64,000 nt of DNA from a virus (lineage: Duplodnaviria > Caudoviricetes), in the IMG/VR virus record IMGVR_UViG_3300047160_009226, positions 1 to 64,000 of that record, one strand, 5' to 3'. Made by a program: the position numbers and the translations under genes. The notes beneath the pieces were generated by a model. It was not told where the DNA came from. It did no database searches and worked only from the letters and a program-made list of their open reading frames with translations. Shown here one piece after another: positions 1 through 64,000 of this stretch. Within the stretch, counting starts at the first letter, position 1; every line of letters starts with the position of its first letter.

Positions 1-2398
1 GTAGCTTAAATTTCTTTTTCCTGGTCATCTCTATTTTGCCTTCCACAATGAGCTGTCCAATGACCTTCACTAGGTCACCAAAATCCATTCCCAATTTGCG
101 AGCAAGATATCGTACACTGCCTGAAAGGCGCTTGCTGTTCTTAATATGATTGTAAACTCTTTTAACTAGCCGTTGATGATGTTTAAGTGCCTTTTCGGCA
201 TTAGGATCGATCTCCATTCCCTCCGCAACCTCCTCTGCAACTTCCGCAACCAGATTACGCGCCAGTCTAAGATGCCTTTTGGCCTCCTGCTGAACCCGAA
301 CCATTCGAGCCCCAGGCCCCTCCAAAGCCACGGGAATCCCCCCAAGAGACGCCCTCAATGACCTCGGGGGCGGCTCCGCAGCCCCTACCCCCAACCCAAT
401 CCCATATCTGTCATTGATCACCCTGACCCCCAGGTACCAGTCCTGATTTGCACAGGTCCTATTAATCTGACGTGCAATTCTTTGTGCTTTTCTCAAATTA
501 GCAAGAGTCGCAGAAGCACGCCTCGCCTGCTTGGTCTTTGTTGAATTTAATGCATCATTACCAAGTTGTACAAAGCTATTTAAGTTTTTCATGACTTCAG
601 CCAAAACTTGCTGACTGATCTGAGGTCCTGCTTGAGTCAAAACCGTAGAAGCCGTACTCAAAAAACGAGATGCCGTAGCAAGTTTTTGATATAGGCCCTG
701 TCCTTGATTACCAAGATTGGCTTGTACAGTTACTGCCGCACCATTCACATATTCATTCAACTTATTGATGTTCATGACCATTGCACGCGGACTTACCTGT
801 GCACCAGGTGTAGAGAGGCCCTGCTGCAGCCGACTCGCTCCATTGACTGCCTGAGACACATATTCCCGCACTTTCTGATGCACTTGACCCGCAGTAACAG
901 GACCACCCACTGCAGCTCCCTGTCCTGCTCCTTGGGCTTGTGCAGCAGTTGTCGGTAGTGGTTTATTTTGTCTAATGAAAGTCTCCAAAAGAACATTCGC
1001 AGCAGTCATTCTTATCTGTGCGAGTGGACCGGACTTAACATCAGGATGACTACTCTTCAAAATGGTTCTAAGATTTGCTCGATCCTTATCTACGTCGCCC
1101 GTCCCTTGAATCTGCAAGGCATTCATAGCCTGTGCTGGCGTCATATTGAATTCAGCGGCTTTTCGTCTGGCTTGTTTAGTACTTTTAAGATCCGATATCT
1201 CCTCGGCATATCGACTGACCTCTTCCAAATTATGTGTCACTTCCTCTACGATGCTCTCATTAATCTGGCCTCCAACATGATTCAATGTCTTTAATGCTGT
1301 ACCCAAAAGCCAATGTGAACTTGACAACATTGCATAAAGACTATTGTTAGTTCCCAGATTGTTACTCACTAAAAACATTGCCTTATGAACAAGATCCGAT
1401 AATTCCGCAATTAACTTTGATGCATATCTCGAGTTTACTTGACTTGGATCTCCAGAGAAAATAGATAGTAGCTGATTGATCCCCTTCGTGGTTGGCTTCA
1501 CAAATCGCTGAACAACAAGATCATGCACACGTCCAGCAGTTCTCGGTCCACCAACAATCCGTCTGCGTCCACGGCGAGATGCCAACATCCCACCAATACC
1601 GCCCATTTCACCTCCAGGCGCTCCTCCCTGTTGCTGTTGCTGACCAGAGTATCCAGCCCCAGGTAAAGCCTGAGGTGTCATGGCTTGTTTGAGTGCAAGT
1701 ATATTTGCTTTTTGTTCCTGAAAGTATGTTGCTGCTGTATTGGCAAAAGTTTCGATGTCATCCCAATCATCTCCTCCAGGAGGAGTCTTCTTTATTGCTA
1801 AAATCTTAGTGTTCAAAAGATTCGTCAAACGATTCTGTCCAAAGGCTACCCACCTGCCATCAGGGAGTTTTTTAATACGAAGAGTTAACGGTGATTCTCC
1901 ATCCGTCGTAATATCCGGATGGTTAATGTTCCAAGACGAGTGCGACAGTCCACTTACAGTCCATCGAGCATCTCCTGGGGTTGCCCCTTGTGGATCCTTC
2001 AGGGATCGGGCTAATGAATCAGCAACTCGCCAAACAGCCGTTTGGAGATCACGCGTAACCATAGGGCGATGATCTGCCGGTTGATTTCTCTCCATTCTCA
2101 TTCTTGGCTCATGCGTTTTTGGCATCGCAGCCACCCTCTTTCTGAGTAGCTTTTTGTCTCTTTTGTGTGCCTGTAACTTAGCCTCATCCAGTAATTCTTC
2201 CTTGACGTCTGTCCGAAGCATATCAGGATCAATATGAATCTTGTTTATAACATATGCGTTCTGCTCTGGATCAAAAGTACCTCTGATATAACTTTTTCCT
2301 GAAGGTACTGATTGGTGTCTTTCGCCAATGTCTAGATATTGAAAGTGGTCAATCCATACTTCAAAATCATAGTTGTTGAACCGTGAAGTAATTTCCAT
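1..2398 (-). CDS. Large modular putative internal head protein (>799 aa, runs off the window edge) containing a J-domain
   Basis: Not in the ORF track. Translated by hand without stops from ATG at 2398 (MEITSRFNNYDFEVW...) to base 1 (...RKKKFKL). Contains RxA linkers (KRVAAMP, PRTAGRV, SRYASKL, RRKAAEF) and an HPD J-domain at about 983-1144. Confidence 0.85.
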   Translation of the reverse strand, partial: MEITSRFNNYDFEVWIDHFQYLDIGERHQSVPSGKSYIRGTFDPEQNAYVINKIHIDPDMLRTDVKEELLDEAKLQAHKRDKKLLRKRVAAMPKTHEPRMRMERNQPADHRPMVTRDLQTAVWRVADSLARSLKDPQGATPGDARWTVSGLSHSSWNINHPDITTDGESPLTLRIKKLPDGRWVAFGQNRLTNLLNTKILAIKKTPPGGDDWDDIETFANTAATYFQEQKANILALKQAMTPQALPGAGYSGQQQQQGGAPGGEMGGIGGMLASRRGRRRIVGGPRTAGRVHDLVVQRFVKPTTKGINQLLSIFSGDPSQVNSRYASKLIAELSDLVHKAMFLVSNNLGTNNSLYAMLSSSHWLLGTALKTLNHVGGQINESIVEEVTHNLEEVSRYAEEISDLKSTKQARRKAAEFNMTPAQAMNALQIQGTGDVDKDRANLRTILKSSHPDVKSGPLAQIRMTAANVLLETFIRQNKPLPTTAAQAQGAGQGAAVGGPVTAGQVHQKVREYVSQAVNGASRLQQGLSTPGAQVSPRAMVMNINKLNEYVNGAAVTVQANLGNQGQGLYQKLATASRFLSTASTVLTQAGPQISQQVLAEVMKNLNSFVQLGNDALNSTKTKQARRASATLANLRKAQRIARQINRTCANQDWYLGVRVINDRYGIGLGVGAAEPPPRSLRASLGGIPVALEGPGARMVRVQQEAKRHLRLARNLVAEVAEEVAEGMEIDPNAEKALKHHQRLVKRVYNHIKNSKRLSGSVRYLARKLGMDFGDLVKVIGQLIVEGKIEMTRKKKFKL

Positions 2399-2401
2399 TG
2401 G

Positions 2402-2602
2402 TCAGTCGTTGCTATCTGGTGTCTCATCCTTCAAATTATTTAGATATCGACGAGTCGCTGTTTCCAGACGTCTCATGAGTGTTTGGTGTTGTGTTAAATA
2501 TTGAAGAAAATCGCGACACCAATCCTTAGATTCACGATAATTACTTGCCTCGACTCTACGATCGGCTACCCGAATTCGGGAGTATACTCGGGTTAATCTC
2601 AT
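2402..2602 (-). CDS. Small hypothetical protein with class-1 leader (MRLTRVYSRI)
   Basis: 66-aa ORF packed against the next gene; leader shared with other head-block genes. Confidence 0.7.
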   Translation of the reverse strand: MRLTRVYSRIRVADRRVEASNYRESKDWCRDFLQYLTQHQTLMRRLETATRRYLNNLKDETPDSND

Positions 2603-2656
2603 AAGAATCTCATCTTTTCGCTAAGTTTCCTGGATTCTTTCCAACAGTCTCCCGTG

Positions 2657-4024
2657 TTACCGAATCTTTACTCTCTCTATAAACCTTTGAAGTATCTGAA
2701 TAACTTTATCAATTACTCTCTGATCTGCTGGTGACTTTTCTCTTTCTCTTTCAATCTCATCAATAACATCTTTAAGAAACATAAAATGATATTTAAAAAA
2801 CTCTCTCCCGTGTTGCTGGAGCCATGAGAGGTTTACAAACATAAGTCTCTGATCTTCATCTCTTCCATTATTCAAAAATGCTCGAAGATACACCCGAAAT
2901 GAATTTACAGCGGATTCCATGTGTTTTTCAATATCTTCTGCCCACGTCGAAAACTTCTTCCCTGAAGAATAAGTTTCAGTAGGTACATTACTAATTACCT
3001 CTAATACACTGATAGATGACGGATCAAAAAACACTGCCTGAGTCGGCTCACCAGGAAAAATTGTTGCCGTATCATAATCCACAGCACCGATCAAACCTAT
3101 ACGACGCATTAACCCGGTCCACTTGCTTGGGTTGAATTCACTAAGATGTCGCGTGCAATTCCATGCAAATGCTTGATCACATTTTACACGTTGTCTCGCT
3201 TCTAGCACTACATTCGCTTTAAAATCAATGTAGCCTTTTCGACTCATAGCCTGCACTTCAGATAGTTCCATAATCCGATCTTCATAGGGAAAAGTCACTG
3301 CCTTAGCTCTTTCCATACGTCCCATAACATCTTGTAAATTCTTGAGAACCTTTTCTAAAGGAAACTCACGAGGGACCATTATCCTATATATTGTATCCTG
3401 ACCTATGCCTCCTGTATCCATAATAATACGAGATATAATATCATTAGAATGAGGCTCAAATCCAGTGGCCTTCTTCAAGTTATTAAACCATTTATCCCAT
3501 GAGAATTCATATTCCTCGGATTCTTCCAAAATTTCATCAATAGTCAACTCCACATAGTCATTAATTCTTAAAACCAAAGCCTTGACTTCGTTGTAATCTT
3601 CAGACTTGAAATCACCTGGATTTTCTACCTTAAATGCATTAATCTTCTTGGTGTCTTTCCTATTAAAATTTAGAGCCTTATCCAAGTTAGAAACACTGAA
3701 AATATGGAGATAAGGCATCTTTCCTGCAAATGGCACATCAAAGATATCTCCGCTTACTTGATCTAAGATGTAATCAACTGGATATGAATAAACACCAACC
3801 GGTGTGTTATACTTCGTCTGTGGGTTAATCCCTAATTTTGGAATTGCAGTGAATGATCCGAAAATATTGCTTTTGCCCCGATACTTATTCAATGCTTTGG
3901 AACGATTCCTGAAAATCAGACGCTCTTTTGTGGCTACGTCATAATGGACTGCCTTCCTATCCGACTCAAATAATCGTCGGGCCAAACGGGAGGTGCGATT
4001 AGAATCCAGGTTCATAAGAATCAC
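2657..4024 (-). CDS. Phage hypothetical protein with class-2 leader; possible ADP-ribosyltransferase-like fold
   Basis: 455 aa. KLGINPQTKYNTPVGVYSYP motif, recalled from large-phage hypotheticals. C-terminal GAVD...EPTQAVFFDPSSI resembles ART-like strands. N-terminus RTSRLARRLF. Confidence 0.75.
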   Translation of the reverse strand: MILMNLDSNRTSRLARRLFESDRKAVHYDVATKERLIFRNRSKALNKYRGKSNIFGSFTAIPKLGINPQTKYNTPVGVYSYPVDYILDQVSGDIFDVPFAGKMPYLHIFSVSNLDKALNFNRKDTKKINAFKVENPGDFKSEDYNEVKALVLRINDYVELTIDEILEESEEYEFSWDKWFNNLKKATGFEPHSNDIISRIIMDTGGIGQDTIYRIMVPREFPLEKVLKNLQDVMGRMERAKAVTFPYEDRIMELSEVQAMSRKGYIDFKANVVLEARQRVKCDQAFAWNCTRHLSEFNPSKWTGLMRRIGLIGAVDYDTATIFPGEPTQAVFFDPSSISVLEVISNVPTETYSSGKKFSTWAEDIEKHMESAVNSFRVYLRAFLNNGRDEDQRLMFVNLSWLQQHGREFFKYHFMFLKDVIDEIEREREKSPADQRVIDKVIQILQRFIERVKIR

Positions 4025-4108
4025 TTTTACAGAATCCCAGAGAACTCCATAAAATGACGATGCTTCCTATTCATAAAAGGATACTCAATCCCTTGCTTTC
4101 TTTCAGCG

Positions 4109-4117
4109 AGTATAACA
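4109..4117 (-). promoter_or_regulatory. Putative extended -10 promoter (TG-T-TATACT)
   Basis: Minus strand reads TGTTATACT, about 85 nt upstream of the 2657-4024 gene and directly after a long hairpin. Confidence 0.4.
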
Positions 4118-4119
4118 AG

Positions 4120-4179
4120 AAAACCCTTGAGAAATAAGCATAGAGCCTCTCCTCTCTATACCTATCTCCCAAGGGTTTT
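4120..4179 (-). terminator. 26-bp RNA stem-loop (terminator or processing structure)
   Basis: AAAACCCTTGGGAGATAGGTATAGAG-loop AGGAGAGG-CTCTATGCTTATTTCTCAAGGGTTTT pairs fully on the minus-strand RNA using G.U pairs and is followed by a U-rich run. Confidence 0.6.
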
Positions 4180-4205
4180 AATCACGTAGTCGATGTCTTC
4201 TCCAC

Positions 4206-4227
4206 TGAACACACCAATGTGTGTTCA
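4206..4227. other. Perfect 9-bp hairpin just after the spliced decoration-gene stop
   Basis: TGAACACAC-4 nt-GTGTGTTCA. Confidence 0.5.
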
Positions 4228-4230
4228 TCT

Positions 4231-4260
4231 CTACACCACCAATTTAATTCCCAACTCCTG
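4231..4260 (-). CDS. Exon 2 of head decoration-like gene (QELGIKLVV*)
   Basis: In frame with exon 1 after intron removal. Restores a C-terminus KTPTTVDQELGIKLVV of the type seen in decoration proteins. Confidence 0.8.
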   Translation of the reverse strand, partial: QELGIKLVV

Positions 4261-4558
4261 CATTTTGTTGCTTAAGAGCATCTCAGTCTCTTAAGGGTTG
4301 GTCATTTCTGCCAACCTCTGCATATCTCTATGCAGATCGGACTATACCACCATCCCGAAGGATGCTCCTCATTTAGTCTCTGGGGCTGAATCTAGGAGTC
4401 CAACTCCATCATCAATTCTTGCCTCGCTGATTGTCCCTACCGTGTGGATTTTCACCTGAGTCATCATAACTGTTGTACCACACGTCTAACGGGAGGTTCC
4501 AGCTTATGAGAGGAGTTTTCACTGACCTGTTACCAGGTCAGGCGACCTTTTTGAGTTG
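4261..4558 (-). ncRNA. Group I self-splicing intron, 298 nt, no internal ORF
   Basis: P1 CGAU/GUCG with U.G at the 5' splice site; P2 CUGACCUG-GUAA-CAGGUCAG; P3 CUCCUC/GAGGAG; P4 GCUG/CAGC; P7 GACUA/UAGUC; P8 CAUCC-UUCG-GGAUG; P9 UCUGCAUA-GAGA-UAUGCAGA; P9.1 and P9.2 hairpins; terminal omega-G (CAACAAAAUG). Confidence 0.92.
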
Positions 4559-5074
4559 ATCGACTGTCGTGGGTGTTTTTGCCACTAGTCCTACGGCGTA
4601 GTTCACACCGTCACCTGCAAATGCTGACGGTTGATCCGGGGTCAAAAGAGAGTACGGAGAGCAGTAGAGCAACAACCCCGGTGCGTACGCCGTTGCAAGG
4701 TTCTTGGCCGCAAACGGTGTCGTCGGATCGTTGGTCTCGAATAGGTAGCAGAGTAGCGTTGCCCCGTACATGTAAATGCCCACCGTACCTGATCCAACCG
4801 CCGGGTTGTTCATGTACGGGTTGCCCTCTGAATTCTGGTTGAATAGTCCGAGAGGAACTCGGTTGTACCGGCCGTTGGTGGAGGTCCAGTCCCCGGCCTG
4901 AGATGCCACCATTGCACCGAGAACACCGTTCGGGACATCCGGCGTGATCAGGAAGTTAGGGTTAGCCCGAAACGTTCCACTCGGAGTGTTGACCAGATCG
5001 AATGCAGCAGTGTCCAACTGCCAGGAACTGTCTGCATCGATCCAGAACTTGGGTCGAATGAAGGTCACAGTCAA
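4559..5074 (-). CDS. Head decoration/cement-like protein, exon 1 (172 codons; spliced product 181 aa)
   Basis: Follows the scaffold-like gene. Motifs PLGLF, NPAVGSGTVGIY, G-x-LLYCSPYSLLT and VGLVAKTPT recall head decoration proteins of large phages. Confidence 0.7.
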
Positions 5075-5125
5075 ATCTCCGGTTTAGAAGTATGTTGTTG
5101 TGAGCATCACTGCACACCGAAAAGA

Positions 5126-6511
5126 TCAATCGAAAAACTTACTCACATCTGGCATACCTTCCACACCGAAAACTTGATCGAACTCGTTGTCAGGCCCTCT
5201 CTGAGAAGTTCGTCGGCGGTCTGGAGCAAACTGTTGCTGGACAGGTCTACTTCTTTTTGCAGCCTGACGTCGGCGTGATTTTTGTTGAGGTGCATCCTGC
5301 CTTCTTGCAGATCCCTGACCACCCCGTGCCTGAAGAATCTCTGGCTCGTTCTCTGTATCCCAGACATTCTCCAACATGGCACGTCGCTGTTGAGCTGCAG
5401 GAGACTCACGCTCCGGACGTTTCGTCGTCGCCACACGACGTCCCGCACGATCCACCCGAGCGCCCAGAAGAGCCTCCAGGTCATCTCCCTCCAGTGGTGT
5501 CGATGCCGTGCGTTCGATGTCTTCGTCATGAACATCCAGGATCTCATCTAATGACATCCTGGCAGGTCCTGAACCACCGCTCGAACCAGTCTTCAATCGA
5601 CGATCTTGCGGCTGACGAGCCCCCGCAACCATGCGACGACCACGTCCCGCTTGTTTGGAAGCAGGGCGACGCTGTCGATTACTTACCGCCCCACCTCCCA
5701 TCGAACCGCCTCCCGTCGACGGAGTACCTAAGTCAGGAGGTGCATCTCCTTCGACATCCACCTCATCAAAGATATCTGGCTCACCAAGATCCCCCTCGTC
5801 TTCGAGTTCCTCATCTTCCATGTCCAGCATATCATCAAGATCTCCGCGATCCTCATCGAGGTCGAGAGCCTCTTCCTCGTCACCTTCGAGTTCCTCTTCT
5901 CCGAACTCGGCGTCCTCCATTTCGTCTTCCATCACATCCTGGGCATCCTCAGCTAATTCCTCTGACTCATCCAGGATCTCTTCGCCGAGTTCTTCTTCAT
6001 CGTCCGTGATTTCAGGAACTTCATCCTCGTCCTCTTCGGCCGCAACCACACGATCTTCATCCTCATCCTCGTCGTCGCCCGCAGCCAGTCGATACTTCTC
6101 TCTGGCTGCTCGGGACAGGTCCCTGGCTCGGCGAGAAGCCGTCGGAGCATGGACATCTTTCTTCGTGAGAGAATCGAGAACAGCATGGTCAGGCGTCGTC
6201 ATGACTTGCTTGGTATACGCCTGGTTGTTCGTCGGATCAGGTTGATCGGGACCGGACTCGTCCCACGGATCTTCCGATCCATCTGGTGAGGCAGCAATGC
6301 GCTTGTTCTGCTGCTGAATCGCCTGGCGACTCCTGTTGATCGCCCGTGCCTGATCCGGCCTCACTGGAGACAGTCGATGCGCTGTCGCCAGGATTTCGTT
6401 ATCCGTTGCAGAGGGGCCTAGAATGCTTTCTGCTAATCGCACATGCTCCCTCGCTCCTGCCAGTTCACTTACACTACCAAGTGTTTCCTTGGTCAGCCGT
6501 TTGCGAGCCAT
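5126..6511 (-). CDS. Putative prohead scaffold/core protein
   Basis: 461 aa with a long Glu/Asp tract and Arg-rich flanks; ends MPDVSKFFD. Lies between the protease and decoration genes and has many RxA motifs. Confidence 0.65.
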   Translation of the reverse strand: MARKRLTKETLGSVSELAGAREHVRLAESILGPSATDNEILATAHRLSPVRPDQARAINRSRQAIQQQNKRIAASPDGSEDPWDESGPDQPDPTNNQAYTKQVMTTPDHAVLDSLTKKDVHAPTASRRARDLSRAAREKYRLAAGDDEDEDEDRVVAAEEDEDEVPEITDDEEELGEEILDESEELAEDAQDVMEDEMEDAEFGEEELEGDEEEALDLDEDRGDLDDMLDMEDEELEDEGDLGEPDIFDEVDVEGDAPPDLGTPSTGGGSMGGGAVSNRQRRPASKQAGRGRRMVAGARQPQDRRLKTGSSGGSGPARMSLDEILDVHDEDIERTASTPLEGDDLEALLGARVDRAGRRVATTKRPERESPAAQQRRAMLENVWDTENEPEILQARGGQGSARRQDAPQQKSRRRQAAKRSRPVQQQFAPDRRRTSQRGPDNEFDQVFGVEGMPDVSKFFD

Positions 6512-6584
6512 ATAAACCTCCCGAAAGAGAATACTCTCTTGACTATCCCCTCTGACCCATCCCCACGAAGTCTGGGCGGATTTT

Positions 6585-6857
6585 TCACCCCTGCCGCCTC
6601 AAGAGGGCCACCAACCTCTGGGCCAATCGAGCCTCTCGCCCCCCTTGAGATTCGGATTTTGCTCTATGAGAGATCAAGATATTTTCGTCGTAATGAAATG
6701 GGTTTAATGTGGGATACAATTCATGCTTGAGATCACCAAGTTCTTTAGGAGCGTTATCATCCCCCATCAGGGCATCGATCTTCGGCCCTAGAAAAGTTGT
6801 TTCCAGTTCTTCAACAGGAGCACCAGCTTGTCTTTGTTTACTTTTCATGGTGTTCAA
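6585..6857 (-). CDS. Small hypothetical head-block protein
   Basis: 90-aa ORF on the coding strand filling the gap; contains QRQAGA. Confidence 0.6.
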   Translation of the reverse strand: MNTMKSKQRQAGAPVEELETTFLGPKIDALMGDDNAPKELGDLKHELYPTLNPFHYDENILISHRAKSESQGGREARLAQRLVALLRRQG

Positions 6858-6960
6858 CTGCCAATCACTTTAAGAGTTCCTACTTTGATAATCTTTCCTT
6901 TGAGACTAACTAATTCTACTTTTTCTGAAGTGACTCCAAAAGGAACTTCAAATCTCTCTG

Positions 6961-8382
6961 TCAAGGATTATATCGAGCAATAAAAAAAGTAGTATACCAA
7001 TTAGTAGTGTCGTAAGTCGTATACCCAACAGCCACAATCTTACCATCGGACTGAATACCTATGCCTTCGCCTTCCTCATAAAGACCGGCAGGATCTGTAT
7101 TGAACCCATTAGTACCAAAAAGAGTGTCAAGGGAACCATCCGAATGATAACGACCTAACAAGGGTGTATAAGTAGCATTCTTATACGCGTATCCACATAC
7201 CACGATCTTACTATCTGATTGAACAGCGATCCTATAAGCAGCGTCATTAGTACCTGGAGTGGAAAAATTATATCCGTTGGTGGCAAAAGTCGTATCAAGA
7301 GAACCGTTGGAATTATAACGAGTCAATACAACGAAACCATTCGGACCATTATAGCTATAACCGCAAGCTACAATCTTGCCGTCTGACTGAATGATAAGTC
7401 CATCCAGCCAATTCTTAGACTTACCCACAGGAGTAAACGTATTATATCCCGTGGTATTAAAAGATGTATCCAAGGAGCCGTCGATGTTGTAACGGGCAAT
7501 CATAAAATTATCTGTGCCTGCATGTCCCACCGCCACTATCTTTCCATCGGATTGTCTATCAATAGCTCCAATACCGTTACTACTATCTCCAATAATATTA
7601 GAAGAAAAACCACTACCCGGTACTAGACCTGTAGCAAATGTGGTATCGAGAGTACCATTACTATTATAGCGGCCGATACCGATCGGAGTTGGAGAACCAA
7701 CACCAAAGGATGGACTGGTACTCCCGTATCTCACACCAACGATAATCTTATCGTCGGGTTGTATCATAAATGCACCATACTCTACCTTAGCACCGGCTAC
7801 CAAGTCCGGAGGAATAATCGCGGTAAAACCATTGGTTCCGAAAGTGGTGTCAAGAGTACCATCGGTATTATAACGGGCTATCACCTGTCGAGAAACCCCA
7901 GATAAAGTAGCTGATCCCAACGCTACTATCTTACCATCCGACTGAAGAGCTATAGAATCTAACGAGTCGCTCGTGCCTGGAGTGGCCGTGTTATAACCAT
8001 TCGTAGCAAAAGAGGTGTCGAAAGAACCATTGCTATGATAACGAACCAGAGCGAATCTATAACCACCTATAGAGACATAACCTGCAGCAATGATCTTGTC
8101 ATCTGGTTGAATGAGCACGGCATTAAGTCCATCCCCATTAGAAGGACTGACTCTGGAAAAACCATTGGATCCAAAACTAATATCCAGACTTCCTGGAGGT
8201 TGGGGAACAGGCACGGATGAAGGCTGATACTTATCTAGTAATACTCCAGAGATTTGCGTATAAGACATATTCGGGTTAGGATCCTTAGTATTCTGATATC
8301 TCTGCTTGATTTCGCTGAGAGTTTGCATCCTGGAACTCAAGTCAGTCCAGGAAGCAACAGGAGTATCATTAAAGGTTGCCAC
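6961..8382 (-). CDS. Delta-60 repeat 7-bladed beta-propeller protein (paralogue 1)
   Basis: Seven Q-[SP]-D-[GDS]-K-I blades, each with an ARYNxxGSLDTxF half-repeat; conserved ~60-aa N-terminal domain. Confidence 0.9.
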   Translation of the reverse strand: MATFNDTPVASWTDLSSRMQTLSEIKQRYQNTKDPNPNMSYTQISGVLLDKYQPSSVPVPQPPGSLDISFGSNGFSRVSPSNGDGLNAVLIQPDDKIIAAGYVSIGGYRFALVRYHSNGSFDTSFATNGYNTATPGTSDSLDSIALQSDGKIVALGSATLSGVSRQVIARYNTDGTLDTTFGTNGFTAIIPPDLVAGAKVEYGAFMIQPDDKIIVGVRYGSTSPSFGVGSPTPIGIGRYNSNGTLDTTFATGLVPGSGFSSNIIGDSSNGIGAIDRQSDGKIVAVGHAGTDNFMIARYNIDGSLDTSFNTTGYNTFTPVGKSKNWLDGLIIQSDGKIVACGYSYNGPNGFVVLTRYNSNGSLDTTFATNGYNFSTPGTNDAAYRIAVQSDSKIVVCGYAYKNATYTPLLGRYHSDGSLDTLFGTNGFNTDPAGLYEEGEGIGIQSDGKIVAVGYTTYDTTNWYTTFFIARYNP

Positions 8383-8443
8383 GACTTACATCCCCCAGTT
8401 GCTCTTACTGAAAAATATCATAACTCCCACTCGAATCTCTCTG

Positions 8444-9877
8444 TCAAGGATTATATCGAGCGATGAAAAAAGTACTATCATAACTAGTCTTGTCGTAAAT
8501 CGTATATCCGACAACCACAATTTTACCATCGGATTGAATACCCAGATCATAACTATAATCATAAAGACCGGGAGGATCTATGTTGAATCCATTGGTACCA
8601 AAAAGTGTGTCAAGAGAACCATCCGAGTGATAGCGACCTAACAGAGGTAGATAAGTAGTAGTCCACGCGTACCCACATACCACAATCTTACTATCTGATT
8701 GAACAGCAATACTATAAGCGTAATCATATGAAGCGGGAGTAGAAAAATTATAGCCGTTGGTGGCAAAACTAATGTCGAGTGAGCCGTTGGAATTATAACG
8801 AGTCAGTACAACCCAAGCAACTGAACCTGAACCATCATCACTCCCACCGCAGGCCACAATCTTGCCGTCTGGCTGGATGACAAGTCCTTCAAGCACATTA
8901 TACTTCTTACACACAGAAGGAGTAAGAAGATTATATCCCGTGGTATTAAAAGATGTATCCAAAGAGCCGTCGATGTTGTAACGGACAATCATGAAGTTAT
9001 CTGGACCAGTGCTTCCAACGGCTACTATCTTGCCATCGGATTGTCTAGCAATAGCTGAAATAGTGTTACTACTATCTCCAATAATATTGGAAGAAAAACC
9101 ATTGCCAGGCACTAAACCAGTGGCAAATGTAGTATCGAGAGTACCGTTACTATTATAGCGGCCAATACCGATCGGAGTCAAAGCACCACCACCAAGAGAT
9201 GGACTGGTACTTCCATATTTCGCACCAATGATAATTTTATCGTCGGGTTGTATCATGAATCCGCTGCTAAGAACCTTAGCGCCGGCTACCAAGTCTGGAG
9301 GAATAACCGCAGTAAAACCATTGGTCCCAAAAGTCGTGTCAAGGGTACCATCAGTATGATAACGGACAAGCGCCAGTCGTTGAATCCCCGATAAAGTAGC
9401 CGATCCTACTCCCACTATCTTACCGTCCGACTGAAGAGCTATAAAACTTAACGAGTCGCTCGTACCTGGAGTGGCCGTGTTATAACCATTCGTGGCAAAA
9501 GAGGTATCAAAAGAACCATTAGTATTATAACGAACTAGAGCGAATCTATTACCACCCATAGAGACTTGACCCGCGGCGATGATCTTGCCATCGGGTTGAA
9601 GTATCATGGCATTCAATCCACTCTTATTAGAATTAGAAAGACTGACTCTGGAAAAACCGTTGGAACCAAAACTAATATCCAGACTTCCTGGAGGTTGGGG
9701 AACAGGTACGGATGAAATTGGATACTTATCTGTTAATGCCCCCAATAGCTCCGTATAAGACAGATTCGATTTCGGATCCTTAGTATTCTGATATCTCTGC
9801 TTGATCTCACTGAGAGTTTGCATCCTAGAATTTAAGTCATTCCAGGAATTGATCGGAATATCATTCCAGGTCGCCAT
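8444..9877 (-). CDS. Delta-60 repeat 7-bladed beta-propeller protein (paralogue 2)
   Basis: Collinear tandem duplicate of paralogue 1 at both DNA and protein level. Confidence 0.9.
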   Translation of the reverse strand: MATWNDIPINSWNDLNSRMQTLSEIKQRYQNTKDPKSNLSYTELLGALTDKYPISSVPVPQPPGSLDISFGSNGFSRVSLSNSNKSGLNAMILQPDGKIIAAGQVSMGGNRFALVRYNTNGSFDTSFATNGYNTATPGTSDSLSFIALQSDGKIVGVGSATLSGIQRLALVRYHTDGTLDTTFGTNGFTAVIPPDLVAGAKVLSSGFMIQPDDKIIIGAKYGSTSPSLGGGALTPIGIGRYNSNGTLDTTFATGLVPGNGFSSNIIGDSSNTISAIARQSDGKIVAVGSTGPDNFMIVRYNIDGSLDTSFNTTGYNLLTPSVCKKYNVLEGLVIQPDGKIVACGGSDDGSGSVAWVVLTRYNSNGSLDISFATNGYNFSTPASYDYAYSIAVQSDSKIVVCGYAWTTTYLPLLGRYHSDGSLDTLFGTNGFNIDPPGLYDYSYDLGIQSDGKIVVVGYTIYDKTSYDSTFFIARYNP

Positions 9878-9885
9878 GATTACAC

Positions 9886-9904
9886 CTCCCGGTTACTCTC
9901 TTTG
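9886..9904. repeat. 19-bp direct repeat, copy of the protease gene 3' end (other copy 11292-11310)
   Basis: CTCCCGGTTACTCTCTTTG is identical at both positions and flanks paralogue 3. Confidence 0.85.
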
Positions 9905-9911
9905 GATCAAA

Positions 9912-11282
9912 CTACACGTAACGGGCCAGGGCAAAGACGTTCTTACCCCCTACAGTAGCCGGGCCACCGGCGACAATTCGACCACTGGACTGAACACCAA
10001 ACCCATAAATACTGTCGGACGTACCAGGGGTGGTGAGGTTGAAACCGTTCGTCGCGAAAGTCGTATCAAGAGAACCGTTTGCATTGTAACGGGCCAGGGC
10101 GAAAGCATTGTTAACCGAACCACCGGCTATAATTCCACCGTCGGATTGAATCATCAGCTCTTCAATAGAATTGTTACCACTGAAAGAAGTGATGATGTTG
10201 GAACCGTTCGTCCCGAAGGAAGTGTCCAGGGAACCGTTCGTGTTGTAACGTGCTATAACCACAGGGTAGTTACTCCCTATGGTGACAAAGCCTCCGGCTA
10301 CAATTTTACCGTCAGATTGGACCGCCAAAGCATAAATATAATCGTCAATACCGGGGGTAATGAGGCTGAAACCGTTGGTACCAAACGTGGTGTCAATGGA
10401 ACCGTTGGTGTTGTAACGGGCCAAGGCCCAAACGTAGGTACCTCCTACATAGGCGTAACCACCGGCGACGGTCTTACCGTCGGGTTGGATAGTGATGGTG
10501 TAAATTTCATCGTAAGTAGTGGGGGTAATGAGGTTGAAACCGTTCGTACCAAACGTGGTGTCAATGGAACCATCGATGTTGTAACGGGCCAGGGCGAAAC
10601 CATGATTACCCCCCACAGTAGCGGTACCACCGGCGACGATCTTGCCGTCGGACTGGATCGCCAAGTCTATTATAACAGATGCAGATGCACCGCTTGGAGT
10701 AGTAAAATTATAACCATTGGTGCCGAAGGTGGTATCAAGGGAGCCATTTATGTTATAACGGGCCATGGTAAAAGTATTACTACCCGCTATCTTGGAGACA
10801 CCACCGGCGATGATTTTGCCGTCGGATTGAAGGGCAATCGAACTAATACGATCAAAAGTGCTGGTGCCTGGAGTGGTGACGTTGAAACCATTAGTCGCGA
10901 AAGTAGTGTCAAGTGAACCATTTGAATTATAACGGGCTACGGCGAAAGTCGACTTACCGCCGACGGTGGCATAACCGCCGACGACGATTTGATCATTGGA
11001 TTGGACCGCCAGATCCTCAATAGCATCGGAAGTACCGGGGGTGATCAGGTTGAAACCGTTGGTGGCAAAAGAAGTATCAAGTATACCTTTGACTCCTGGG
11101 ACAGGGGCCATGATCGGAGGCACCTTCGGCAACTGATACCCCGTCAGCGCATTCTCAACCTGCAGGTAACACAGGTTTGGTAACGGGTCTTCAGTGTTAA
11201 TAAATCGTTGTTTTAACTTAAAACCCATCTGAATTCTTGAACCGTAATCATTCCAGGAGTTAACAGGAACATCACTGGACAT
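9912..11282 (-). CDS. Delta-60 repeat 7-bladed beta-propeller protein (paralogue 3)
   Basis: Seven QSDGKIVAGG...FALARYNxNGSLDTTF repeats; N-terminal domain related to paralogues 1 and 2. Confidence 0.9.
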   Translation of the reverse strand: MSSDVPVNSWNDYGSRIQMGFKLKQRFINTEDPLPNLCYLQVENALTGYQLPKVPPIMAPVPGVKGILDTSFATNGFNLITPGTSDAIEDLAVQSNDQIVVGGYATVGGKSTFAVARYNSNGSLDTTFATNGFNVTTPGTSTFDRISSIALQSDGKIIAGGVSKIAGSNTFTMARYNINGSLDTTFGTNGYNFTTPSGASASVIIDLAIQSDGKIVAGGTATVGGNHGFALARYNIDGSIDTTFGTNGFNLITPTTYDEIYTITIQPDGKTVAGGYAYVGGTYVWALARYNTNGSIDTTFGTNGFSLITPGIDDYIYALAVQSDGKIVAGGFVTIGSNYPVVIARYNTNGSLDTSFGTNGSNIITSFSGNNSIEELMIQSDGGIIAGGSVNNAFALARYNANGSLDTTFATNGFNLTTPGTSDSIYGFGVQSSGRIVAGGPATVGGKNVFALARYV

Positions 11283-11285
11283 GAC

Positions 11286-13481
11286 TCATATCTCCCGGTT
11301 ACTCTCTTTGTATCGAGACATAGGAACTATGGCCTTGAGCGGCTGTCCTGTGGAGACATCAGAATATTCCAGGAAACCATGCATGCGAGCCCAGAGGAAT
11401 GCGGGACGGGACACCCAAGAGACTTCCTTAAAACTGCAACTATCTTTTATGCCAGGAAGTCCACACAACTCAGATACGCGTCTTTTAATACCATTCTTGT
11501 CAATATAGTACTTGCCTAATTCGTTCTTGATATGGGTACAGTTATGTGATACAATTCCATTCGTCAAATAAGAACTACTCTCTGAATCAACGGCATCAAA
11601 AACTTCCATTTCTCCCCAAGGCTCCACTTTTACAACTTTATCAAACCACCAATCATAAGCCAGGTAGCTCCTCATTTCTTGCAGTATTCCATTTTCATCT
11701 TGAACATACTTATCCAGTAAATCAAGTACCCTCGGAAGCATTACATCAGATATCCCTTTATCTGTATCTTTCCTGACAGAATGAATCTGTCGTCTCTCTG
11801 ATGAATCAAAATCCTTTCCAAAGGATGTTCCATAAGGAACTAATTCTTTAATTTTATGGCCAGCCCTGAAAAATCCCAAGTAATCTCTTTCAATTCGCTT
11901 TGTTGTAAGTACACGTTCTAGTTTTTCTGTTTTTATTTCCGCAGAAAAACCAATATAATTTGCAAAGTTTATCCAACTCTTTGTTCCTTTAATCTCAAGT
12001 CGATACGAACGAGTAACCCCAAACGGTGTCCTCCCCACCCATCTTTTAATCTTAATGATTACACCAAATAACAAAGCAAGTTTCTTAATATCTTGGGCTA
12101 ACTTTCTATATTTTGTTCCCAAAGTAAGTCTACGAGTATTTCCTCCGGCTGATGTAATGTACCCCCCTACTCCGCCATCTGTTGTAAAAAGCCCATTCAA
12201 GAACGCCGCAATCTGTGCCCTTCCCCTCCTCCAAAGAGCCTCAGGTACACCTTCACATCTCCACTGCCCTTTCTTCCTAAAAGGAGGCAACACTTTAGTA
12301 AACTCAGGGTAGTAACTTCTTACCCGACAAAGACCCTCATTCCTCTTAACATCATTTGGAAAATCATCTGGCCCTCTAAACTCAGGGTTAACCGGGATTC
12401 CTCCCTCACTAAAAAACCGAAGCACTTTGTCTAGCGAATCAGTTTCATCTTCTGGTGACTGCCAATGGAAATATTCCGCCCATTTCTCACCGCGATATTC
12501 CCTATGCCCATCACCATAAAGATGTCCAAGAGCGTACCAAAAATCCGTTGACTCCCCACGATCCTCTGGAATTAACCCATCACAACCTTTCTTCGACAAA
12601 ACAAAATCACCTGGAATCAAATCCCATGTCATCTTCCATTGCAAACCACCTTCTACGTCCAATACCCGAAATCGATGATTTCCAGTAGAATAGATGTTTT
12701 CTCCTGAATCAGTCCTCACTCGAAAAATTTTCTTCACCCCCCTCGATATCACACCATCAAATGGGGTGTTTCCATATTCGCTCAAAACCATTCCTATACT
12801 ATTATTCTGTCTAATCTGTTCCCCGATCCTAACATACCCTTCAGAGGTAATAATTCTAGTATTACCAATCACGCAAGGCTCATCTATCCCTTCCTCAATT
12901 TTTTTGCCACATCTTGAGCATTGCGACCAAAGGATATCACAACCCATACTTATACTGTTCAAAACTCCGCCTATGATTTTTTTAACGAGCAGTGGATGTT
13001 TTTTCTTACTTGTTGCAAGAAGCACGTCAATAAATACGGTTGGGATGGGCTCACGGTGACCACTGTACTGCTTCTCTACGACCCAGGCCACAGCATCTAA
13101 TACTTTTCCTTTCGAGAATTCAGGAATAGAAACATGTTCTACGAAGTTCTCCGCCATGATAAAAGAATGATAACTCTCCAACAAAACCTGGTTCATCCAA
13201 CTATTGCCGTTGTCATTAATGTAGTGCGAATGTGGTGAGCAGATCGTATGTCCATCGTCTTCTACTTCAACACCTGCAACCGCCGTTATCCAACTTAATA
13301 AATAATCCGAAGGATTATACCTTGAAAAATCAACATTCACTTCTTTCTTAGCGACACGGCCGTTCCCTCTTAAATGACTTCGGTTCTTACAGTGCTGGTC
13401 CCATTGGTTCCAGTACCGCTCACCCGAAATCACCTGAGTCCTAAACTCTGGATGTGCAATAACTCGTCCCATACCTACCAC
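11286..13481 (-). CDS. Prohead (capsid maturation) protease with Zn-finger insertion, interrupted by an intein
   Basis: NDNGN, FVEH, KGKVLDA, SISMGC, CSRC...C(T)H and FKEVSWVSRPA motifs of HK97/assemblin-type phage proteases; extein product about 286 aa. Confidence 0.8.
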   Translation of the reverse strand: MVGMGRVIAHPEFRTQVISGERYWNQWDQHCKNRSHLRGNGRVAKKEVNVDFSRYNPSDYLLSWITAVAGVEVEDDGHTICSPHSHYINDNGNSWMNQVLLESYHSFIMAENFVEHVSIPEFSKGKVLDAVAWVVEKQYSGHREPIPTVFIDVLLATSKKKHPLLVKKIIGGVLNSISMGCDILWSQCSRCGKKIEEGIDEPCVIGNTRIITSEGYVRIGEQIRQNNSIGMVLSEYGNTPFDGVISRGVKKIFRVRTDSGENIYSTGNHRFRVLDVEGGLQWKMTWDLIPGDFVLSKKGCDGLIPEDRGESTDFWYALGHLYGDGHREYRGEKWAEYFHWQSPEDETDSLDKVLRFFSEGGIPVNPEFRGPDDFPNDVKRNEGLCRVRSYYPEFTKVLPPFRKKGQWRCEGVPEALWRRGRAQIAAFLNGLFTTDGGVGGYITSAGGNTRRLTLGTKYRKLAQDIKKLALLFGVIIKIKRWVGRTPFGVTRSYRLEIKGTKSWINFANYIGFSAEIKTEKLERVLTTKRIERDYLGFFRAGHKIKELVPYGTSFGKDFDSSERRQIHSVRKDTDKGISDVMLPRVLDLLDKYVQDENGILQEMRSYLAYDWWFDKVVKVEPWGEMEVFDAVDSESSSYLTNGIVSHNCTHIKNELGKYYIDKNGIKRRVSELCGLPGIKDSCSFKEVSWVSRPAFLWARMHGFLEYSDVSTGQPLKAIVPMSRYKESNREI
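11541..12875 (-). mobile_element. Intein (445 aa) with LAGLIDADG homing endonuclease
   Basis: Starts CVIGNTRIITSEG; block B STGNHRF; LAGLIDADG motifs ALGHLYGDG and FLNGLFTTDG; ends NGIVSHN followed by Cys. Confidence 0.93.
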
Positions 13482-13954
13482 TTCGTCAAATGAGCCGATC
13501 CATCACTGTATTTCGATTCCACTTCGTACCCTTCTCGTTCTTCCAGATATCTGGCTAACTTAGGATTAATTACCCATAATCGAGTGCGAACATTTCCATA
13601 ATGTGCGTCCTCAAAAGACTTACGTTCTTCTTCAGCGGCTTTGATCAAGTCTAATCCGATTTTTCGACCCCACCTGAACTCAGGATCAACTACGACATCG
13701 AAGCTGTAGACAAACGATACTTTAAATTGATCAAACTCATGCTCTGGTGTAATACCTATGTATGCTCCACCGACAACTCGATCTTCTATGACCGCAGCAA
13801 AACCAACGTTCTTCGTACTATCCGGCCGAATGCCTACCCTCTTGGCAATCTGATCCACCTGCTCGGCCATTTCCCAATCTTCCTCAGGATCGATGCGAAT
13901 GATCTGATACGATGCCGCAAGAAGCAACCTGGCTATTCTCATGGTGCGACCCAT
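13475..13954 (-). CDS. GNAT-fold acetyltransferase with class-2 leader
   Basis: Motif A-like VVVDPEFRWGRKIGLDLI; N-terminus MRIARLLLAAS. Confidence 0.7.
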   Translation of the reverse strand: MGRTMRIARLLLAASYQIIRIDPEEDWEMAEQVDQIAKRVGIRPDSTKNVGFAAVIEDRVVGGAYIGITPEHEFDQFKVSFVYSFDVVVDPEFRWGRKIGLDLIKAAEEERKSFEDAHYGNVRTRLWVINPKLARYLEEREGYEVESKYSDGSAHLTKW

Positions 13955-13959
13955 GAAAA

Positions 13960-14193
13960 TTACTCCTTGGGATCGTTCAAATGCCGTGCAATTTCACGGT
14001 TCTTTTCGGTTTGTTCCTGACTCTGAGCTATAACGAAGCTCGGGTCCTTTGTGAGTTCCTTGACAACACCCATAGCACCTTCAGGGTGTACTGGCCAGCA
14101 ATCTTGGAAATCGCAGCCGCGTGCGTTGAGATTGTTCATCTTCTCTTTAAGGATCTTCTGTTGATCCTCTTTCGAGTACTTCCTCTCCGCCAT
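13960..14193 (-). CDS. Hypothetical protein
   Basis: 77-aa ORF, RBS AGGAG upstream, tightly packed. Confidence 0.65.
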   Translation of the reverse strand: MAERKYSKEDQQKILKEKMNNLNARGCDFQDCWPVHPEGAMGVVKELTKDPSFVIAQSQEQTEKNREIARHLNDPKE

Positions 14194-14214
14194 TTCTATC
14201 TCCTTTCCTTCTCT

Positions 14215-14808
14215 CTATGTAAAACACACCTTGATTTCTACACCGGTTCCCCACGGACTCGGATATTCCTTGATGCTGGCTTGTGGAAATGCTCGACGTA
14301 TCAATCTGTCATAAACACTTTTTCTTTCCTTGGAGTCCGCACTAAAGACAACACATCTAGGACGTCGTTTTGCTACATAACTCTTGAGCGTATTTAAAAC
14401 AACACCAAAAATCTTAATGACATAAGATCCCGTAATTTCCAACTCACTGTAAGGGTGGTAGTATAAAATTTCACGCTCCATAGTTTTGGCTTCCTGCAAA
14501 GAAATCAGTCGTCCTTCAAGAATTTCCTCATCCTCCGGTGATTTTGATCCCTTTTCTTCGATTTCCTGTCTTCGTACCTTGGACATCATTACCATCAATT
14601 CGTCATCCGTAACATTAATATCAGCAAGTTTAAACTCTACTCGAATCACTCTACCATTTTCATCATCAGGAGCAAAATTCATGACATAAGTAAAAGGACC
14701 AACATCGAACTCAACGTCAGTGCTCCCTTCATGCGACGTATACTTGACCATCTCCGCGGGAGTATTAAATAGAGCCGTTACATGTCTGTAGTCTGATGTC
14801 AGTCTCAT
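14215..14808 (-). CDS. Hypothetical protein with class-1 leader (MRLTSDYRHV)
   Basis: 197-aa ORF; leader motif. Confidence 0.75.
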   Translation of the reverse strand: MRLTSDYRHVTALFNTPAEMVKYTSHEGSTDVEFDVGPFTYVMNFAPDDENGRVIRVEFKLADINVTDDELMVMMSKVRRQEIEEKGSKSPEDEEILEGRLISLQEAKTMEREILYYHPYSELEITGSYVIKIFGVVLNTLKSYVAKRRPRCVVFSADSKERKSVYDRLIRRAFPQASIKEYPSPWGTGVEIKVCFT

Positions 14809-14812
14809 AATA

Positions 14813-15574
14813 TTAGAATTTAATCTTTTTAGAGAAATACTTTCCTCTAGTCCAAATTCCTGCTGTGGAGTCAGAGCTAGTTGATGACTCTACAACAGGC
14901 TTAATTGAATAAGCTGTATCCTTGATTGGAATACCCTCCTGTCCCCACTGAAATCTAGGTGCGGGAATATCAGCCCGAATCTCAAGAACCGGTTGAAGTG
15001 CGTCTAAAGGTTTTGGTGGAATAATAACTGTCTGTCCATTTACATAGTTAATATGACCAGTATGAGGATCGGGGCCTGCGACAACCTGAGGAATATCATA
15101 CATAAATGATGGTCGAAACTTGAGATGGCCTAGAGGAGTATTCATGATAATCGGCGGAGTAATATGTGTATGCTGACCAAGAACAATTGTAATTGAAGCA
15201 TAACCACTTACACTACCCAACGTCGTTGGAAGAGTGCCAACTATAGTACCCAATGTCGCTGTAATAATTGACGTTCCAACCGCTACTCCAGTAACAATTC
15301 CTGTAATATCTATCGTAGCTATAGCAGTATTACTAGAAGCCCATGTGACAGTATTTGTCAAATCCTTAGTAGTACCATCATCATAATGTCCTATTGCAAT
15401 AAACTGTGCCGTATTACCAACTGCAATTAATGAAGAAAGTGATGTTACTGTAATTGATAATAATGTGACAATTCTCAGTTCTGGATCAAAATACGCAAAA
15501 TTGTAAAAACCATACCTCGTCAAAAACCTATTGTAGTCTGGATCCGATATACTCATATTTGTTAGGTAAAGCAT
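14813..15574 (-). CDS. Ig-like (Big_2) domain virion protein with shared C-terminal domain
   Basis: SITVT...VGNTAQFIAIGHYDDGTTKDLTNTVTWASSNTAIATI...G...GVAVGTSIITA is a typical Big_2 domain. C-terminal ~118 aa are shared with the adjacent gene. Confidence 0.85.
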   Translation of the reverse strand: MLYLTNMSISDPDYNRFLTRYGFYNFAYFDPELRIVTLLSITVTSLSSLIAVGNTAQFIAIGHYDDGTTKDLTNTVTWASSNTAIATIDITGIVTGVAVGTSIITATLGTIVGTLPTTLGSVSGYASITIVLGQHTHITPPIIMNTPLGHLKFRPSFMYDIPQVVAGPDPHTGHINYVNGQTVIIPPKPLDALQPVLEIRADIPAPRFQWGQEGIPIKDTAYSIKPVVESSTSSDSTAGIWTRGKYFSKKIKF

Positions 15575-16016
15575 CTACATAAAGTTGCTTAATCCCTTCT
15601 CCAAAGGTAACATCGAATAAAGCATTCATACATTTGTAGTCTAAAATGAGTTTCACGGTATTAAAACTTAATCTTCTCCGCAAAATACTTGCCTCTAATC
15701 CAAATACCCGCCGTAGATGTAGAACTTGTCGGTGACTCTACTACCGGTTTAACAGGGTAAGCCGGATCCTTGGCCAAGACACCCTCTTGGCCCCACCAAA
15801 ACCTCGGTGCGGGAATATCAGCCCGAATCTCAAGAACCGGTTGAAGTGCATCTAAAGGCTTCGGTGGAATAACAACCGTATTCCCGCCCTCATTATTCAT
15901 GTGACCTGTATGAGGATCAGGTCCCGCAACGACCTCTGGGGCATCATACACAAAATACTGCCGGAACTTAAGATGTCCCAGCGGCGTATTCATGATGATC
16001 GGCGGAGTAATATGTG
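14813..16016. repeat. Gapless diverged ~356-bp direct repeat (14813-15168 vs 15661-16016)
   Basis: For example GGTGCGGGAATATCAGCCCGAATCTCAAGAACCGGTTGAAGTGC is present in both copies; constant 848-nt offset. Confidence 0.85.
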
Positions 16017-16488
16017 CGTGATGACCCGAAGGAAGCTGTGAATAAGGAGGCGGTGGTGGAGATAGCAATGGCCCCACAGAATCAGTGGTGTCTGTATAAG
16101 CAGTAGGGTTTGTATAAGAATGAGGATTTGTATAAGTAAATAATCCTGTCTCTACATTATAGGGCTTCGTCGCAGTATTAAGTCGAATAATATAATGAGG
16201 GTTTTCTGCCAAGATAGGAGTCTCATCCGCAAATAAATTGATTATAAAATCCACCATCCAAGGTGCTTTATTTCCAACATTGAGAATTGATCCTTCCTCC
16301 GGTACAGGTGTAGTTCCGACCTTATGCTTTTTAACTTCACGACGCAATAAGAGCTTTCCAAAAGAGTCCATAATCTCCAATACCACAAAAAGTATAGGAA
16401 TAGGCTTTACAGGATTCATCACTTGCCGATGAATCTGAAATGGACGACCTGGAATGAAATCACTGATATATTGAGTTTCGACACTCAT
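15661..16488 (-). CDS. Paralogue with the same C-terminal domain and a different N-terminal domain
   Basis: HITPPIIMNTPLGHLKFR...KIKF tail duplicated at an 848-bp offset. Confidence 0.85.
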   Translation of the reverse strand: MSVETQYISDFIPGRPFQIHRQVMNPVKPIPILFVVLEIMDSFGKLLLRREVKKHKVGTTPVPEEGSILNVGNKAPWMVDFIINLFADETPILAENPHYIIRLNTATKPYNVETGLFTYTNPHSYTNPTAYTDTTDSVGPLLSPPPPPYSQLPSGHHAHITPPIIMNTPLGHLKFRQYFVYDAPEVVAGPDPHTGHMNNEGGNTVVIPPKPLDALQPVLEIRADIPAPRFWWGQEGVLAKDPAYPVKPVVESPTSSTSTAGIWIRGKYFAEKIKF

Positions 16489-16502
16489 AACTCACCTATT
16501 CC

Positions 16503-18206
16503 TCAGTTGGCACTTAAAGACTCAACATAGAGTTGCTCAATCTCGCCAGCGACTCTGTTGGCTATTCGATTGTTAACACCCTTGAGGTGATCCGTCGCCA
16601 TGAGTAGGTTATGACTTGTGTTTCTTATAGCACTTCTGGTTGTTTTATCCAATGATTCACCATCGTCAAGTTCATGAACTGCCGAAACCAAATCAACAGC
16701 CTGGCGAATAACACCAGCCGTTCTCGGCATAGCTAAAATGCCACCAACTAGATTAGCGTGGTTCTTCATTCGTTTCAAAGATCGACTGGCCGCAGGAGTA
16801 ACCCCCTTAAAATACCCGCCCGGACCCTGAGGAAATGCGGGTGATAGAGCGGGTTGTGTGGCACTCTTAAAATACTGGGGATACTTACTCACAGCCTGTG
16901 CCCAGAACTGTTGTTGCTGCTCGGGAGTCATTTTAAGTAATTTCTGCCTTCCCTGTGGTTTCATAGCATTGTAGAAAATCCGTTGCTCCTGAGTCATCTT
17001 CGGTGGAATACCATATGTAATACCAGTTTTTTGCCCCCACTTGGCGTTCGGTGCCTCCTTGATCCCCTGCCAACCTTCCGGTTGTATTTTATAGGCTCTT
17101 TCCTTTGCTGTATCCAGTTGATGTTGTCTGACTCTCGAAAAAGTATTGATATCAGTCTGATTCATTCCCTTTTTCATCAAAAACTTTTGAACATCCGAGT
17201 CATTAAATAAATTGTACCCAAAAGTTGCAGATGTCTCGCTTGTATACTGCTTTCCAGTAGTCGGATCTTTAACTTTCTGCCACTTTTGCTTCGGTTTCCA
17301 CGATCCCAACCCCAGTATAGCTTCCCTCCGGGATGCTGACAGATAATCCTCGATCAAGTCCGTCATATCGCCAGGTTCCACGGACATGATAACCTCCATA
17401 GATTCTGGACACTCATCGTAATCACCATCTCCCTCTTCAACTTTGTCTCGGGGATCCTGCTCTGACGGTAGTTCACCTGAGTGAACCGCATCTGTAAGAT
17501 GATCGTCAGTAACTACAGGATCCCCGTTCAGAAAATCCGGGATATCTGGAATGAACTCCAGATCCCCCTCTTCATCTTCGTACTCATCCTCCACACCTCT
17601 CCATGCTTCCCTATCAGCTTCATCAACTCCATCAAATGTGATCAGGGATGCATTTCCTGCTCGTCTACTTGCAAAAACGCCCAGAGTTCGAACCTTCCCT
17701 CCAGGAGCCCACTCTAGATAACCTTTTTGAAAAAGAGAGTCTACCAACTGCTTTTTAATCGATTTAACCGGAAGACCTTCCGGATATCGATCCAGTTCCT
17801 TTAACAGGTCTTCCTCTGCTGGAGAAAGTGTCCCATGCACCTCACCCCTCAAAGCTATATGATGAGAATCAGCTCGTCGCGAACCACGACTGGCGATAGC
17901 CGATCCTCGCACCTGTTCATCCATCTCACTCTCTATCTCGTGGAAGCCAACCACGTCCTCGACATCCAACTGTGCAATTTCGTTAGGGAGCTGAACCCAG
18001 AGCCGATCCTCCGCCGCATGACCCAGTACCCGACCCTTCACCTTCAACCACCGACTATCCACAAATGTCACCAGAGATCCTACGGGAAATCTGGCGTTGG
18101 GCTTGATGTCATAGAGAGTAATCGGGGTATTCAGATTGCGTCCCGAAAACGGATCGGGAGCGGCTGTCCTCCGGAATAGCCCCTCGCGTGTTAGTCTACG
18201 TCTCAT
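16503..18206 (-). CDS. Modular putative internal head protein
   Basis: 567 aa; SH3-like segment, acidic segment and ASRR/RTAA linkers. Confidence 0.8.
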   Translation of the reverse strand: MRRRLTREGLFRRTAAPDPFSGRNLNTPITLYDIKPNARFPVGSLVTFVDSRWLKVKGRVLGHAAEDRLWVQLPNEIAQLDVEDVVGFHEIESEMDEQVRGSAIASRGSRRADSHHIALRGEVHGTLSPAEEDLLKELDRYPEGLPVKSIKKQLVDSLFQKGYLEWAPGGKVRTLGVFASRRAGNASLITFDGVDEADREAWRGVEDEYEDEEGDLEFIPDIPDFLNGDPVVTDDHLTDAVHSGELPSEQDPRDKVEEGDGDYDECPESMEVIMSVEPGDMTDLIEDYLSASRREAILGLGSWKPKQKWQKVKDPTTGKQYTSETSATFGYNLFNDSDVQKFLMKKGMNQTDINTFSRVRQHQLDTAKERAYKIQPEGWQGIKEAPNAKWGQKTGITYGIPPKMTQEQRIFYNAMKPQGRQKLLKMTPEQQQQFWAQAVSKYPQYFKSATQPALSPAFPQGPGGYFKGVTPAASRSLKRMKNHANLVGGILAMPRTAGVIRQAVDLVSAVHELDDGESLDKTTRSAIRNTSHNLLMATDHLKGVNNRIANRVAGEIEQLYVESLSAN

Positions 18207-18209
18207 CTA

Positions 18210-18446
18210 TTAGTCCTTTTTAATCTTGTGCTTCTTTTTCACATCCTGCACACAGTGCTCAAAGCGTTCGTCCTTCTCTGGACCGAGTTGGCTGTGGCAT
18301 ACAGCCCAAGGATTGACTGCCTTGTATTTCTTCTTGGCACTGCGATCCGTGTCCAGATCTTCCATGTCCAATTCATCCTCATCGAATTCCTGTGGCACTT
18401 CCTTGTAACTCACAGCAACTCGCGTGTAGGCGTTACTCAGTTTCAT
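18210..18446 (-). CDS. Small protein with class-1 leader (MKLSNAYTRV)
   Basis: 78 aa; ends with NPWAVC...ERFEHCVQDVK. Confidence 0.75.
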   Translation of the reverse strand: MKLSNAYTRVAVSYKEVPQEFDEDELDMEDLDTDRSAKKKYKAVNPWAVCHSQLGPEKDERFEHCVQDVKKKHKIKKD

Positions 18447-18463
18447 GGTTCAGGGCTCCTCTT

Positions 18464-19120
18464 TCATTCCTCGTCCACCTTGATGATATATGCCGGAATT
18501 GTAGAAAATCCCAATATCCGCAATGCTCTAATCCGATGCTGCCCTTCCCATAACTCGTAGTCCGAACCCATCTGTCCCACAACTACTGCTTCAATCCAAC
18601 CGTTTGTTTTGATCCGATGAGCCAGGTCCTTAATGGAATCCAACTCTCTACCCCATAAATAATATCGATCCTCTTTCGCATCCACGATCAAGTCACTAAT
18701 CCGCAACCACTTGATTCCACCTAATTCCCAATTTCTTTCTGTATTGGAATTAGCTACTTCATTAAGATAGCCAATATCAGGTGTCTTAACTCGAAGATCT
18801 GATAACCGAAATCGTGTATCCTTGCGAACACGCTTGCCAATCTTCCAACTCTTTCCAGATTGATACAAAGGAATAGCATCGGAAAACTTACGATTATAAT
18901 CTGGCCCGTTGATTCCAAACATTTTAGAATGAGGCTGTTGATCAGCTCGCTCCATTACATGGAATACCCACTCTCTCGCTTCTTCCGGCGTTTTAAAAAC
19001 TTGATATTTAGCGTAATTCGACCACCATTTAATGCTGTCTAAAGTAATTCCTGTAAACTCTTTAGTTGCATATCTTGAAGAAGTTAGAACGACATTACGA
19101 TATTCCATAGTAAGTAGCAT
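18464..19120 (-). CDS. ParB/Srx-like domain protein
   Basis: C-terminal LAHRIKTNGWIEAVVV...LWEGQHRIRALRILGFSTIPAYII. Confidence 0.8.
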   Translation of the reverse strand: MLLTMEYRNVVLTSSRYATKEFTGITLDSIKWWSNYAKYQVFKTPEEAREWVFHVMERADQQPHSKMFGINGPDYNRKFSDAIPLYQSGKSWKIGKRVRKDTRFRLSDLRVKTPDIGYLNEVANSNTERNWELGGIKWLRISDLIVDAKEDRYYLWGRELDSIKDLAHRIKTNGWIEAVVVGQMGSDYELWEGQHRIRALRILGFSTIPAYIIKVDEE

Positions 19121-19136
19121 GGCATCAGAAACTCAT

Positions 19137-19661
19137 CTAGAATTCGATAATCCATCGAGGAACATAGGTCCTATCTGTGCCCTCTACAGCTAAGATATTT
19201 GCCATGCGAAAAGAGTGTATACCTTTTGTGGGGGGACTTAAATCATAACCATAGAAGTAACGGGCTCTCCCTCCAAATTTTGTTCTCAGGTATCTTAAAC
19301 TATATGGTTCTACATCGCGTTGAATCATTACACCGTCCTTCATTCTTCTATATATTAATCTAATAACTTTATGCTGCCTAGCAAAAAGTGTAATAAGTCC
19401 CAGGACATCCCTTACTGTTCGGGTTCGTTTTACCTCGGGAGTTAAAGGGGTAAATAACTTTCCGCCAACTACAGGAGGACGTACTGGCTGTCTTACCTGC
19501 GGCTTCGGCAATGGTCTCTGACCCGCCACTGATCCAGGCTGTCTTTGAGCCATCCCGCGGTAGCGAGCAAGAAGAGCACGCACAGGAGAATTTCGAGTAG
19601 CTCCGAGCTGCTTCTGATTCGGAGGGAGGGGTAATCCATATCCTCTAGAATTAAACGCCAT
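19137..19661 (-). CDS. WYL-domain protein
   Basis: IRLIYRR...RDVEPYSLRY...YFYGYDL...IHSFRMANI; start placed at ATG after GAGG. Confidence 0.8.
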   Translation of the reverse strand: MAFNSRGYGLPLPPNQKQLGATRNSPVRALLARYRGMAQRQPGSVAGQRPLPKPQVRQPVRPPVVGGKLFTPLTPEVKRTRTVRDVLGLITLFARQHKVIRLIYRRMKDGVMIQRDVEPYSLRYLRTKFGGRARYFYGYDLSPPTKGIHSFRMANILAVEGTDRTYVPRWIIEF

Positions 19662-19680
19662 AAAAACCTCAAGCACCAGG

Positions 19681-20055
19681 TCATCTGTAACGACTCTTTA
19701 ACCAATCTCCATCTAACTCTGAATAATAAATTCCAGGTACTTCTGTAATCAGATCTATATCCAACATCGAAAAAAACTGATCGACAGTAGGGTCAAGGAC
19801 GCTGCTGCCAATAGTTATCCAGGAGTGATCCCACTCTTCATCTTCAGACGGATTCGTTATAAATTGACCCCCCTTAAGTTTTGCCGGTATGCCTTTCTGA
19901 TTCAGTGCAGACACGACTATCTTAGATACGTTTTTACAATCTCCGAAAATAGCTGGATTGCAACCATATTGCTGACGAGCCAGTATCGCCGTATTAATGA
20001 TCTCCCCAGTTGCTTTATCTCCTCCGATATAAGAAAACTCCGATGATAGATCCAT
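19681..20055 (-). CDS. Transglutaminase/papain-like Cys-His-Asp protein with class-1 leader
   Basis: GDCKNVS...DHSW...VLDPT triad; start MDLSSEFSYI after GGGAG. Confidence 0.7.
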   Translation of the reverse strand: MDLSSEFSYIGGDKATGEIINTAILARQQYGCNPAIFGDCKNVSKIVVSALNQKGIPAKLKGGQFITNPSEDEEWDHSWITIGSSVLDPTVDQFFSMLDIDLITEVPGIYYSELDGDWLKSRYR

Positions 20056-20070
20056 CGTCACTCCCAAATA

Positions 20071-20355
20071 TTACCCTGCCCACAGAATGTCTTTGGGACC
20101 AACCTCATGCTGCTTCCCGTCGATCCCCTCGATCACCAAGACACCTTCCGGAAGAAGGTTGACTAAAATTCCCTCCGTTGATTCTCTTGTATCCTTATCC
20201 CAGAACCCGACCTCCTTATTCCGATATTTTTGGAAAAATTTCTCCAAGTGCTCTCGATCGAACTTCCCGGTAATGAAACCCAAATCCAACCAATCCTCAG
20301 GTTTATTTTCACGTGATGAGAAACTCAAAATTGTCGCATGATTAGTCAGTTTCAT
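20071..20355 (-). CDS. Small SH3/Sm-like barrel protein, class-1 leader (paralogue A)
   Basis: MKLTNHATIL...EGILVNLLPEGVLVIE...HEVGPKDI. Confidence 0.7.
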   Translation of the reverse strand: MKLTNHATILSFSSRENKPEDWLDLGFITGKFDREHLEKFFQKYRNKEVGFWDKDTRESTEGILVNLLPEGVLVIEGIDGKQHEVGPKDILWAG

Positions 20356-20397
20356 CTTTTAAATCCCTCCTTTCTTAACTGCTTCTCTGAGAAATCT

Positions 20398-20673
20398 CTA
20401 AAGAGACTTATATCCTGTATCTGCGTTTGTTGGTGTCACATCATCTGGGTCTACGTGATATACTCTCCCATCTTTATCTCTCTCGATAACGAGAAATCCC
20501 TCTGGAAGCATATCAACCACTTTACCCACATACCCTCTACCACTAGGTGCCCTAAATCTTACACTTCTCCCTCTCAAAGTACGAAACAATCGTATTAATT
20601 CACTTTCCGATAAATGTGATGCTTCTCTTCTTCCATCAAAATTTAGTATCGTCATATACTTTGTCAATTTCAT
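20398..20673 (-). CDS. Small SH3/Sm-like barrel protein, class-1 leader (paralogue B)
   Basis: True start is probably ATG 20673 (MKLTKYMTIL); GKVVDMLPEGFLVIE...HVDPDDV aligns with paralogue A. Confidence 0.7.
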   Translation of the reverse strand: MKLTKYMTILNFDGRREASHLSESELIRLFRTLRGRSVRFRAPSGRGYVGKVVDMLPEGFLVIERDKDGRVYHVDPDDVTPTNADTGYKSL

Positions 20674-20816
20674 GGATTCCCCTCTTCCAGAGCTTCCCCT
20701 GCCCAGAACGTCTGGCCCCCTTCGCCAATATCTTGATACGACGACCACTTCACCAACATCAGCAACCGTCGAGACAGTCTGTGTAGCCTCTCAACACCCA
20801 TCTCCAGATTTTCCAT
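20670..20816 (-). CDS. 48-aa ORF missing from the ORF track, class-2-like leader
   Basis: MENLEMGVERLHRLSRRLLMLVKWSSYQDIGEGGQTFWAGEALEEGNP*; RBS GGAG; stop overlaps the next start (ATGA). Confidence 0.6.
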   Translation of the reverse strand: MENLEMGVERLHRLSRRLLMLVKWSSYQDIGEGGQTFWAGEALEEGNP

Positions 20817-20842
20817 TTCTTTGTTAACTCCTGCATTAATCA

Positions 20843-21346
20843 TCAGTTTATTTGCGCCGGTGTATCCGTAAATTCTGAAGCGTCATGCATATGTTTTCGC
20901 ACGCCCCTCTGAGCTTGATTGATCTGAACATGTTCCGGACGAAGTCTGGCTTTTAAATAATCCACAATCGCCTTGGGATCTCCTTCATTACCGCAGGTAA
21001 ACACATCCAGATTCATAAAATACTTTTCTGGCCAGGTATGAATAACAATGTGAGATTGACCCAGAACAATCAAGTAAGTAAACCCAAACTCAGGGTTGCT
21101 TCCATATGGAGTCAGGCGCTTATCAAAAACTTTCATGTGGCCTGCCTGCACTGCACCATCAAGGTTACTTATCAAGCCATTTTTTCCTCGCATGGTCAAA
21201 AAAGAAACGTCTGTTTGCTGATTCCAAAAGAAGTCCACATTAAGGGATAGGCCAGAACAATAATCCTGTTCTCCCGACTCAGCCGCTTCAGGCTCTGGAG
21301 CAGCGAGCAATCTCCGTGCTAGCCTATTAACCCTTGTGTAAGTCAT
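20843..21346 (-). CDS. speD: S-adenosylmethionine decarboxylase proenzyme-like protein (Q-S-H instead of E-S-H) with class-2 leader
   Basis: GFTYLIVLGQSHIVIHTWPE...LDVFTCG. Confidence 0.85.
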   Translation of the reverse strand: MTYTRVNRLARRLLAAPEPEAAESGEQDYCSGLSLNVDFFWNQQTDVSFLTMRGKNGLISNLDGAVQAGHMKVFDKRLTPYGSNPEFGFTYLIVLGQSHIVIHTWPEKYFMNLDVFTCGNEGDPKAIVDYLKARLRPEHVQINQAQRGVRKHMHDASEFTDTPAQIN

Positions 21347-22128
21347 GCCCCACCAAGTCCTCCTTCTTGAACAATTTCGCCTTGCTGTGTACCCTCTAAC
21401 ATCTTATTGAATTCGTCATCAAGAGCATTAAACCACGGTTCCAAAATCCGAGTAAGCATCTGAACTACGTTATCTGCGTGAGAAGTCGGTGAATCAGGAT
21501 TCCCAGGGTCATCATCTTGTCGTCTTACCGACTGAGCCATTCGCTCGGCTTTCTGTCGTAAACGCCTTAAGGTAGTATGCAAAATAGTAAGTTCGTTGTC
21601 CATCGCTAATATCGTTTGATCATCAGCTGAAACTGCTGCGATGAGTTCTTTTGAAGCATTAACCGTCGAAGAATCAAAGTCAGGCGAAGCAGGATGCACA
21701 TCCTCTTCAGAAAGAATCCTCATGAATTCTCGATCTGGTCGCGGCCCTAAAATATTGGGAAATGGAGTCTTTCCATCGACCAAGTTATACTGTTCCCCTC
21801 TTGGATCACGAACATCCAAATCATCATCATACTGGATATCATGATCAGGGACAGGTGGTCTCTCTATAGGCCCGCCCTCTTTTATTTGCTCTAATGGCAA
21901 AGGACGAACTTGGCGCTCAGCAAGAAGCTGCCTGGCTCGAAGACTAACCCGCTGCTCTTCTGAAAGGTTCTTAGGTAAGAAACCAATGTTTGTCGGCGGC
22001 GGAGTGCCTATAGGTGGTTGTGGAATCTGAGTTTGAGCGACACCTTTTCTCCTCTTGCCCTTTCGAGACTGTTGAGGAAATAAAGACCTATCGTGCGATT
22101 CACTATATATTGGCCGTATTCTCGCCAC
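21343..22128 (-). CDS. Hypothetical head-block protein
   Basis: 261-aa ORF overlapping its neighbours; C-terminal coiled coil. Confidence 0.7.
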   Translation of the reverse strand: MARIRPIYSESHDRSLFPQQSRKGKRRKGVAQTQIPQPPIGTPPPTNIGFLPKNLSEEQRVSLRARQLLAERQVRPLPLEQIKEGGPIERPPVPDHDIQYDDDLDVRDPRGEQYNLVDGKTPFPNILGPRPDREFMRILSEEDVHPASPDFDSSTVNASKELIAAVSADDQTILAMDNELTILHTTLRRLRQKAERMAQSVRRQDDDPGNPDSPTSHADNVVQMLTRILEPWFNALDDEFNKMLEGTQQGEIVQEGGLGGA

Positions 22129-22867
22129 TCTGAGACCTCCTTAGTATGGAGTCACTGATCTTTTTTCTAGCCTCTTCACTATGTTTTCTACCACGATGTG
22201 TAAATTTCTTTTTGTGTTCTTCACTGAGCTTCTTTCCACGATTCGCCTCACTCACCTTCCGTTTAGTCTCTTCACTATGTTTAGTACCAAGACGTGCTTG
22301 ACTAATCTTCTGCTTGTGTTCCTCGCTAAATTTCTTTCCAAGTTTCGCCTCCCTGAGTTTCTTCCGTGTTTCTTCACTGGGTGGCTTCCTTTTCCGCTGC
22401 CCCTCACTCAACTTCTTTCTTTGTTCTGCACTAAGCTTCCTACCACGCTGAGTCTCACTCGATTTTCTTCTAGCCTCTTCGCTGATTTTCTTACCGCGAT
22501 GTGCATCACCGATCTTTTTCCGCACTTCCTCTGATTGTCGTCCATGCGCAAGTTTAGAATTAAACCCAAACCAACAATCATTCGATTTATAACGTGCAAT
22601 CCAATAATCTTCAACCTCACCTAACACATCCACATTATAAACATACTCCAAGATCTCCCACACAAACTTATCACTCCCATATTCGTTCCACGCCCTTTGA
22701 AGCCGACAAGAACGATGCTTGTTATTCTTTAGACACCATTTATGCTGCCCCCATCGCTTACTAAGATTGACTGTACAACCAATGTAAATCTTGTCATCTA
22801 CTAAACAACGAATTACATAGATACCACTTTCAACTTTATACTCGTCAGCAACTTCATACTTAGGCAT
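22103..22867 (-). mobile_element. Free-standing GIY-YIG homing endonuclease with NUMOD3 repeats
   Basis: SGIYVIRC...IYIG...KRW, EDYWI, FN; then H-SEE-x-RxKIS repeats. Confidence 0.9.
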
Positions 22868-23195
22868 TTCGTCTCCTTAATGTAAGCTCTAATTGGTACC
22901 CTGTCCGTCCCGCAATAATTCCGGAAGAGTAACTAGCCATTCGCTCCTTACAGGATGTTGAAAGTCTATCTATCTCTTGATTCCAATCTAGTCGTCCTTG
23001 ACGGGTTTTTGGTCTTTGTGTCAAATAGAATGTCACTCCCATTTTTGACTGATCCACTCCTACTGTGCTTCCCACTCGTTCAGCCGCCTGATCTAAAACT
23101 TTCTTAATCATCGTAAACGAAGTAGTGCCAGAAATTTGCTTTTTCTTAGGAGTCTGAGATGTCGATACAATGCTATATTTTTTGGTAAACTTCAT
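22860..23195 (-). CDS. Hypothetical protein with class-1 leader (MKFTKKYSIV)
   Basis: ATG at 23195 preceded by AGGA. Confidence 0.7.
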   Translation of the reverse strand: MKFTKKYSIVSTSQTPKKKQISGTTSFTMIKKVLDQAAERVGSTVGVDQSKMGVTFYLTQRPKTRQGRLDWNQEIDRLSTSCKERMASYSSGIIAGRTGYQLELTLRRRNA

Positions 23196-23199
23196 GGTC

Positions 23200-23370
23200 C
23201 TACCCTCGGACAATAAATCCGAATAATTTCCAGCCTAAAATGAAGATGATAACGAATAACAGTAGATCGCCACCCCAGATTTTGTACTGGTTGGCTTGAG
23301 TCCGATTGGTCCATATCCCGAAGATGAACCAAAGGATCATGAGCACCCAAAAGATGACACCGAGTGGCAT
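23200..23370 (-). CDS. 56-aa two-helix membrane protein missing from the ORF track
   Basis: MPLGVIFWVLMILWFIFGIWTNRTQANQYKIWGGDLLLFVIIFILGWKLFGFIVRG*; RBS AGGAG; fills the gap after the portal gene. Confidence 0.75.
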   Translation of the reverse strand: MPLGVIFWVLMILWFIFGIWTNRTQANQYKIWGGDLLLFVIIFILGWKLFGFIVRG

Positions 23371-23385
23371 GGTGAGTCTCCTATA

Positions 23386-25593
23386 TTAGTGAATTCCGTT
23401 TCTTGACCGTTTTCCGTTACCGTTCCCTGAAGATTTTCGCCTTCTAGCTTCGATTTCCACCGCTTTGATTATACCCTTCACCTCATCTGGATACAGCTGT
23501 CTCCCTTGTTTTAATTCCATCTCCTCAGATTTTGCTCTCAATGCCCTCCCAACAATCAATGAAACCTCTTTATTCAGTACACGACCAGGTACAATCTGTG
23601 ATTCATTATCCCCCTCTTCCTCATGTCTAGCCAATCTCCTCGAAGCCGCAGGTGCTGGCACCGGAGCCGCCCCAGGAGTCCCTCCTAGTCCCCCAGGTGC
23701 AGCCTCACCACCGACTCCACCCGCTGCGCCCGCTTCACCCGGTGCCCCGAACATACCCCCTTCTTCCCCGGGCATGCCCATAGGTCCTCCAAACTCTCCA
23801 CCTTCACCACCACCAGCCATTCCACCCATATCACTCAGTCCACCTCCTCCGCCTACGCCCATCCCTCCGCCACCACCCACTGCCGATGCACTTGGTTGCT
23901 TACGCACCAAATGTAATCCCGCTATAACTTTATCCAGAAAATTCGTCTCATTCAAAACCTTCTGAGGAGCATCGGTTGCAGTATAAACTGCACGCGTAAA
24001 ATCGTTAAATACTGGGTCTTTAGGCCCACCGATGTCTTCCAGGATCGCTCTGGCATTCTCTTCTGGATCGATGTTGTGTAAATCTAGCAGATACCGAACA
24101 GCAAGTGATCCCTTCTGATATAACTGGAATAGTTGATCATAAACCTCTGCATTATCACGGATAGAAATCCGATTAAATCTCAAAGTAGAATGATTCCAGA
24201 GGACGTTGACCAGGGTTCGCTTGCGACGAAGCTGTCCGTCTTCTTCCTCGGAAAGAATATCCCCTTCCTCGATATCCTCTGGTTCCACTCGTGGCCAGAC
24301 GTCGATAAATTCTTTCTGGTAGTGACCCAGAGAATCAGCAACAGGTTTAAAAATATCATCCTCGACAAATTTACGCATTCGATCCCTGAATGTTAAATAG
24401 GTTGTGTTCATCATTTCTAAAGTAATGCGATTTCCAGAATAAGAAGCCTGTCCCGTGAGCATTTCTACGGTCGATCCTAATCCCAGTGCAAGATCCTGAC
24501 GGAGCAAGTTATACTCATTTTCAGTGTTGAGGAGACGGTCATTAGCTCCTACAGTTTGCCAGTTGACTTCAAAATTAGTCACGATGGGGTAGTCTACCTG
24601 TTCTAGCATAGATAGGTCGATCTGGGCCCTTAGGTCGTCCATCTGAGGTTTGCCCGTCCCGGGGGCCGTCACAATATGCTTGGGATTCATATTCCTTGAA
24701 CTGATCTGGAGGTTCGAGTTCTTGAGGTTCTCTAAACGCAACAACGTATCCATACATCTTTCTATGATGCTCTCTCCATACTCTTCATTTGGTGCGCGGT
24801 TTCTTGCGATGTGTACAACATAACTTCCTCGTCTCCAGTTCGTGTTAAGAGGCACTGCTTCTCCATAATTCAGGGCCTCTTTAAGTTCAGGCGGAATAGT
24901 ATCACCGAGTGCTTCATAGAGTTTTTCTATATCGGTATCTGCAATTAAATACATGTCCCTATCTGTTATTCTTCTCACGGCCGCAGTGTCCACAAGAGGC
25001 TTAGCAAAAAAGATAATTTCTTTTTTGCGATTAAAGGGATGCATTAGAGAGTGGCAAAATTCGACTGGAAGCACATAGACGTCATCCCATTGTTGTAATT
25101 TATTACTCCAGTTGCACCAACAATAGACGTCACCCGCAAGCCAGTATTCTCGAGAAACCTCTAACATTAAACCTAAAATATCTAATCTCTCAGACATCGA
25201 TTCATAAATTCGCGTAATCTGTCGATTCTGTCGAGGAGATGGTCCCTTCGGTGGACCTATTGTAATTCGGCTCATCGGAAGTTCTGAGTGCAACTCAATA
25301 GCTCTACCCACCATAGCGTCGTGTCTTGACCAATACCTAAAAAGGGAAAGTTTGTCAGCTCTAGATATGGTATAAAGAAATGCAGCTACTGGAGAATTGG
25401 TTGCTAAAATTCCTGGAATGGCTGACCCGGCAGGTCCGCCAAAATCCAAGACACTAGCAACACCAGCAGCTTGTCGGCGAGATGCAATGCGAGCGGTATC
25501 GGTGAGATTACGAGTAAAGACTTCCATCGTCCCTCTCGTAGCGGGGCGATCATGAATAACAGATATTGGTTTCCAATCATCTCTATCAGGCAT
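23386..25593 (-). CDS. Portal protein
   Basis: 735 aa downstream of the terminase; RYW...DAMVGRAIELHSELP, YGESIIERC, RQDLALGLG motifs; Gly/Pro-rich C-terminal tail. Confidence 0.8.
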   Translation of the reverse strand: MPDRDDWKPISVIHDRPATRGTMEVFTRNLTDTARIASRRQAAGVASVLDFGGPAGSAIPGILATNSPVAAFLYTISRADKLSLFRYWSRHDAMVGRAIELHSELPMSRITIGPPKGPSPRQNRQITRIYESMSERLDILGLMLEVSREYWLAGDVYCWCNWSNKLQQWDDVYVLPVEFCHSLMHPFNRKKEIIFFAKPLVDTAAVRRITDRDMYLIADTDIEKLYEALGDTIPPELKEALNYGEAVPLNTNWRRGSYVVHIARNRAPNEEYGESIIERCMDTLLRLENLKNSNLQISSRNMNPKHIVTAPGTGKPQMDDLRAQIDLSMLEQVDYPIVTNFEVNWQTVGANDRLLNTENEYNLLRQDLALGLGSTVEMLTGQASYSGNRITLEMMNTTYLTFRDRMRKFVEDDIFKPVADSLGHYQKEFIDVWPRVEPEDIEEGDILSEEEDGQLRRKRTLVNVLWNHSTLRFNRISIRDNAEVYDQLFQLYQKGSLAVRYLLDLHNIDPEENARAILEDIGGPKDPVFNDFTRAVYTATDAPQKVLNETNFLDKVIAGLHLVRKQPSASAVGGGGGMGVGGGGGLSDMGGMAGGGEGGEFGGPMGMPGEEGGMFGAPGEAGAAGGVGGEAAPGGLGGTPGAAPVPAPAASRRLARHEEEGDNESQIVPGRVLNKEVSLIVGRALRAKSEEMELKQGRQLYPDEVKGIIKAVEIEARRRKSSGNGNGKRSRNGIH

Positions 25594-25631
25594 CAGTCAA
25601 AGTGTTGGTAAAAAAAAGAAATGGGTAGAAA

Positions 25632-25919
25632 TCACAGAACAAAAAGCGCCTCGGGATACTCAACCCAATCCATTAAACTCAAACCATTTCTCTGTTGCTC
25701 TTCAGTAGCGGTGTCAACAAAATCTAATCCATAAATACGTACTGTATGATCTCCCCTCCCATGAGCACGATCAAGTACGCCCTTAAGATGATTAACAGCG
25801 ATCTTTTTAACTTCGTTAAAATTTATGGCCATCTTCACTTCAAATCTACTAGTAAAACCATCCGAAGTAGTTGCAATAACAAAACGTTGAAAACGACGAT
25901 TAATTTCAGCTGTAGTCAT
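25632..25919 (-). CDS. Hypothetical protein
   Basis: 95-aa ORF in operon context. Confidence 0.6.
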   Translation of the reverse strand: MTTAEINRRFQRFVIATTSDGFTSRFEVKMAINFNEVKKIAVNHLKGVLDRAHGRGDHTVRIYGLDFVDTATEEQQRNGLSLMDWVEYPEALFVL

Positions 25920-25928
25920 TATTTGATC

Positions 25929-26468
25929 TCAATCCAAATGTGTGGGTAAAGGTGCCAGATTATCTAACCCCCGTGCCATCATAAGTAAAAATGATTCCCA
26001 TTGCTTGAGTTTGGCCTCTAAACGTCTCTGTTCTGCTGTCTGCTGTGTATACTTACCCCGAAACTGACTGACACGTTCCTGTAAATCCAGGACCTGATCC
26101 AAGATTGTATTTTTATCGACATTTAACTTGCCGATGGTTGGCCTAAGAGCTTCTTCCAGGATACCCCTTTTCTTAGTCTCCTCCTGCCTCTGTAAAGCTG
26201 TACGGCGATGAATCAACTTGATAGATCGTTGCTGTCGAAGAGCAATGGCATTCTTAAGAGGCTCTATTAGATTCTGCTTCTCAGGGTCCTCCATAACACT
26301 CAATAACCGTCTCTGGAGTGCTATGGCCTGCATCGAATTAGCATTGGCTACTTTCGCCAGGTCGTCAAGTTTTTTCACCTTGAGAGGATCGATTTTATCC
26401 TCGGGTAAAACTTTGTCGATCTCTTCAACTTGAGGTTCTTCTTGTCCGGTGCTCATGATCTCACACAC
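25929..26468 (-). CDS. Coiled-coil hypothetical protein
   Basis: 179 aa with heptad-rich sequence. Confidence 0.7.
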   Translation of the reverse strand: MCEIMSTGQEEPQVEEIDKVLPEDKIDPLKVKKLDDLAKVANANSMQAIALQRRLLSVMEDPEKQNLIEPLKNAIALRQQRSIKLIHRRTALQRQEETKKRGILEEALRPTIGKLNVDKNTILDQVLDLQERVSQFRGKYTQQTAEQRRLEAKLKQWESFLLMMARGLDNLAPLPTHLD

Positions 26469-26480
26469 TCCCTAATAAAC

Positions 26481-27233
26481 TTAGTTATCTAGAAAACCCC
26501 CTGATTCATACTTACAAAGAACAGAGCCGCCAGCAGAGAAACCACCCCCAGCTTTAAAAGTGCTGAAAAATCCCTCTGGTTTTCCCATGTCGATATGCAA
26601 AGGACTCCGATTAATTTTCTTCTCTATCATCTCTTTATATCTATCCGAATTTTGTTTGAAAATGTAATAAAAATGGAACAGTCCCCTCTTATATGTAATC
26701 GGACGAGTATAAGAGTGTTGCCCTGTAATACCAAACATCACTTCTTGGAAAACCCACTCAGATACATCTCCTTTGTTAAGTGTCTCCCACAATTCATTGG
26801 GTTGTTTATCAAAAACCTTATAGAGATCGGATCTCCTAAAAAGAGCCAGCACTTCACCATAAACCCTGCCAAAATCCTCGGGGTAGTCCCATATAAAATT
26901 CGTCCAAAACTGACCGGACCAAGGTGGTTGGTTCGTCCTCTTAAAAAAACCCTGTAATATAACTCTTGGCTCACCTGAAAAAGTACGCTCATAAATGATT
27001 TCAGCGATCTTACCAACCACAGGACTAGACTCAATCCATTTACGAAGTTTCGCCCCAAAAGTCTGGTTCAACCAACTCCAATCAGACCATTCTCCTCCAT
27101 CGTCATCACTATCATCATCTTCATCAACGGGCGGTAACCCAGGACCACCTACATCCGTTTTAAAACGTTCCAGTGGCTTAGAACGCTCCAAGGTCATGAC
27201 AGCAATTCGTGTATAGTCGTCAGTGAGAATCAC
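26481..27233 (-). CDS. Hypothetical protein with class-1 leader (MILTDDYTRI)
   Basis: 250 aa; overlaps the terminase stop. Confidence 0.75.
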   Translation of the reverse strand: MILTDDYTRIAVMTLERSKPLERFKTDVGGPGLPPVDEDDDSDDDGGEWSDWSWLNQTFGAKLRKWIESSPVVGKIAEIIYERTFSGEPRVILQGFFKRTNQPPWSGQFWTNFIWDYPEDFGRVYGEVLALFRRSDLYKVFDKQPNELWETLNKGDVSEWVFQEVMFGITGQHSYTRPITYKRGLFHFYYIFKQNSDRYKEMIEKKINRSPLHIDMGKPEGFFSTFKAGGGFSAGGSVLCKYESGGFLDN

Positions 27234-29359
27234 CGTCTTCCACCTCGTGGAATTAGAGGATGTCCTCTTTGTGTGCGAACCAAGACTTCCTGCCGCTGTC
27301 TAGCCATCTCAGCTCGATCCCTAATGCTACTAGTCGCTGCCGTTGATGTTCTTGAAGTAATGTTAGGAGGTTGCTGCACAATCTCAGTCTGTGCCACAAA
27401 GAGTGCTCGACTTACACTACTGTATTGATCATCATGCTGCCCTTCAGTTTCAGGACACCTAAGAGCAATCTTTTTCACGGAGCCACCCGTCTCTTTGCGA
27501 TCCAGCCGACAAAGTTCACGAATCAAGGAGTCATCTATCTTCCAATCCTCAAAAGGTACAAAAATAGTAAATTGTGCTTGCTCAATATATGCAATGAAGT
27601 TACGAGCTACTTGGTCATTAAAAGCTGCTGTCATATTAACGAGTTCAAGTCCATCACGAGCTTGTGATGTCAAGTGAGACGTAATTCCATACGCATTCCA
27701 CTGATCGCCTAGCCCCTTACGCACATTCCAACGGACCCAAAGCTCATCGATATGCTTGGCGATCTTTTTAATGGAGAGAAGATCTAGTTCTTCTCGAGTC
27801 TCGTCCAGATAGTCTTCATATCCAGGGAGTCCATAACCAATCACTTCATGTAAAATTAGTCGTCCAAGTCCCTCCGCATTCATGGCAATAAGAGATATTG
27901 TCGTACGGTCACTGCCTGCTTTCAATCCACCAAGGTCAAACCCACAAAACACATCTTCGCCAGGAAGTAACCATTGATGGCTACCTGGCTCCTGACGACA
28001 ACGCTCAACGACTTCTCGCGTAAAAGCCTTTCGATACTGATCACTGTACCTGGCTTCGTATTCCTGTTCATAACCAGCCGGATCGACTGCATGGAAACTT
28101 CGAAGTGCCTTCGAGCTTAGAAGCGGATTGACCCACGGACTCGGAATGTGTAATGCCAAGGAATTAGAAAGCTCAGAATCACCATCCCAGATACCCTGCT
28201 CAACTTCATACATATACGACTCCGTGGTCAGCGGAGTCGAAACAATGATCATTAATCCTTCAGGTTCATCTGTTTCTGGATTCTTTAAATCTGAAATTCC
28301 AGGTGCTATAGCAGTAAAAATCTCCTTATCACTTGAATTCGAATCCTTGATGTGGGACATGAAGAGCCCGAACTCTTCAAGAAGCCCTAACATGATCGCT
28401 GGACCACGAGTCGCTCTAGCAGAGCAAGGATCTGCTTTAACTTTAATCCCCGACTCAGAATCCAAACCATTGTCAATGTTATAAGGAGTGTTCAGATCAA
28501 TTCGTCTAACGTCGTCGTGATCAACGAATCTTCTGAGATAAGGAGATCTTTTAATAGTCGCCCTTGCAGGTGCTAGAAGATCCTGTGCCTGAACCTTTGT
28601 CGTTGCAATAAGAGTAATAGTAATCGGTTGATCGCGTCTAGTTTGATAATACTCTTGAGGGTGATACTTCTTCAAAACCCTATAACAAAAATAAGCCGCA
28701 ATCCATTGAGCTAGTGACGATTTGGTTCCTCTGCGACCGAGCCGGAACACCACTAAATTCATCTGCCGACCAAGATTTCGTTCGTATTCATCTCTGGAAA
28801 GAGAAATCCGACAATTATCTGCTCCAGGTCCATCTCCATAGAGAAAGTCAAAGAATTCGCTTTCGTTATACGTGCCTACAATATTCTCACGAAACTTATC
28901 CCAAACTTCGATGCGACCAATAACAGCGTCTCCAGCCAACAAAGGAACTTCAGGTTCTTCATCCAGTATTACGATCTTTTTAAGTAGGTTTACCTTCCGA
29001 ACTCTAACTGCCAGATTCTCTCCGATATCCAAGTATTTGACACGTCTGAATTGATCTGGCCGAAAACATTTGAACTGCGTAGGGCTGATAACTTCCGTAA
29101 CTAAGTCATCAGATCGGTCATCTAGAGGGATGCCAAAGATAACTTTAAGAATGAATCTTTGAATTGGATACGGGTTTTCATTGAGTCCCCATTCAGCCCT
29201 CACGTATTCTATAATGTCTATTATAGATTCTTTATCTTCTACGGGCTCTATGATACTCTGTACAATTTGATCGATTTCAGAACCAGTTGCGGATAGCCGC
29301 TTCCGGTCCTGGTTTCCTATCTCTCGGAGAATATCCTCCGCACTAAAATTACCAGTCAC
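27230..29359 (-). CDS. terL: Terminase large subunit
   Basis: Walker A LGRRGTKS, motif IATTKVQA, Walker B LLEEF, coupling motif VSTP, RNase H-like CGFDLG and HDD. Confidence 0.92.
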   Translation of the reverse strand: MTGNFSAEDILREIGNQDRKRLSATGSEIDQIVQSIIEPVEDKESIIDIIEYVRAEWGLNENPYPIQRFILKVIFGIPLDDRSDDLVTEVISPTQFKCFRPDQFRRVKYLDIGENLAVRVRKVNLLKKIVILDEEPEVPLLAGDAVIGRIEVWDKFRENIVGTYNESEFFDFLYGDGPGADNCRISLSRDEYERNLGRQMNLVVFRLGRRGTKSSLAQWIAAYFCYRVLKKYHPQEYYQTRRDQPITITLIATTKVQAQDLLAPARATIKRSPYLRRFVDHDDVRRIDLNTPYNIDNGLDSESGIKVKADPCSARATRGPAIMLGLLEEFGLFMSHIKDSNSSDKEIFTAIAPGISDLKNPETDEPEGLMIIVSTPLTTESYMYEVEQGIWDGDSELSNSLALHIPSPWVNPLLSSKALRSFHAVDPAGYEQEYEARYSDQYRKAFTREVVERCRQEPGSHQWLLPGEDVFCGFDLGGLKAGSDRTTISLIAMNAEGLGRLILHEVIGYGLPGYEDYLDETREELDLLSIKKIAKHIDELWVRWNVRKGLGDQWNAYGITSHLTSQARDGLELVNMTAAFNDQVARNFIAYIEQAQFTIFVPFEDWKIDDSLIRELCRLDRKETGGSVKKIALRCPETEGQHDDQYSSVSRALFVAQTEIVQQPPNITSRTSTAATSSIRDRAEMARQRQEVLVRTQRGHPLIPRGGRR

Positions 29360-29382
29360 TACAAACCTCTACCTTTTCCACT

Positions 29383-30282
29383 TTAAATAAGGCCCGGATC
29401 AACTTCTTGTTTCTGCTCTTTGATTCTCTGAGCATAAGCTTTCCGAGCTTCACTGATTTTTTGTCGCGTTTCTAGGCTGTGTTTTCTTCCCCTTTGACCT
29501 TCACTAATGTTTTGCCTGGTTTCCACACTTAGATTTTCCACCTTATGAGACTCACTTATTTTCTGCCTCGTTTCCGCATTTTGTTTTCTCTTTCTACCAG
29601 CTTCACTCAACTTCTGTCGAGTTTCTAAACTAAGGTTTTCCGCCTTTTTAGCTTCGCCCATTTTCTGTCGAACTTCAGCGCTACGTTTTTTCCCTTTGTT
29701 AGCTTCACTTATTTTCTGTCGAACTTCAGCACTACGTTCTTTCCCTTTCTTAGCTTCACTGATTTTTTGTCGAGCTTCGACAGTGTGTTTGTTTCCTTTG
29801 TGAGCCTCTTTCATTTTTTGTCTGACTTCTACACTCCTTTTCTTATTGCGGTTAGCATCACCGATCTTTTTTCGTGTTTCTTCTGACTGTCGTTCTGAAG
29901 ATGGTCTCAGATTGTAGCCAAACTTCGGATGAGCCGATTTGAATCTCGCAATATATTCATCCTCAATAACACCCAACAAATCATCTTTGTATATATACTC
30001 TAATATTTCCCAAATAAAAGCTCCGGAGCCATGTTCATCCCAATCCTTCTGAAGTCGATTAGAAATACGCTGACTTTTGTTTAAGCAACTCCGCTCACCT
30101 CTCCAGCGATTACGAAAATTAAGTGTACTACCAAGATACCTCTTCCCGTTAACCAAACACAGAATATGATAAACCCCCATTTTTGACTTCTGATCATCGT
30201 AAAGAGCCAATATATTGGCCTTACGAGCCTGAATCTCCTTAACCATCTCGCAAAACAACGGACAATAAAATTGATCTGACAT
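29383..30282 (-). mobile_element. Free-standing GIY-YIG homing endonuclease with NUMOD3 repeats
   Basis: GVYHILC...RYLGST...RW, EDEYI, YN; many ETRQKISE-type repeats. Confidence 0.9.
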
Positions 30283-30333
30283 AACTCACCCCCTAAAAGT
30301 AGATACTAAAAACTTAGCGATAAAACTCTCTAC

Positions 30334-30828
30334 TTAGCCAATCGCTTGTTCTCGCTTAGCAGTGATGCGGGATAACAACTTCTGAAAGACTATCTCTCTC
30401 GTCTCATGAGCCACGCCTGTTTCACGAAGAACATCACGAACCATAGAAACAACTGATGAAATCGTTGCTAATTCAACCTGTACTTCTTCTCTCCCAGCGA
30501 CTTCATCGAGACGTTGCGCCAGTGACCTGAGTGCAGAGAGCCTGCGTGCAACGATCGACGCAGTCTCTCCCGGCTTCGACTTCCTTGTACCATAGGAAGC
30601 CTCGATCAAGACTCTCAGCCTATCACACTCAGTGGCCAGTTCCAAACATATTTGGTCTGTGGTCTTCGCTCTCACCTCATCAATTAAGGGGATGTAGTCA
30701 GAGAGCGGTGCACATATTCTAGACATAGGATCGTCTAGAAGCGGTACCGTACTCGACTCATCCCCTTCTTCTTCATCTGATTGCCGGTTCACCGGCACTT
30801 TAACGATGCTTAGTCCAGTCGTAATCAT
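30334..30828 (-). CDS. Helical hypothetical protein, possible terminase small subunit
   Basis: 164 aa and upstream of terL; function inferred from position only. Confidence 0.5.
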   Translation of the reverse strand: MITTGLSIVKVPVNRQSDEEEGDESSTVPLLDDPMSRICAPLSDYIPLIDEVRAKTTDQICLELATECDRLRVLIEASYGTRKSKPGETASIVARRLSALRSLAQRLDEVAGREEVQVELATISSVVSMVRDVLRETGVAHETREIVFQKLLSRITAKREQAIG

Positions 30829-30833
30829 AAAAT

Positions 30834-31871
30834 TTAGAGCTGCATACTACCCCCAAGAGCGTCAATTTGTCTTTCGATTCTTGCCGTCTTGCGGGTATGC
30901 ACCGCTCCATTCTCCTTGAGGATTTGCATTTTAGAATAAATTTGACTGGCTATTCGTGTACTCATTGCGCCTTCAGACAACATACGACTTGCCAATCCCG
31001 CCAATTTCATAAATGATGCCTGAATCTCCGCTGCAACCTCTCGATCCTCTTCTGAAGATGTACGATCAAAATCAGGTGTATCTATTTCTGAATTCTGATC
31101 AACCATACCTGCTATAGATCGATCGTCTTTAATATTTGCAGGAATATCTACTTTCATGTCACTGCCAAACATATCATTAAGGTCAGTGATACTACTTCCA
31201 TCATCGTCGTCAATGACACCAATACCCAATGATTCTGCATTCACTTTTCGAGCCGGTCCCGTCAGTCTCTTGGGCTTGATCTCAAAAGACTCGGCTGGTT
31301 CAAGAATTGACGCAGCCCGCCGTGATGCGATTCTGGCTTTAATTCCTGTGTCTGCATCAACAAAAGTCGTAGCCTTGATCTTGCGGTCATGAAGTCCAGC
31401 CACTCGACTCGTCGGATTCCCTTGTCCCATCTCAACCGTTCGTGCTTCACTTTCACCCAATGTGCGGTTAGCTATGAGAATATCAGCTGTCCTGTGAACG
31501 GCTTTTTCAGGGACATGATTCGGCCCATCAATCAATGTGCCACCCATCAGACCACAACTGGCATTTCTATTAAATCCACATGAACCACACATCGGAGTCT
31601 TGTACGTCAAAATCTTCAAATGAGAATCTTTAGAGTTTTCTTTGGCTTCTTTGGCTGCCTGACAAGTTTTATACATGTTGGGATCATGTGCTGCATGTCC
31701 CAGAATTAAATACTCACGACTGATTCGAGCAGCTAATTTTCTTTTTTCCACAGAAGATAAAACTGAGACTACAGGATGGAGACCTTCAGCCAGATCTGAT
31801 CCAGTCCTGCCCTCAGACAGCAACTGGCGAGCTACCTTAACAGCCTGGCCAAATGGAGACATTAATAGCAC
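30834..31871 (-). CDS. Head-block protein with Cys cluster (CGSC...C)
   Basis: 345 aa; CGSCGFNRNASCGLMGG; ARIASRRAAS linker. Confidence 0.8.
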   Translation of the reverse strand: MLLMSPFGQAVKVARQLLSEGRTGSDLAEGLHPVVSVLSSVEKRKLAARISREYLILGHAAHDPNMYKTCQAAKEAKENSKDSHLKILTYKTPMCGSCGFNRNASCGLMGGTLIDGPNHVPEKAVHRTADILIANRTLGESEARTVEMGQGNPTSRVAGLHDRKIKATTFVDADTGIKARIASRRAASILEPAESFEIKPKRLTGPARKVNAESLGIGVIDDDDGSSITDLNDMFGSDMKVDIPANIKDDRSIAGMVDQNSEIDTPDFDRTSSEEDREVAAEIQASFMKLAGLASRMLSEGAMSTRIASQIYSKMQILKENGAVHTRKTARIERQIDALGGSMQL

Positions 31872-31894
31872 TCCTGAAAGTCACCTAATTAATA

Positions 31895-32152
31895 TCAGGC
31901 GACATTCTGTTGTTCTTCATTACCAAAAATATGTTCCGTTAGGGGCTCATCTTTTGGATCATAACGTCTCTCGATCTGAACTTCTCCTGTCTCTGGATTC
32001 TGCCAAAGCTGCCATGGACAATCCCGTCGAGTCACTTGAACCAAAGATTGAGCCTCGCGGGTCGGGGACCCAATTCGTGTCGATGCCTGCCTGGTTCGAT
32101 GACGTCGAGTCGCTATGTCCAGGTCCTCGTTCCCTTCGAACATCTTCGTCAT
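31895..32152 (-). CDS. Small head-block protein overlapping the tail of the upstream gene
   Basis: MTKMFE...RTRQASTR...LVQVTRRDCPWQLWQNPETGEVQIERRYDPKDEPL; has an RxA site and a globular-looking core; start uncertain. Confidence 0.55.
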   Translation of the reverse strand: MTKMFEGNEDLDIATRRHRTRQASTRIGSPTREAQSLVQVTRRDCPWQLWQNPETGEVQIERRYDPKDEPLTEHIFGNEEQQNVA

Positions 32153-32651
32153 CGGAGCCAATCCCTGTCTCATCCTCTGAGGAGAGTAATTGATCTCCGG
32201 ATTGATGCACTTCGGATCGAGCATTTTCTTCATGATTCTCATCCCCAAACTCATCAACCATAGAGAGCATACAATCAAACCGAATTAGCTCTCCAATTGA
32301 TGGCCACCTAATTGCCAACTCATTGGGATTCATCTTCCGAAAATCACTCTTGAGTTTTTCAACATCTCTCTTTAGCTCAAATAATGGACAAACTCTGGCC
32401 TTGTTGTTCCAACATTGGGATGCACCATTTTCATGTAACCCCATTGCTCCAATTTTGCAGTTCCATATATTCTCACCAAGTTGAATTCCGTGATTCAAAC
32501 AGTTTGTGGTACTTTTAACGGTGAATTCTGATATGAATGCACGTTCGGCTTGCTTGGCTTTTCGAGTCAAGCGTCTCTTAACCCATTCTCTCAACTCTTG
32601 TATATTCATAAACTTATCGTGAGAAAAAACCGGGCAAGTCCTACGCCGCAT
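31959..32651 (-). CDS. Cys-containing hypothetical protein with low-complexity tail
   Basis: Likely start at 32609 (MNIQEL); CLNHG...WNC...QCWN...VCPLF. Confidence 0.7.
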   Translation of the reverse strand: MRRRTCPVFSHDKFMNIQELREWVKRRLTRKAKQAERAFISEFTVKSTTNCLNHGIQLGENIWNCKIGAMGLHENGASQCWNNKARVCPLFELKRDVEKLKSDFRKMNPNELAIRWPSIGELIRFDCMLSMVDEFGDENHEENARSEVHQSGDQLLSSEDETGIGSDDEDVRRERGPGHSDSTSSNQAGIDTNWVPDPRGSIFGSSDSTGLSMAALAESRDRRSSDRETL

Positions 32652-32689
32652 TGAGACTCACCCGGTTTTGCGGAGATAATCTCCAAAAA

Positions 32690-33280
32690 TTACTTATAGT
32701 ATGACGAGTATCCCTCGTAAGCAGATCCGCCAGGGGTCTTGCTGAAGTCATTATGGTCCTTGTCTTTCGGCCGAAGTGCTACAAAGAGAGTAATCGTCCC
32801 CGTGTTCGCCGTCGAAGTCCCCCCGACAATCAACGGCGCACCTGCTCGCAAAATATTCAACCCCTGTCCCAGTGTATCTGGCTGGATCGTAAACACATTC
32901 AACGTGCCCGGCTGAAGAATCGCCGTACTGAATGGTTGTCCGGTAACGTCCAAACAATTTGCTGTCGTCAAAAATTGATTCGGAACAGCAGGTTGGATCA
33001 CACCATGTAGTGTATAAGCTCCATACCCTAAGGTAAATGGAGATGCCACTGCTGTTGTTACCACATCAACCAGTGCTCCCATTGCCACGACCTGATAATC
33101 GTAGAAGGGATTCAGGAACAGTACCGCTGCCTCCCCAGTGGGAATCGCACTCAACTTCATCGGAAAATTCACCACTCGATCCTTGAGTGCCGGAATGACA
33201 TTTCGTGATCTGATCATTTTTTTCCCCTTTAAGGAAGCCCTTATGCTTCCCGTCGCAGGAATTATTCGTATCCCTATCAA
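32690..33280 (-). CDS. Putative structural beta-rich protein
   Basis: 196 aa, Thr/Gly/Val-rich. Confidence 0.7.
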   Translation of the reverse strand: MIGIRIIPATGSIRASLKGKKMIRSRNVIPALKDRVVNFPMKLSAIPTGEAAVLFLNPFYDYQVVAMGALVDVVTTAVASPFTLGYGAYTLHGVIQPAVPNQFLTTANCLDVTGQPFSTAILQPGTLNVFTIQPDTLGQGLNILRAGAPLIVGGTSTANTGTITLFVALRPKDKDHNDFSKTPGGSAYEGYSSYYK

Positions 33281-34791
33281 TCCGCCGGAATGCTTTCAAT
33301 CTTGTCAAGAAGTCTGCAGTACTGTCGATTCACCCCTTCATAGTCGATCTTCCCGGAGGCCGTCACCAGACGATTATTCTTGCCCTGATATTCGGCAGCT
33401 CCATTCCAGTAGGGCAAGAGTTCCATCGGAACGAAATCCGGTCGAGCTATACGCACTTGTCGAGGCGTCTCTCGATACGCTATCCGTGTTGATGCCGTCC
33501 TTCCACGGCTCGCCGAAGCAGCCCGACCACGATAAAACTTCAAAGCACCACGGTACTTGTCATCGATGACATAGTAATCGACATCGCCACTGCGATCTAG
33601 CAACCGTCCCTCGCTGGCAATCCGTTGTGCAGCCCGATGCCACAGACCATGCATCTCCTTAGGAACGTGAATAGGTCTGTAGACCTTCACTTCAGCTTCA
33701 TTTCTGTTCCCATTCCTCCTGACATCTCTATTGCGGGAAGACTTCCGTCCCCGATACTGACCCGACAGCCCGCCCAGCGGCTGATCCCGCTCCACGTTAT
33801 CGCCAGGCTCGTCGTTCAAGAGATCGTCGGGATCCTTCACTTCGGGCTTCACTTGACGATCAGCCATGCGTTCAATCACAGAACGTGCCCGTCCCCGACG
33901 TGTGCTGCTGGTGCGGATATCGTTGAAATTCTGCCGATTCGGCGGCTCAACACCTCGGCGATGATGACCGGAATCTGGTCCCGTGTCATTGTCGGTCTGA
34001 GCATAGGTGCCATAAAACTGAAGCGTCCCACCTTCCTGATCGACATCAACCGGCTTGGCAATATCCTCATCCCCGGACTCACCCAGATCAGCCGTCGACA
34101 ATCGATCCTCAGAGCCAAACGTACCAATGTCAACATCCATGTCAGTGTCGGCGTCGATCTTAGCAGCCGATCTTCCCTGCGAAGAACCCATCGCCATTGT
34201 CGCAGCCCGGCGAACCTGATCCCACTGTCCTCTGCGTGCAAATTCGGCAAGATCCGCAGGAGACAGATCGTTAAACGGCCATGATGTCCTTCCTGCCTGT
34301 CGTCCACGAGAACGATTCCGACCCGACTGCACTAAAATCCGATGCTTGTCCTTCCCGCTCGTAGACTGAGCAAAGTCCAAATCAGAAAGGATATCAGCAG
34401 GATTCTTATCAATGGCTTTCGCCAGAGAATCATTCCCGATTGGTGCTTTGTGGTAGTCGTCGGCCTCGTAAGAGTCATCGTAGGCCGCTTCCGGTCCCCA
34501 TGCTCCCTGCTCTCCGTCGGGATCTCCCGCCGCTGCAGTGCGAGCTACTCTCGTAGCTTCAGTATCCAATTCATTGGACACCGTATCCAGGTTAGCCGCT
34601 AAGGCCATGAGCCTCTTAGCATGTCTCGGATATTTTTGGGACAAATCCTGGACCGAATCGGCCAGGTCGTCGAGTTCCGATGTTACAGGGTGTCTCTTCT
34701 GACGCTGTGGCTGCTCTGACGAGCCCTGGACTTCATCATCATCCAGATCGTCTAACTCTGAAGCCGCCAGGCGTCTCGTTTTATTGGCCAC
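33277..34791 (-). CDS. Modular putative internal head protein
   Basis: 504 aa; modules separated by RRLAAS, RTAAAG, RQAG, RSAAK and RTASTRIA; two related C-terminal helical units. Confidence 0.85.
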   Translation of the reverse strand: MANKTRRLAASELDDLDDDEVQGSSEQPQRQKRHPVTSELDDLADSVQDLSQKYPRHAKRLMALAANLDTVSNELDTEATRVARTAAAGDPDGEQGAWGPEAAYDDSYEADDYHKAPIGNDSLAKAIDKNPADILSDLDFAQSTSGKDKHRILVQSGRNRSRGRQAGRTSWPFNDLSPADLAEFARRGQWDQVRRAATMAMGSSQGRSAAKIDADTDMDVDIGTFGSEDRLSTADLGESGDEDIAKPVDVDQEGGTLQFYGTYAQTDNDTGPDSGHHRRGVEPPNRQNFNDIRTSSTRRGRARSVIERMADRQVKPEVKDPDDLLNDEPGDNVERDQPLGGLSGQYRGRKSSRNRDVRRNGNRNEAEVKVYRPIHVPKEMHGLWHRAAQRIASEGRLLDRSGDVDYYVIDDKYRGALKFYRGRAASASRGRTASTRIAYRETPRQVRIARPDFVPMELLPYWNGAAEYQGKNNRLVTASGKIDYEGVNRQYCRLLDKIESIPAD

Positions 34792-34824
34792 AGTAGCAGC
34801 CCTCCCGGGTTAAACCGTAGGAAT

Positions 34825-35499
34825 TTACTCATAGTGGGGAACTGTAATCTTGTAAGCCCTGCTTCCATTCTCCAAAGTCGATCCATGTTTTTTGGCAATT
34901 CGACCCAACACAGAGGCTTCATCGCGAGAATTCAGTTGGCCTTTATATGCGTAAATATATGTCGCTGTCTTTCCAGAAGAATTAGGTGCAACCGTAAAGT
35001 CTACTCCCAGATCATCTAGCTCGTTCTCAATTCGAGAAACTCGTTCAGTGGCTTCTTGTTCCGCTTCCAAAGTGTTGGCCATCCGATCCAATCGTAAAGC
35101 CATACCTCGAAGATTGCTCGCCTCACGAGGAATCTCCTTGCCCAACCCTTCTAAGTGGTCAGAAATGCGATCCAGAGCCTTGCCCGATGCAAATCGATCC
35201 ATGCGGTTACCGTTGACATTCGAGTTTTCTGGCGACTTGACTTCGAAATAGTGTGCCCCCTGGCTCTCGGCAACATCAAGAGCCTTCCTGAAATTCACCC
35301 CTCGATCGACGGCCCAACGTTTGAGGTCGATCAACAACTCCTTGAGAGACTCCTGCGGATTCGCCGTGGCGTGATAACCACCGGCATATGTAGCCAAGAG
35401 CTTGTCGATGTTGGCAACCTGCGCCGTCCGACGTCCTGCCGAACGATCGACGGCCCGACTACTCCGCAACTCTCTTGTAGTTTCTTTGACGTTCATCAT
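34825..35499 (-). CDS. Modular putative internal head protein
   Basis: 224 aa; RRTAQ and RFASG linkers; helical LDRISDHLE...LDRMANTLE module. Confidence 0.8.
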   Translation of the reverse strand: MMNVKETTRELRSSRAVDRSAGRRTAQVANIDKLLATYAGGYHATANPQESLKELLIDLKRWAVDRGVNFRKALDVAESQGAHYFEVKSPENSNVNGNRMDRFASGKALDRISDHLEGLGKEIPREASNLRGMALRLDRMANTLEAEQEATERVSRIENELDDLGVDFTVAPNSSGKTATYIYAYKGQLNSRDEASVLGRIAKKHGSTLENGSRAYKITVPHYE

Positions 35500-38492
35500 A
35501 CGGTGATCCCATCAATGAGATCCTTCGATGCTTGAACCACCCCAGACACCAATCTTCGCACGATAAGACCCGCCTGTCGAGGTCTCTGGAGAGTAAACTC
35601 GGTGGTTCGGTTCTCCAAGATGCCATCATTGACCTCAACAGTCGCGTAACGACCACGAGGTGAATCATTTATTCTTGAGAAAAGAATCGATCCCACAGGC
35701 ATCGGAAGATTTTCACGGTCTACCACCGATGCCTGAATCTCAACAGAATCGTCGTAATCGCGAGCCTCGATCGAATATCGGCCACCGTTCCACTTGCCTG
35801 TGCCGGATGCCTGCCGAAGAAGTTCCGATCGAAATGCACTCCAGAGAGATGCCAGACGACCTGCCTCCGGATTCTCCCTGAGCTTCGGACGATCGACGTC
35901 CTGAGCAGTCATTGTCTCTTGCAAGGGTGCTTTAGATTCCTTGTAAAAACCCCCAGCGCCATCCGCTCCAACCCCATCCTGATCACCCACGGTAGGCTCA
36001 GGTTTCAATGGGGCATCACCCTGAGTTCGTGCCCGACGATTCCTACGGGATGATGTGGCATGCTGTCCCTGTTGACCCGGAACCATCTCGCCGTTCTGCC
36101 CACCCTGACCATTCTTCAACATGCCCATGGTACGATCGTAGTCGGACTTGAGAATGTGAGCCACTGCACCACGGTCGTACTTACCCTGAAGAGCGCTGTC
36201 AACCAACTTCAATGTGTTGGTCCAGTCGATGTCCTTGACACCCTTGCCTTCACCAGCAGATCGATGACTGGATACACCGAGAGAAGGATCCAACTTTCCC
36301 TTTAATGCATCCTCTACTGCATTGCGAGCCGCTTGTTCTTGCATACCATACTTCTGTATCAACAAATTCATCACCCAAACAGGATTTTCTCCTTCCTTCA
36401 ATCTCCTCCTTACATCCCTCCTAGCAAAATCCCATTCATCAGCTAAACGTCGAGATGCACCACGACTCGCATATTGCAAGTTCGTATCCACATCGCTGTC
36501 GTCGAAGTGTCGGACCTTGACCTCAGCTCCATCTTCCTTGAGTTCTTTCATCTTTTTGTCATATTCATCCTTGGACTTGCAAACGACCTTTTCCCAATTG
36601 TCACCGGGATACTTGAAAGAGATCTCACATCGTGTGAAATCTTCCGTAGCCCTTCGCCAATGAGAAAATTTTCGACTCTCATATTCTTCGGGGAACAGGC
36701 GTTCCCGGACCTCAGGTGGGAGTTTTCTTCCGGGGAACGCTTCCTCGTATGTCGGCAGTGGCGAATCCTCCCCATCCCCGAATTCAACACCCTCACTGGG
36801 ATATTCAAGGGGACCGGGATCAAAGGGCAATGCCTTATCATCCTTCTCATTTCTTCTGATCTTTGCCTTGCGAGACGATTCCCGAGTCAAGGACGTGGAC
36901 TTAGCTGGATCCGTACCAAAGAAGGAAAGTGTGCCGTGCCCAAACTGATCGTGATAGTCATCGACTTCGTTAGACTCATCACCCGCTACTGGAAGAGTCG
37001 CCGTCGAAAGAGCATCATACGAAAGTTCATCAGCAGCGGCCATGAGCCTGCGTGCTGTAATGGGATCCAACCGACGAATCTCTGATGCAACCTTTCTCAA
37101 TATGCCTGCTTTCTGTCGAGAAGCCCCCCTACGCGAAGCTTCAGGGCTCTCCCTCAACTTAGGACGTGTGACATCCTGAGCTTCCATCGGAATCTTCAGG
37201 GGAGAACCGGGAATCACTGTCGCAGGCGCTCCACCACCAGTCGGCTGCTGTTCATCGTCGATGGCTCGATCCTTGCCGGTATCCGGGAGAGCAACGGTCG
37301 TCCATCGTTCAAAGTAATCGTTGCCCTTGAGACCGAGATCAGGATCAGGCATCTTTTTGCCTGTAAATCCTGTCATCAGATCCATCTTAGCACGACGACG
37401 TGTTGAAATATCGTTTCTCATACCAGAAGCTCCTTGATTGATCCCTCGATATGAAGACAATGATCCATAATGTCGGCGAACAGATTTTGGATTTCGTGGT
37501 GGCGGTTTTATACCAGACTCGTCAACGTCACAGCCACCCGGATTAGAAAAGTTGTCAAGAGCATCCATAGCAGATTGTTCGCTAGAGAAAGGTCCGTAGT
37601 TGGTACAGTCCTTAGGATCGTAAGCATATTCAAAGTTACCGAGTTCCATATACCATTTTTGATCAGTTGCCTTCCAAATTAAACATTGGCGTTGTTGGCT
37701 AGCAACCCGTCTTCGAGATGCACCCTTACGATTTCCGAGCATCTGATTCGGCTGTGGATCTTCATATCGAGGGTCGGTTGGCTTCTCCATAAGTTTTCTC
37801 ATTTTGTCCTGAATCTTAGGAAGCGATCGACTCGCTTCATCATGACTAACATACCCCAGTGCTTTCGCCGCATCTTCGACGGTTACCTCTTCAGGATCCA
37901 TACCACTCATAATAAAATCATGAGCCGCCCTTTCAATGTCAATCCAATCCCACTTATCCATCTTAGCACGACGACGTGTTGAAATATCGTTTCTTATGCC
38001 AGAAGCTCCTTGATTGATCCCTCGATATGAAGATTCCACGGGGATCTCCCAATCATCGTGCTTACCGGTATAACCTCTCGCACCAGGCTGATTAGGAAAA
38101 AGATCCATGTGTGTTAAGTGCTCCCACTCACGAGGACGAGTTCCTGGCTCTTCAGAGTAGTTTTCAACGAACTCCTTCAACTGTTCAAGTAGTGCGATCG
38201 ATTTATCTCGCCTCGCCTCTTTTTTTTCTTTCTCTTTTTTGGGATCCCACAAATTTTTGAATGGTTTTCCAGGAACCACCTCTCCCTTATAACCTTGTTC
38301 CTCAACAATCTCCCATTTCTTTTCATTCTTTATGTGATAGTCAATAGTGTCCAGCACCTGCTGCTTCTTATCATCTCGAATCCTGCCGGTTCGCCAAAAT
38401 TCATCAAGAGCACCAAAACTAGGGTAAAAGTGTCTCGCTACAAATCTGGCTTCATCCAGAGAAAGCATTTTAGTTCCTTCAGACAGCTTCAA
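35496..38492 (-). CDS. 998-aa polyprotein-like putative internal head protein
   Basis: Many short modules separated by ASRR/RxA linkers; internal 78-bp duplication. Confidence 0.88.
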   Translation of the reverse strand: MKLSEGTKMLSLDEARFVARHFYPSFGALDEFWRTGRIRDDKKQQVLDTIDYHIKNEKKWEIVEEQGYKGEVVPGKPFKNLWDPKKEKEKKEARRDKSIALLEQLKEFVENYSEEPGTRPREWEHLTHMDLFPNQPGARGYTGKHDDWEIPVESSYRGINQGASGIRNDISTRRRAKMDKWDWIDIERAAHDFIMSGMDPEEVTVEDAAKALGYVSHDEASRSLPKIQDKMRKLMEKPTDPRYEDPQPNQMLGNRKGASRRRVASQQRQCLIWKATDQKWYMELGNFEYAYDPKDCTNYGPFSSEQSAMDALDNFSNPGGCDVDESGIKPPPRNPKSVRRHYGSLSSYRGINQGASGMRNDISTRRRAKMDLMTGFTGKKMPDPDLGLKGNDYFERWTTVALPDTGKDRAIDDEQQPTGGGAPATVIPGSPLKIPMEAQDVTRPKLRESPEASRRGASRQKAGILRKVASEIRRLDPITARRLMAAADELSYDALSTATLPVAGDESNEVDDYHDQFGHGTLSFFGTDPAKSTSLTRESSRKAKIRRNEKDDKALPFDPGPLEYPSEGVEFGDGEDSPLPTYEEAFPGRKLPPEVRERLFPEEYESRKFSHWRRATEDFTRCEISFKYPGDNWEKVVCKSKDEYDKKMKELKEDGAEVKVRHFDDSDVDTNLQYASRGASRRLADEWDFARRDVRRRLKEGENPVWVMNLLIQKYGMQEQAARNAVEDALKGKLDPSLGVSSHRSAGEGKGVKDIDWTNTLKLVDSALQGKYDRGAVAHILKSDYDRTMGMLKNGQGGQNGEMVPGQQGQHATSSRRNRRARTQGDAPLKPEPTVGDQDGVGADGAGGFYKESKAPLQETMTAQDVDRPKLRENPEAGRLASLWSAFRSELLRQASGTGKWNGGRYSIEARDYDDSVEIQASVVDRENLPMPVGSILFSRINDSPRGRYATVEVNDGILENRTTEFTLQRPRQAGLIVRRLVSGVVQASKDLIDGITV
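37380..38033. repeat. 78-bp direct repeat (37380-37457 and 37956-38033), 2 mismatches
   Basis: Encodes SSYRGINQGASG[IM]RNDISTRRRAKMD twice, 576 nt (192 codons) apart. Confidence 0.92.
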
Positions 38493-39550
38493 TTGATCCA
38501 GCTAACCATACTTCTCACTCTTTCTGCCAAATCACAGAATACCTCCTCTCCCTCCTCACCCAAGCTCTCACCAATACTCTCCAATTCATTAGATACAGAT
38601 TCCAGTCTCGCGGTAGCCACTCGCCTCACCTGAGATGGGGATCTCATCCACCGTCGACTAGCTGCAGGAAATGGTGCGGGTGCTGGAGGTACTCCCCCCG
38701 GAACCGGTGGAGGTCCTCCCGCTGGTGGCATACCACCTGGCATAGGTGCTGGAGCAGGTGGAGCCCCTGCACCAAAAGGCATCTCTCCTCCCGGAGGCAT
38801 GCCAAGATCTGGTGGGATAGATTGTTCTGGAGGAGCGGCAGCAGCCCCTTGATCTCCTGCCGGAGCTACTGGCTGTTCAGGAGCTTCCTCCTCAATTTCT
38901 TCTTCTACACCCGTATCCTCTGGTCCAAACCGTACAGGAGGTTCTGCTGGAGTAGATTTCTCGTCAATATCTTCAGCGATAAGTTGATGGATATGATCAG
39001 ATACCTTGACTATCTCTGCTTCAGCGTCTTCATCTGGAATCTGGCCAACAAACTGCTCAGCCCCAGAGTCGAAACCGGATATCTGTACTTTTCCATCATC
39101 GTCTACTGTAACTTTCCAAGAAAGATCTTGCACACGAATAGAAAGTTCATTAGGTGCGGATTCCTCAACTACTGCGTCTGCTTCTCCCAATTCGGCCCAG
39201 ATCATTCCCGCAAGTAATTTCAGCCTTGACTTTCTAAGAGTCTCTTTCCCTATCTCATCATCGTTATAATCTAAACCATCATCATCGTCATCATCATCAT
39301 CACCACCAAATAACAAAACACTTTTTTCTCCTTTTTCATACTTATCTTCATCTTCATCGGCTTCTTCCCTAAGATCATCTGTATCTCGATAGATCTTAGC
39401 TGTAGGCTCTACTTCAGTGATTGGAGGTTTGATGTGTTTATCTGGACGATACTCATCCTCATCAAGTGGTTGTGCCGTACGACGTGCATCAGTTGCAACT
39501 CTAGAAGTTCCATTGACCAGAATAGATGCCAATCTATTAATGCGATCCAT
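38489..39550 (-). CDS. Acidic/Pro-rich head-block protein with class-2 leader
   Basis: MDRINRLASILV...RRTAQ; PAASRR linker near the C-terminus. Confidence 0.8.
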   Translation of the reverse strand: MDRINRLASILVNGTSRVATDARRTAQPLDEDEYRPDKHIKPPITEVEPTAKIYRDTDDLREEADEDEDKYEKGEKSVLLFGGDDDDDDDDGLDYNDDEIGKETLRKSRLKLLAGMIWAELGEADAVVEESAPNELSIRVQDLSWKVTVDDDGKVQISGFDSGAEQFVGQIPDEDAEAEIVKVSDHIHQLIAEDIDEKSTPAEPPVRFGPEDTGVEEEIEEEAPEQPVAPAGDQGAAAAPPEQSIPPDLGMPPGGEMPFGAGAPPAPAPMPGGMPPAGGPPPVPGGVPPAPAPFPAASRRWMRSPSQVRRVATARLESVSNELESIGESLGEEGEEVFCDLAERVRSMVSWIN

Positions 39551-39634
39551 ATCCGCTCTCTCAGTAATCTTGATAGAATCAATCTACCCTAAACCTACAC
39601 TATGACCCATTCCCGCACCAAACCGCCTTTCAAG

Positions 39635-40357
39635 TTATTCCATCTTTTCGCTGAAAATGGCTTCCAAAAGTTCCTCAGTTGAAAGTTCCTCCCTCATACC
39701 TACAGGGAAGTCACCTCTGCCCACCCCACTCTTTTTAATATCCCATCTACCTTGACTCTTAATAGATCTCAACTGATTTAAATTACGCTCAATTAGTTTT
39801 AATAGCTTTAATTCTTTGCTGTTAGAATAGTATGTCTCCATACGACTGATCGCCAACTGATATAGATACCTAATACTTCCCTGAGATAATCCTAATGCAT
39901 TTGCTGTAGCCACCTGAGATGATGTCCTCACCACTCCAGTGATTGCCCTGACATTCTCACTGGTAAATCCCAAATCAAAAAGAGTTCGTCGTAATTGAGT
40001 CTCAGATGCTAAATTAAAAATACGGTAATGAAGACAGATTCTCTCAGATGCACGGATGACTCTATAAGAGATGTTCTGTTGTTTCACAGAGTACATCTTA
40101 CGTGCTTCTTCCTGTACCAATCCCTTAACCTTAACCAAGTAGATAAACTGAAGTTCTCTGGGAGGGAGTGCTTGTAAAGAACGTCTCAGGAAACTCAACT
40201 GTCTGATCGTCTCTAACGGTATCTTCCTCCTTTTAGGCAATGGAGACCAATCTGGATCGTCCTTCACCAGACGATCTAGTGCCTCCTGGTCGGCCTGTAG
40301 GAAGAGATGCTTTTCCATTGCATCACTCTTGATGTGTGAACAAAGGGGTCTTCCCAC
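39635..40357 (-). CDS. Sigma-70 region 4-like tandem HTH transcription regulator
   Basis: LQALPPRELQFIYL...GLVQEEARKMYSVKQQNISYRVIRA plus a second HTH (SQVATANALGLSQGSI). Confidence 0.65.
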   Translation of the reverse strand: MGRPLCSHIKSDAMEKHLFLQADQEALDRLVKDDPDWSPLPKRRKIPLETIRQLSFLRRSLQALPPRELQFIYLVKVKGLVQEEARKMYSVKQQNISYRVIRASERICLHYRIFNLASETQLRRTLFDLGFTSENVRAITGVVRTSSQVATANALGLSQGSIRYLYQLAISRMETYYSNSKELKLLKLIERNLNQLRSIKSQGRWDIKKSGVGRGDFPVGMREELSTEELLEAIFSEKME

Positions 40358-41351
40358 TTTCTTCTAGTAAGTTCCATTCCTTTCTATCAACAAAGTGGCC
40401 CATCTCTAAGATAGAGCATAATTTCTTGATGTTTGAACTGTTGCCTATTGTTCCCTCTAAAACAGACAGATTATCATCAACACTATATAAATTAAATAGT
40501 TTATAGTTCCTTTCAATGATATCCTTCCCCGAAGTAAATTTCTCTTTCTGAAGTGCCGTTTGAAAAACAGACCCCTCATCAATAACTTGAAACAAACTCT
40601 CTAAAGAATTACAACAATTGATCAGGTCTAAAATTATTGACTTAGGAATACGAGGAATCCCCTTTACAGGCCCGCCATCTCCTTCAATGGCCCAACGCAA
40701 TGGCAGTCTCTTGGGCTCGACTCCCCAAAAACCCTGAATCTCTTTCTCTCCCCAAATCGCGTCCTCTTCGCCCTTATTACGGGCAAGTCTTAATATGTAT
40801 GTGTAATCAGACACCAACTGATGTAAATCTTCATCATTGGAAATAATCAAAGAAGTCAGTCCAAAACTTTCAGCTTTTCTTGTAAAAAAGGCAATCTGCT
40901 CATCGGCTTCGTTGTTCTTATGGTAAAGAGAGTGGACCAATGTCCTAAACTTATCACGAAGATTTCCGAGTCGAACACCCCAGTCCGGCTCATTTTCCTT
41001 ATCTTCTGGATTCTTCCGACCTGCCTTATATCCATAGATTTTGCCAGTTGTTTCGTCAGTAATACGAGGAAAAATCGAAAGCCCTCTCGTCGGCTCCCCA
41101 TCCCATACCAAAACAAGTCTTGCAGGATACCAACTCCTGACAATCACCATAATCGCTTGAATAAATCCATATTCCAAACCACAAAAAATATCTTTACTTG
41201 TCTTCCGAAATCGGTTGTTCCACCAACTGCGGTATGCTAAATTACTACAATCTATTATCACGAAATCAAACTTATTTTCCTGATTCATCACATTCTCCAT
41301 CATTACTAATTCGAACCACTTCATCAAAAGTTTTATCATCCCACACATCAT
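40323..41351 (-). CDS. 5'-3' exonuclease (Pol I N-terminal/FEN family)
   Basis: IIDCSNLAYR, VWDG, EADEQIA, SNDEDLHQL; real start probably near 41300. Confidence 0.88.
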   Translation of the reverse strand: MMCGMIKLLMKWFELVMMENVMNQENKFDFVIIDCSNLAYRSWWNNRFRKTSKDIFCGLEYGFIQAIMVIVRSWYPARLVLVWDGEPTRGLSIFPRITDETTGKIYGYKAGRKNPEDKENEPDWGVRLGNLRDKFRTLVHSLYHKNNEADEQIAFFTRKAESFGLTSLIISNDEDLHQLVSDYTYILRLARNKGEEDAIWGEKEIQGFWGVEPKRLPLRWAIEGDGGPVKGIPRIPKSIILDLINCCNSLESLFQVIDEGSVFQTALQKEKFTSGKDIIERNYKLFNLYSVDDNLSVLEGTIGNSSNIKKLCSILEMGHFVDRKEWNLLEESGKTPLFTHQE

Positions 41352-42042
41352 ATGTAAGTAAAATTTTATCTAAGACTTCATTTGGAATCTGGTAAATCTT
41401 GTTATCTATACTAAGCTTGGTTTTTCTAATACCACAACGCAGAATCTGCACCCGTGGTAATTCACCAAAATTAAACTTGTGCTTATGATTAAAATCATGC
41501 CCATTAATAGAAAGATCAAAATCAGGTGCTTTACTCTCGCTCTTGCGGAGAAGTGTTCGTCTGGAAGATTTTCTAACATGATGAACTGGAAAAGTTACTT
41601 GCAATGATTCCTGACCCAAGTATACTAATACATTAACGTTGTCTCCGACTACAAACTGCACTGTTCCAAAATTATGCCTCAAAGGCCCTGAAATAACTTT
41701 TACTGCATCTCCTCCATCTAATGTAACTTCTGCATCTGCTTTATCCTTAATGTCCCATACCTGATCATTTGTTAACAACTGAGGTTTCCTCGTATGAGGA
41801 TCTTTCAAAATTCGAACAATCTCATCGAGATTCTCTAAAACATAATAGTCAATCCCTTCTTCATAATTAATAAACGTATACTCTCCAAATCCAGTATCAT
41901 TCTTTCCAAATGGATCCTCATACACAGGAATATAAATATACAAAGGTTCTTGGTACAGAACATTAGAGATCGAAGCCTTGATATCTTCGACAGGCAGGTG
42001 ATTCTTCGCCCAGATGGAGAGCTGCGCAATGATCCAATCCAT
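41272..42042 (-). CDS. nusG: NusG-family transcription elongation factor (NGN + KOW)
   Basis: NGN-like IYIPV...FGEYTFI...EIVRIL...LLTNDQV; KOW GDAVKVISGPLRHNFGTV. Confidence 0.75.
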   Translation of the reverse strand: MDWIIAQLSIWAKNHLPVEDIKASISNVLYQEPLYIYIPVYEDPFGKNDTGFGEYTFINYEEGIDYYVLENLDEIVRILKDPHTRKPQLLTNDQVWDIKDKADAEVTLDGGDAVKVISGPLRHNFGTVQFVVGDNVNVLVYLGQESLQVTFPVHHVRKSSRRTLLRKSESKAPDFDLSINGHDFNHKHKFNFGELPRVQILRCGIRKTKLSIDNKIYQIPNEVLDKILLTYDVWDDKTFDEVVRISNDGECDESGK

Positions 42043-42072
42043 TAAACTACATGCCCTCTTTCTCTTAGTTTC

Positions 42073-42450
42073 TCAACGATCATCTTCAGAGGGTATCCGC
42101 ATCACTTTCATTGCATCTTGCCACCCACATTGATATCCCCAATGCAAAAGCCATTCATATTCTTCAGGATATTCATCAAGGCAACCATTTCGACAGCTAT
42201 CAGAACACTCACTAGGAGGGTTTAAAGATGACCAATATGTCCCCCATGGCAAAACAATTGCCGTAATCCCACTTGGCAATGATCGTTTCAACTCCTCTGT
42301 CACTTTATCATACCATAAATTAGTAGAAAAAACTTCTTCAACTGGCTGTATTACAATTACACTATTTGGAGCGGTCATAAACTTTGATAGTATGCACCTC
42401 AGCGTCTCAACAGTCGTCCTCTCGATGTCAGACATGATTTTCTCTCCCAC
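42073..42450 (-). CDS. Hypothetical protein
   Basis: 125-aa ORF in operon context. Confidence 0.6.
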   Translation of the reverse strand: MGEKIMSDIERTTVETLRCILSKFMTAPNSVIVIQPVEEVFSTNLWYDKVTEELKRSLPSGITAIVLPWGTYWSSLNPPSECSDSCRNGCLDEYPEEYEWLLHWGYQCGWQDAMKVMRIPSEDDR

Positions 42451-42465
42451 TAGTTGTGATAGTAC

Positions 42466-43698
42466 CTAACCATCGATTTTTTCCGTAACCTTGTCCTCAG
42501 ATACTCCATTGTCTTCCATTCTATTAAGCCCAAAAAGATCAACAAGTCCTTCTTCAGTCAAAATTCTATCCCTTCTAAGACCAGCGGCAAGTATCTGTGC
42601 TTTTGTGATGCCTGCTCGTCTTACTGAAGATTCACTTACAACATCCGTCACACCCAACTTATCTCTCAACAATTTAAACACAACCAAAAGATCGGAGACT
42701 GTTTTCACGTGCAATCTAGCGCCATCCCCTAACGACCACTCTGCAACCGACGAAAGCCTCATTCCATGCTTATCAGAGATTTGTCTTACATTAGAAGAAA
42801 CTTTATAAGACGGCTGACTGACACCAAGAAAAGCCTGCCCCAAAACCCTGCGGACCATTAACCAAATATCCTCAGGAGCCACCTCTTGGCTTAACCCCTC
42901 AGTCATCTGAATTGTAGCTTCCCAAGATTCTCCGACACAAATCAAGAGATTGGTCGCCTTTTCTTCGAAGTCAAGATTCAAGTGCTGCCTAACAGACTCC
43001 AGAGTAATCGACCCATAAAGAGAAATTTGATATGCAAGATTTAGTGTATTTCTAATGTGTCCTCTTGTCTCCTCCACAATCAACTGAAGTGCATCATCCT
43101 CAGAAGAGACGCCTTCATGTATCACAATGGTTTTAAGAAAATCAAATACTATCTTCGTATCTACAGGAGATACATTTATCTTAATACACCTAGATCTAAT
43201 TGTGGAAAGAAGTTTCTCTGGATTTGTTGTCACTAAAAGAATACATGTTTTTCCGATCCCTTCCTCTAAGGATTTGAGCAGTTTGTTTTGTGCCTGACTC
43301 GACAGAGAATGTGCCTCATCAATCACAAGAACGCGACGCGGTGCGTTCATGGGAGCAATGCGAGCTTCTTCCATGAGTTTTTCGATGTCGTCAACGTGAC
43401 CCGCTGATGCTGCGTCCTGCTCGCAGTAATTAGGCGACTCACCCTCTGCCAGATCCATCTGACAGTTCCAGCACTGACCGCATGCTTCTTTCTGAGGTGT
43501 TAAATTCTCACAAGTCAGCAGTCGCCCTATAATTCGTGAAAGAGATGTTTTTCCCCCTCCGAAAGATCCTGAAACTAATAATGCTGCTGGAAAATTAGGT
43601 CGATCCAATGCTCCAGAGATGATTCGTTTCGGAATATCTTGTCCTAGTAGTTCACCCATTGTTGTTGGACGATACTTGAGCGCCCAGATATCCCTCAT
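42466..43698 (-). CDS. dnaX: DNA polymerase III gamma/tau-like clamp loader subunit
   Basis: WALKYRP, GSFGGGKTS, Zn module CENL...CGQCWNC, IDEAHSL, SRC. Confidence 0.93.
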   Translation of the reverse strand: MRDIWALKYRPTTMGELLGQDIPKRIISGALDRPNFPAALLVSGSFGGGKTSLSRIIGRLLTCENLTPQKEACGQCWNCQMDLAEGESPNYCEQDAASAGHVDDIEKLMEEARIAPMNAPRRVLVIDEAHSLSSQAQNKLLKSLEEGIGKTCILLVTTNPEKLLSTIRSRCIKINVSPVDTKIVFDFLKTIVIHEGVSSEDDALQLIVEETRGHIRNTLNLAYQISLYGSITLESVRQHLNLDFEEKATNLLICVGESWEATIQMTEGLSQEVAPEDIWLMVRRVLGQAFLGVSQPSYKVSSNVRQISDKHGMRLSSVAEWSLGDGARLHVKTVSDLLVVFKLLRDKLGVTDVVSESSVRRAGITKAQILAAGLRRDRILTEEGLVDLFGLNRMEDNGVSEDKVTEKIDG

Positions 43699-43716
43699 AA
43701 AAACTTACCTCACAAC

Positions 43717-44367
43717 TTAAAAGGAAGACAACTCCATAACCCTATCACGAATTCGTCCAAGCCATTCTTCATTACCTGCCAACATAGCAGGGTCTTTTAC
43801 CGGAATGCGAAAATCAAAAAAACCAAGCTCAAGCTCGCGTGCTTGTCGCTTGGCTCGATTGATTCGAATCTCTGCCCTGTCATCAGTTACCGGATCTCTG
43901 TCTCCAACCCACAAAATAATTCTTACATACCGTCGAATTACTCTCAAATGCTCGTGAGAAGGTATCGCCATTAATACAGCGATTGCAGGAATATCCGCTG
44001 ATGCTAAAACCCTTGCATCTTTCGGACCTTCACAAAGCACACAAACTCCAAGTCGATAAACCTGCGGTAATACATAATAAAAGTTATGCCAAAGTGGTTT
44101 GATGTCAGGAGTTATTGCTTTATGGTCTTTCCTCGAATCTGAATACAAATTTCTTAAGACAACTCCCACGCATGACTTATGTTCGTGATCCACAGACCAT
44201 GCAAGTGCTTCATGATTGTTAAGATTGCGTATCCAAAGCCGACAATCGATAGACCTCTTCCCTAGATTCTTAAGTTCCTTGTAATCAAGAAACCTTACAG
44301 AACCCGGTGGAACAGTTTCAGGGGGAATCCCAAAATCCTTAAGAATCCGTCCGGTCGTCTCATCCAC
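43717..44367 (-). CDS. dnaG: DnaG-type primase, TOPRIM core without Zn-binding domain
   Basis: LCEGPKDA and VGDRD TOPRIM motifs; only 216 aa. Confidence 0.75.
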   Translation of the reverse strand: MDETTGRILKDFGIPPETVPPGSVRFLDYKELKNLGKRSIDCRLWIRNLNNHEALAWSVDHEHKSCVGVVLRNLYSDSRKDHKAITPDIKPLWHNFYYVLPQVYRLGVCVLCEGPKDARVLASADIPAIAVLMAIPSHEHLRVIRRYVRIILWVGDRDPVTDDRAEIRINRAKRQARELELGFFDFRIPVKDPAMLAGNEEWLGRIRDRVMELSSF

Positions 44368-44375
44368 AGCGAGCG

Positions 44376-44395
44376 AACCTCCTCTTTAGGAGGTT
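44376..44395 (-). promoter_or_regulatory. Hairpin sequestering the primase Shine-Dalgarno
   Basis: AACCTCCT-AAAG-AGGAGGTT; the SD AGGAGG lies in the 3' arm, about 10 nt before the GTG start. Confidence 0.5.
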
Positions 44396-44427
44396 TACTC
44401 GCCCCTTGACAGAAAAAATCGCCCTTT

Positions 44428-44853
44428 TCAGCCTCCGGGTCGATAAAGTCCAGAAGGCCTAGTATACTCCGCCCCCCTCCGCTCACACGTCAAATGACGA
44501 AGACGTCTGGACACCGATCGAGTGTACACCAGACGAGGATCCAACGGATTAGCAATCAGTGGTTGTTGGATCGGATCATCGTCCGGCAGGAAAAGGGTTC
44601 CGCCAGAATCCTCACTCAATGCCCTAGGGGCTTCTCTCGGCGGATACTCAGAGAATACAGGAGATATCGGAGATGACTCGATCAATTCCAGATCAACTTG
44701 CTCTCTGATTTCAGCGGAAACCTCGACTTCCCCTCCTTGCGGATCGACTACCTCATCTTCAAATACTTCGCCGATTTCATTAGAATCGTTCTCCCAATCT
44801 GCGGGAGGGTTTTCCATCTCTGGAAACTCAGGTTCAACATACTCATCTGACAT
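44428..44853 (-). CDS. Acidic hypothetical protein
   Basis: 141 aa, ATG with RBS GGAG. Confidence 0.65.
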   Translation of the reverse strand: MSDEYVEPEFPEMENPPADWENDSNEIGEVFEDEVVDPQGGEVEVSAEIREQVDLELIESSPISPVFSEYPPREAPRALSEDSGGTLFLPDDDPIQQPLIANPLDPRLVYTRSVSRRLRHLTCERRGAEYTRPSGLYRPGG

Positions 44854-44869
44854 AATTAAATCTCCATCT

Positions 44870-44912
44870 AAAAAAGATATGGGGAGTTAATGCTGTAAAA
44901 CATTAACTCCCC
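44870..44912 (-). terminator. Intrinsic terminator
   Basis: GGGGAGTTAATG-8 nt-CATTAACTCCCC followed by ATATCTTTTTT. Confidence 0.7.
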
Positions 44913-44920
44913 CACTGAGA

Positions 44921-45940
44921 TCACTTCGTCGATGCTGGCTTGGGCGTAGCACCTGGAGACAATCCAGAACCAGGCGGTGGTGATGGCGGAGCGCCACCAT
45001 CAGGCGGCTTGTGCTCCTCCTGCGTCGGAATCCATGCCCACGTCGCCACACCTCCCCCACTCATCAAAACGACCGTAACCCAAGAGCCAGGCAAACCATG
45101 CTCGGGCGGCTTGGGCACATGGTCGTCGCTGTTGTCAATCGCAGTTTGAACCCAACCCTTCGTGTACGTACCACCTACGAACACTAGACACAGGAAACCA
45201 GGACTCGCAAAGTCCGGCAGCGAAGAAGTGGTCGGTGGTGTCGGTGGTACAAGATCCGGAGGCGCTGGTTGATAGATCGGCGGAGGGTTCTCAAGGCCCG
45301 GTGGTGCTGGGTAACTAGGATAGCCGCCCGGCGGTGGATTGCCTGTAATCCAATCAGGTGGCATTGGGTGCGGTCGCGGTGGCGGAGTTCCCGGCCAGAA
45401 ACCTGGCGGAATCTGTGCCCAAGGCGGGCTGAAACCTGGATCAACAGGAAATGGCGGTGGAGTCGGATGTGGCCTTGGTGGCGGAGTTCCCGGCCAGAAA
45501 CCTGGCGGAATCTGTGCCCAAGGCGGGCTGAAACCTGGATCAACAGGGGGTGCCGGAAATCCAGGGTAACCACCCGGTGGCGGGTTAAGTCCCGGAGGCG
45601 GTGCCGGAAAACCAGGATAACCACCAGGCGGTGGGTTGAGAATCGGAGGTAGTCCCGGAGGTGCCGGAAAACCAGGATAACCACCAGGCGGTGGGTTAAG
45701 TCCCGGAGGCATTCCAGAAGGCGGAATGATCGGGCCACCACCTACAGTTGGCGGATAGCCAGGCCCTGGAGGGAATACCACTCCCGGCGGTCCCCAGATC
45801 GGAAATGCCGGATGTCCCGGTGGTCCACCAGGCGGTCCAACCGGTGGCCCAACAGGCGGGAAGATGGGACCACCACCGATCCCGGCTCCCGGCACATCAT
45901 AGAATAGTGTCTTTTTCTCCCACACGTCATAGAACGGCAT
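44921..45940 (-). CDS. Proline-rich repeat protein
   Basis: Start MPFYDVW after AGGAG; NPPPGGYP repeats and a duplicated VDPGFSPPWAQIPPGFWPGTPPPRPHP. Confidence 0.8.
   Translation of the reverse strand: MPFYDVWEKKTLFYDVPGAGIGGGPIFPPVGPPVGPPGGPPGHPAFPIWGPPGVVFPPGPGYPPTVGGGPIIPPSGMPPGLNPPPGGYPGFPAPPGLPPILNPPPGGYPGFPAPPPGLNPPPGGYPGFPAPPVDPGFSPPWAQIPPGFWPGTPPPRPHPTPPPFPVDPGFSPPWAQIPPGFWPGTPPPRPHPMPPDWITGNPPPGGYPSYPAPPGLENPPPIYQPAPPDLVPPTPPTTSSLPDFASPGFLCLVFVGGTYTKGWVQTAIDNSDDHVPKPPEHGLPGSWVTVVLMSGGGVATWAWIPTQEEHKPPDGGAPPSPPPGSGLSPGATPKPASTK
45378..45697. repeat. In-frame duplications: 71 bp (45378-45448/45477-45547) and 37 bp (45601-45637/45661-45697)
   Basis: Identical copies read directly; offsets of 99 and 60 nt keep the frame. 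Confidence 0.85.
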
Positions 45941-45987
45941 TATGAGTCTCCTTCTGAAAGATCCGAGTGCGAAACTTGCACCCACAC

Positions 45988-46380
45988 TCACATAGCCGGT
46001 TGAACTGGTGCCCCCGGTGGTGCCGCCGGTGGTAATCCTGGTGCCCCGCCTGCAGCTCCTTCCGCCTCTCCTCCCGGCAACCCTCCTTCAGCCGGTACAA
46101 CCCCTGTCATTTGACCGGAAGGATGAATCAAATCGCCAGCCAGATTTTGTAATGTGACTTGCAAGTTCAGACCAGTCGTCGGATTCATGGCAGTAATCTT
46201 AATCGATCCGTCTTGATTGATCTCAGTACTTAAATTTGGAGGATAAATATCATACTCTTTCGTCAAGGAATTACGGATCATCTCAGATACTTGTCCAAGA
46301 TCAGGCGGCTGATCATCACCTGTTGTCTCAGCCGCCCATCGTGGAAGCTTCACACGCGTGAATTGCTCAGTAAACTGCAT
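45988..46380 (-). CDS. Hypothetical protein with Gly/Pro-rich tail
   Basis: 130 aa. Confidence 0.7.
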   Translation of the reverse strand: MQFTEQFTRVKLPRWAAETTGDDQPPDLGQVSEMIRNSLTKEYDIYPPNLSTEINQDGSIKITAMNPTTGLNLQVTLQNLAGDLIHPSGQMTGVVPAEGGLPGGEAEGAAGGAPGLPPAAPPGAPVQPAM

Positions 46381-46392
46381 GCCGACCTCGAA

Positions 46393-47448
46393 TCACAGGA
46401 ACAGACTACGAGGCCCATGCTCTATTGAGTGGTTGATGCCTACGATCTGGGTGCCACCAACCGTAGTCCGTATATCCCTCGTGATTGCGAGAGTCTGCGC
46501 CGGAACCGTCTGCCAGGTCCGATTTGCTCCCTGTCGAGTCGATGCAACCTGAAGTCCGTAATTCGTCATGTGTCCGATTCCCTGACCCAGCGTGATGTCA
46601 AACTGATACCTCTTAAGCTTGTCCGCATCCTCATCGAGGACCGCACCAGCACTCAGACGACCACCAGTCAGTGCTACTGGCCCAAAGGCTGCTGCAGCCC
46701 CTGCTCCAGTAGATGCTCCGTTGTTGGTTGCACTTACAAACTTACTTCCCTTGAGCAAGTTCAACACTTGAGTGGCTGTCGTCGCAACCACACCAGCCGT
46801 ACTGGCGTTGAGCGAAACATACACCAGATACGGAACGTCCACACCTCCCTTGAAATGAGTCAAAGGAAGCGGCGACAATGGAGTCGCAATCGTCGAATCC
46901 GAAACCCAGGCTGTCACCCACTTGCTGATCCCTGGGTTTGCCACAAGGGCTGCAACCAACTGAGCCGCTGTCGTCGTAACCGTAGGAGTCGTATTTTGCC
47001 CAGTACCAGTCGTGGCCAATGTCACCACAATCTGTCCCGGCGGAATCGCCTTGATCACCAATGGCGTTGTCACACCACTCTTGGGATAAGGACTTGGAAG
47101 ATTCACCGTCAGTGATAACTGATTCCCACGGGCACCAGGGAACGTTGCCGCCAACTGATAACCCTGATTCGGAGTAAGCATGAGTATTGCTGGGGTTCCA
47201 TTCTCAAAGATAGCCAGTGGAGCGTTCGGTCCTAGTATCCCAAGCTGAAACGCAATCGCCCCAACCTTTGGACGAATCCACTTGGACTGAATGACCAGAC
47301 CATTGTTATTAGCTATTACTCCTACTGTCACCATATCCGGCGACGATACGTATCCACGCGTCCCCGGATGCTGATTCCTGTAGAGGTGATCCGTGGCAAC
47401 CTCAAAGGAAGCAATGGGATCTGAATCGGTTGCTGGCATGCCGAACAT
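46393..47448 (-). CDS. Putative virion structural protein with tail-sheath-like accessory domains
   Basis: FPGARGNQL, IVVTLAT...TTAAQLVAAL...FKGG and a second copy YVSL...TTATQVL...LTGG. Confidence 0.55.
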   Translation of the reverse strand: MFGMPATDSDPIASFEVATDHLYRNQHPGTRGYVSSPDMVTVGVIANNNGLVIQSKWIRPKVGAIAFQLGILGPNAPLAIFENGTPAILMLTPNQGYQLAATFPGARGNQLSLTVNLPSPYPKSGVTTPLVIKAIPPGQIVVTLATTGTGQNTTPTVTTTAAQLVAALVANPGISKWVTAWVSDSTIATPLSPLPLTHFKGGVDVPYLVYVSLNASTAGVVATTATQVLNLLKGSKFVSATNNGASTGAGAAAAFGPVALTGGRLSAGAVLDEDADKLKRYQFDITLGQGIGHMTNYGLQVASTRQGANRTWQTVPAQTLAITRDIRTTVGGTQIVGINHSIEHGPRSLFL

Positions 47449-47474
47449 AGGTTTTATCTCCTTGTGGTATTTGT

Positions 47475-48167
47475 CTATTCCTTGCTCTGAATCAAACCAT
47501 TTTTCCTAAGCTTATCAAGAACCAACTCTCGAAGCCATTTCTGACGCTCTTCTGTAGGCATCTGATCATCAGGAATGTCTTCAGAGCAAGCAAAATCTCC
47601 CTGAACATGTTTTTCTGCTTCTTTACGCATGAACCAGACTTCATTCTTCTTCGGTAAAACAGGGAACCAAACTCGTAAACGATCAACAGTAACTTTAGTA
47701 TGATACCCTTTCCCTGCTTTATAAACACCTTTAGGTAATTGATTAGACCCATACTTTCTTTTATTCATTCTATTTTGAGAAACAGTAGCATCTCTCAGAT
47801 TTTCTTTTCTGTTATCTCGTGTATCATGGTTCTTGTGATCTCCTTCACCATTCCAATGCCCATACCCATGCCCACCACCATAAGAGAGACCTAATATTTC
47901 CCTCGACATATAAACAGTAATCCATTCTCCATTTATCTTCTCACATCTAATAGCACAATAAGATCCAGAGCTATGACCATCACTTCTCAACCAACGAAAC
48001 TCTTCTCCATTTGTATCATGGTTAAGTTCCTGAAAGTCATCCTCATCTACCAAGACATTTCCACAAATGCCCCACTTTCTTGTATGTGGCCATCGATTAG
48101 ATCCACTAATTTTACGCCATAACTGAATCGTACAATATCCACGTAAAACTAACAATGAGTCATGCAT
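47475..48167 (-). mobile_element. Free-standing HNH homing endonuclease
   Basis: LVDEDDF...W; GDHKNHDTRDNRKENLRDATVSQNRMN; AP2-like tail KGVYK. Confidence 0.85.
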
Positions 48168-48275
48168 AATTTATCTTCTACCTATAATAATTGCCTCAAA
48201 AATTCAACAACTCCTAATCCCAAAAACCATTCTTTCAAGCCATTGGATCTTGTGGCGATGAAGGCATTCCGAACA

Positions 48276-48845
48276 TCAGATTTCTCCTTGTGTTGTATCC
48301 TCAGAAGGAGCCTCACTCGCTGGAGACTCCAAATCTAGCTCAGGTAATCCAATTTCAATGGGAAAAACTTGAGCCGGAACTCTACTAAGTAAATTCATCA
48401 AATCTGAAATAGCCAACTCATAAGTTTTTTTGTCGATCTTCTCCGCAGAGATATTAGCAGGAGATAAACGCTGTTCAGAAATCTGTCGAAAGAAACTAAG
48501 AACTTGCATCCGATCTGTATGTGCAAACGTTCTAACCATTTGAGGTAATAGAGACTTGATATGCTCTCCAAGAAACACCCTCATCGGCTCTTGACAGACA
48601 AACGCCACCTGTGCTGCATGCCCTTTACACAAGAACTCATGAATTTTAACGGCTAATTCTTTAGCTTCTGGAATAAACTTTCTAACTTCGTCTTTCATTT
48701 CCTGAGGAAGGTTAAACTTAGGCTTATTACTCTCTGGAACTGTCCTCACATTGTCCATTTGCTGAATACGCTCGGCTCCGCCAGGAATAACTATCCTCCG
48801 ATCATTGCTCATCGACCATGTCCTCAAATTCTTGAAATTGCTCAT
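48276..48845 (-). CDS. Hypothetical protein
   Basis: 189 aa. Confidence 0.7.
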   Translation of the reverse strand: MSNFKNLRTWSMSNDRRIVIPGGAERIQQMDNVRTVPESNKPKFNLPQEMKDEVRKFIPEAKELAVKIHEFLCKGHAAQVAFVCQEPMRVFLGEHIKSLLPQMVRTFAHTDRMQVLSFFRQISEQRLSPANISAEKIDKKTYELAISDLMNLLSRVPAQVFPIEIGLPELDLESPASEAPSEDTTQGEI

Positions 48846-49485
48846 TTAAAGAAAGACTCTGTCCATCGTCTGCTGTTCTGGCAATATAAGAGTAATTAGC
48901 ATTTCTCTTAAAAACATCATCGTGAGATACAATCAATATTGAAAACCCTAATCCGCCTTTCTCTACAGGATCACAAATCCGACGAACAAGGGCTGCCGCT
49001 CGTTCTTTGTACTTGTCACTTACCTGAATCAACGGCTCGTCCAGTATGATCACTCGTGCCAGATCCGGCTGTCTGATAATCGAAAGGACTCTTAGGAGTA
49101 TACCGATAAGTGATGCCGGTCCACCTCCAAATGCCTTCATCGGATCGCCCTTGACACCACGTTTGTGATCGTGCAAGAGCGGTTTAATTGCTGGTTTGCC
49201 ATGAGAAACGTAATGATCTACTTCCAAAGACAATTCTTCATCAATAAAAGTATCTCTCAGTCCTAAGGATACAATTTTCTCTGTGATCTCTTCGCTTTCT
49301 ACACTTAACTTCTCTGCCATCATCCTGAGAACATTCTGAACATTCTGACGATCTTCCATGTCCTGCCGGGCTTCCTGAAGTTGCTGAAAAGTCTTCTCCT
49401 TAAGTTTCTTGGTGACACTCAATCGCATGTTAAACTGTTTTACATTTTCACGAAGAGCTAAACTTTCTGACATTGAAAACTCCAC
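48802..49485 (-). CDS. sbcC: SbcC/Rad50 C-terminal half
   Basis: Short coiled coil, signature-like FGGG, Walker B ILDEP, H-loop IVSHD; no Walker A. Confidence 0.85.
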   Translation of the reverse strand: MEFSMSESLALRENVKQFNMRLSVTKKLKEKTFQQLQEARQDMEDRQNVQNVLRMMAEKLSVESEEITEKIVSLGLRDTFIDEELSLEVDHYVSHGKPAIKPLLHDHKRGVKGDPMKAFGGGPASLIGILLRVLSIIRQPDLARVIILDEPLIQVSDKYKERAAALVRRICDPVEKGGLGFSILIVSHDDVFKRNANYSYIARTADDGQSLSLNEQFQEFEDMVDEQ

Positions 49486-49489
49486 CTAC

Positions 49490-50023
49490 TTAAGACTTGA
49501 TCCAACAGCCTAAACCGTTGTACTCAAAGATCTCACTCTTGTCGCCTTCGAGTTCGTGGAAAAACCTACCGACCTCTGAAAAAGATATCGTATCGTGAAA
49601 AATAACCCGTCCACCAGAACGAACAATATGATTCCAAGCCGCAAAATCCGCAGCGACTGCTTCATACGTATGAATGGCATCAATGTGCAAAAGATCTACT
49701 GGCTCACAAAATGATTTCCCGACTTCTGCTACCTGGCCTTTAATTATTTTCACATTTGGAAACAAATGGACATGCTGATTAACCCAGGCTTCTGAATCAC
49801 TGTGCAGCATGAAGTTATCAACCCCAATCACTTCAGCATCTGGATAGTGCATTGCAAAGTGAAATGTCGAAAATCCATAATCAACTCCAAGATCAACAAT
49901 TCTCTTCACCTGGCCAATATTTCCAATGAGATCACGATACCTAGACTCTAAGCCAACCCACACACTTGGTTTGTCAAAGACCTGCTGTAACATGGTAAGT
50001 ACCGATAATCTTTCACACACCAA
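49490..50023 (-). CDS. Class I SAM-dependent methyltransferase (Methyltransf_24-like)
   Basis: IVDLGVDYGFST, LLHIDAIHTYEAV..D, GGRVIFHD. Confidence 0.88.
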   Translation of the reverse strand: MVCERLSVLTMLQQVFDKPSVWVGLESRYRDLIGNIGQVKRIVDLGVDYGFSTFHFAMHYPDAEVIGVDNFMLHSDSEAWVNQHVHLFPNVKIIKGQVAEVGKSFCEPVDLLHIDAIHTYEAVAADFAAWNHIVRSGGRVIFHDTISFSEVGRFFHELEGDKSEIFEYNGLGCWIKS

Positions 50024-50038
50024 CTATCATTTTATGTA

Positions 50039-50644
50039 TCATTCGATATTAAATGCCTGAATCTTAGGATTCCTACCTATCCAGAATTCTGCTCCATGTC
50101 GCCCCCACCAGTAACCAACTCGTAAAGTCATAGGGGATGGTAACGTCCGAAGATAACTAGAATTCGCCCACCAAAAATTGCCTGAGTAATGTGGATTATT
50201 CGCCGATGGTCCATTGAGTCTCCATCGAGTTCCACATGTGTCATAGGTCTTAAGTGCATCTAAACATTTCTCATATTGATCAAAAACAACCGACTCCATT
50301 TCCATACGCCACTTGATATTCTCATCGCTGGGAGCAGAGACACCTTTTGTGTGGGCATACCAACAAGCAGCATCTTCGGATTGAATTTCCTCATACAACC
50401 ACTGAAGCGTCGGAAATTCAAACTCCTCCAGCGGACCTAACTGACGAACAAAAGCATTCTTCCCCAGTAAATCAACAAGAACAGAGATATCTTCGTTAGG
50501 ATCACCGACAACACCAACCAGAAGCCTTGATATTCTGGCGAACAATCCCGATTCATTAAGTCTTCGACACTGCTCTTGCACAAGCCCCTGCCAACCAAAA
50601 AATGTTGCCACATGATAAGCGCCGATGATCTTTCGCACACCCAC
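50039..50644 (-). CDS. Putative glycosyltransferase-like protein (HTKG / HYSGNFWW family)
   Basis: EFPTL, YAHTKG, HYSGNFWWA, R..AEFWI motifs; sits among other sugar-modifying genes. Confidence 0.6.
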   Translation of the reverse strand: MGVRKIIGAYHVATFFGWQGLVQEQCRRLNESGLFARISRLLVGVVGDPNEDISVLVDLLGKNAFVRQLGPLEEFEFPTLQWLYEEIQSEDAACWYAHTKGVSAPSDENIKWRMEMESVVFDQYEKCLDALKTYDTCGTRWRLNGPSANNPHYSGNFWWANSSYLRTLPSPMTLRVGYWWGRHGAEFWIGRNPKIQAFNIE

Positions 50645-50707
50645 CGAGCCTTATAATCGGAGATAAAATCACTTCCAACCACTATACCTCCCATACTGAT
50701 TCTTACG

Positions 50708-51946
50708 CTAAGGCTTGCTTAGCTGAACCTTCTTTTCTGGCTTCTTGGCCCCTGCCTTCTTCGGTTCCTTTGGTTCATCATCATTCTCTAGATCCATCAC
50801 AGACAAAGTAACTGGAACTAATACACAACGATATGTATCGTCGTCTGTAGCTCTTTCATCTTCGATAAGAAATCTTGGCGGAACGGCTGATTCATAAAAT
50901 CTACCCTCCAAAATATCCCCTCCCATCTGGCCCAAACTGATCTCAAAAATCCGACAGTTCACTACGAATTGTATATCTTGATCTCCATCTGTTTCACGAA
51001 TAATGGGAAATCCTTCCTGTGATTTCTTCGAATCTGTAGTAAGAGTAGTGATGTAAATGAAAGAGTCTTCTTTTGATCCTGTAATCCGAACCAGTATTCT
51101 GTCAGCTTCTGCTGGTAAGAGAGTGTTCATAGTAGAGACCCCTTTCAGCAAGGTCTTCCCGTCAAACTTGATTACCGTTGGCTCTTGACTTCCAAGCTTG
51201 ACTTCACTTGGAAATATAGCGGTTTCCCCCAACACGGTAAACTTACTTCCTGATGTTGGACACTGAAAAGTATAATTCCTTCCAGAGATAGTGGTGTTTA
51301 CATCTTCTTGAAGAGCACTTAAAAAAGATATCACAGAGTTCAATGGCTTCTGCTTGAAATTCACGTGCACTGGAGGACACGGCATCCCTTCCACTCGAAT
51401 CAAATGACGTTGAGCCCCCGTAGCCAACAACCCATCTTTCAACCATGTAGCTACAGTATTTGATGATGTTGCACTAGCAGAATTAATAAATGGTTCGGCG
51501 AATTTAAAATTCTTGACAAGAGTTGCTGCACTAACCGAAAACGTCTCATACAATTGACCTCCAGCGGGAGTTTTAGGATACGGAATTGGATCCTCTTCAG
51601 GGATTCTCCATATCGTAACTCCACGAGTCAACGTAATTTGACCGTCTTCCTTAGTGATCTCGAAAGCAAGCCCATCATCCATCTTTGATAGAAAGTCATT
51701 GAGTTTAGATGAAGGAAGTACGATATCGTATACATCCTCAAACGGTTCCTCTGTCGGAATTATCCACGTCAACCAAGAAGATCCGTCTGTCGCATAAAGT
51801 GCCAACCCAGAACTTGGATCTGCCACCAGTCGATAATGATTCAGCCAAGGATATCTCTTGTTGGAGCCACCTCCAGAAATGTCTCTGACCTGATTTGCAA
51901 CTTTTGCCGCGAGCTTCAACTCAGCAGGGCGAACCTTGATCGACAT
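50708..51946 (-). CDS. dnaN: DNA polymerase III beta-like sliding clamp
   Basis: About 390-aa three-domain spacing; LALYATDG motif; same block as dnaX. Confidence 0.7.
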   Translation of the reverse strand: MSIKVRPAELKLAAKVANQVRDISGGGSNKRYPWLNHYRLVADPSSGLALYATDGSSWLTWIIPTEEPFEDVYDIVLPSSKLNDFLSKMDDGLAFEITKEDGQITLTRGVTIWRIPEEDPIPYPKTPAGGQLYETFSVSAATLVKNFKFAEPFINSASATSSNTVATWLKDGLLATGAQRHLIRVEGMPCPPVHVNFKQKPLNSVISFLSALQEDVNTTISGRNYTFQCPTSGSKFTVLGETAIFPSEVKLGSQEPTVIKFDGKTLLKGVSTMNTLLPAEADRILVRITGSKEDSFIYITTLTTDSKKSQEGFPIIRETDGDQDIQFVVNCRIFEISLGQMGGDILEGRFYESAVPPRFLIEDERATDDDTYRCVLVPVTLSVMDLENDDEPKEPKKAGAKKPEKKVQLSKP

Positions 51947-51983
51947 AAATCATCCTCTCTTCAGGTACAGAATTGTTACTCGT

Positions 51984-52676
51984 TCACGTCCAGTTCTTGC
52001 CCTTGCTCTGAAAGAAACCAGTGTGAGCATAATCTTTATGTTGCCCATCAACATAAGAGTGTCCAGGCAATTGAACAGCGATATTAGGCCACAATGCATA
52101 GCACCTGTGAGATTTTTGTAGTTGATATCCCATCATAACATCCATAGGATTAGTAACTTTAAGATTCAGCATTGCAAGCATCATTTTAGTTCTTAGTCCA
52201 ACGCAGTGCGTCATAAATGATGTGTTACATCTTAATACATTGGGAGCCAATTCTTCAGTTATAGCCCAATAATGATTTGCTCCATAATAAAGGCAATCCC
52301 ACGAAGGTAATCTTCGTAGTTGCTCGGTAGCTAGTTTCAAAATTTCATCGAAATTTGGAATAAATTCACAGTCATCTTCTAGTAACAAGAAGCTCTTCAC
52401 CTTGTCATGGATAGCTTGCTGTAATACAGATCTAATCGCTATCGTTATAGCATAACTCCCTAGACCCGCTCTCCAATTTCTAGGGAGATCACTCTCTCGA
52501 AGAATTTGCTTATACCGCTCCTTGGGAAATAATTCGCCTTTGCCATTTAGCCAAAAATGTATCCTGTCCTCTCTCACTCCATGAGCCATCAACATCTTCT
52601 TGATTCGAGGAGCGTGTTCCTCATATCGATGGTCTACGCTCACGCAAGCAACTCTATCGTAATCGCATAAGTACAT
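51984..52676 (-). CDS. Glycosyltransferase, GT25-like
   Basis: VSVDHR, LLLEDDCEF, WDCLYYG, PMDV, PNIAVQ. Confidence 0.82.
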   Translation of the reverse strand: MYLCDYDRVACVSVDHRYEEHAPRIKKMLMAHGVREDRIHFWLNGKGELFPKERYKQILRESDLPRNWRAGLGSYAITIAIRSVLQQAIHDKVKSFLLLEDDCEFIPNFDEILKLATEQLRRLPSWDCLYYGANHYWAITEELAPNVLRCNTSFMTHCVGLRTKMMLAMLNLKVTNPMDVMMGYQLQKSHRCYALWPNIAVQLPGHSYVDGQHKDYAHTGFFQSKGKNWT

Positions 52677-52677
52677 T

Positions 52678-52995
52678 CTACCTCTTCTGATCCAAAGCTA
52701 ACAGCGACTGTTCCGCTGCATCAAGTTGAGTCTTCAACTGTGTTAATGAGGTCTCGTACTCGACTGTACGCTTCTTAACCTCTTCAGATGATTTGACCAA
52801 GTCGGCCTGAATCGTTTGAGGAGAAGTCCCCAACGTCTTCATCTCTCCCACGATTCGAGTCAAATCTCGTTGTGCAGCCGCATGACGTTCACCCATAGCT
52901 GCTTGACGACGAATCAGATCTTCGCGAATTGCGTCCAATTCACGTAATCGTGCCAAAAACTTCTCTGCCTCAGACCCATTCGTACCGTCTGACAT
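52678..52995 (-). CDS. Coiled-coil protein, possible third piece of SbcC
   Basis: 105 aa, almost entirely heptad pattern; lies between the SbcC halves near sbcD. Confidence 0.7.
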   Translation of the reverse strand: MSDGTNGSEAEKFLARLRELDAIREDLIRRQAAMGERHAAAQRDLTRIVGEMKTLGTSPQTIQADLVKSSEEVKKRTVEYETSLTQLKTQLDAAEQSLLALDQKR

Positions 52996-53002
52996 TTTCC
53001 CC

Positions 53003-53380
53003 TCACTTGTGCTCTAAACTTGGTAAATGAGAACATAAAGAAGATGTTATTCCTTGAGAGAAACATCTCTTCTTCCACTCCTCATATTCGCTGATAATGG
53101 CCTCCAGGATTCTCATGAGTACCAATCTCTGGTCAAATGAAAACGTCTCTTCTTTACTTACTAGCTCCCCCGCCCTTTGAATCGCGGATTCCCCAATTCC
53201 ACCCATGATCTGCTTAGCTAGATCCATCACAGCCGGACAATTGATCTCTGTGTTCATAGGCATATCCGGATAACGTAATGCTGTTCGAATCTTTTTCTCC
53301 AAAACGTCCCACCGAAGTTGCTCCCAGAATTGATCGAAAAATTCCATTTTATGAACTTTTTCTGGAACGGAACTATTCAT
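53003..53380 (-). CDS. Hypothetical protein
   Basis: 125 aa. Confidence 0.65.
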   Translation of the reverse strand: MNSSVPEKVHKMEFFDQFWEQLRWDVLEKKIRTALRYPDMPMNTEINCPAVMDLAKQIMGGIGESAIQRAGELVSKEETFSFDQRLVLMRILEAIISEYEEWKKRCFSQGITSSLCSHLPSLEHK

Positions 53381-54417
53381 AAATCTCCCCCTTCCGCTTG
53401 GAGCAAATATTCTTTCGTCAGACTTGCTACTCGTGAAGAAACAGATCCACTGGTCTCGATAAAATTGAGTAAAACATCAATGGTTGTTCCCTTTGTCTGT
53501 AATCTGCGACACTCTTCTATAAACATGTGCTCAACTTCTTGTCGTTTCTTTTCTTTTTTTTGGTTATCGAAATTAAATACATATTCAGGTGCGTCATGAG
53601 CAATAGTAATCAATTCAATCTCATGATGCCCATTCGATTCGAAATTAATACTGACCATCTTCGGTTCACGACCAATATCCTTCTCGGCAATAGTACCACG
53701 AAGCAAAGCCCCTGGTTCTATAATATACTTGAAACTACCGTCATCATCTTCAAGAACTTGAACCCCTTTAAGAGAGTGATCATGACCAGCCAATACCACA
53801 TCAATTCCAGTATCGATAATTTCATCGTACGAAGTAATTGGCTCTCCAAATTGATAACCACAATAAGGTCCGAAAAAACCATGACAAAGCGCTAAAGCAA
53901 AAACAGGAACTCCATACTCCTTAGATATATCCGTCTTCCATTCAATCAGTGTTTCTTCATCCCGGAGGCTTTCCAACCAAGCTGCGGGGCCATCAGCGTG
54001 AAATTCTTTACCTGTAATTAAAATAACAGGATCTAATCCGATCAGTGCATAATTCGGCCACATGACCGATGTGATCAATCCAGCTTTTTCCAGACATCCA
54101 TAAGGATGGCTTCTGAGTGAATCTACCTTATGGCCAAACAAATCGTGGTTTCCAGGGATGGTAAACCACGGAGCCGGTGCCTTACGGAACTTCTCCATGA
54201 GCCATTGATCAACCATGCGATCAATAAGCTGTCCTTTAGGCTGATTAAAGAGATCTCCCCCGTGCACAAGTGCTCGGGCTTGAATTTCTTTTGAAATCCG
54301 AAAGAACTCGTCGAGTTTTTTGGATTGAGTAGCGATCCAATCCTCATCCGTTCGGGATGCTGGTCTCCGATTCGACCAGTGAGAATCAACTATTCCTGTA
54401 ATAGGCGTGTTTCCCAT
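53377..54417 (-). CDS. sbcD: SbcD/Mre11-like metallophosphoesterase nuclease
   Basis: DSH, GGDLF, GNHD, CHG, GHDH and PG motifs. Confidence 0.9.
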   Translation of the reverse strand: MGNTPITGIVDSHWSNRRPASRTDEDWIATQSKKLDEFFRISKEIQARALVHGGDLFNQPKGQLIDRMVDQWLMEKFRKAPAPWFTIPGNHDLFGHKVDSLRSHPYGCLEKAGLITSVMWPNYALIGLDPVILITGKEFHADGPAAWLESLRDEETLIEWKTDISKEYGVPVFALALCHGFFGPYCGYQFGEPITSYDEIIDTGIDVVLAGHDHSLKGVQVLEDDDGSFKYIIEPGALLRGTIAEKDIGREPKMVSINFESNGHHEIELITIAHDAPEYVFNFDNQKKEKKRQEVEHMFIEECRRLQTKGTTIDVLLNFIETSGSVSSRVASLTKEYLLQAEGGDL

Positions 54418-54423
54418 AATCTT

Positions 54424-54690
54424 CTATAATCCACTCTCAAAAGACTTCGATGCTAATTCCCAAAGAAATTCTTCTGAAGCAGATCCGGCTCCAATGTGAG
54501 GACTCCCTTCACTGCCATCTTTAGATTGACTAATTGCATATTTCTCGATTTTATCAAGAGCATTCGCGAGTTCTTCCCACCTTGCTGCTCTCCTTCTGAG
54601 GCGATTAGCACGATCACGCATCGCAGTTATCGCGCTTATTCTCCGCACCTTGCTAGAAGCTTCCTGACTTTTATTTGAAGGATTCATCAC
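54424..54690 (-). CDS. Hypothetical protein
   Basis: 88 aa. Confidence 0.6.
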   Translation of the reverse strand: MMNPSNKSQEASSKVRRISAITAMRDRANRLRRRAARWEELANALDKIEKYAISQSKDGSEGSPHIGAGSASEEFLWELASKSFESGL

Positions 54691-54718
54691 CCCTCATCCT
54701 TTCTTATATCTTTGTCCT

Positions 54719-55294
54719 TTATGTCGTCTCAAACCGCATCCCTTTCCATTTATTTGCTAATAACGCATGATATCTCCAGAAATCTCTATGCCACACTTCC
54801 CTTTCACTGAGAGTATGGTCCGAATCCTTGTGTGAAGCATCAGCTGCTGGAACTATAACTTCCATTCCAATCTTTTGCGCCTGTAAACATAAATCAGGAA
54901 CATGGCAATGAAAACCATTAAAGAGTACACCATCAAACCGCAAATTACATCGTATAGGAAAGAAAATAGAACAGCCGTCTAATGTCGAGACTTTTCCAGG
55001 ATTTGCATGGCACCAATGATATACACCATCTAAACTTTTCCCCACAATGCCACAAACCTTTCCCTCCATTGCAATCTTTGTAAAAATCTCCAAGGAACCT
55101 GGACCAAACCAAGCATTATTATGGCAAAGTCCGAAAACATCTCGGCTATTCTGTAAATAACGATTAGCAATCGTAGCTAAAGGTTCATGATTAATGTTGG
55201 CAACAAATACCAATTCACAATCTCCGATATGTGCTCTATCGAAGACCTTAAAAGAGTCCTCATTCTTACCAATAGCCACAAGGGTTAATTGCAC
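54719..55294 (-). CDS. StrF-like (Glyco_tranf_2_5) glycosyltransferase-like protein
   Basis: LATIAN, LCHNN, GIVG, VSTLDGCSI, FDG...FH...DLCLQA. Confidence 0.7.
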   Translation of the reverse strand: MQLTLVAIGKNEDSFKVFDRAHIGDCELVFVANINHEPLATIANRYLQNSRDVFGLCHNNAWFGPGSLEIFTKIAMEGKVCGIVGKSLDGVYHWCHANPGKVSTLDGCSIFFPIRCNLRFDGVLFNGFHCHVPDLCLQAQKIGMEVIVPAADASHKDSDHTLSEREVWHRDFWRYHALLANKWKGMRFETT

Positions 55295-55310
55295 AAATCT
55301 CTACCCCAAT

Positions 55311-55348
55311 CAAAGAAGGGGAGTACACTACGAACATACTCCCCTTTT
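55311..55348 (-). terminator. Intrinsic terminator after csrA
   Basis: AAGGGGAGTA-11 nt-TACTCCCCTT followed by CTTTG. Confidence 0.55.
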
Positions 55349-55354
55349 CATTGA

Positions 55355-55543
55355 TCAATCGGACTTTTGATCCTCTTTACCCGGGCCTTTATTCATGATC
55401 TCTTCCCGAAAAATCTTGATTTCTGATGGGGCCTCAAATCCTATTTTAACCCGACCCTTGTGTCTGTTGATATAAGTAATCGTCATCCGAATGTTATCAT
55501 TAATGACGATAGACTCATGGAGCTTACGACTCAAAACTAGCAT
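55355..55543 (-). CDS. csrA: Carbon storage regulator CsrA/RsmA
   Basis: [22 protein letters not shown]...[18 protein letters not shown]; start after AAAGGA. Confidence 0.92.
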
Positions 55544-55574
55544 GCGTGTCCTTTCTCTCGGGGGTGAACTAGAA

Positions 55575-56792
55575 TCAAACACTAATACTTATCGCCTCTT
55601 CAGAACAATACACTCCATTCTTCATCGGAGCCAAACAAAGTGGGCATCTTTCTATTCCACCTACAAGATGATTAATCTTTTCCCGCTCTCCATCAATTTC
55701 CTTTAACTCTGTAGTAATCTCACCCATCACTCGTGCGTAAGAATCTATCTCTTTCTGTGCTTTAAGAAACTGTTCCTGGAGACTTTTTAATGAGTTAATC
55801 CGGTTTACAATTCTCTGACCATCTAATCTCTCAGGCTGCTTTGTAGATACCACCTGACCCATGATTTTAATCTGATGGGAAATCCGATTTGATTCATTAT
55901 AGAGCCTGGTGATTTCTGTGATATATTCGCGTCCATCCATTACTTCAGGAACAGTTCCCTGATTTTTCGAGGACATTTCAACTATAGAACATGCCTGAGT
56001 ATATCTCTTGTGCAAATCAATAAGTTTCTCATGATGCGAAACATCCAAAGTCACAGGAACAGTAGCCTTTGCCACTACACTAGAGACCTTCCAGCCAGTC
56101 CAAGAAGATCGATACCTTCCAACCAGATCTCGGTACGTAGACGCCTTCGTGAGTGCCTCGTTTCGGACTGTCTCAGTCTGATCCATTTTCTGTTGTAATG
56201 CGTTTAACTTTACAGCAAACTCCTCCATCCTCTCGACAGTAGTAAGTAACTCTTGATGCTGCTTTTCAAGGAATTCTGTCTTTGTCTTACACTTAGTCAC
56301 ATCAGCGTTGACAAGTTTAATTGCCCGACTAATCTTTACAGTATCCTGGCTGGCTCCCAGGAGTTCAGCCGCAATCGTGTCGGTATATGCTCCAATAATA
56401 AAAGGCTGTTCCCACTGGAAGTGAATCTGAGGCCAGTGAAGTTCTTTATCAAGAGTCTTAATAGCATAAAGACCAGTCGCCCTCACCTCATCGGGAACCG
56501 TACCCCTGCCTGGCCTATTAATCTTAACTCCATCAACTTCATATAATGTAGATTTTTGATTCTTGTACCATCTAACCTTGTGACCCAATGACTCAATAAC
56601 CACTTCACAAACCAATTCATTTTCCGTAATAAACTCGGTGCCAGCACGGTTAGATAACGCTGCATGAATAGCCCGAATTACTGCCGACTTACCCAGGTTC
56701 GACTCACCCTCGATTACACTATACCCGTCTACTAAAATTTCAACGGAATTTTTAATCGACTGAAAACCCTTAATTTTAATCTTTAAGCTCAA
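55575..56792 (-). CDS. sbcC: SbcC/Rad50 N-terminal half ending at the zinc hook
   Basis: IKGFQS, Walker [10 protein letters not shown]-loop, coiled coil, terminal CPLC. Confidence 0.88.
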
Positions 56793-57179
56793 TTAAAGTC
56801 TCCTTAACAAATAAGGTTCAATAAAATCTTCAAGACCCTTATACTTCAAATCGGGGCGAAACTTAAACCGACCCTTAATCGGTGGTAAATTCCATTCTCC
56901 TTCTGTCACTTTAACGGGTACACTTGTTTTACCAGACAGTAAATACTCAACCATTCGATGATAACCATTCGTCAATTGATACCGTCGTGATTTAGGAAGG
57001 TATGCAACCTCCAGAGGGCCTTCAGTCACAGCCGGATAACCTCGTGCAATATTCTCCGCAGCCGCAAGTAGTTCATCCTGTGTCATGATCAAAGAATCAA
57101 TGGGTAACTCCATTAAATCTTGACGAACTGCCGTCCTATCTAAAAGGATCCGTGCTAATCGCAAAGATCTAAAATTCAT
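56793..57179 (-). CDS. ParB/Srx-like small protein with class-2 leader
   Basis: YQLTNGYHR...VPVKV; MNFRSLRLARILLDRTA. Confidence 0.7.
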   Translation of the reverse strand: MNFRSLRLARILLDRTAVRQDLMELPIDSLIMTQDELLAAAENIARGYPAVTEGPLEVAYLPKSRRYQLTNGYHRMVEYLLSGKTSVPVKVTEGEWNLPPIKGRFKFRPDLKYKGLEDFIEPYLLRRL

Positions 57180-57531
57180 CTTTGATGGACCAGATTACAT
57201 GATCTCTTTCACCACTATTGTCAACAACCTCCTCGAACCACTTAGAATTTATTGCAAATTCCACCAATGTTTCTCTTTGCCTTTCGTTTATTGGAGTATA
57301 AGATACATTCTCAATGACAAGAGTTTTCCAGTAATAAGTAATTCGCAACCAACCGTCATCAAATAATTTTTCTAAAGTTGTTCCATGATCAGCAGCCCAC
57401 TGATCATGGGAAAACGCTATTGGATGAAATATGCCGCTTGGATCAAGCCAAGATGTAGCATTTTGCTTCTTATAGACAGCCGCTTGTCTTACCAAAACAC
57501 AGGCCAATCTCATAGAACGATCAAAGCCCAC
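57169..57531 (-). CDS. Hypothetical protein with class-2 leader
   Basis: MGFDRSMRLACVLVRQAA; SWLDPSG...H..W...GWLRI. Confidence 0.7.
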   Translation of the reverse strand: MGFDRSMRLACVLVRQAAVYKKQNATSWLDPSGIFHPIAFSHDQWAADHGTTLEKLFDDGWLRITYYWKTLVIENVSYTPINERQRETLVEFAINSKWFEEVVDNSGERDHVIWSIKDEF

Positions 57532-57565
57532 GTATTAATAACCCCATCTATATCTTGTATGATTA

Positions 57566-57607
57566 TGGAAATAAATGGCTGCGTATTACACCAGCCATTT
57601 ATTTCCA
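57566..57607. other. Perfect 16-bp inverted repeat (terminator-like hairpin)
   Basis: TGGAAATAAATGGCTG-10 nt-CAGCCATTTATTTCCA, intergenic. Confidence 0.6.
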
Positions 57608-57656
57608 CAGAAATTCCAAATCAAAATCTGGAACGACGAAGGAAGTCAACCATAGA

Positions 57657-58442
57657 CTACTCTCCCTCTTTTTGCTCCTTATCCTTGTCTTTGTCCTTTT
57701 CCTCACTCAATGCCAAAGGGTTGGGAGGCAATGGTTGGTCGTTAGCGAACGGCTTGTTCACCAACTCGTGATGCTGGTGAATCAATGTCGCATACTCCTC
57801 CTGGCTGAGCTGTCCAAGGCGAAGACCCTTGTCATACTTAGTTTTCGCACTCTTTGAGTAGGTCCCCGACAAGTTTACTTGCCTTTCAATATATGCACGA
57901 AACAAGGGATGATTCGTCCTTGGATCACCTGGCGGAAATACTGGAAATGAAACGAATCCAATCGTCATGTTGTTCCCGTTTGGTATCGTATTGCGATACC
58001 ATTCATCTGTGAGCTGTTTATTTCGATCCGGATGTGAATTGTGCTTCAGACCCGGAAGAATGATCTTCTTACACTTCTTCTTGCGTGGAAGAACATCCGT
58101 CTTCAAATCCAAAAGAGCACCTTGCTTCAAATCTTCACGATGAGAATCATCTGGCATTCGTATTTGCCGTTCAAGAATCTTGGCACTCACAGGAACAACC
58201 ATGATCTGTGCCTCCCACAGCATCTTGGCCATCGGCTGGCCATACTTCTGCCAGTGCTGGTTGGTCGATCTCAATCCTTGCAATCTGGCGGTAAACTTGT
58301 CATCGTTAAAACGCAGGTATTCGTTATAAAACGAACCCCACGAAATGAACAATGACTCAGTCTTCAAATGAAATTGCTCTATCGCATAATCCTTTAGTTG
58401 AGCAACGAACAAATGCTTCTTCAGACTATATGCTGACGACAT
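57657..58442 (-). CDS. Hypothetical protein
   Basis: 261 aa, RBS GGAGG. Confidence 0.75.
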   Translation of the reverse strand: MSSAYSLKKHLFVAQLKDYAIEQFHLKTESLFISWGSFYNEYLRFNDDKFTARLQGLRSTNQHWQKYGQPMAKMLWEAQIMVVPVSAKILERQIRMPDDSHREDLKQGALLDLKTDVLPRKKKCKKIILPGLKHNSHPDRNKQLTDEWYRNTIPNGNNMTIGFVSFPVFPPGDPRTNHPLFRAYIERQVNLSGTYSKSAKTKYDKGLRLGQLSQEEYATLIHQHHELVNKPFANDQPLPPNPLALSEEKDKDKDKEQKEGE

Positions 58443-58469
58443 AAGTTCCTCCGTCCGGTCCTAGCCGGA

Positions 58470-59603
58470 TCATTTGCCCCGGAATGGGGCTGCAAAAGCA
58501 GATGCCCTGCCAATCAGAGCATCGAACTGCTGGCACAACTCATGACGAGTTGAATCTGACATATCCGATACATGCTCCGTTATAAGTGCAATGTCTTGAA
58601 GCAATTTGCTATTGGAATCATTCAAGATATTTTGAAGAAGTGGAATCAAACTCTTGCGTGCATAACCATCGACGTCAACAAGTTGACTTGCTGTGAATGT
58701 CGAAGCTTTATATTTAGCAGCTTCCTCTTTGACACCACGAACTCCTATGTTACCATTGCGAAGTTGCGGAGTTGTATTCTGTATAAACTGTTTGCTTTTT
58801 TCTTTCGCCGCCGCATCATGCTGCTTAGCTTGTGCTTCTAGAATCGCAACCTGTCGATTCAGAATGCTTTTAACCTGTGGTGAAGATTCCATATCAGCCC
58901 TCTTCTGAGCGACCTTAGCTTCATCCCGATTTGCTTGAGCAACTCGCTTTTCACTTTGATAGATCGACGCTTGTTCTCTCACGATATGATCCATGTCAGA
59001 TCGCGAAAGCCCTTTCAAATTATCCTCGTGAAGAAATCCCCGGTCAATCGCATCAATAGCCCGGAACGCAGTCTCGCAGGCAAAGTTAGGTCTAAGGCCA
59101 CTCGCATGTTTTCTGGTCCATCCCAGGAATTCAGCTACGGTCGCCTTGGTATAGGAACGTAGGCCAGATCCTTGGCCCACGTTCCTGATTAGGTCCTTCC
59201 TAGTATCTCTCGGCACATTCGGAAAGTCGGGTGGTCCAATCTCGCCTCTCCCATAAGCTGCGATTACAGTTCGGATCGTCTCCAACTCAACCCAGGCCGA
59301 CGTACTCCACTCCTCCATGTTCTCACGAGCCATCATCTTAATCATTTCCGCATTGCTGAGATCCCGGATGATAATCTCGACTTTCTTTATCGCGAGTTCT
59401 TGCAAAGCCACCACTCGATGGTGACCAAATGCGATTTCAACTTGGCCTTTGACTTCTCGGCCAACAATGGTTCCCCAGAAACCCGTAGAATCGATACTCT
59501 CTTTAAGAGCATCGACCTTCTCACGGAGAATTGGATACTCATCAAGCCGTCGCCATGGATTCTCTATCAAACTTGCGACCGAAACGGTTTTCAACATCGT
59601 CAA
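58470..59603 (-). CDS. ParB/Spo0J-like N-terminal domain protein
   Basis: LKESIDSTG...IAFGHHRVVAL...IIRDLSNAEM...REN. Confidence 0.8.
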   Translation of the reverse strand: MTMLKTVSVASLIENPWRRLDEYPILREKVDALKESIDSTGFWGTIVGREVKGQVEIAFGHHRVVALQELAIKKVEIIIRDLSNAEMIKMMARENMEEWSTSAWVELETIRTVIAAYGRGEIGPPDFPNVPRDTRKDLIRNVGQGSGLRSYTKATVAEFLGWTRKHASGLRPNFACETAFRAIDAIDRGFLHEDNLKGLSRSDMDHIVREQASIYQSEKRVAQANRDEAKVAQKRADMESSPQVKSILNRQVAILEAQAKQHDAAAKEKSKQFIQNTTPQLRNGNIGVRGVKEEAAKYKASTFTASQLVDVDGYARKSLIPLLQNILNDSNSKLLQDIALITEHVSDMSDSTRHELCQQFDALIGRASAFAAPFRGK

Positions 59604-59718
59604 AACTCCTCGTGGTGTTTGGAAACCTGTGGAATGATCAAAACTTAGGTACTAATAACCCCGCTCTTCTTCCAAGGTTCCATACCGAGACATCCAGAAC
59701 TCATCCCCAATTTCATTA

Positions 59719-59762
59719 TTCATTTCACGTGTGTGACAGCGTCGTCCCACGCGTGAAATGAA
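59719..59762. other. Intergenic hairpin after the PEP-CTERM gene
   Basis: TTCATTTCACG...CGTGAAATGAA outer 11-bp stem with inner pairing. Confidence 0.5.
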
Positions 59763-59770
59763 AACTTACA

Positions 59771-60466
59771 TCAACTTGTTTTCAAAATTTTCTGCTTGCA
59801 CTTCCTAAAAGCCATCCCCGCGAAAACTACACTCATGCCCATACCCAGCGTCACCATCGGAGTGGGCTCAGGTATACTCGACATGGAGAACGAACCACTG
59901 CCCGTTATGGCAGCTCCTGGCGTGCTGAACAGTCCAGCGAAGTTTTTTGTCCCGGTGAACGTGGTTCCGGTAATGGCGAAGTTCATCCCGCCACCTGGCA
60001 TATGACTGAAGTCATACATCGGATCCAGGTTGGAAATCAGACTGGTAATGCTCCCCGACATGTTGAAGAAAGTAGGTAACGCCAGAGGCGCTACACCTGT
60101 CTTCTGATTGAAGTCCAAGATGCCTTGGGCACCAGGAGTAGTGCCAAAGACAACTTCGTATGTCGGAGGAACGAGCCCCAAACTATACGTCCCCAAACCA
60201 GTCGGCGTCACCAACAAAGTAACTGGACCCTGCACCTCTGCAGGATCGGGCACGACAGTCACCCCGTTGAGGTTGTTCAAAAACGACTGGGTGTTGGGCA
60301 ACATCGTGATCGAAATGGTAGCAGTGCCACTACCATTGATCCCAACATTAGTCATTGTGATTCCACCGATGGTCCCTGAGGCGGTGTCAACCACAACATC
60401 AGCTTGGGCAGTCCCAAGCAATCCAGTTAAGGCCATGAATATGGCCCAAACTAAAATCCTTCTCAT
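59771..60466 (-). CDS. Secreted PEP-CTERM sorting-domain protein
   Basis: Signal peptide MRRILVWAIFMALTGLLGTAQA; C-terminal IPEP + hydrophobic helix + RKCKQK. Confidence 0.85.
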   Translation of the reverse strand: MRRILVWAIFMALTGLLGTAQADVVVDTASGTIGGITMTNVGINGSGTATISITMLPNTQSFLNNLNGVTVVPDPAEVQGPVTLLVTPTGLGTYSLGLVPPTYEVVFGTTPGAQGILDFNQKTGVAPLALPTFFNMSGSITSLISNLDPMYDFSHMPGGGMNFAITGTTFTGTKNFAGLFSTPGAAITGSGSFSMSSIPEPTPMVTLGMGMSVVFAGMAFRKCKQKILKTS

Positions 60467-60628
60467 GAAAATCCCTCCTAAGTGAAAAAAGTGTTAAAAA
60501 ATCTCAGCGACTCGAAACCTCCTTTCTCAGATCAAAGGTTCCATGATCCCCGTAATACCCATATACCAGGCTCATAGCCAGAATTCTCTGTCAATCTAAA
60601 ATTCTTTGATCCTTCATTGTTATCCACA

Positions 60629-60868
60629 TCAGCTATCTTTATTACTTTGACTTCTACGTAAACTCATTAGAGTCTTTAATGCTATATCTGTTCTAGATGC
60701 CTCCAACTCAATCATCAAATTATAAAGCTCGATCTCTGTCGTCTCCTCCATTTCCAGCACCTTTAATATCATCGGAATTTGTTTCATGGCTTGATTCATC
60801 ATGACCTTCTTGTGATTTTTCTCGAGGAGGCAGAGTTGTGTAAGGAGTACTTCTCGTCTGTTTAACAT
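60629..60868 (-). CDS. Small hypothetical protein overlapped by the DUF6065 tail
   Basis: 79 aa, ATG after AAAGGA; amphipathic helical composition. Confidence 0.55.
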   Translation of the reverse strand: MLNRREVLLTQLCLLEKNHKKVMMNQAMKQIPMILKVLEMEETTEIELYNLMIELEASRTDIALKTLMSLRRSQSNKDS

Positions 60869-61760
60869 TGTGATCCTTTAAGCTTGCCACAAATAATGTA
60901 AACGGCCTTCCATCCTTTCCCATCAGGACCATCGGTCTAGTACCAGTATCCGGGGATAAATCACGACTCTGACCACTAGAACGACAATCCCTGAACTCCG
61001 GTTGCTGCAACCTTGTCTGATGGTCATCTAACTTAGGAAAAAGATTGCTTCCACCTTGAAAGTAATCCTTCTGCCAGCCTTTCTTTTCATATTCACTTCC
61101 CCGAATTGCTAGACCCTTGTTGAATTTATCCCTCTCTTCTCTCCACTGCATATGTAGTTTCAAGAGTTCAGGATTTTCTTCTAGATCGTGAATTTCAGGC
61201 TTGAAAATCTCCGTCATCATTCTGGGTATTGGGAAGATCCTACAGTAAGATTCTCCCGCCTCGAAGACCACCTCATGATTCTTTCTTGTGAATAACCAGT
61301 TCATAGTGAAAGTTGCAGTCGAGAAGTCTGTCTCAACAATTCCCTCCAGAGGGATAATTCCGTCCTTAGGCTGATTCGGGGGTCCTTTCACATAGAGGTT
61401 CACACCATGAGGTGTCCGAAATAAATGTCCCAAGGTTATGGTGAGCGTGCCGACACCGAAGTGGGCCTGTGGAAGGTTAGATTGTTTATTAGTCGGAAAT
61501 GTTATTTTCACATCTGATGGTGCTGATCCCCCATTCCATGATGCAATAAAGCTGACGGGATTTATGATGTCCCAGCCGAATTGATTACACAGAACCATCG
61601 GCAAACACCTGTAAGGGAAACGTTTATGTGCGTTGTCCATCCATTCTCGATCCGGTTTAGCGGACCTAATCAGCGGAGCTTCGGGGCTGCACTGATACGC
61701 CGTAAAAAAATCTGTCTTAACGACAAGATTTTTCTCGGTGATTTCTGTTGTATCGTCCAT
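60720..61760 (-). CDS. DUF6065-family protein
   Basis: REWMD...YRCLPM..CNQFGWDI.NP..F.ASWNGG...HFG.G...GPPN.PKDGI.PLEGIVETD...FTMNW. Confidence 0.8.
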   Translation of the reverse strand: MDDTTEITEKNLVVKTDFFTAYQCSPEAPLIRSAKPDREWMDNAHKRFPYRCLPMVLCNQFGWDIINPVSFIASWNGGSAPSDVKITFPTNKQSNLPQAHFGVGTLTITLGHLFRTPHGVNLYVKGPPNQPKDGIIPLEGIVETDFSTATFTMNWLFTRKNHEVVFEAGESYCRIFPIPRMMTEIFKPEIHDLEENPELLKLHMQWREERDKFNKGLAIRGSEYEKKGWQKDYFQGGSNLFPKLDDHQTRLQQPEFRDCRSSGQSRDLSPDTGTRPMVLMGKDGRPFTLFVASLKDHNVKQTRSTPYTTLPPREKSQEGHDESSHETNSDDIKGAGNGGDDRDRAL

Positions 61761-61764
61761 TGTA

Positions 61765-62148
61765 TTATTCCATCAATCCCTTTCTTCTTGCCCATCTACG
61801 ACATTGCGACTCACTGATTTTTTGTTTCGTTTCTTCACTGAGTTTTGTACCTCGTTTCGCTTTACTCATCTTCTGTTTAGCTTCTTCACTCATCTTTTTA
61901 CCAAGTTGTGCTTCTCTCATTTTCTGCTTTGATTCTTCACTGCAACTTTTACCACGCTGCACCTCACTGAGTTTTCGTCTATGCTCTTCACTCAATTTTC
62001 TACCACGTTTCGCTTCACTCATTTTCCGTCTAGTCTCTTCACTCTTTCTCTTACCTCGTTTCGCCTCACTCATTTTCTGTCTGGTTTCTTCACTGATCTT
62101 TTTCCTACAAGGTATTTCATCCGATTCCTTCCCTTCTTTGTTAAACAT
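61765..62148 (-). pseudogene. NUMOD3-repeat-only ORF, probable homing endonuclease remnant lacking the nuclease
   Basis: Six to seven SEET/SEEH-R-x-K-[ML]-SE repeats, similar to those of the two GIY-YIG genes; no catalytic domain. Confidence 0.6.
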
Positions 62149-62165
62149 GAAAGTTCTCCTAAAAA

Positions 62166-62795
62166 TTATTTAGACAGTGTAAGTACTTCCCTCGTGTCGT
62201 AAGTTCCTTTCGCCATTTCTTCGCCATCCGGCTCCTCTTCTTCCAGTTCCTCAAGACTCTTCTCTTCGCGTTTTTTCTTCTCTTCCTCCCATGCATGAGC
62301 CATCATTTCAGCGCTGCGCTCCATATCCACCATCCAAATGCCCCAGCGAGAAACTACATCGGCAAAATCCTCGATGTCATGCTCGCGGAGATAATATTTA
62401 ATCATATTCATATCATTTTTCAGAGGAATGCCCAAATCCAGATCCATAATCGGGCGAGGATGGCATAATTGATGATCTACAAGAGCCCGTCTATTGTCAT
62501 CTGTTGTCGCGGGATTATGCCAATAATTATAGTTCAAAAGAATCTTGATGTCCTTGTTGTGCATCTGACGATCGAAATCCGAGAAAAGGGAGACAGAAGC
62601 CAAGACAACTTTGGCATCGCGGTTCGGTTTCCATCCGTAATTATAGCCAATCACAATACTCGCTTCCGCCAATTCCGGATGGAACTGAGCAATCAGGGAA
62701 TCCATCAGGATGTATGGAAGTTGTGAGTCATCCATCTCGCCCGTTCTAGCGAGAAGTTTCTGACTGACCTGTGGCGGCTTCTTGGGTGCTGGCAT
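62166..62795 (-). CDS. Phage metallopeptidase-like protein (HQxxH variant)
   Basis: ALVDHQLCH...[14 protein letters not shown]. Confidence 0.75.
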
Positions 62796-62798
62796 CTT

Positions 62799-63974
62799 CT
62801 AACCCTCCCACAGCTGAGTATACCCATCCCACTTAGAATCCCCTAGTGATCCAAACGAACTTGGAATAAACTTACGATCCTCAAAAAATAATTTTCTTCG
62901 ACGCTCTGTTTCCCTAGTTGCCCAAACTCTTGCTGGTGTACACCACCCCTCTTCTTGATTTTGAGTGCACGAATTCTGGTAACGCCTAACATTCATCAAA
63001 TTAGACACAGAATAACAAACCCTATATCCTGAAAAGAAATATCGATACTGCAGTTCAGTGTCATTCGTTGATTTATTCCTATTAACATCTCCAAAATCAG
63101 CGTATCCTCCAATATCTACAAATGATTTCTTAGTCATGATTATACTACAACTAGGAAGATAATGTTCGCAAATCTCATGAGGAAAAACTGCATTCCAATA
63201 CCTCTTTCCTCGTTTAATCCGCTTACGCTCAAACATGCTAACAGGAGACCATTCGTGTTCATCGCCAAATATTCGCATCCGCGATCCAAAAAGATCTGAC
63301 TTAGTCAACCGCAGAAGATTAATTCCAGCATAAACTCGATTGCTGGCACTAATATCATCTCCATCCATAAGAGCTATATAATCCGTTTCCAAAAATGGAA
63401 CTATGTTATTCACTGTCATGAACTGACCAATATTTATATAGTTTCGATAGACTCGTACATTTTTTTGTAATTTCCATCTACTCAGAAATGATGAGGTATC
63501 TTCTCTTGAGCAGTCATCAATTAAGTGCACAATAACATCAGCATTATCCTGCTCCACAACTGACTTAATCGCCTCTTCGACAAAGTCAAGGTTTCCATAA
63601 AACGGAAGGATAATATCTACCTCCACCTTACTCTGCTGATACCCAATCGCATGATGCCTCAATGATTTAGTATCTTCCGAAGGATGATTCTGATGTGCTG
63701 ATTTGAGAACCTCCCCATAATCACACGGCCGTTCCTCGTCCTTAGCCCTCTGAATCAGGTCCTCCAAATAAAAATAAGGGGTATCTCGAAACCCGCCCAT
63801 ATCCAAAATTGTGTTTTTTCTAACAATAACCAAGTTTCCGCGATCAAAGCCTATCCTCACCAACACCTCTCGTCCGCTATTCTGAAGTCTGTTGATTTGA
63901 GATCTAACATAATCCGAATCCATGATATACGGAACTGAAAAAACTATAAAATTAGACTTTAACCTAGGTATCAA
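62799..63974 (-). CDS. Glycosyltransferase family 2
   Basis: DIILPFYG, LIDDCS, NIG...N, ALMDGDDIS. Confidence 0.88.
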   Translation of the reverse strand: MIPRLKSNFIVFSVPYIMDSDYVRSQINRLQNSGREVLVRIGFDRGNLVIVRKNTILDMGGFRDTPYFYLEDLIQRAKDEERPCDYGEVLKSAHQNHPSEDTKSLRHHAIGYQQSKVEVDIILPFYGNLDFVEEAIKSVVEQDNADVIVHLIDDCSREDTSSFLSRWKLQKNVRVYRNYINIGQFMTVNNIVPFLETDYIALMDGDDISASNRVYAGINLLRLTKSDLFGSRMRIFGDEHEWSPVSMFERKRIKRGKRYWNAVFPHEICEHYLPSCSIIMTKKSFVDIGGYADFGDVNRNKSTNDTELQYRYFFSGYRVCYSVSNLMNVRRYQNSCTQNQEEGWCTPARVWATRETERRRKLFFEDRKFIPSSFGSLGDSKWDGYTQLWEG

Positions 63975-64000
63975 AAAATGTACTGAAGTATGTATTGAAT

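Follow-up and report, generated by a model that had tools for sequence, protein, structure and literature searches.

A basic-x-Ala motif at module boundaries and leader ends of head-associated phage proteins, probably recognised by a T4 gp21-like prohead protease

The motif R-x-A-[SAG] is enriched specifically in proteins encoded in the head block of a soil phage that also encodes a prohead protease with the T4 gp21 fold. R-x-A is conserved at the boundaries of protein modules and at the ends of N-terminal leaders, and it is switched to K-x-A in the cultured phage Tunturi_5. Judging from the sequences and structural models, basic-x-Ala is probably the cleavage or recognition motif of this gp21-like protease; cleavage itself, a cut after the Ala, packaging and the fate of the released pieces are what we infer from these observations. 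Throughout, a slash marks the position of the proposed cut.

The DNA analysed, hereafter the window, is a stretch of 64,000 nucleotides from an IMG/VR contig of an uncultured 200-kb soil phage. Proteins encoded at positions 1–39,550 contain 44 R-x-A-[SAG] sites, compared with approximately 17 expected from local shuffles (z 6–7.6). Whole-protein shuffles gave an expectation of 14.6 ± 3.9, and shuffles confined to stretches of 10–50 residues gave 15.6–18.5 (z 5.9–7.6). In an unbiased scan of all a-x-b patterns, R-x-A ranked first in the head block (119 versus 72) and was not top-ranked in the genome outside it. K-x-A, R-x-G, R-x-S, RA, H-x-A, Q-x-A and the reversed motif showed no enrichment in the head-block test, nor was the giant-phage motif [SAG]-x-E enriched in this phage. 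The sequence-only reading had proposed comparing head-block with replication-block proteins against shuffled controls; this comparison located the enrichment in the head block, with 9 sites versus 5.0 expected at positions 39,551–64,000 of the window and a value near background in the genome beyond 39,550 (52 versus 38, z 2.2–2.4). A statistical artefact of Arg/Ala-rich composition is hardly credible. The site flanks are indeed rich in R, A, S and Q, and A-x-R is itself mildly enriched in the unbiased scan (100 versus 73.6, z 3.2), yet the signal persists when shuffling is restricted to 10-residue stretches (z 5.9), neither the reversed motif with S/A/G nor any look-alike motif is enriched, and site positions are conserved across orthologues; the artefact was rejected on the local shuffles and the flat look-alikes.

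The preferred site context is [R/S]-R-x-A, after which S > A > G and others occur. The Ala is most often followed directly by Ser, and conserved junctions also carry K, R, V, T, Q, D or N at P1', so that the S, A or G originally described at this position holds as a preference but not as a limit. Some conserved R-x-A occurrences lie inside predicted helices or strands (GRYA/TVEV, DRGA/VAHI, GRLA/SLW), and thus not all occurrences can be sites. As 38 of the 44 sites fall in only seven proteins, the statement that most large ORFs in the first 39.5 kb carry the pattern was too strong; about half do. TerL, the three propellers, the homing endonucleases and the protease core contain no R-x-A-[SAG] site. 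The pattern is confined to head-associated proteins, as had been proposed, but not to positions 1–39,550: it recurs in leader-bearing proteins at 45,988, 56,793 and 57,169 and in a cluster at 106–116 kb.

The multi-module proteins and other carriers of the motif are the following.

35496..38492, (-) strand: 998-aa (probably 990-aa) beads-on-a-string protein; 17 R-x-A, 7 of them R-x-A-[SAG]
33277..34791, (-) strand: 504-aa protein; 8 R-x-A-[SAG] versus 1.4 expected
30834..31871, (-) strand: 345-aa protein; 6 R-x-A-[SAG] versus 0.7 expected, including the tandem RIA/SRRA/AS
34825..35499, (-) strand: 224-aa protein; leader with RSA/G and RRTA/Q, variable middle, C-terminal module after DRFA/S
38489..39550, (-) strand: 353-aa protein; class-2 leader (RLASILV), then RVA/T and RRTA/QP
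16503..18206, (-) strand: 567-aa modular protein; leader MRRRLT...RRTA/A, a shuffled ~75-aa module, then RRA/G, PRTA/G and RVA/G
5126..6511, (-) strand: scaffold-like 461-aa protein; 11 R-x-A, 5 with S/A/G
1..2398, (-) strand: 799-aa ORF, cut by the contig start; 5 R-x-A-[SAG], module at aa ~98–246 after RKRVA/A
23386..25593, (-) strand: portal protein (phrog_16240, 1e-19); N-terminal RIA/S (33–36) and RQA/A (38–41)
6585..6857, (-) strand: 90-aa ORF between the propellers and the scaffold-like gene; RQA/G at residues 9–12

The individual linkers listed by the sequence-only reading were all found: KRIA/AS, RLA/AG and RTA/S in the scaffold-like protein, RRLA/AS, RTA/AAG, RQA/G and RSA/A in the 504-aa protein, RRTA/A in the 567-aa protein, RRQA/AG in the portal, and RYA/S and RKA/A in the 799-aa ORF. 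In the 998-aa protein RRVA/S, RSA/G, RLA/S and RQA/S are present, whereas RKVAS is an R-x-x-A. The module-separating placement that it had noticed is supported by the AF2 model of the 998-aa protein, in which six of seven folded islands begin 0–13 aa after a site (p ~0.003, with this distance range chosen post hoc), and by orthologue alignments. Orthologues of this protein range from 553 to 856 aa, with individual modules present or absent; where a module is absent, its flanking linkers merge, and the junction cores (RRRA/KMD, RRTA/AEDF, RGASRRRxA/GEG, NRRA/RTQG, IRQA/SG and PRQA/[GSA]) are kept in 5 to 10 of the 10 aligned sequences. All six members of the 504-aa family carry a site at alignment columns 91–93, 167–182 and 487–505, and the 345-aa protein shares a stretch of ~40 aa with gp348 of Tunturi_5. 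Orthologues of the 353-aa protein have N-terminal parts of varying length ahead of RR[TV]A/QP.

The orthologue comparison suggests that R-x-A is a functional junction signal. As read from the aligned genes, gene fission falls at R-x-A, with stand-alone genes starting where the fused versions bear the motif. The C-terminal module of the 224-aa protein is fused behind DRF[AS]/ in the related phages L005 and L006 and is a stand-alone gene in L007 (start MLKFS/P) and L004 (leader ...SRAA/Q). Likewise, the L003 orthologue of the 799-aa ORF begins at the aa ~98–246 module, which in distant relatives is a separate gene of 173–361 aa. The ~75-aa module of the 567-aa protein was followed through 31 proteins obtained by a representative search: in these otherwise unrelated contexts it is directly preceded by R-x-A in 23, by K-x-A in 4 and by R-x-x-A in 2, and it occurs N-terminally or internally (positions 119, 168, 197 and 518) behind upstream sequence without conservation. 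In some of its stand-alone carriers the leader is only ~6 residues long (MTTRTA/, MAQRRA/). The 567-aa protein is a modular protein and not the capsid protein. Most modules match no known family in family searches, those of the 998-, 567- and 504-aa proteins having no Pfam family match.

That modules clearly shuffle, that one 24-aa linker is duplicated inside the 998-aa protein, and that Ser so often follows the Ala could all be accommodated if the motif were a by-product of shuffling, marking recombination junctions, or an R-x-x-S site for a basophilic kinase or another modification. We regard this as very improbable. Every Arg and Ala codon (six and four, respectively) is used at the sites, and R-x-A is therefore not a DNA-level motif but acts at the protein level; moreover, it is kept at 35–50% protein identity and across the R/K switch. 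Conserved junctions keep the Ala but may have A, G, K, V or Q in place of Ser, which argues against a phospho-acceptor.

The 461-aa protein is considered scaffold-like from its position and composition, family searches having returned no match for it. It has an N-terminal M.RKRLT leader, a very acidic centre, an Arg-rich C-terminal third and a conserved C-terminal peptide. The scaffold-like gene directly follows the protease gene in the distant relatives L014–L016 and in Tunturi_5, and the L014 orthologue carries 12 R-x-A-[SAG] versus 2.9 expected. The L004 portal orthologue keeps both N-terminal sites (TARMA/SRRTA/SG). The contig lacks the major capsid gene, and in L014 and L015 the MCP homologues have no obvious R-x-A at the N-terminus.

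Two interchangeable classes of N-terminal leader, each ending in R-x-A, occur on otherwise unrelated proteins, among them GNAT, AdoMetDC-like and ART-like proteins.

2657..4024, (-) strand: 455-aa enzyme-like protein; class-2 leader RT.RLA..LL, then R-x-[AGS]/VH
13475..13954, (-) strand: GNAT acetyltransferase (PF00583, 2.9e-5); class-2 leader (RIARLLLAA/S)
20843..21346, (-) strand: AdoMet-decarboxylase-like protein (PF02675, 2e-21); class-2 leader (RLARRLLAA/P)
45988..46380, (-) strand: 130-aa protein in the replication block; class-1 leader ending RWA/AE
56793..57531, (-) strand: two small genes outside 1–39,550; class-2 leaders, then RTA/V and RQA/A

The class-2 leader is 8.9-fold denser at N-termini. 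R-x-A follows the leader in 5 of 9 and 7 of 10 cases for the two classes, versus 21 of 174 (p 0.003 and 8e-5), and orthologues exchange leader class while R14 and A16 remain invariant. The leader of the 455-aa protein is kept in homologues at 32–65% identity; this protein is possibly an ADP-ribosyltransferase, a lead given by its atlas neighbours (ART-PolyVal/RES at 0.88, under the guide value of 0.9). A NUDIX fusion is encoded at 109,137–111,341.

These leaders bear on whether R-x-A might be an uncleaved docking or domain-start motif, a basic patch binding the scaffold core, portal, protease zymogen or DNA and recruiting proteins into the procapsid. Leaders as short as ~6 residues still retain R-x-A, which fits a domain start as well as cleavage; the leaders resemble amphipathic helices (RLARRLLAA), several sites are predicted helical, and by composition-based disorder proxies the site flanks look no different from other positions. 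Nevertheless, docking is unlikely, given that a core of two residues, with P2 free and P1' small, is typical of protease sites and not of binding epitopes, that the motif repeats many times within scaffold-like and ejection-type proteins, and that gene fission points coincide with it. Furthermore, the protease, the portal and the major head protein of Tunturi_5 carry it at N-terminal boundaries, like known prohead-protease substrates.

The candidate enzyme for cleavage at basic-x-Ala is encoded within the head block, as had been recognised.

11286..13481, (-) strand: prohead (head-maturation) protease precursor, 731 aa (phrog_18299 head maturation protease, 1.9e-5)
11541..12875, (-) strand: LAGLIDADG intein, aa 203–647 (PF14890 Intein_splicing, 1.9e-9; PF14528 LAGLIDADG_3, 5.2e-10)
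13350..13358, (-) strand: candidate self-processing site R42-V-A44/K, just before the conserved catalytic core (family alignment)

The intein has Cys1, a TGNH block B, a terminal HN and a +1 Cys, and interrupts the protease ahead of the Cys that the family conserves in its DEPC-H motif; the exteins (aa 1–202 and 648–731) would form a protease of ~286 aa. Intein-free homologues of ~283 aa are 81% identical and continuous across the insertion site. Neither extein matched Pfam at E<=1, and the PHROG match is weak. The AF2 model of an intein-free homologue (P0039, pLDDT 73) best matched T4 gp21 (5jbl_A, Z 9.7, rmsd 2.7, 138/165 aa), followed by the proteases of VZV, HCMV and KSHV (Z 5.3–6.9; VZV 1vzv, Z 6.9); Foldseek alone gave no significant match. 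H81, H113, S175 (SMG) and H253 are invariant in the alignment of 21 homologues. The variable N-terminal stretch carries [RK]-x-[AS] at alignment column 37 or 54 in 17 of the 21 family members, and the Tunturi_5 protease gp331 has GKTA/ATKE at the place equivalent to R42-V-A44/K. The gene order in the window is portal ... protease, scaffold-like, 178-aa protein, and L014–L016 and Tunturi_5 have the compact order TerL-portal-protease-scaffold-like-MCP. Since T4 gp21, the closest solved relative, cuts after Glu, neither the specificity of the protease nor a cut after Ala follows from fold or homology.

Head-block orthologues in the related phages L002–L010 contain 112 R-x-A-[SAG] versus 36.9 expected (z 12.8), and replication orthologues 5 versus 2.8. 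Among distant relatives the enrichment is clear in L014 (z 5.2) and L016 (z 4.4) and weak in L015 (z 1.7). In Tunturi_5, whose protease matches the family profile at E 1.5e-44 (~37% identity), the enriched motif is K-x-A-[SAG] (52 versus 18.1, z 8.1), with S or A at P1' as in the R-x-A phage. It is concentrated in the DNA-ejection protein gp328 (12 versus 2.5), gp332 at the scaffold position (8 versus 1.6), the DarB-like gp350 (10 versus 2.6), gp348, gp345 and the protease; the major head protein gp334 has two sites within its first 30 aa. Tail proteins of Tunturi_5 have none, and its replication genes are at background (13 versus 9.8). The R-to-K switch is lineage-specific and tracks the divergence of the gp21-like protease between the two lineages.

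This covariation weighs against the sites being cut, before or after packaging, by some other enzyme, be it a protease of the host or a second one of the phage. Other peptidases have been proposed to process polyvalent proteins (PMC5512222), but the substrate classes here match those of prohead proteases, tail proteins are spared, and family searches detected no embedded peptidase domain in any modular protein. We consider such an enzyme distinctly improbable.

Under recognition of basic-x-Ala by the gp21-like protease, the enzyme would be made as an intein-containing precursor, splice to ~286 aa and enter the procapsid core together with the scaffold-like protein, the portal, the multi-module proteins and enzymes bearing short N-terminal leaders, whose two or three interchangeable classes all end in R-x-A. 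Once activated, it would trim its own N-terminus, remove the leaders, chop the scaffold-like protein and cut the multi-module proteins at the R-x-A ahead of each module. With a cut ahead of every module, modules could be gained, lost or moved between carriers, or stand alone, and the released product would be the same. A broader proposal, plausible but somewhat short of an even chance, is a plug-and-play capsid cargo: any module behind a basic-x-Ala site, in a carrier polyprotein or after a leader, would be packaged and released by the gp21-like protease, whose P3 preference (Arg in this clade, Lys in Tunturi_5) would have evolved together with its substrates, so that modules and whole effectors could be exchanged freely between phages of a widespread soil jumbo lineage as cleavage-delimited cassettes.

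To our knowledge, few phages have had their prohead-protease processing worked out in detail. If the proposal is correct, a gp21-fold enzyme specific for basic-x-Ala would extend the range known for this protease superfamily, with P1 and P1' as in the herpesvirus assemblins and unlike the T4 and giant-phage systems compared here, which cut after Glu. It would also allow mature virion proteins and packaged effectors to be predicted by a simple rule in a large group of soil jumbo phages that is almost without annotation, explain through cassette-like motif placement how repertoires of injected effectors are assembled and exchanged, and provide a design from nature for loading capsids with foreign proteins. 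Both Tunturi_5 and the Acidobacteriota bacterium that it infects have been cultured, which makes the prediction directly testable.

In T4, gp21 cuts many head proteins after Glu at the short motif (L/I)-x-E, removing targeting propeptides, and capsid-targeting sequences are present on the internal proteins IPI-III and Alt. The system described here resembles it in the gp21 fold of the protease (Z 9.7), in the short, motif-ending N-terminal leaders found on enzymes and other unrelated proteins, one of them ART-like and reminiscent of Alt, and in the motif carried by scaffold-like, portal and protease proteins. It differs in that the motif is R-x-A, the two or three leader classes are interchangeable, the motif also delimits internal swappable modules, and the protease gene has an intein and no Pfam match at the sequence level. 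Herpesvirus assemblin, of the same fold superfamily, cuts (V/L/I)-x-A/S at two sites in the protease-scaffold precursor. The proposed P1 Ala and preferred P1' Ser agree with this, whereas P3 is Arg here (Lys in Tunturi_5) instead of aliphatic, and dozens of sites are spread over many proteins.

The proteases gp175 of phiKZ and gp245 of SPN3US cut many head proteins at short motifs (A/S/G-x-E) and remove targeting propeptides (PMC10052503). Here too, many head and ejection proteins of a jumbo phage appear to be multiply processed, with the protease itself a predicted substrate, but [SAG]-x-E is not enriched and the evidence is entirely computational; whereas the mapped SPN3US gp245 cuts release N-terminal propeptides (PMC10052503), each retained module here seems bounded by a site. 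Polyvalent proteins of phages and conjugative elements (Iyer et al. 2017, PMC5512222) are large, multi-module proteins whose genes lie next to those for the head and which are believed to enter the capsid and be delivered along with the DNA. Processing by embedded peptidase domains such as MPTase has been proposed for them (PMC5512222). Their effector types (ART, GNAT, ParB-like, NUDIX fusions and DarB) occur here or in Tunturi_5. Unlike them, most modules here match no known family, and, in place of an embedded peptidase, none of which was detected, we propose a common short motif and a separate prohead protease.

The source contig, an IMG/VR virus record, is a single sequence of 200,689 bp classed as linear and 91% complete, with the window as its first 64 kb, and the minus strand holds nearly all genes. 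ORF starts were taken as the longest possible, and ORFs may be a few codons too long. Among the window proteins tested and the structural candidates from elsewhere in the genome, PHROGs identified only the portal, TerL, the homing endonucleases and, weakly, the protease.

Identified features of the head module
23386-25593, minus strand: portal (phrog_16240, 1e-19)
27230-29359: TerL (PHROGs)
22103-22867 and 29383-30282, minus strand: two free-standing GIY-YIG homing endonucleases (phrog_314, 9e-39 and 6.5e-34), adjoining the portal and TerL genes
11286-13481, minus strand: protease-like ORF (weak PHROGs match)
11541-12875, minus strand: LAGLIDADG intein ahead of a conserved Cys in the prohead protease gene

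The phage is a divergent jumbo phage whose closest annotated relatives, judged by the portal, are an uncultured 485-kb phage and the Tunturiibacter phage Tunturi_5, with Bacillus phage G more distant. Its head module is rich in selfish elements, namely homing endonucleases, inteins and a putative group I intron. This intron candidate (4318-4568, minus strand; full-length RF00028 match in Rfam, 39.4 bits where the gathering score is 50, E 3e-8) lies near the 3' end of a conserved 178-aa head-module gene (4538-5074). In distant relatives, the genes interrupted by inteins are instead those for the portal (L015 3877-6975; L016 4554-7658) and TerL (L016 161-3031). The protease and the scaffold-like gene are separated by three tandem DUF5122 beta-propeller paralogues (PF17164, 3e-67; 6961-11282, minus strand), which carry no R-x-A-[SAG] sites; L014-L016 and Tunturi_5 have compact head modules from which these genes are missing. 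The head region also encodes a ParB_N-domain protein with a class-1 leader (3.9e-8; 18464-19120) and a WYL-domain protein (19137-19676), both on the minus strand, and the WYL gene is kept beside the portal in L014-L016.

The 731-aa protease ORF holds an intein (Intein_splicing, LAGLIDADG_3) that starts at Cys203 and ends at His-Asn647, Cys648 being the +1 residue. Its "helicase" matches were discarded, being due to inteins in helicase genes of other phages. Intein-free homologues (~283 aa, at most 81% identical) run without a break through the insertion point, which itself precedes a conserved Cys. The closest homologue, modelled with AF2 (pLDDT 73), matched T4 gp21 best (5jbl_A, Z 9.7, rmsd 2.7, 138/165 residues), followed by the VZV, HCMV and KSHV proteases (Z 5.3-6.9); a Foldseek search of the protease model against the PDB gave no significant match. 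His and Ser residues are invariant in the family, including the SMG serine singled out by the sequence-only reading. Directly before the catalytic core, a variable stretch carries [RK]-x-[AS] in 17 of 21 members (here GNGRVA/KKEV, the slash marking the proposed cut after Ala). Co-folding of the catalytic domain (residues 45-283 of P0039, an intein-free homologue) with residues 1-60 of the 567-aa protein (16503-18206) scored 0.00 without controls and counts neither way.

The sequence-only reading had proposed that this protease cuts head proteins at R-x-A followed by Ser, Ala or Gly. The motif examples it quoted are all present, and the comparison of head and replication proteins that it suggested, run against shuffled controls, revealed a clear head-block enrichment. 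The 40 minus-strand ORFs of 1-39,550 contain 44 R-x-A-[SAG] sites, against 14.6±3.9 expected from whole-protein shuffles, and the replication part of the window has 9 against 5.0. Shuffling within 10-50-residue windows gave expectations of 15.6-18.5 (z 5.9-7.6), and 0 of 400 shuffles reached 44; the chance that the motif is an effect of composition is negligible. An unbiased scan ranked R-x-A as the top a-x-b pattern of head-block proteins (119 vs 72) but not elsewhere in the genome; the remaining top four-letter patterns came from the three beta-propeller paralogues. In this phage K-x-A, R-x-G, R-x-S, R-A, H-x-A, Q-x-A and the reversed motif were flat, as was the phiKZ-type [SAG]-x-E, and [LI]-x-E was mild to the same degree in head and non-head proteins. 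R-x-x-A reached z 3.5 because a second Arg is frequent at P4, the preferences around head-block R-x-A being R/S at P4, I/V/T/Q at P2, S at P1' and R at P2'.

Two parts of the proposal had to be revised. Of the 44 sites, 38 fall in seven proteins and none in TerL, the propellers, the endonucleases or the protease core, and P1' is broader than Ser, Ala or Gly at conserved junctions. By crude composition-based proxies of disorder and hydropathy, the sites were no different. Beyond 39,550 the genome holds 52 R-x-A-[SAG] against 38 expected, part of the excess coming from leader-bearing proteins and a cluster at 106-116 kb that includes a NUDIX fusion. The latter (109137-111341 of the contig; L013 9137-11341, minus strand) is 734 aa long, with a NUDIX domain at its N-terminus (4.7e-18) and R-x-A-[SAG] sites in its C-terminal part; Tunturi_5 likewise has a very large NUDIX fusion, gp321, beside its virion genes.

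The sites draw on all six Arg and all four Ala codons, a diversity that led to the rejection of a motif at DNA level. R-x-x-S kinase sites were dismissed too, as conservation falls on the Ala and not on the Ser. That the motif is a by-product of recombination or modification appears highly improbable.

Scanning IMG/VR for the 998-aa protein and the portal gave no relatives, and a metagenome scan found one locus; the comparison set comprised nine related metagenomic loci. Their head-block orthologues hold 112 R-x-A-[SAG] against 36.9±5.9 expected and their replication orthologues 5 against 2.8, although these tests are non-independent samples, since relatives inherit sites in common. Three phages at a greater distance, whose proteases are 52-55% identical, gave z 5.2, 1.7 and 4.4, and one scaffold-like orthologue among them has 12 sites against 2.9; the "scaffold" label of the protein here (5126-6511, minus strand) reflects position and composition only.

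In the 998-aa family (10 sequences, 553-856 aa; P0029 here, 35496-38492, minus strand), conserved blocks alternate with modules that vary in presence among members. The junctions retain an R-x-A core (RRRA/KMD, RRTA/AEDF, RGASRRRxA/GEG, NRRA/RTQG, IRQA/SG and PRQA/[GSA]), and where a module is absent its two flanking linkers fuse into one. Within P0029, a 24-residue linker ending in ISTRRRA/KMD is duplicated (residues ~145-170 and ~337-362) and the block AQDVxRPKLRExPEA occurs twice. The AF2 model of the 998-aa protein is mostly of low confidence (mean pLDDT 47.6) with seven folded islands, six of which start 0-13 residues past an R-x-A (p~0.003, with the window picked after seeing the data). 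Site positions are kept with slight wobble in the 504-, 345- and 353-aa families (33277-34791, 30834-31871 and 38489-39550), and motif residues are somewhat more conserved than the other Arg and Ala residues (Arg 79 vs 65%, Ala 74 vs 65%).

The first ~75-aa module of the 567-aa protein recurs in 31 cluster representatives, either N-terminally or internally (e.g. at 119, 168, 197 or 518), directly preceded by R-x-A in 23/31, K-x-A in 4/31 and R-x-x-A in 2/31, while the upstream sequence is without conservation. Gene fission also falls at the motif: three phages carry the C-terminal module of the 224-aa protein (34825-35499) as a fusion behind DRF[AS]/, and two have it as a separate gene starting there. 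Likewise, the second module of the truncated 799-aa ORF (1-2398) follows RKRVA/A, the point at which the orthologue in locus L003 begins. Pfam gave no match above threshold for individual modules and no DnaJ match (E<=1) for 929-1171 (minus strand), directly after KQARRKA/AEF.

Two N-terminal leader classes recur on unrelated proteins, among them a GNAT (13475-13954), an AdoMetDC-like protein (20843-21346) and a 455-aa protein (2657-4024), all on the minus strand. Class 1 reads M-[KR]-L-T-x-x-Y-x-R-[VI]-A and class 2 R-[LI]-A-x-x-L-L; the density of class 2 at N-termini is 8.9 times that in protein interiors. R-x-A follows the leader in 5/9 and 7/10 cases for the two classes, against 21/174 ordinary N-termini. 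In one family, orthologues from two phages carry class 2 and those from two others class 1, with the terminal R and A invariant. A third pattern, M-x-R-[KR]-R-L-T, is common to the scaffold-like protein and the 567-aa family. In 455-aa protein homologues class 2 is conserved down to 32% identity and is followed by R-x-[AGS]/VH. This protein also has the strongly conserved motifs DQAFAWNMTRH and HPNEPTQAVFF and is tandemly duplicated in L003 (1950-4585); its nearest atlas neighbours are ART-PolyVal/RES enzymes (0.88), a lead that hints at a resemblance to the ADP-ribosyltransferases of polyvalent proteins. The motif might instead serve as a docking element that is never cleaved, which we regard as unlikely.

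Tunturi_5, a cultured phage of Tunturiibacter psychrotolerans X4BP1, provides a change of residue. Its gp331 is a protease homologue (E 1.5e-44 against the family profile, ~37% identity), and the local order is protease, 528-aa protein, 165-aa protein and major head protein. R-x-A-[SAG] is not enriched in Tunturi_5, whereas K-x-A-[SAG] occurs 52 times against 18.1 expected (z 8.1, 46 kb), with S or A at P1'.

K-x-A-[SAG] in Tunturi_5 proteins, observed vs expected
gp328, "DNA ejection protein": 12 vs 2.5
gp332: 8 vs 1.6
gp350, DarB-like: 10 vs 2.6
gp348: 8 vs 2.6
gp345: 5 vs 1.2

The major head protein has two further sites within residues 1-30, and the protease also has two; the sheath, terminator and fibre proteins each have 0-2 sites, equal or close to what shuffles predict, and the replication genes are at background (13 vs 9.8). 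Cleavage by another protease is very unlikely. Of all lines of evidence, the R/K switch and the shuffled-module test come closest to being independent.

The major capsid gene appears to be missing from the contig. Neither PF05065 nor PF07068 was found, and candidates at 16503-18206, 174,662-176,308 and 152,591-154,108 had no matches in phage databases. The first of these, the 567-aa protein initially suspected, was rejected as modular, and a 344-aa leader-bearing family, which has a GTKWCT core and RFPxGEP repeats, as not capsid-like. By tblastn, the Tunturi_5 major head protein found nothing on the 200.7-kb contig (best E 1.5), and it has homologues in L014, L015 and L003. The L003 homologue (~10300-11116) consists of two adjacent plus-strand ORF pieces, possibly interrupted. 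It follows the L003 orthologue of the gene severed by the contig start, a few kb further downstream, and the capsid gene here therefore probably lies in the missing ~9% of the genome.

The most economical reading of these sequence patterns is that basic-x-Ala would be the cleavage motif of a gp21-fold protease family whose clades differ in preferring Arg or Lys. Leaders and internal junctions would then mark where scaffold, portal, protease and ejection-type proteins and enzyme cargo are processed. Polyvalent proteins (PMC5512222) overlap conceptually but are proposed to be processed by embedded peptidases, none being detectable here. In phiKZ and SPN3US many substrates are cut at A/S/G-x-E (PMC10052503); many substrates are also proposed here, but the motif differs and the internal modules here are cassette-like. 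T4 is alike in pairing gp21 with capsid-targeting sequences, and differs in the same two respects. In herpesvirus assemblins, the P1/P1' pair equals the pair proposed here.

Follow-up and report, generated by a model that had tools for sequence, protein, structure and literature searches.

At the edge of the window, by which is meant the whole stretch of 64,000 nucleotides analysed, lies a minus-strand gene of 799 codons (2..2398) from an uncultured 200-kb soil phage whose genome contains 206 ORFs. The gene is cut off by the contig start, and its homologues run about 97 residues beyond the contig edge (LPEPHTPVPGM...PDPTQPN). Circular closure of the contig was considered and rejected: the end-to-start join reads …KFKLLRSPAVDACGVES*, which does not match the tail of the homologues, and the gene is therefore truly truncated. 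The downstream genes of the related locus L002 were also looked for at the opposite contig end and were not found there. The ORF represents a real gene, since BLASTP recovered seven homologues (local identity 54-77%; 72-83% in a MAFFT alignment) and a deep search in a library of 1.8 billion representatives yielded 40.

This carrier gene is situated at the distal end of a head-gene block, with synteny preserved in loci L002 and L006. Upstream, on the same strand, are the terminase (27230-29359), the portal (23386-25593) and an intein-bearing head maturation protease (11286-13481); a phmmer search against PDB gave no match by which the prohead protease could be typed. The carrier sits within a run of genes with class-1 or Arg-rich leaders. 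Its N-terminus (MEITSRFNNY, 2369..2398, minus strand; MEITSKFTRD in the homologues) resembles the class-1 leader of the neighbouring genes, M-x-[ILF]-[TS]-x-x-[FY]-[TS]-[KR]-[VI], with MEITSRFN (MEITSKFTR in homologues) fitting four to six of seven positions. The role of this leader in capsid targeting is putative.

The protein is modular, and all of its parts are read from the minus strand. Residues 105-262 (1613..2086) form an alpha-beta5-alpha sandwich domain (model pLDDT 89.5), widely shared, in which a W-x-I-x-HPD motif is invariant and which has no clear counterpart among known folds. This domain also matches uncharacterised jumbo-phage proteins in BFVD. The fold candidates CapZ, PsiB, T3SS-chaperone/YbjN-like, frataxin and the P1 head chain were weak and heterogeneous (Z<=7.3), and no fold was assigned. 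It is followed by a Gln/Gly/Met-rich linker (1553..1663) that closes with MLASRRGRRR (junction 0, which is the 'MASR' motif in the wider family) and by an extra helical module at residues 283-405 (1184..1552), present only in the window's protein and 33% identical to the module at 498-633. Junction 1, STKQARRKAAEFN (1145..1183), leads into the predicted J-domain core, residues 419-472 (983..1144), comprising helix I, helix II, the HPD loop and helix III. In the model, the tripeptide H451-P452-D453 (1040..1048; codons CAT CCT GAT) sits in the loop joining helices II and III. The stretch TFIRQNKPLPT (950..982) contains the end of helix III and a nearly invariant [KR]-P-L-P-T motif, and an Ala/Gln/Gly-rich linker (908..949) separates it from the helical module at residues 498-620 (539..907), found in all homologues, for which no solved relative was found. 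Finally, junction 2, KTKQARRASATLAN (497..538), precedes the C-terminal region (2..496), labelled on weak hints as a small Gly-rich domain (QDWYLGVRVINDR...GGIPVALEG), helices and a probable winged-helix domain (~14..196). No DNA repeats were found at the junctions, so the module duplication appears to be old.

The 54-residue peptide that the first-pass annotation had read as a J-domain at 983-1144 corresponds exactly to residues 419-472 of the minus-strand ORF, and it directly follows the linker that had been named, ...KSTKQARRKAAEFN. The Pfam DnaJ model did not match the carrier protein or its residues 400-500 at E<=1, nor the six-frame genome at E<=10, and single-sequence searches of Pfam and PHROGs with the protein and the same residues returned nothing for a J-domain. 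The sole match of the segment (query from residue 425) in a phmmer search of PDB was MtrE, judged spurious. A profile of five close homologues reached CbpA at no better than E 0.19, and a significant score required the divergent relatives from the deep search. The resulting 10-sequence family profile gave 38 matches in PDB at E<=1, 35 of them J-domains, including E. coli CbpA (E 1.2e-7), the putative DnaJ 3lz8 (3e-7), E. coli DnaJ (3e-3) and Tim14 (2guz_A; 0.081). PF00226 was the best Pfam match for each of five divergent relatives (P0009, P0020, P0035, P0042 and P0043; E 0.004-0.03), at 14.8-17.7 bits, under the 27.8-bit cut-off. The HMMER check with PF00226 proposed at the outset found nothing on the carrier protein itself and was positive solely through these more distant relatives, as a best match below the cut-off.

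The alignment to known J-domains places the key residues in register. An hhalign comparison with residues 1-77 of E. coli DnaJ (probability 89%, E 2.2e-6) sets HPD on H33-P34-D35, Arg on K26 and Leu on Y25, and a Met of the segment pairs in the CbpA alignments with a Phe that presumably corresponds to DnaJ F47. In DnaJ, mutagenesis has identified the residues at the K26, Y25 and F47 positions as essential. The Arg column is nearly invariant in the family alignment, and HPD is kept in nine of its ten members, whose identity to the window's segment ranges from 36% to 85%; the close homologue P0003 has HSD in its place, together with a one-residue insertion. The segment is under purifying selection (pN 0.07-0.16 versus pS 0.64).

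The AF2 model, which was possibly steered by the HPD motif, has a pLDDT of 74 overall and 80-89 over the core, with helices at model residues 17-24, 32-46 and 54-71 and HPD (47-49) in a loop; the predicted fold is compact, and its helices II and III pair as an antiparallel hairpin. In Foldseek against PDB, 13 of the top 14 matches were J-domains (best 3ucs_C, probability 0.96), many with an rmsd of 2.3-2.6 over 50-55 residues. An exhaustive structural search placed the Tim14-Tim16 entry 2guz first (Z 5.9, 59 residues, rmsd 2.9), and Ydj1 (Z 5.0) was counted as tied with it. In absolute terms the fold searches score weakly (Foldseek E 0.2; Z 5.9), which a helical domain of 60 residues would lead one to expect. 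A complex prediction with E. coli DnaK 1-605, ATP and the J-domain alignment scored 0.00 without controls and counts neither way.

Profile, fold, conservation of the motif and selection all support the J-domain identity proposed earlier. Structure prediction, which had been suggested as a check, bore it out, with the AlphaFold model setting HPD in the helix II-III loop and J-domains as top fold matches. The affinity to the Pam18/DNAJC19 type, in contrast, was not specifically supported: with the family profile, Tim14 reached E 0.08 and CbpA 1e-7, and the structural match to 2guz (Z 5.9) was tied with Ydj1 (Z 5.0). In the sequence comparisons, bacterial CbpA/DnaJ J-domains appear closer than Pam18/Tim14. 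The other part of the earlier proposal, an internal head polyprotein that is packaged and from which cleavage would release the domain, is plausible in view of the gene's surroundings. Overall, the first-pass annotation is partly supported.

Comparison among relatives shows the J-domain to be a mobile accessory module. It is dispensable for the carrier's core role, because three of the seven close homologues (P0004, P0007 and P0008) are without it. In related phages it occurs in three different genes, each time immediately following either the N-terminal leader that they share or a junction motif resembling it. In L005 it is fused to a homologue of the window ORF 45988-46380, in a gene situated in a replication-gene block, and in L003 and L007 it is free-standing behind a class-1 leader. 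The free-standing J-proteins begin with this leader (MIFSDDFTKIRYAS, MIFTEDYSRV), and junction 1 of the carrier aligns with the N-terminal leaders of such proteins (YTKVRQAAEF, FTKIRYASVF). ASRRGRRR, STKQARRKAAEF and KTKQARRASATL are recurrent junctions that can be aligned with the relatives' leaders, and P0020 repeats its own leader internally, in nearly identical form, at a border between modules. The cleavage motifs R-x-A, taken from the first-pass annotation, and A-x-E (phiKZ-like), compared by eye, each agree with some of the junctions but not all, and none is claimed. The helical module showed no detectable relationship to the C-terminal parts of P0042 and P0043, and the combination of J-domain and helical module is therefore not a universal cassette. 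No match was obtained among GenBank phages by megablast and tblastn or in an IMG/VR pattern scan, and a metagenome scan added one locus, L006. The lineage of this J-domain appears to be private, divergent and confined to a few soil metagenome contigs.

The stretch of residues 419-472, continuing to about residue 483, is best explained as a genuine, divergent J-domain of the class C kind, that is, without the zinc-finger or C-terminal domains of DnaJ. It is the only J-domain in the phage genome, in which no Hsp70 gene was found. Leaving packaging aside, it is probable that the domain is functional and recruits host DnaK, with binding and stimulation of DnaK presumed. The standard action of J-domains would be the most likely one here: docking on the host's ATP-bound DnaK would involve the HPD loop together with helix II's basic face and would trigger ATP hydrolysis, and DnaK would then clamp onto whatever the carrier protein holds nearby, presumably the client. 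The module has been inserted into different genes in a small clade of uncultured soil jumbo phages, always directly after a leader or an internal leader-like copy. In the multi-module protein of the window, it is flanked by a helical module on either side.

Chance resemblance, with HPD falling by accident in a helical linker, is scarcely credible as the source of these results. The tripeptide alone is uninformative, because it occurs eight times in the 206 ORFs and a second, invariant HPD lies in a beta-rich domain of the same carrier protein; the failure of single-sequence searches to give a significant match would also agree with chance. However, the profile searches are significant and specific, the fold searches converge on J-domains and PF00226 is independently the best Pfam match for five relatives. 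With PF00226 in the relatives, the PDB profile and the hhalign match to DnaJ, chance resemblance is refuted within the limits of sequence statistics. It is also improbable that this is a degenerate J-like domain, as in Tim16/Pam16, in which the fold is kept as a structural or interaction module and Hsp70 stimulation is lost. Such a domain would fit the best exhaustive structural match, which is to chain B of 2guz (taken here to be Tim16, chain A being Tim14), the score under the Pfam cut-off and the HSD of P0003. Nevertheless, J-like proteins are typically devoid of HPD, whereas here it persists in nine of ten sequences, down to 36% identity, and the basic residue on helix II is retained together with the hydrophobic ones at the Y25/F47-equivalent positions.

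Other proposals concern the place where a functional J-domain would act. A cytoplasmic, non-packaged protein is a serious possibility, although it falls somewhat short of an even chance; it would retune DnaK and the heat-shock response as Rki does, serve as an assembly co-chaperone, or act in counter-defence against DnaJ-dependent sensors. Rki, the sole characterised phage J-domain protein, has DnaK and sigma32 as its targets in the cytoplasm (PMC3486835), and a role in bringing host Hsp70 to folding and assembly has been predicted for the DnaJ-domain proteins of jumbo phages (PMC7824862). The dispensability and mobility of the domain, as well as the probable winged-helix domain in the carrier, point the same way. 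A separate explanation would be needed, however, for its constant place behind a leader common to many unrelated small head-block proteins. In a packaged-cargo reading, which takes up the proposal of the first-pass annotation, the leader would load the carrier into the prohead, the protease would cut at the junctions, and the J-domain released in this way, with or without the helical module that follows it, would be injected or be active in the assembling head and recruit DnaK. The position of the carrier downstream of the terminase, portal and protease, among genes with class-1 or Arg-rich leaders, is consistent with this, as are the class-1 leaders at the start of the relatives' free-standing J-proteins, the alignment of the junction before the window's J-domain with those leaders, the internal leader copy in P0020, and the way in which the domain switches carrier yet stays behind a leader every time. 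Against it, R-x-A and A-x-E are each only partly consistent over the junctions, capsid targeting by the leader is putative, the J-bearing gene of L005 lies among replication genes, the protease has no phmmer match in PDB, and the junctions could be mere basic helical linkers. On balance, packaged cargo seems rather unlikely. It is compatible with the preferred reading of a functional, DnaK-recruiting J-domain, to which it adds location and processing.

Packaging in the capsid and proteolytic release of the J-domain are putative steps. More doubtful still is the extended form in which the J-domain becomes capsid cargo through the class-1 leader and junction system, is freed by the prohead protease (alone or with the helical module) and is injected with the DNA, and in which the leader DNA acts as a socket for the hopping of modules between cargo genes. 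If the cargo reading were true, host DnaK would first meet a phage co-chaperone directing the refolding of other ejected proteins. If the leader were a capsid address tag, the phage would deliver a DnaK activator along with its DNA, and this would explain, in concrete and testable terms, how proteins that are ejected unfolded regain their fold on entry. Even if this does not hold, the example makes clear that phage J-domains are undercounted by standard domain models.

Among known systems, the head-gene setting recalls the capsid-targeted internal proteins IPI-III and Alt of T4 and the inner-body proteins of the phiKZ type, which are processed by the prohead protease. The likeness consists in a head block with a protease, neighbours with short shared N-terminal leaders, a modular protein and recurring junction motifs; unlike in those systems, leader function and cleavage are putative here, and no homology was found. 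To our knowledge, none of the T4 or phiKZ internal proteins has a J-domain. Tim14/Pam18-Tim16/Pam16 (2guz) and DNAJC19 share the minimal three-helix J-domain, but the carrier has no membrane anchor; instead, as read directly from the sequence, a soluble helical module and then the basic STKQARRKAAEFN precede the domain. CbpA and DnaJ (PDB 2kqx, 3ucs, 1bqz and 5nro) are the best profile matches, with a gap-free alignment to CbpA from helix I to III and with the HPD loop and the helix II Arg/Lys in register. Identity to them is nevertheless about 20%, and the phage domain is without the G/F region and client-binding domains I/II and has the conserved [KR]PLPT motif in place of helix IV.

J-domain proteins of phages have already been published, Rki being the only one studied. 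DnaJ-domain co-chaperones have been noted in jumbo phages (PMC7824862) and DnaJ/DnaK homologues in 'moraphages' (PMC12619734). As in the present case, J-domains turn up sporadically in large phages, where they are predicted to enlist the Hsp70 of the host in folding and assembly; the ones noted there are, however, recognisable DnaJ homologues, some recently acquired from the host, whereas the lineage in the window is divergent. Rki (ORF 057w) of the T4-like phage RB43 was the first functional phage-encoded J-domain protein (PMC3486835). Both it and the window's protein are encoded in large T4-like or jumbo myophage-type genomes, have HPD without the DnaJ zinc-finger and C-terminal domains, and are presumed to act on host DnaK. 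Rki is small and free-standing, with a readily recognisable J-domain, while that of the window scores under the Pfam cut-off, is embedded midway along a protein of 799 residues or more, follows a leader-like junction in a head-gene block and changes carriers among relatives. In contrast to Rki, this J-domain, too divergent for the Pfam model, hops from gene to gene, always behind a leader common to many head-block proteins.

The segment lies at residues 419-472 of the carrier, a 799-codon ORF on the minus strand (2..2398); this is exactly window 983..1144, where the first-pass annotation had placed it, with the HPD codons at 1040..1048 (minus strand). The source IMG/VR record is linear, comprises 200,689 bp with an estimated completeness of 91%, and contributes its first 64 kb as the window; 196 of the 206 ORFs picked genome-wide are on the minus strand. 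The carrier ORF is open at the contig start, and full-length homologues extend ~97 residues further. Joining the contig ends did not restore this C-terminal tail, indicating that the gene was truncated by assembly. None of the genes found downstream of carrier homologues in the metagenome loci L002 and L006 is present in the 200,689-bp record.

The Pfam DnaJ model, PF00226, gave no match at E ≤ 1 on the carrier or on its residues 400-500, and none at E ≤ 10 on the six-frame genome, while control genomes did give matches; the HMMER check proposed in the first-pass annotation therefore failed. A phmmer search of the PDB with the segment found nothing. The carrier has seven close homologues, and five family members, window protein included, carry the segment; the profile of these five reached the E. 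coli CbpA J-domain as its top PDB match, at only E 0.19. An exhaustive search with the family profile against 1.8 billion representatives revealed more divergent relatives that carry the segment at their N-terminus: P0035, P0042 and P0043 (208-234 aa), the 347-aa P0020 and, as a fragment, P0009. Their pattern, ...LGI.GTG....DK..LR.L..KYHPD..., has a textbook J-domain look, and PF00226 was the best or sole Pfam match for each of the five (E 0.004-0.03), at 14.8-17.7 bits, below the cut-off of 27.8 bits.

When the resulting 10-sequence alignment (A3) was compared with all PDB sequences, 35 of the 38 matches at E ≤ 1 were J-domains, including CbpA (E 1.2e-7), a putative DnaJ (3lz8, E 3e-7), E. 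coli DnaJ (E 3e-3) and Tim14 (E 0.08). The earlier label "Pam18/DNAJC19-type" is thus unsupported, since by sequence the bacterial J-domains of CbpA and DnaJ are much nearer to the phage segment. Alignment of A3 with residues 1-77 of E. coli DnaJ (from the annotated K-12 record) by hhalign gave a probability of 89% and E 2.2e-6, in a register where the HPD corresponds to H33-P34-D35, the nearly invariant Arg to K26 and the Leu to Y25. The HPD is kept in nine of the ten sequences, at identities down to 36%; the exception, P0003, has HSD and a one-residue insertion. Comparison of the window, L002 and L006 (pN 0.07-0.16 versus pS 0.64) indicates strong purifying selection on the segment, with dS close to saturation.

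An AlphaFold2 model of residues 405-497 (pLDDT 74 overall, 80-89 in the core) has three predicted helices (model residues 17-24, 32-46 and 54-71) and places the HPD in the 47-53 loop. J-domains made up 13 of its 14 top Foldseek matches in the PDB (best 3ucs_C, probability 0.96, E 0.2). In an exhaustive VIA search over 48,161 chains, the Tim14-Tim16 entry 2guz ranked first (Z 5.9, 59 residues, rmsd 2.9), yet Tim14 is weak by sequence, and Ydj1 ranked third (Z 5.0). The absolute scores are low, in line with the size of a 60-residue helical domain, but they agree with the sequence evidence. The J-domain claim itself is therefore upheld by the A3-PDB profile, hhalign, HPD conservation, the predicted fold and purifying selection.

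Homologue alignment, self-comparison and structure models were used to map the carrier. The first ~100 residues comprise a leader-like N-terminus and a conserved region. Next come an alpha-beta5-alpha sandwich domain (105-262, model pLDDT 89.5), a Gln/Gly/Met-rich linker ending in MLASRRGRRR and an extra helical module (283-405, window 1184..1552, minus strand). The junction STKQARRKAAEFN leads into the J-domain, behind which lie a nearly invariant [KR]PLPT motif and a linker of Ala, Gln and Gly. A helical module (498-620) and the junction KTKQARRASATLAN precede the C-terminal region, for which the winged-helix hints are weak. The extra module of 135 residues, unique to the window protein and inserted exactly at the SRRxRRR junction, shares 33% identity with the module at 498-633. 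No DNA-level repeat is left between the two, and the extra copy is an old duplicate of the module after the J-domain. The [KR]-P-L-P-T motif (residues 479-483, window 950..964, minus strand) directly follows helix III, in place of helix IV, and is better conserved among the 10 J-domain relatives than the greater part of the J-domain; it may serve as a site for docking or processing.

The sandwich domain is common to about 35 otherwise different proteins, and a fold search with its model gave no convincing known fold. It contains a second HPD (residues 160-162, window 1913..1921, minus strand; SSWNINHPDITTDG) with the consensus W-x-I-x-HPD, in which the His is invariant and the Pro nearly so across 37 sandwich-domain proteins; as it lies within a beta-rich region, it is not a J-domain. 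In P0018, P0023, P0024, P0026 and P0040, a constant N-terminal unit (sandwich domain, Gly-rich linker and "MASR"-type basic motif) precedes wholly different C-terminal parts in each phage, one version having 796 residues, which looks like a carrier-plus-variable-payload family.

Among the seven close homologues, P0004, P0007 and P0008 have no J-domain at all; the gap starts immediately after the SRRARRR motif, so modules have been gained or lost at the junction motifs. Several ORFs of the phage (for example 2402-2602, 18210-18446, 26481-27233 and 45988-46380) start with a shared leader, M-x-[ILF]-[TS]-x-x-[FY]-[TS]-[KR]-[VI]. It also opens most genes flanking the carrier homologues in L002 and L006, as well as the free-standing J-proteins P0042 (MIFSDDFTKIRYAS) and P0043 (MIFTEDYSRV), whose neighbours in L003 and L007 are leader-headed too. 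The carrier N-terminus is leader-like (MEITSRFN in the window, MEITSKFTR in homologues), and its pre-J-domain junction aligns with leaders (STKQARRKAAEF / YTKVRQAAEF / FTKIRYASVF). In P0020 (L005:6953-7996), the leader and J-domain precede a helical module, behind which the leader recurs internally as a near-copy (LTPYYTRIRTAAE against MTPYYTKVRQAAE) ahead of a region homologous to window ORF 45988-46380. The gene lies within a block syntenic with the window replication genes at 43-53 kb and looks like a cassette insertion via recombination inside leader-coding DNA. P0042 and P0043 adjoin genes whose homologues lie at 112-114 kb in the window's genome. Across related phages the J-domain is thus found at three separate genomic sites, in every case directly behind the leader or the internal equivalent; only one copy is present in this genome. 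At L006:5782-6341, a 74-residue ORF ends in the leader-like ...MRLTPHFSRIKAK just where the next ORF starts with MTTMRFTPYFSRVNA, which suggests that leader duplication also occurs at gene boundaries.

Upstream of the carrier, the minus strand encodes the large terminase (27230-29359), the portal (23386-25593) and an intein-bearing head maturation protease (11286-13481; PHROG match, E 1.9e-5). The intein is of the LAGLIDADG type (Pfam Intein_splicing and LAGLIDADG_3), and typing of the protease by phmmer against the PDB gave no match. Three seven-bladed (delta-60) DUF5122 beta-propeller proteins (6961..11282, minus strand; E 1e-61 to 1e-76) are encoded in tandem between the protease gene and that of an extremely acidic protein of 461 residues, an unusual content for a head-gene block. 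This acidic protein is followed, toward the carrier, by a 178-residue protein, a 455-residue protein and a leader-bearing protein of 66 residues. The gene order places the carrier at the far end of the head block, amid leader-tagged genes.

The segment is probably a working J-domain that recruits host DnaK; no Hsp70 gene was found in this phage genome. Helix II and the HPD loop would engage host DnaK in its ATP-bound state and set off ATP hydrolysis, which would load DnaK onto the carrier itself or onto its partners. Cytoplasmic action during infection, as described for the phage-encoded J-domain protein Rki (PMC3486835) or predicted for the sporadic DnaJ domains of jumbo phages (PMC7824862), is by analogy a plausible setting, proposed tentatively. 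Another setting is packaged cargo freed by the prohead protease, in line with the first-pass annotation, which proposed a packaged or assembly-stage DnaK recruiter set free through cleavage. Leaders and junctions are indeed present and correlated with module boundaries, but no single cleavage motif fits all junctions, and this model seems rather unlikely. A degenerate J-like domain in a structural role, for which the HSD of P0003 might speak, is improbable beside the HPD conservation in the nine other sequences. Chance resemblance is excluded for practical purposes.

Searches of GenBank phages (megablast, tblastn) and IMG/VR (pattern scan) gave no match to this J-domain lineage, which was found in a few soil metagenome contigs. 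Besides Rki and the jumbo-phage domains, a moraphage DnaJ has been published (PMC12619734). What is new in comparison is a lineage limited to those few contigs, divergent and invisible to the Pfam model, whose J-domain hops between genes as a module and stays linked to a common leader.

Follow-up and report, generated by a model that had tools for sequence, protein, structure and literature searches.

Head block and leader-bearing genes

The window analysed here is a stretch of 64,000 nt from the genome of an uncultured 200-kb soil jumbo phage. Its head block contains, all on the minus strand, the genes for the terminase large subunit (27230..29359; phrog_2, 4.6e-11), the portal protein (23386..25593; phrog_16240, 1e-19), a prohead protease split by a LAGLIDADG intein (11286..13481), a hyper-acidic and mostly low-complexity protein of 461 aa (pI 4.4) downstream of the protease (5126..6511), and a WYL-like conserved core protein (19137..19661), which served as the anchor for fetching relatives. 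The terminase is about 24-26% identical to terminases of soil and cyanobacterial jumbo phages. No relative of the phage was found among 50,697 deposited phage genomes at the DNA or protein level, and the 567-aa head-block protein, P0094 and P0081 have no relatives in deposited phage genomes, the only matches being those of the terminase at about 25%. Neither the portal nor the WYL-like anchor matched anything in scans of IMG/VR; a nine-sequence alignment of the anchor was too diverse for pattern search, while a three-sequence version worked. The major capsid protein was not located in the 200-kb genome using the capsid-like proteins of relatives.

Ten proteins encoded on the minus strand of the window begin with a shared leader, here called class 1, and are named by their start positions. 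The 66-aa ORFan 2602 (2402..2602) has the leader MRLTRVYSRI and its first Glu at residue 18. Protein 14808 (14215..14808; 197 aa, MRLTSDYRHV, Glu19) shows a weak match to DUF6934; its database gene call begins at Met20 and leaves the leader out. Homologues in this family share 67-92% identity in the leader versus 30-57% in the body, and tandem copies occur in L010, one of the loci of related metagenomic phages. A Big_2 surface-type protein, also in the head block (14813-15574), carries no class-1 tag. Protein 18446 (18210..18446; 78 aa, MKLSNAYTRV, Glu16) has orthologues in L008, L010, L012 and L013, all of which have kept the leader. In protein 19120 (18464..19120; 218 aa) the leader MLLTMEYRNV...KE is followed by FTGIT, with a ParB_N domain at the C-terminus. 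The 124-aa ORFan 20055 (19681..20055; MDLSSEFSYI, Glu18) starts at an internal ATG, and the same start site is used by its orthologue L011:765. Two further ORFans, 20355 (20071..20355; 94 aa, MKLTNHATIL, Glu16) and 20673 (20398..20673; 91 aa, MKLTKYMTIL, Glu17), are paralogues of each other.

The 111-aa ORFan 23195 (22860..23195; MKFTKKYSIV) has the portal gene on one side and a GIY-YIG homing endonuclease on the other. Its orthologue L009:6460 has the leader MRLTPKFSVV and no endonuclease alongside, and the idea that tagged genes travel with GIY-YIG homing endonucleases was therefore dropped. For 20055, 20673 and 23195 the start is an ATG within a longer open frame, and in all three cases a purine run resembling a Shine-Dalgarno sequence precedes it. 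Protein 27233 (26481..27233; 250 aa, MILTDDYTRI) is read from a GTG start that overlaps the terminase stop, and its database gene call begins at Met13. It has an acidic disordered linker between the leader and a folded alpha/beta body. In the AF2 model, body residues 45-246 are confident; the leader and linker have a pLDDT of about 40-50, which places the tag outside the predicted fold. Foldseek searches with this model against PDB and BFVD returned nothing below E = 0.001. A single member, the 130-aa ORFan 46380 (45988..46380; MQFTEQFTRV, Glu18), lies away from the head block, and its neighbours are replication genes. Pfam and PHROGs were blank for eight of the ten tagged proteins and for the 27233 family.

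Leader motif, membership and distribution

The class-1 consensus of the ten window proteins is M-[RK]-L-[TS]-x-x-[YF]-[ST]-R-[VI], anchored at the start codon. The complete leader consists of a conserved head of 10-12 residues (M-[RK]-L-[TS]-x-x-[YF]-[ST]-R-[VI]-x-[VF]) and a Ser/Gly/Arg-rich spacer of 5-9 residues, after which the first Glu usually follows at residues 16-21; residues 3, 4, 7, 8 and 10 hold the bulk of the signal. In the window and its close relatives 27 instances of the leader were counted on 12 body families of 65-349 aa, and BLASTP after residue 22 detected no similarity among these families. The leaders do not qualify as Sec, Tat or lipoprotein signal peptides, judged by a hydrophobic h-region of at least about 10 residues, a twin-Arg motif or a lipobox Cys: they contain no hydrophobic run and no Cys, and beyond residue 12 they are polar (Ser/Gly/Arg-rich, then Glu).

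Membership was scored with a position matrix trained only on 16 leaders of related metagenomic phages (loci L008-L013), none of them from the window. With this matrix the proteins 14808, 2602 (rank 2), 18446, 23195, 27233, 20355 and 20055 occupy ranks 1-7 of the 208 window N-termini, followed by 46380 at rank 8, 20673 at rank 9 and 19120 at rank 13, and five of the ten members outscore every one of 58,511 internal 11-mers. When all 4,732 possible starts in the 200-kb genome were scored, both strands included, the claimed leaders took seven of the top eight positions. An off-frame ORF of 50 aa at genome position 86025 (score 14) lies inside another gene and was treated as chance. Conversely, a matrix trained on nothing but the window leaders gave 16 matches in 43 kb of subclade loci, with two in the outgroup loci (138 kb) and none in unrelated loci. 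For two core proteins, 18206 and 6511 by start position (R-L-T-[KR]-E...), a degenerate class-1 tag was considered and rejected with scores of -20 and -24.

All ten N-terminal peptides quoted in a preliminary description of this DNA are indeed encoded on the minus strand at the positions assigned to them, and eight share the start-anchored motif. The other two, included there as loose members, are at chance level: 38492 (MKLSEGTKML, with a TTG start) scores -8.3, a value reached by 5% of random internal positions, and 2398 (MEITSRFNNY) scores -6.5, reached by 3%. Two members were absent from that list, 19120 (MLLTMEYRNV, 218 aa) and 46380 (MQFTEQFTRV, 130 aa). The same description regarded the downstream domains as unrelated, which holds except for the paralogues 20355 and 20673 with 33% identity.

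The cluster of tagged genes is flanked by terminase, portal and protease. In a synteny comparison with L001-L009 every tagged gene of the head block occupies a variable slot between conserved core genes. The window and L008-L013 do not have the same set of tagged genes, and in L001-L007 the set is missing; more distant relatives contain neither the motif nor the tagged genes. Class 1 is limited to a subclade in which portal identity is about 67% or more.

A second feature of the leaders is the spacing of Glu. No Glu at residues 8-15 combined with a Glu at residues 16-21, a window defined after viewing the data, is found in 21 of 27 leaders versus 38 of 198 other proteins (Fisher 2.5e-9), and this Glu is a possible cleavage site. 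In homologues of 27233 with other leaders Glu16 is replaced by Gln, and both members of the 23195 family are missing the early Glu. The P3 residue before the Glu is not Leu or Ile, nor is it consistently Ala, Ser or Gly. R-x-A was rejected as a cleavage motif for its weaker enrichment (9/27 versus 17/198) and its inconsistency across families. As for the prohead protease, Pfam found no match and a PDB sequence search returned noise only; hhalign against an S77 protease gave a probability of 0.3%, and the enzyme is not a detectable relative of T4 gp21. Its AF2 model (pLDDT 39.5) is too low to use. In a language-model atlas the nearest clusters are S78, S77 and S80, leaning to S78, and these are leads only; Glu-specific cutting is not established for S78 proteases.

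Leader exchange and known targeting peptides

In two families the same body is preceded by different leaders at a fixed junction. Close homologues of the ParB-like protein 19120 have MLLT..NVV...KE ahead of FTGIT, while homologues at 35-58% body identity have M-x-F-K-x-W-L-E-x-K ahead of the same FTGIT. One of the ParB-like homologues (leader MVTFKQFIEAK) adjoins the genes for a T4-type Peptidase_S77 protease and a Gp23 capsid protein, and an ADP-ribosyltransferase-family protein in this locus begins with MKFRVWFE. Among homologues of 27233 one has class 1, two have an Arg-rich leader (class 2) and about 15 have a T4-like leader, each of the three types being followed by the same poly-Asp and body. 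Because two bodies thus have homologues in other lineages with different leaders at the same junction, the histories of leader and body are separate. These natural swaps show that the class-1 tag is modular and transferable between bodies.

The capsid targeting sequence (CTS) of T4, MKTYQEFIAE, is found on the internal proteins IPI, IPII and IPIII (Mullaney & Black 1996, reviewed in PMC9026906, PMC3012670). Its ten residues are enough for packaging, with residues 4 and 7 setting targeting and residues 8 and 10 cleavage (PMC9026906), and it is the sole part shared by T-even internal proteins (PMC3012670). By its resemblance to MKTYQEFIAE and its gene neighbourhood, the M-x-F-K-x-W-L-E leader is a putative CTS of T4 type. 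Class 1 resembles the T4 CTS in that an N-terminal tag of about ten residues is all that unrelated, fast-changing accessory proteins of the head region have in common, in that the aromatic residue 7 is among the most conserved, in line with the need for residues 4 and 7 in T4 targeting, and in that a Glu stands at the potential end of a propeptide. In T4-type phages, homologues of two class-1 bodies bear a CTS-like leader, and, as in T4-type systems, the cargo genes are hypervariable between related phages with the tag being kept. On the other hand, the T4 CTS scores -16.7 on the class-1 matrix, a value reached by 30% of random 11-mers, and only Met1, the basic residue 2 and the aromatic residue 7 coincide; the class-1 module runs 16-21 residues to the Glu versus ten in T4. 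The phage itself is not T4-like, and its protease is no detectable S77 enzyme. The preliminary description had called the leader an independent targeting code resembling the T4 CTS. As the two share no sequence similarity, "independent" is a fair term, and the comparative evidence (variable head slots, leader exchange and neighbourhood) argues for a targeting role.

The class-2 leader occurs in the same genome and head block, at the same N-terminal position and likewise on unrelated proteins, such as an AdoMet decarboxylase (20843-21346) and a GNAT protein (13475-13954), and stands in place of class 1 on homologues of 27233. It is a basic R-L-A-R-x-L-L helix of other sequence and character, its range takes in the whole wider clade (L001-L007) and not just the subclade of class 1, and its cargo consists mostly of recognisable enzymes. 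When searched in the first 20 residues, the basic amphipathic R-L-A-R-x-L-L pattern selects a disjoint set of proteins with no class-1 member among them.

In the giant phages SPN3US and phiKZ the proteases gp245 or gp175 cut N-terminal propeptides of head and ejection proteins at A-x-E, and for the propeptides of SPN3US gp45 and gp225 (20 and 24 residues, ending in Glu) a T4-like targeting role was proposed (PMC10052503). Class 1 resembles them as a short N-terminal stretch on head-block proteins of a jumbo phage with a Glu at its possible end, but no 10-residue head motif is shared by unrelated proteins there, and class 1 lacks a consistent Ala, Ser or Gly at P3. Encapsulins also use a short terminal peptide to dock diverse cargo inside an HK97-fold shell. 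Their cargo-loading peptides usually sit at the C-terminus and make direct contact with the shell protein, while the class-1 tag is N-terminal and belongs to a tailed phage with scaffold and protease.

Proposed function and alternative explanations

Class 1 is probably a portable N-terminal sorting tag that sends accessory proteins into the assembling prohead, where they would be packaged together with the DNA. A new head-loading tag, unrelated in sequence to the known one, is the most likely reading since relatives of two tagged proteins carry a T4-style tag at the same spot. The head of the tag would bind a component of the prohead core, for which the hyper-acidic protein 5126..6511 is a scaffold or core candidate and thus a possible receptor; the prohead protease would then cut after the Glu and free the cargo within the head. 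The cargo, a ParB-like protein of nuclease fold and small ORFans, may act early in the next infection, like the internal proteins of T4.

A tag for another site of the virion (portal or neck, capsid exterior, tail), where it would mount interchangeable accessory proteins, is unlikely. The location in the structural block is compatible with any destination in the virion, and Foldseek aligned the 27233 body weakly with neck or tail-terminator proteins; with a TM of 0.23 or less and an rmsd above 9 Å these alignments are without weight. The same bodies bear T4-CTS-like leaders elsewhere, and in T4 such a tag addresses the prohead core, and the surface-type Big_2 protein of the block is untagged. 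Quite improbable, too, is a signal for stability or timing (a degron, or a peptide recognised by a protease or chaperone of host or phage) that leaves the destination unaffected. ClpX-type recognition signals include N-terminal peptides of Met, basic and hydrophobic residues, which speaks for such a degron, and the conserved Glu spacing might just as well indicate a site processed outside the capsid. Left unexplained would be the clustering of tagged genes between portal and prohead protease, the CTS-like leader that takes the place of the tag in a T4-type head module, and the confinement to one phage subclade, the proteases of the hosts being shared.

That the common N-terminus is a relic of shared ancestry, the tagged genes being extremely diverged paralogues that go back to a single small gene of the head block and the peptide having no function of its own, is very improbable. 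It is true that 20355 and 20673 are paralogues, that L010 has tandem copies of the 14808 family, and that many of the tagged proteins are small ORFans from adjacent slots, for which tandem duplication is plausible. Against this stand the 12 body families without detectable similarity, one of them with a ParB_N domain, the two bodies whose homologues in other lineages have entirely different leaders at the same junction, and a constraint that is stronger on the leader than on the bodies. Hardly credible is a signal for translation initiation or at the nucleic-acid level, or a pattern that arose by chance from common N-terminal composition. Several members have no clear Shine-Dalgarno sequence and are apparently translationally coupled, and Lys or Arg at residue 2 is widespread in bacterial and phage genes. 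However, most of the signal is held by residues 3, 4, 7, 8 and 10, the enrichment over internal positions and other N-termini is extreme, and codons at conserved residues vary freely; in orthologue pairs they differ at 38 of 64 conserved leader residues, which indicates selection on the peptide and not on the DNA. The codon differences and the matrix ranks have already largely refuted this explanation.

Going beyond a single tag, two orthogonal codes for capsid loading might act together, an older Arg-rich helix of the whole clade and the younger class 1 of the subclade, with separate receptors in the prohead core and with the cargo sorted by copy number, position or ejection order; this we regard as a tentative and rather doubtful extension. 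If it were true, the three-way leader swaps would mean that head-loading tags are plug-and-play across very distant tailed phages, and a cargo gene changing lineage would need to alter only its first ten codons.

The T4 CTS is the textbook case of a short peptide that loads arbitrary proteins into a phage head and serves for engineering T4 particles. Should class 1 work alike, it would be a second leader of this kind with no shared sequence, from a phage group without a cultured member, sharing the virion with another leader class, and the natural swap on two protein families would make the idea directly testable by fusions. It would also offer a cheap sequence marker for packaged proteins of soil jumbo phages, probably those of the first wave or of anti-defence. 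Database gene calls cut off at least three of the ten leaders, so that the system is invisible in deposited proteins.

Genome setting of the tagged genes

The window spans the first 64 kb of one 200,689-bp contig; the G+C content is 44.7% and nearly all genes lie on the minus strand. No near relative of this phage was found among 50,697 deposited phage genomes, and its terminase shows only about 24-26% identity to those of a Tunturiibacter jumbo phage and an uncultured phage of 485 kb. The named genes of the window, all on the minus strand, are those for the terminase large subunit (27230-29359), the portal (23386-25593, 735 aa), a prohead protease carrying a LAGLIDADG intein (11286-13481; Pfam LAGLIDADG_3 and Intein_splicing), three tandem DUF5122 propellers (6961-11282), an AdoMet decarboxylase (20843-21346), a GNAT acetyltransferase (13475-13954) and a GIY-YIG homing endonuclease (22103-22867, one of six genome paralogues). 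They therefore place the tagged set in a head-morphogenesis block.

Thirteen metagenomic relative loci were fetched, nine anchored on portal homologues and four on homologues of the WYL-like protein 19137-19661. Intein-less protease orthologues of 256-294 aa occur in L001-L007 and L010, and a second intein-bearing protein outside the window (about 193001-195289) is 34% identical to the protease intein over the intein part. The window portal is without an intein; many relatives carry one within the portal gene (P0002, P0005, P0010, P0018, P0026, P0027, P0029 and P0046), with products of 1030-1280 aa and Hint or Intein_splicing matches. The DUF5122 beta-propeller paralogues (42-78% mutual identity) are inserted between the protease and a scaffold-like gene and begin alike, with the N-terminal pattern ...W-N-D..NSWND; a single DUF5122 gene occupies the equivalent site in L010. 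Members of the six-copy GIY-YIG/NUMOD3 family are scattered over the genome, with window copies at 22103-22867, 29383-30282 and 61765-62148 (minus strand), one of them separating the tagged gene on the portal side from the 22128-type core gene and another immediately upstream of the terminase; 47475-48167 encodes an HNH endonuclease. At 14813-16488 (minus strand) two neighbouring genes, both without the leader, have a common 121-residue C-terminal domain (79% identity), the downstream one with an additional Big_2 Ig-like domain. A strongly hydrophobic 56-aa ORF (23200-23370, minus strand), in which two membrane spans are predicted by eye, directly follows the portal gene and precedes the tagged gene starting at 23195.

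The class-1 leader

The ten leader peptides for which the preliminary description proposed capsid targeting are each encoded as quoted at their starts. Because circularity was to be avoided, a position matrix for residues 2-12 was built solely from the leaders of related metagenomic phages and then applied to this genome. Among 208 N-termini the window members rank 1-9 and 13, five outscore all 58,511 internal 11-mers, and when every conceivable start in the genome was scored on either strand (4,732 in total), seven of the eight best had been listed already. In the reverse test, a matrix made from the window leaders only gave 16 matches in 43 kb of close-relative loci, two in 138 kb from less closely related phages and none in unrelated loci. 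Two loosely fitting members (38492 and 2398) were dropped since 3-5% of random positions score as high, and two absent from the original list were added: 19120 (MLLTMEYRNV) and 46380 (MQFTEQFTRV). A pattern of this kind could arise as an artefact of nucleic acid or composition. The codons for the conserved leader residues vary inside this genome, and 38 of 64 identical leader residues in orthologue pairs use differing codons; together with the enrichment tests this excludes such an artefact. The class-1 signal resides in the peptide and not in DNA or RNA.

Pooling the window with the close loci L008-L013 gave 27 instances. The head reads M1, [RKD]2, L3 (21 of the first 26), [TS]4 (26/26), two free positions, [YF]7 (21/26), [ST]8 (22/26), R9 (11/26), [VIL]10 (25/26), one free position and [VF]12, and is followed by a Ser/Gly/Arg-rich spacer. 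Absence of Glu at residues 8-15 with Glu at 16-21 is found in 21 of 27 leaders vs 38 of 198 other genome proteins (Fisher 2.5e-9, a generous value because the residue range was picked after the data were seen), and at least one member of 11 of the 12 body families has this early Glu.

Compared after residue 22, the 27 tagged proteins fall into 12 BLASTP families, which bears out the earlier claim of unrelated downstream domains except for 20355/20673, the sole paralogue pair in the window. The only Pfam and PHROGs matches among the tagged proteins were to ParB_N, at the C-terminus of the 19120 protein, and, weakly, to DUF6934 in the 14808 protein. AF2 modelling of the 27233 protein (18 homologues, mean pLDDT 77.9) gave a confident alpha/beta body at 45-246 and a pLDDT of about 40-50 for the leader and acidic linker, so the tag is predicted to be an appendage outside the fold. 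Three database proteins start after the leader: P0058 at Met5, P0083 (14808-type) at Met20 and P0090 (27233-type) at Met13; in L008 too, an internal GTG was taken as the start of the 18446 orthologue. Since relatives conserve the upstream peptide, the longer, leader-bearing forms are the real ones.

Gene positions and leader exchange

The loci conserve the order terminase, 26468-type protein, portal, 22128-type, 19676-type, 18206-type, 14193-type and protease. All class-1 genes lie in the gaps between these core genes, with occupants that vary from phage to phage. Neither class-1 genes nor the motif were found in L001-L007, the more distant loci (portals 46-63% identical), which do bear the Arg-rich class-2 leader (R-L-A-R-x-L-L) that is also present in this genome; class 1 is thus an addition specific to the subclade. 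Between orthologues, conservation of the leader equals or exceeds that of the body; in the 14808 family the identities are 67-92% vs 30-57%.

L010:4352-5487 holds a tandem pair of 14808-type tagged genes, MKLTSDYKRVTA and MRLTSDYKRVTG, the first concealed within a longer called ORF. Class-2 leaders are seen on the AdoMet decarboxylase and the GNAT protein of the head block (MTYTRVNRLARRLLA and MGRTMRIARLLLAAS); in the decarboxylase, residues 1-6 are similar to the end of the class-1 head (Y-T-R-V).

Natural leader swaps provide the decisive comparison. Homologues of the ParB-like 19120 protein form two groups by leader: close homologues begin MLLT[KR]ES.NVV...KE, then FTGIT..., and those at 35-58% body identity begin M-x-F-K-x-W-L-E-x-K-x, then the identical FTGIT... 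One of the second group, P0081 (MVTFKQFIEAK), has genes for a Peptidase_S77 enzyme and a Gp23-type capsid protein a few genes away; the same locus encodes an ART-PolyVal protein that begins MKFRVWFE, and at least four proteins of another locus begin M..FK.W[LI]. An exhaustive HMMER search gave 21 homologues of the 27233 protein. A poly-Asp stretch and the body are common to all aligned members and the leaders differ: one homologue has a class-1 leader (MILTDSYTRIAV...), two an Arg-rich class-2 leader (e.g. MKRLRRIAVALLEE) and about 15 a T4-like leader (e.g. MEFKKWFEAV). Two unrelated families thus agree on lineage-dependent exchange: roughly the first ten residues change with the phage lineage and the body is kept. 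The T4 capsid targeting sequence (CTS) is MKTYQEFIAE (10.1101/2021.01.19.427310), in which targeting depends on residues 4 and 7 and cleavage on residues 8 and 10 (PMC9026906). The metagenomic M-x-F-K-x-W-L-E leader shares its aromatic-x-x-aromatic-aliphatic-(x)-Glu layout, and the piece exchanged in T4-type lineages looks like the T4 CTS, to our knowledge the one tag with experimentally proven capsid loading.

Comparison with the T4 system and proposed packaging

Class 1 is no sequence member of the T4 CTS family. As in the T4 CTS/internal-protein system, the tag is short, N-terminal, common to several proteins and modular, and its cargo is unrelated and hypervariable; our reading is that the two systems probably work alike. 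The present case adds a second tag, unrelated to the first, within a single phage, and bodies on which three leaders are interchanged.

The shared N-terminus could instead be a relic of paralogy; against this, leader and body have had separate histories, which contradicts it. If the tag were a degron or timing signal, neither the gene positions nor the lineage-specific swaps would be explained. The tag could also be a handle for another site in the virion, a reading disfavoured by the swaps with CTS-like leaders.

Under a T4-like packaging route, the class-1 head would dock the protein onto a prohead-core component, shell formation would enclose the cargo and the prohead protease would trim the tag near the Glu. 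In T4, an Asp at the cleavage position prevents cutting and leaves targeting intact. Scaffold genes usually lie just downstream of the protease. This is the position of the gene at 5126-6511 (minus strand), whose 461-aa product (pI 4.4) contains very long stretches of Asp/Glu and has a tail rich in Arg; the position suggests a scaffold or core protein, which we infer to be a candidate receptor for the tag. Cleavage is the weakest link. The nearest language-model clusters of the prohead protease lean to S78; it has no Pfam match and no profile similarity to an S77 enzyme, and AF2 gave no usable model of it. The 23195 family is without the early Glu, and homologues of 27233 that bear other leaders have Gln in place of its Glu16.

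Outside the window, a 330-aa protein (103253-104245, minus strand) begins MRFREFFERS, the only N-terminus of this genome resembling the T4-like M-x-F-[KR]-x-[WF]-[LF]-E, possibly by chance. The orthologue of the 5126-6511 protein in L005, a locus otherwise without the tag, begins MKLTKDSLRIAISV, with a class-1 matrix score of 10.8.
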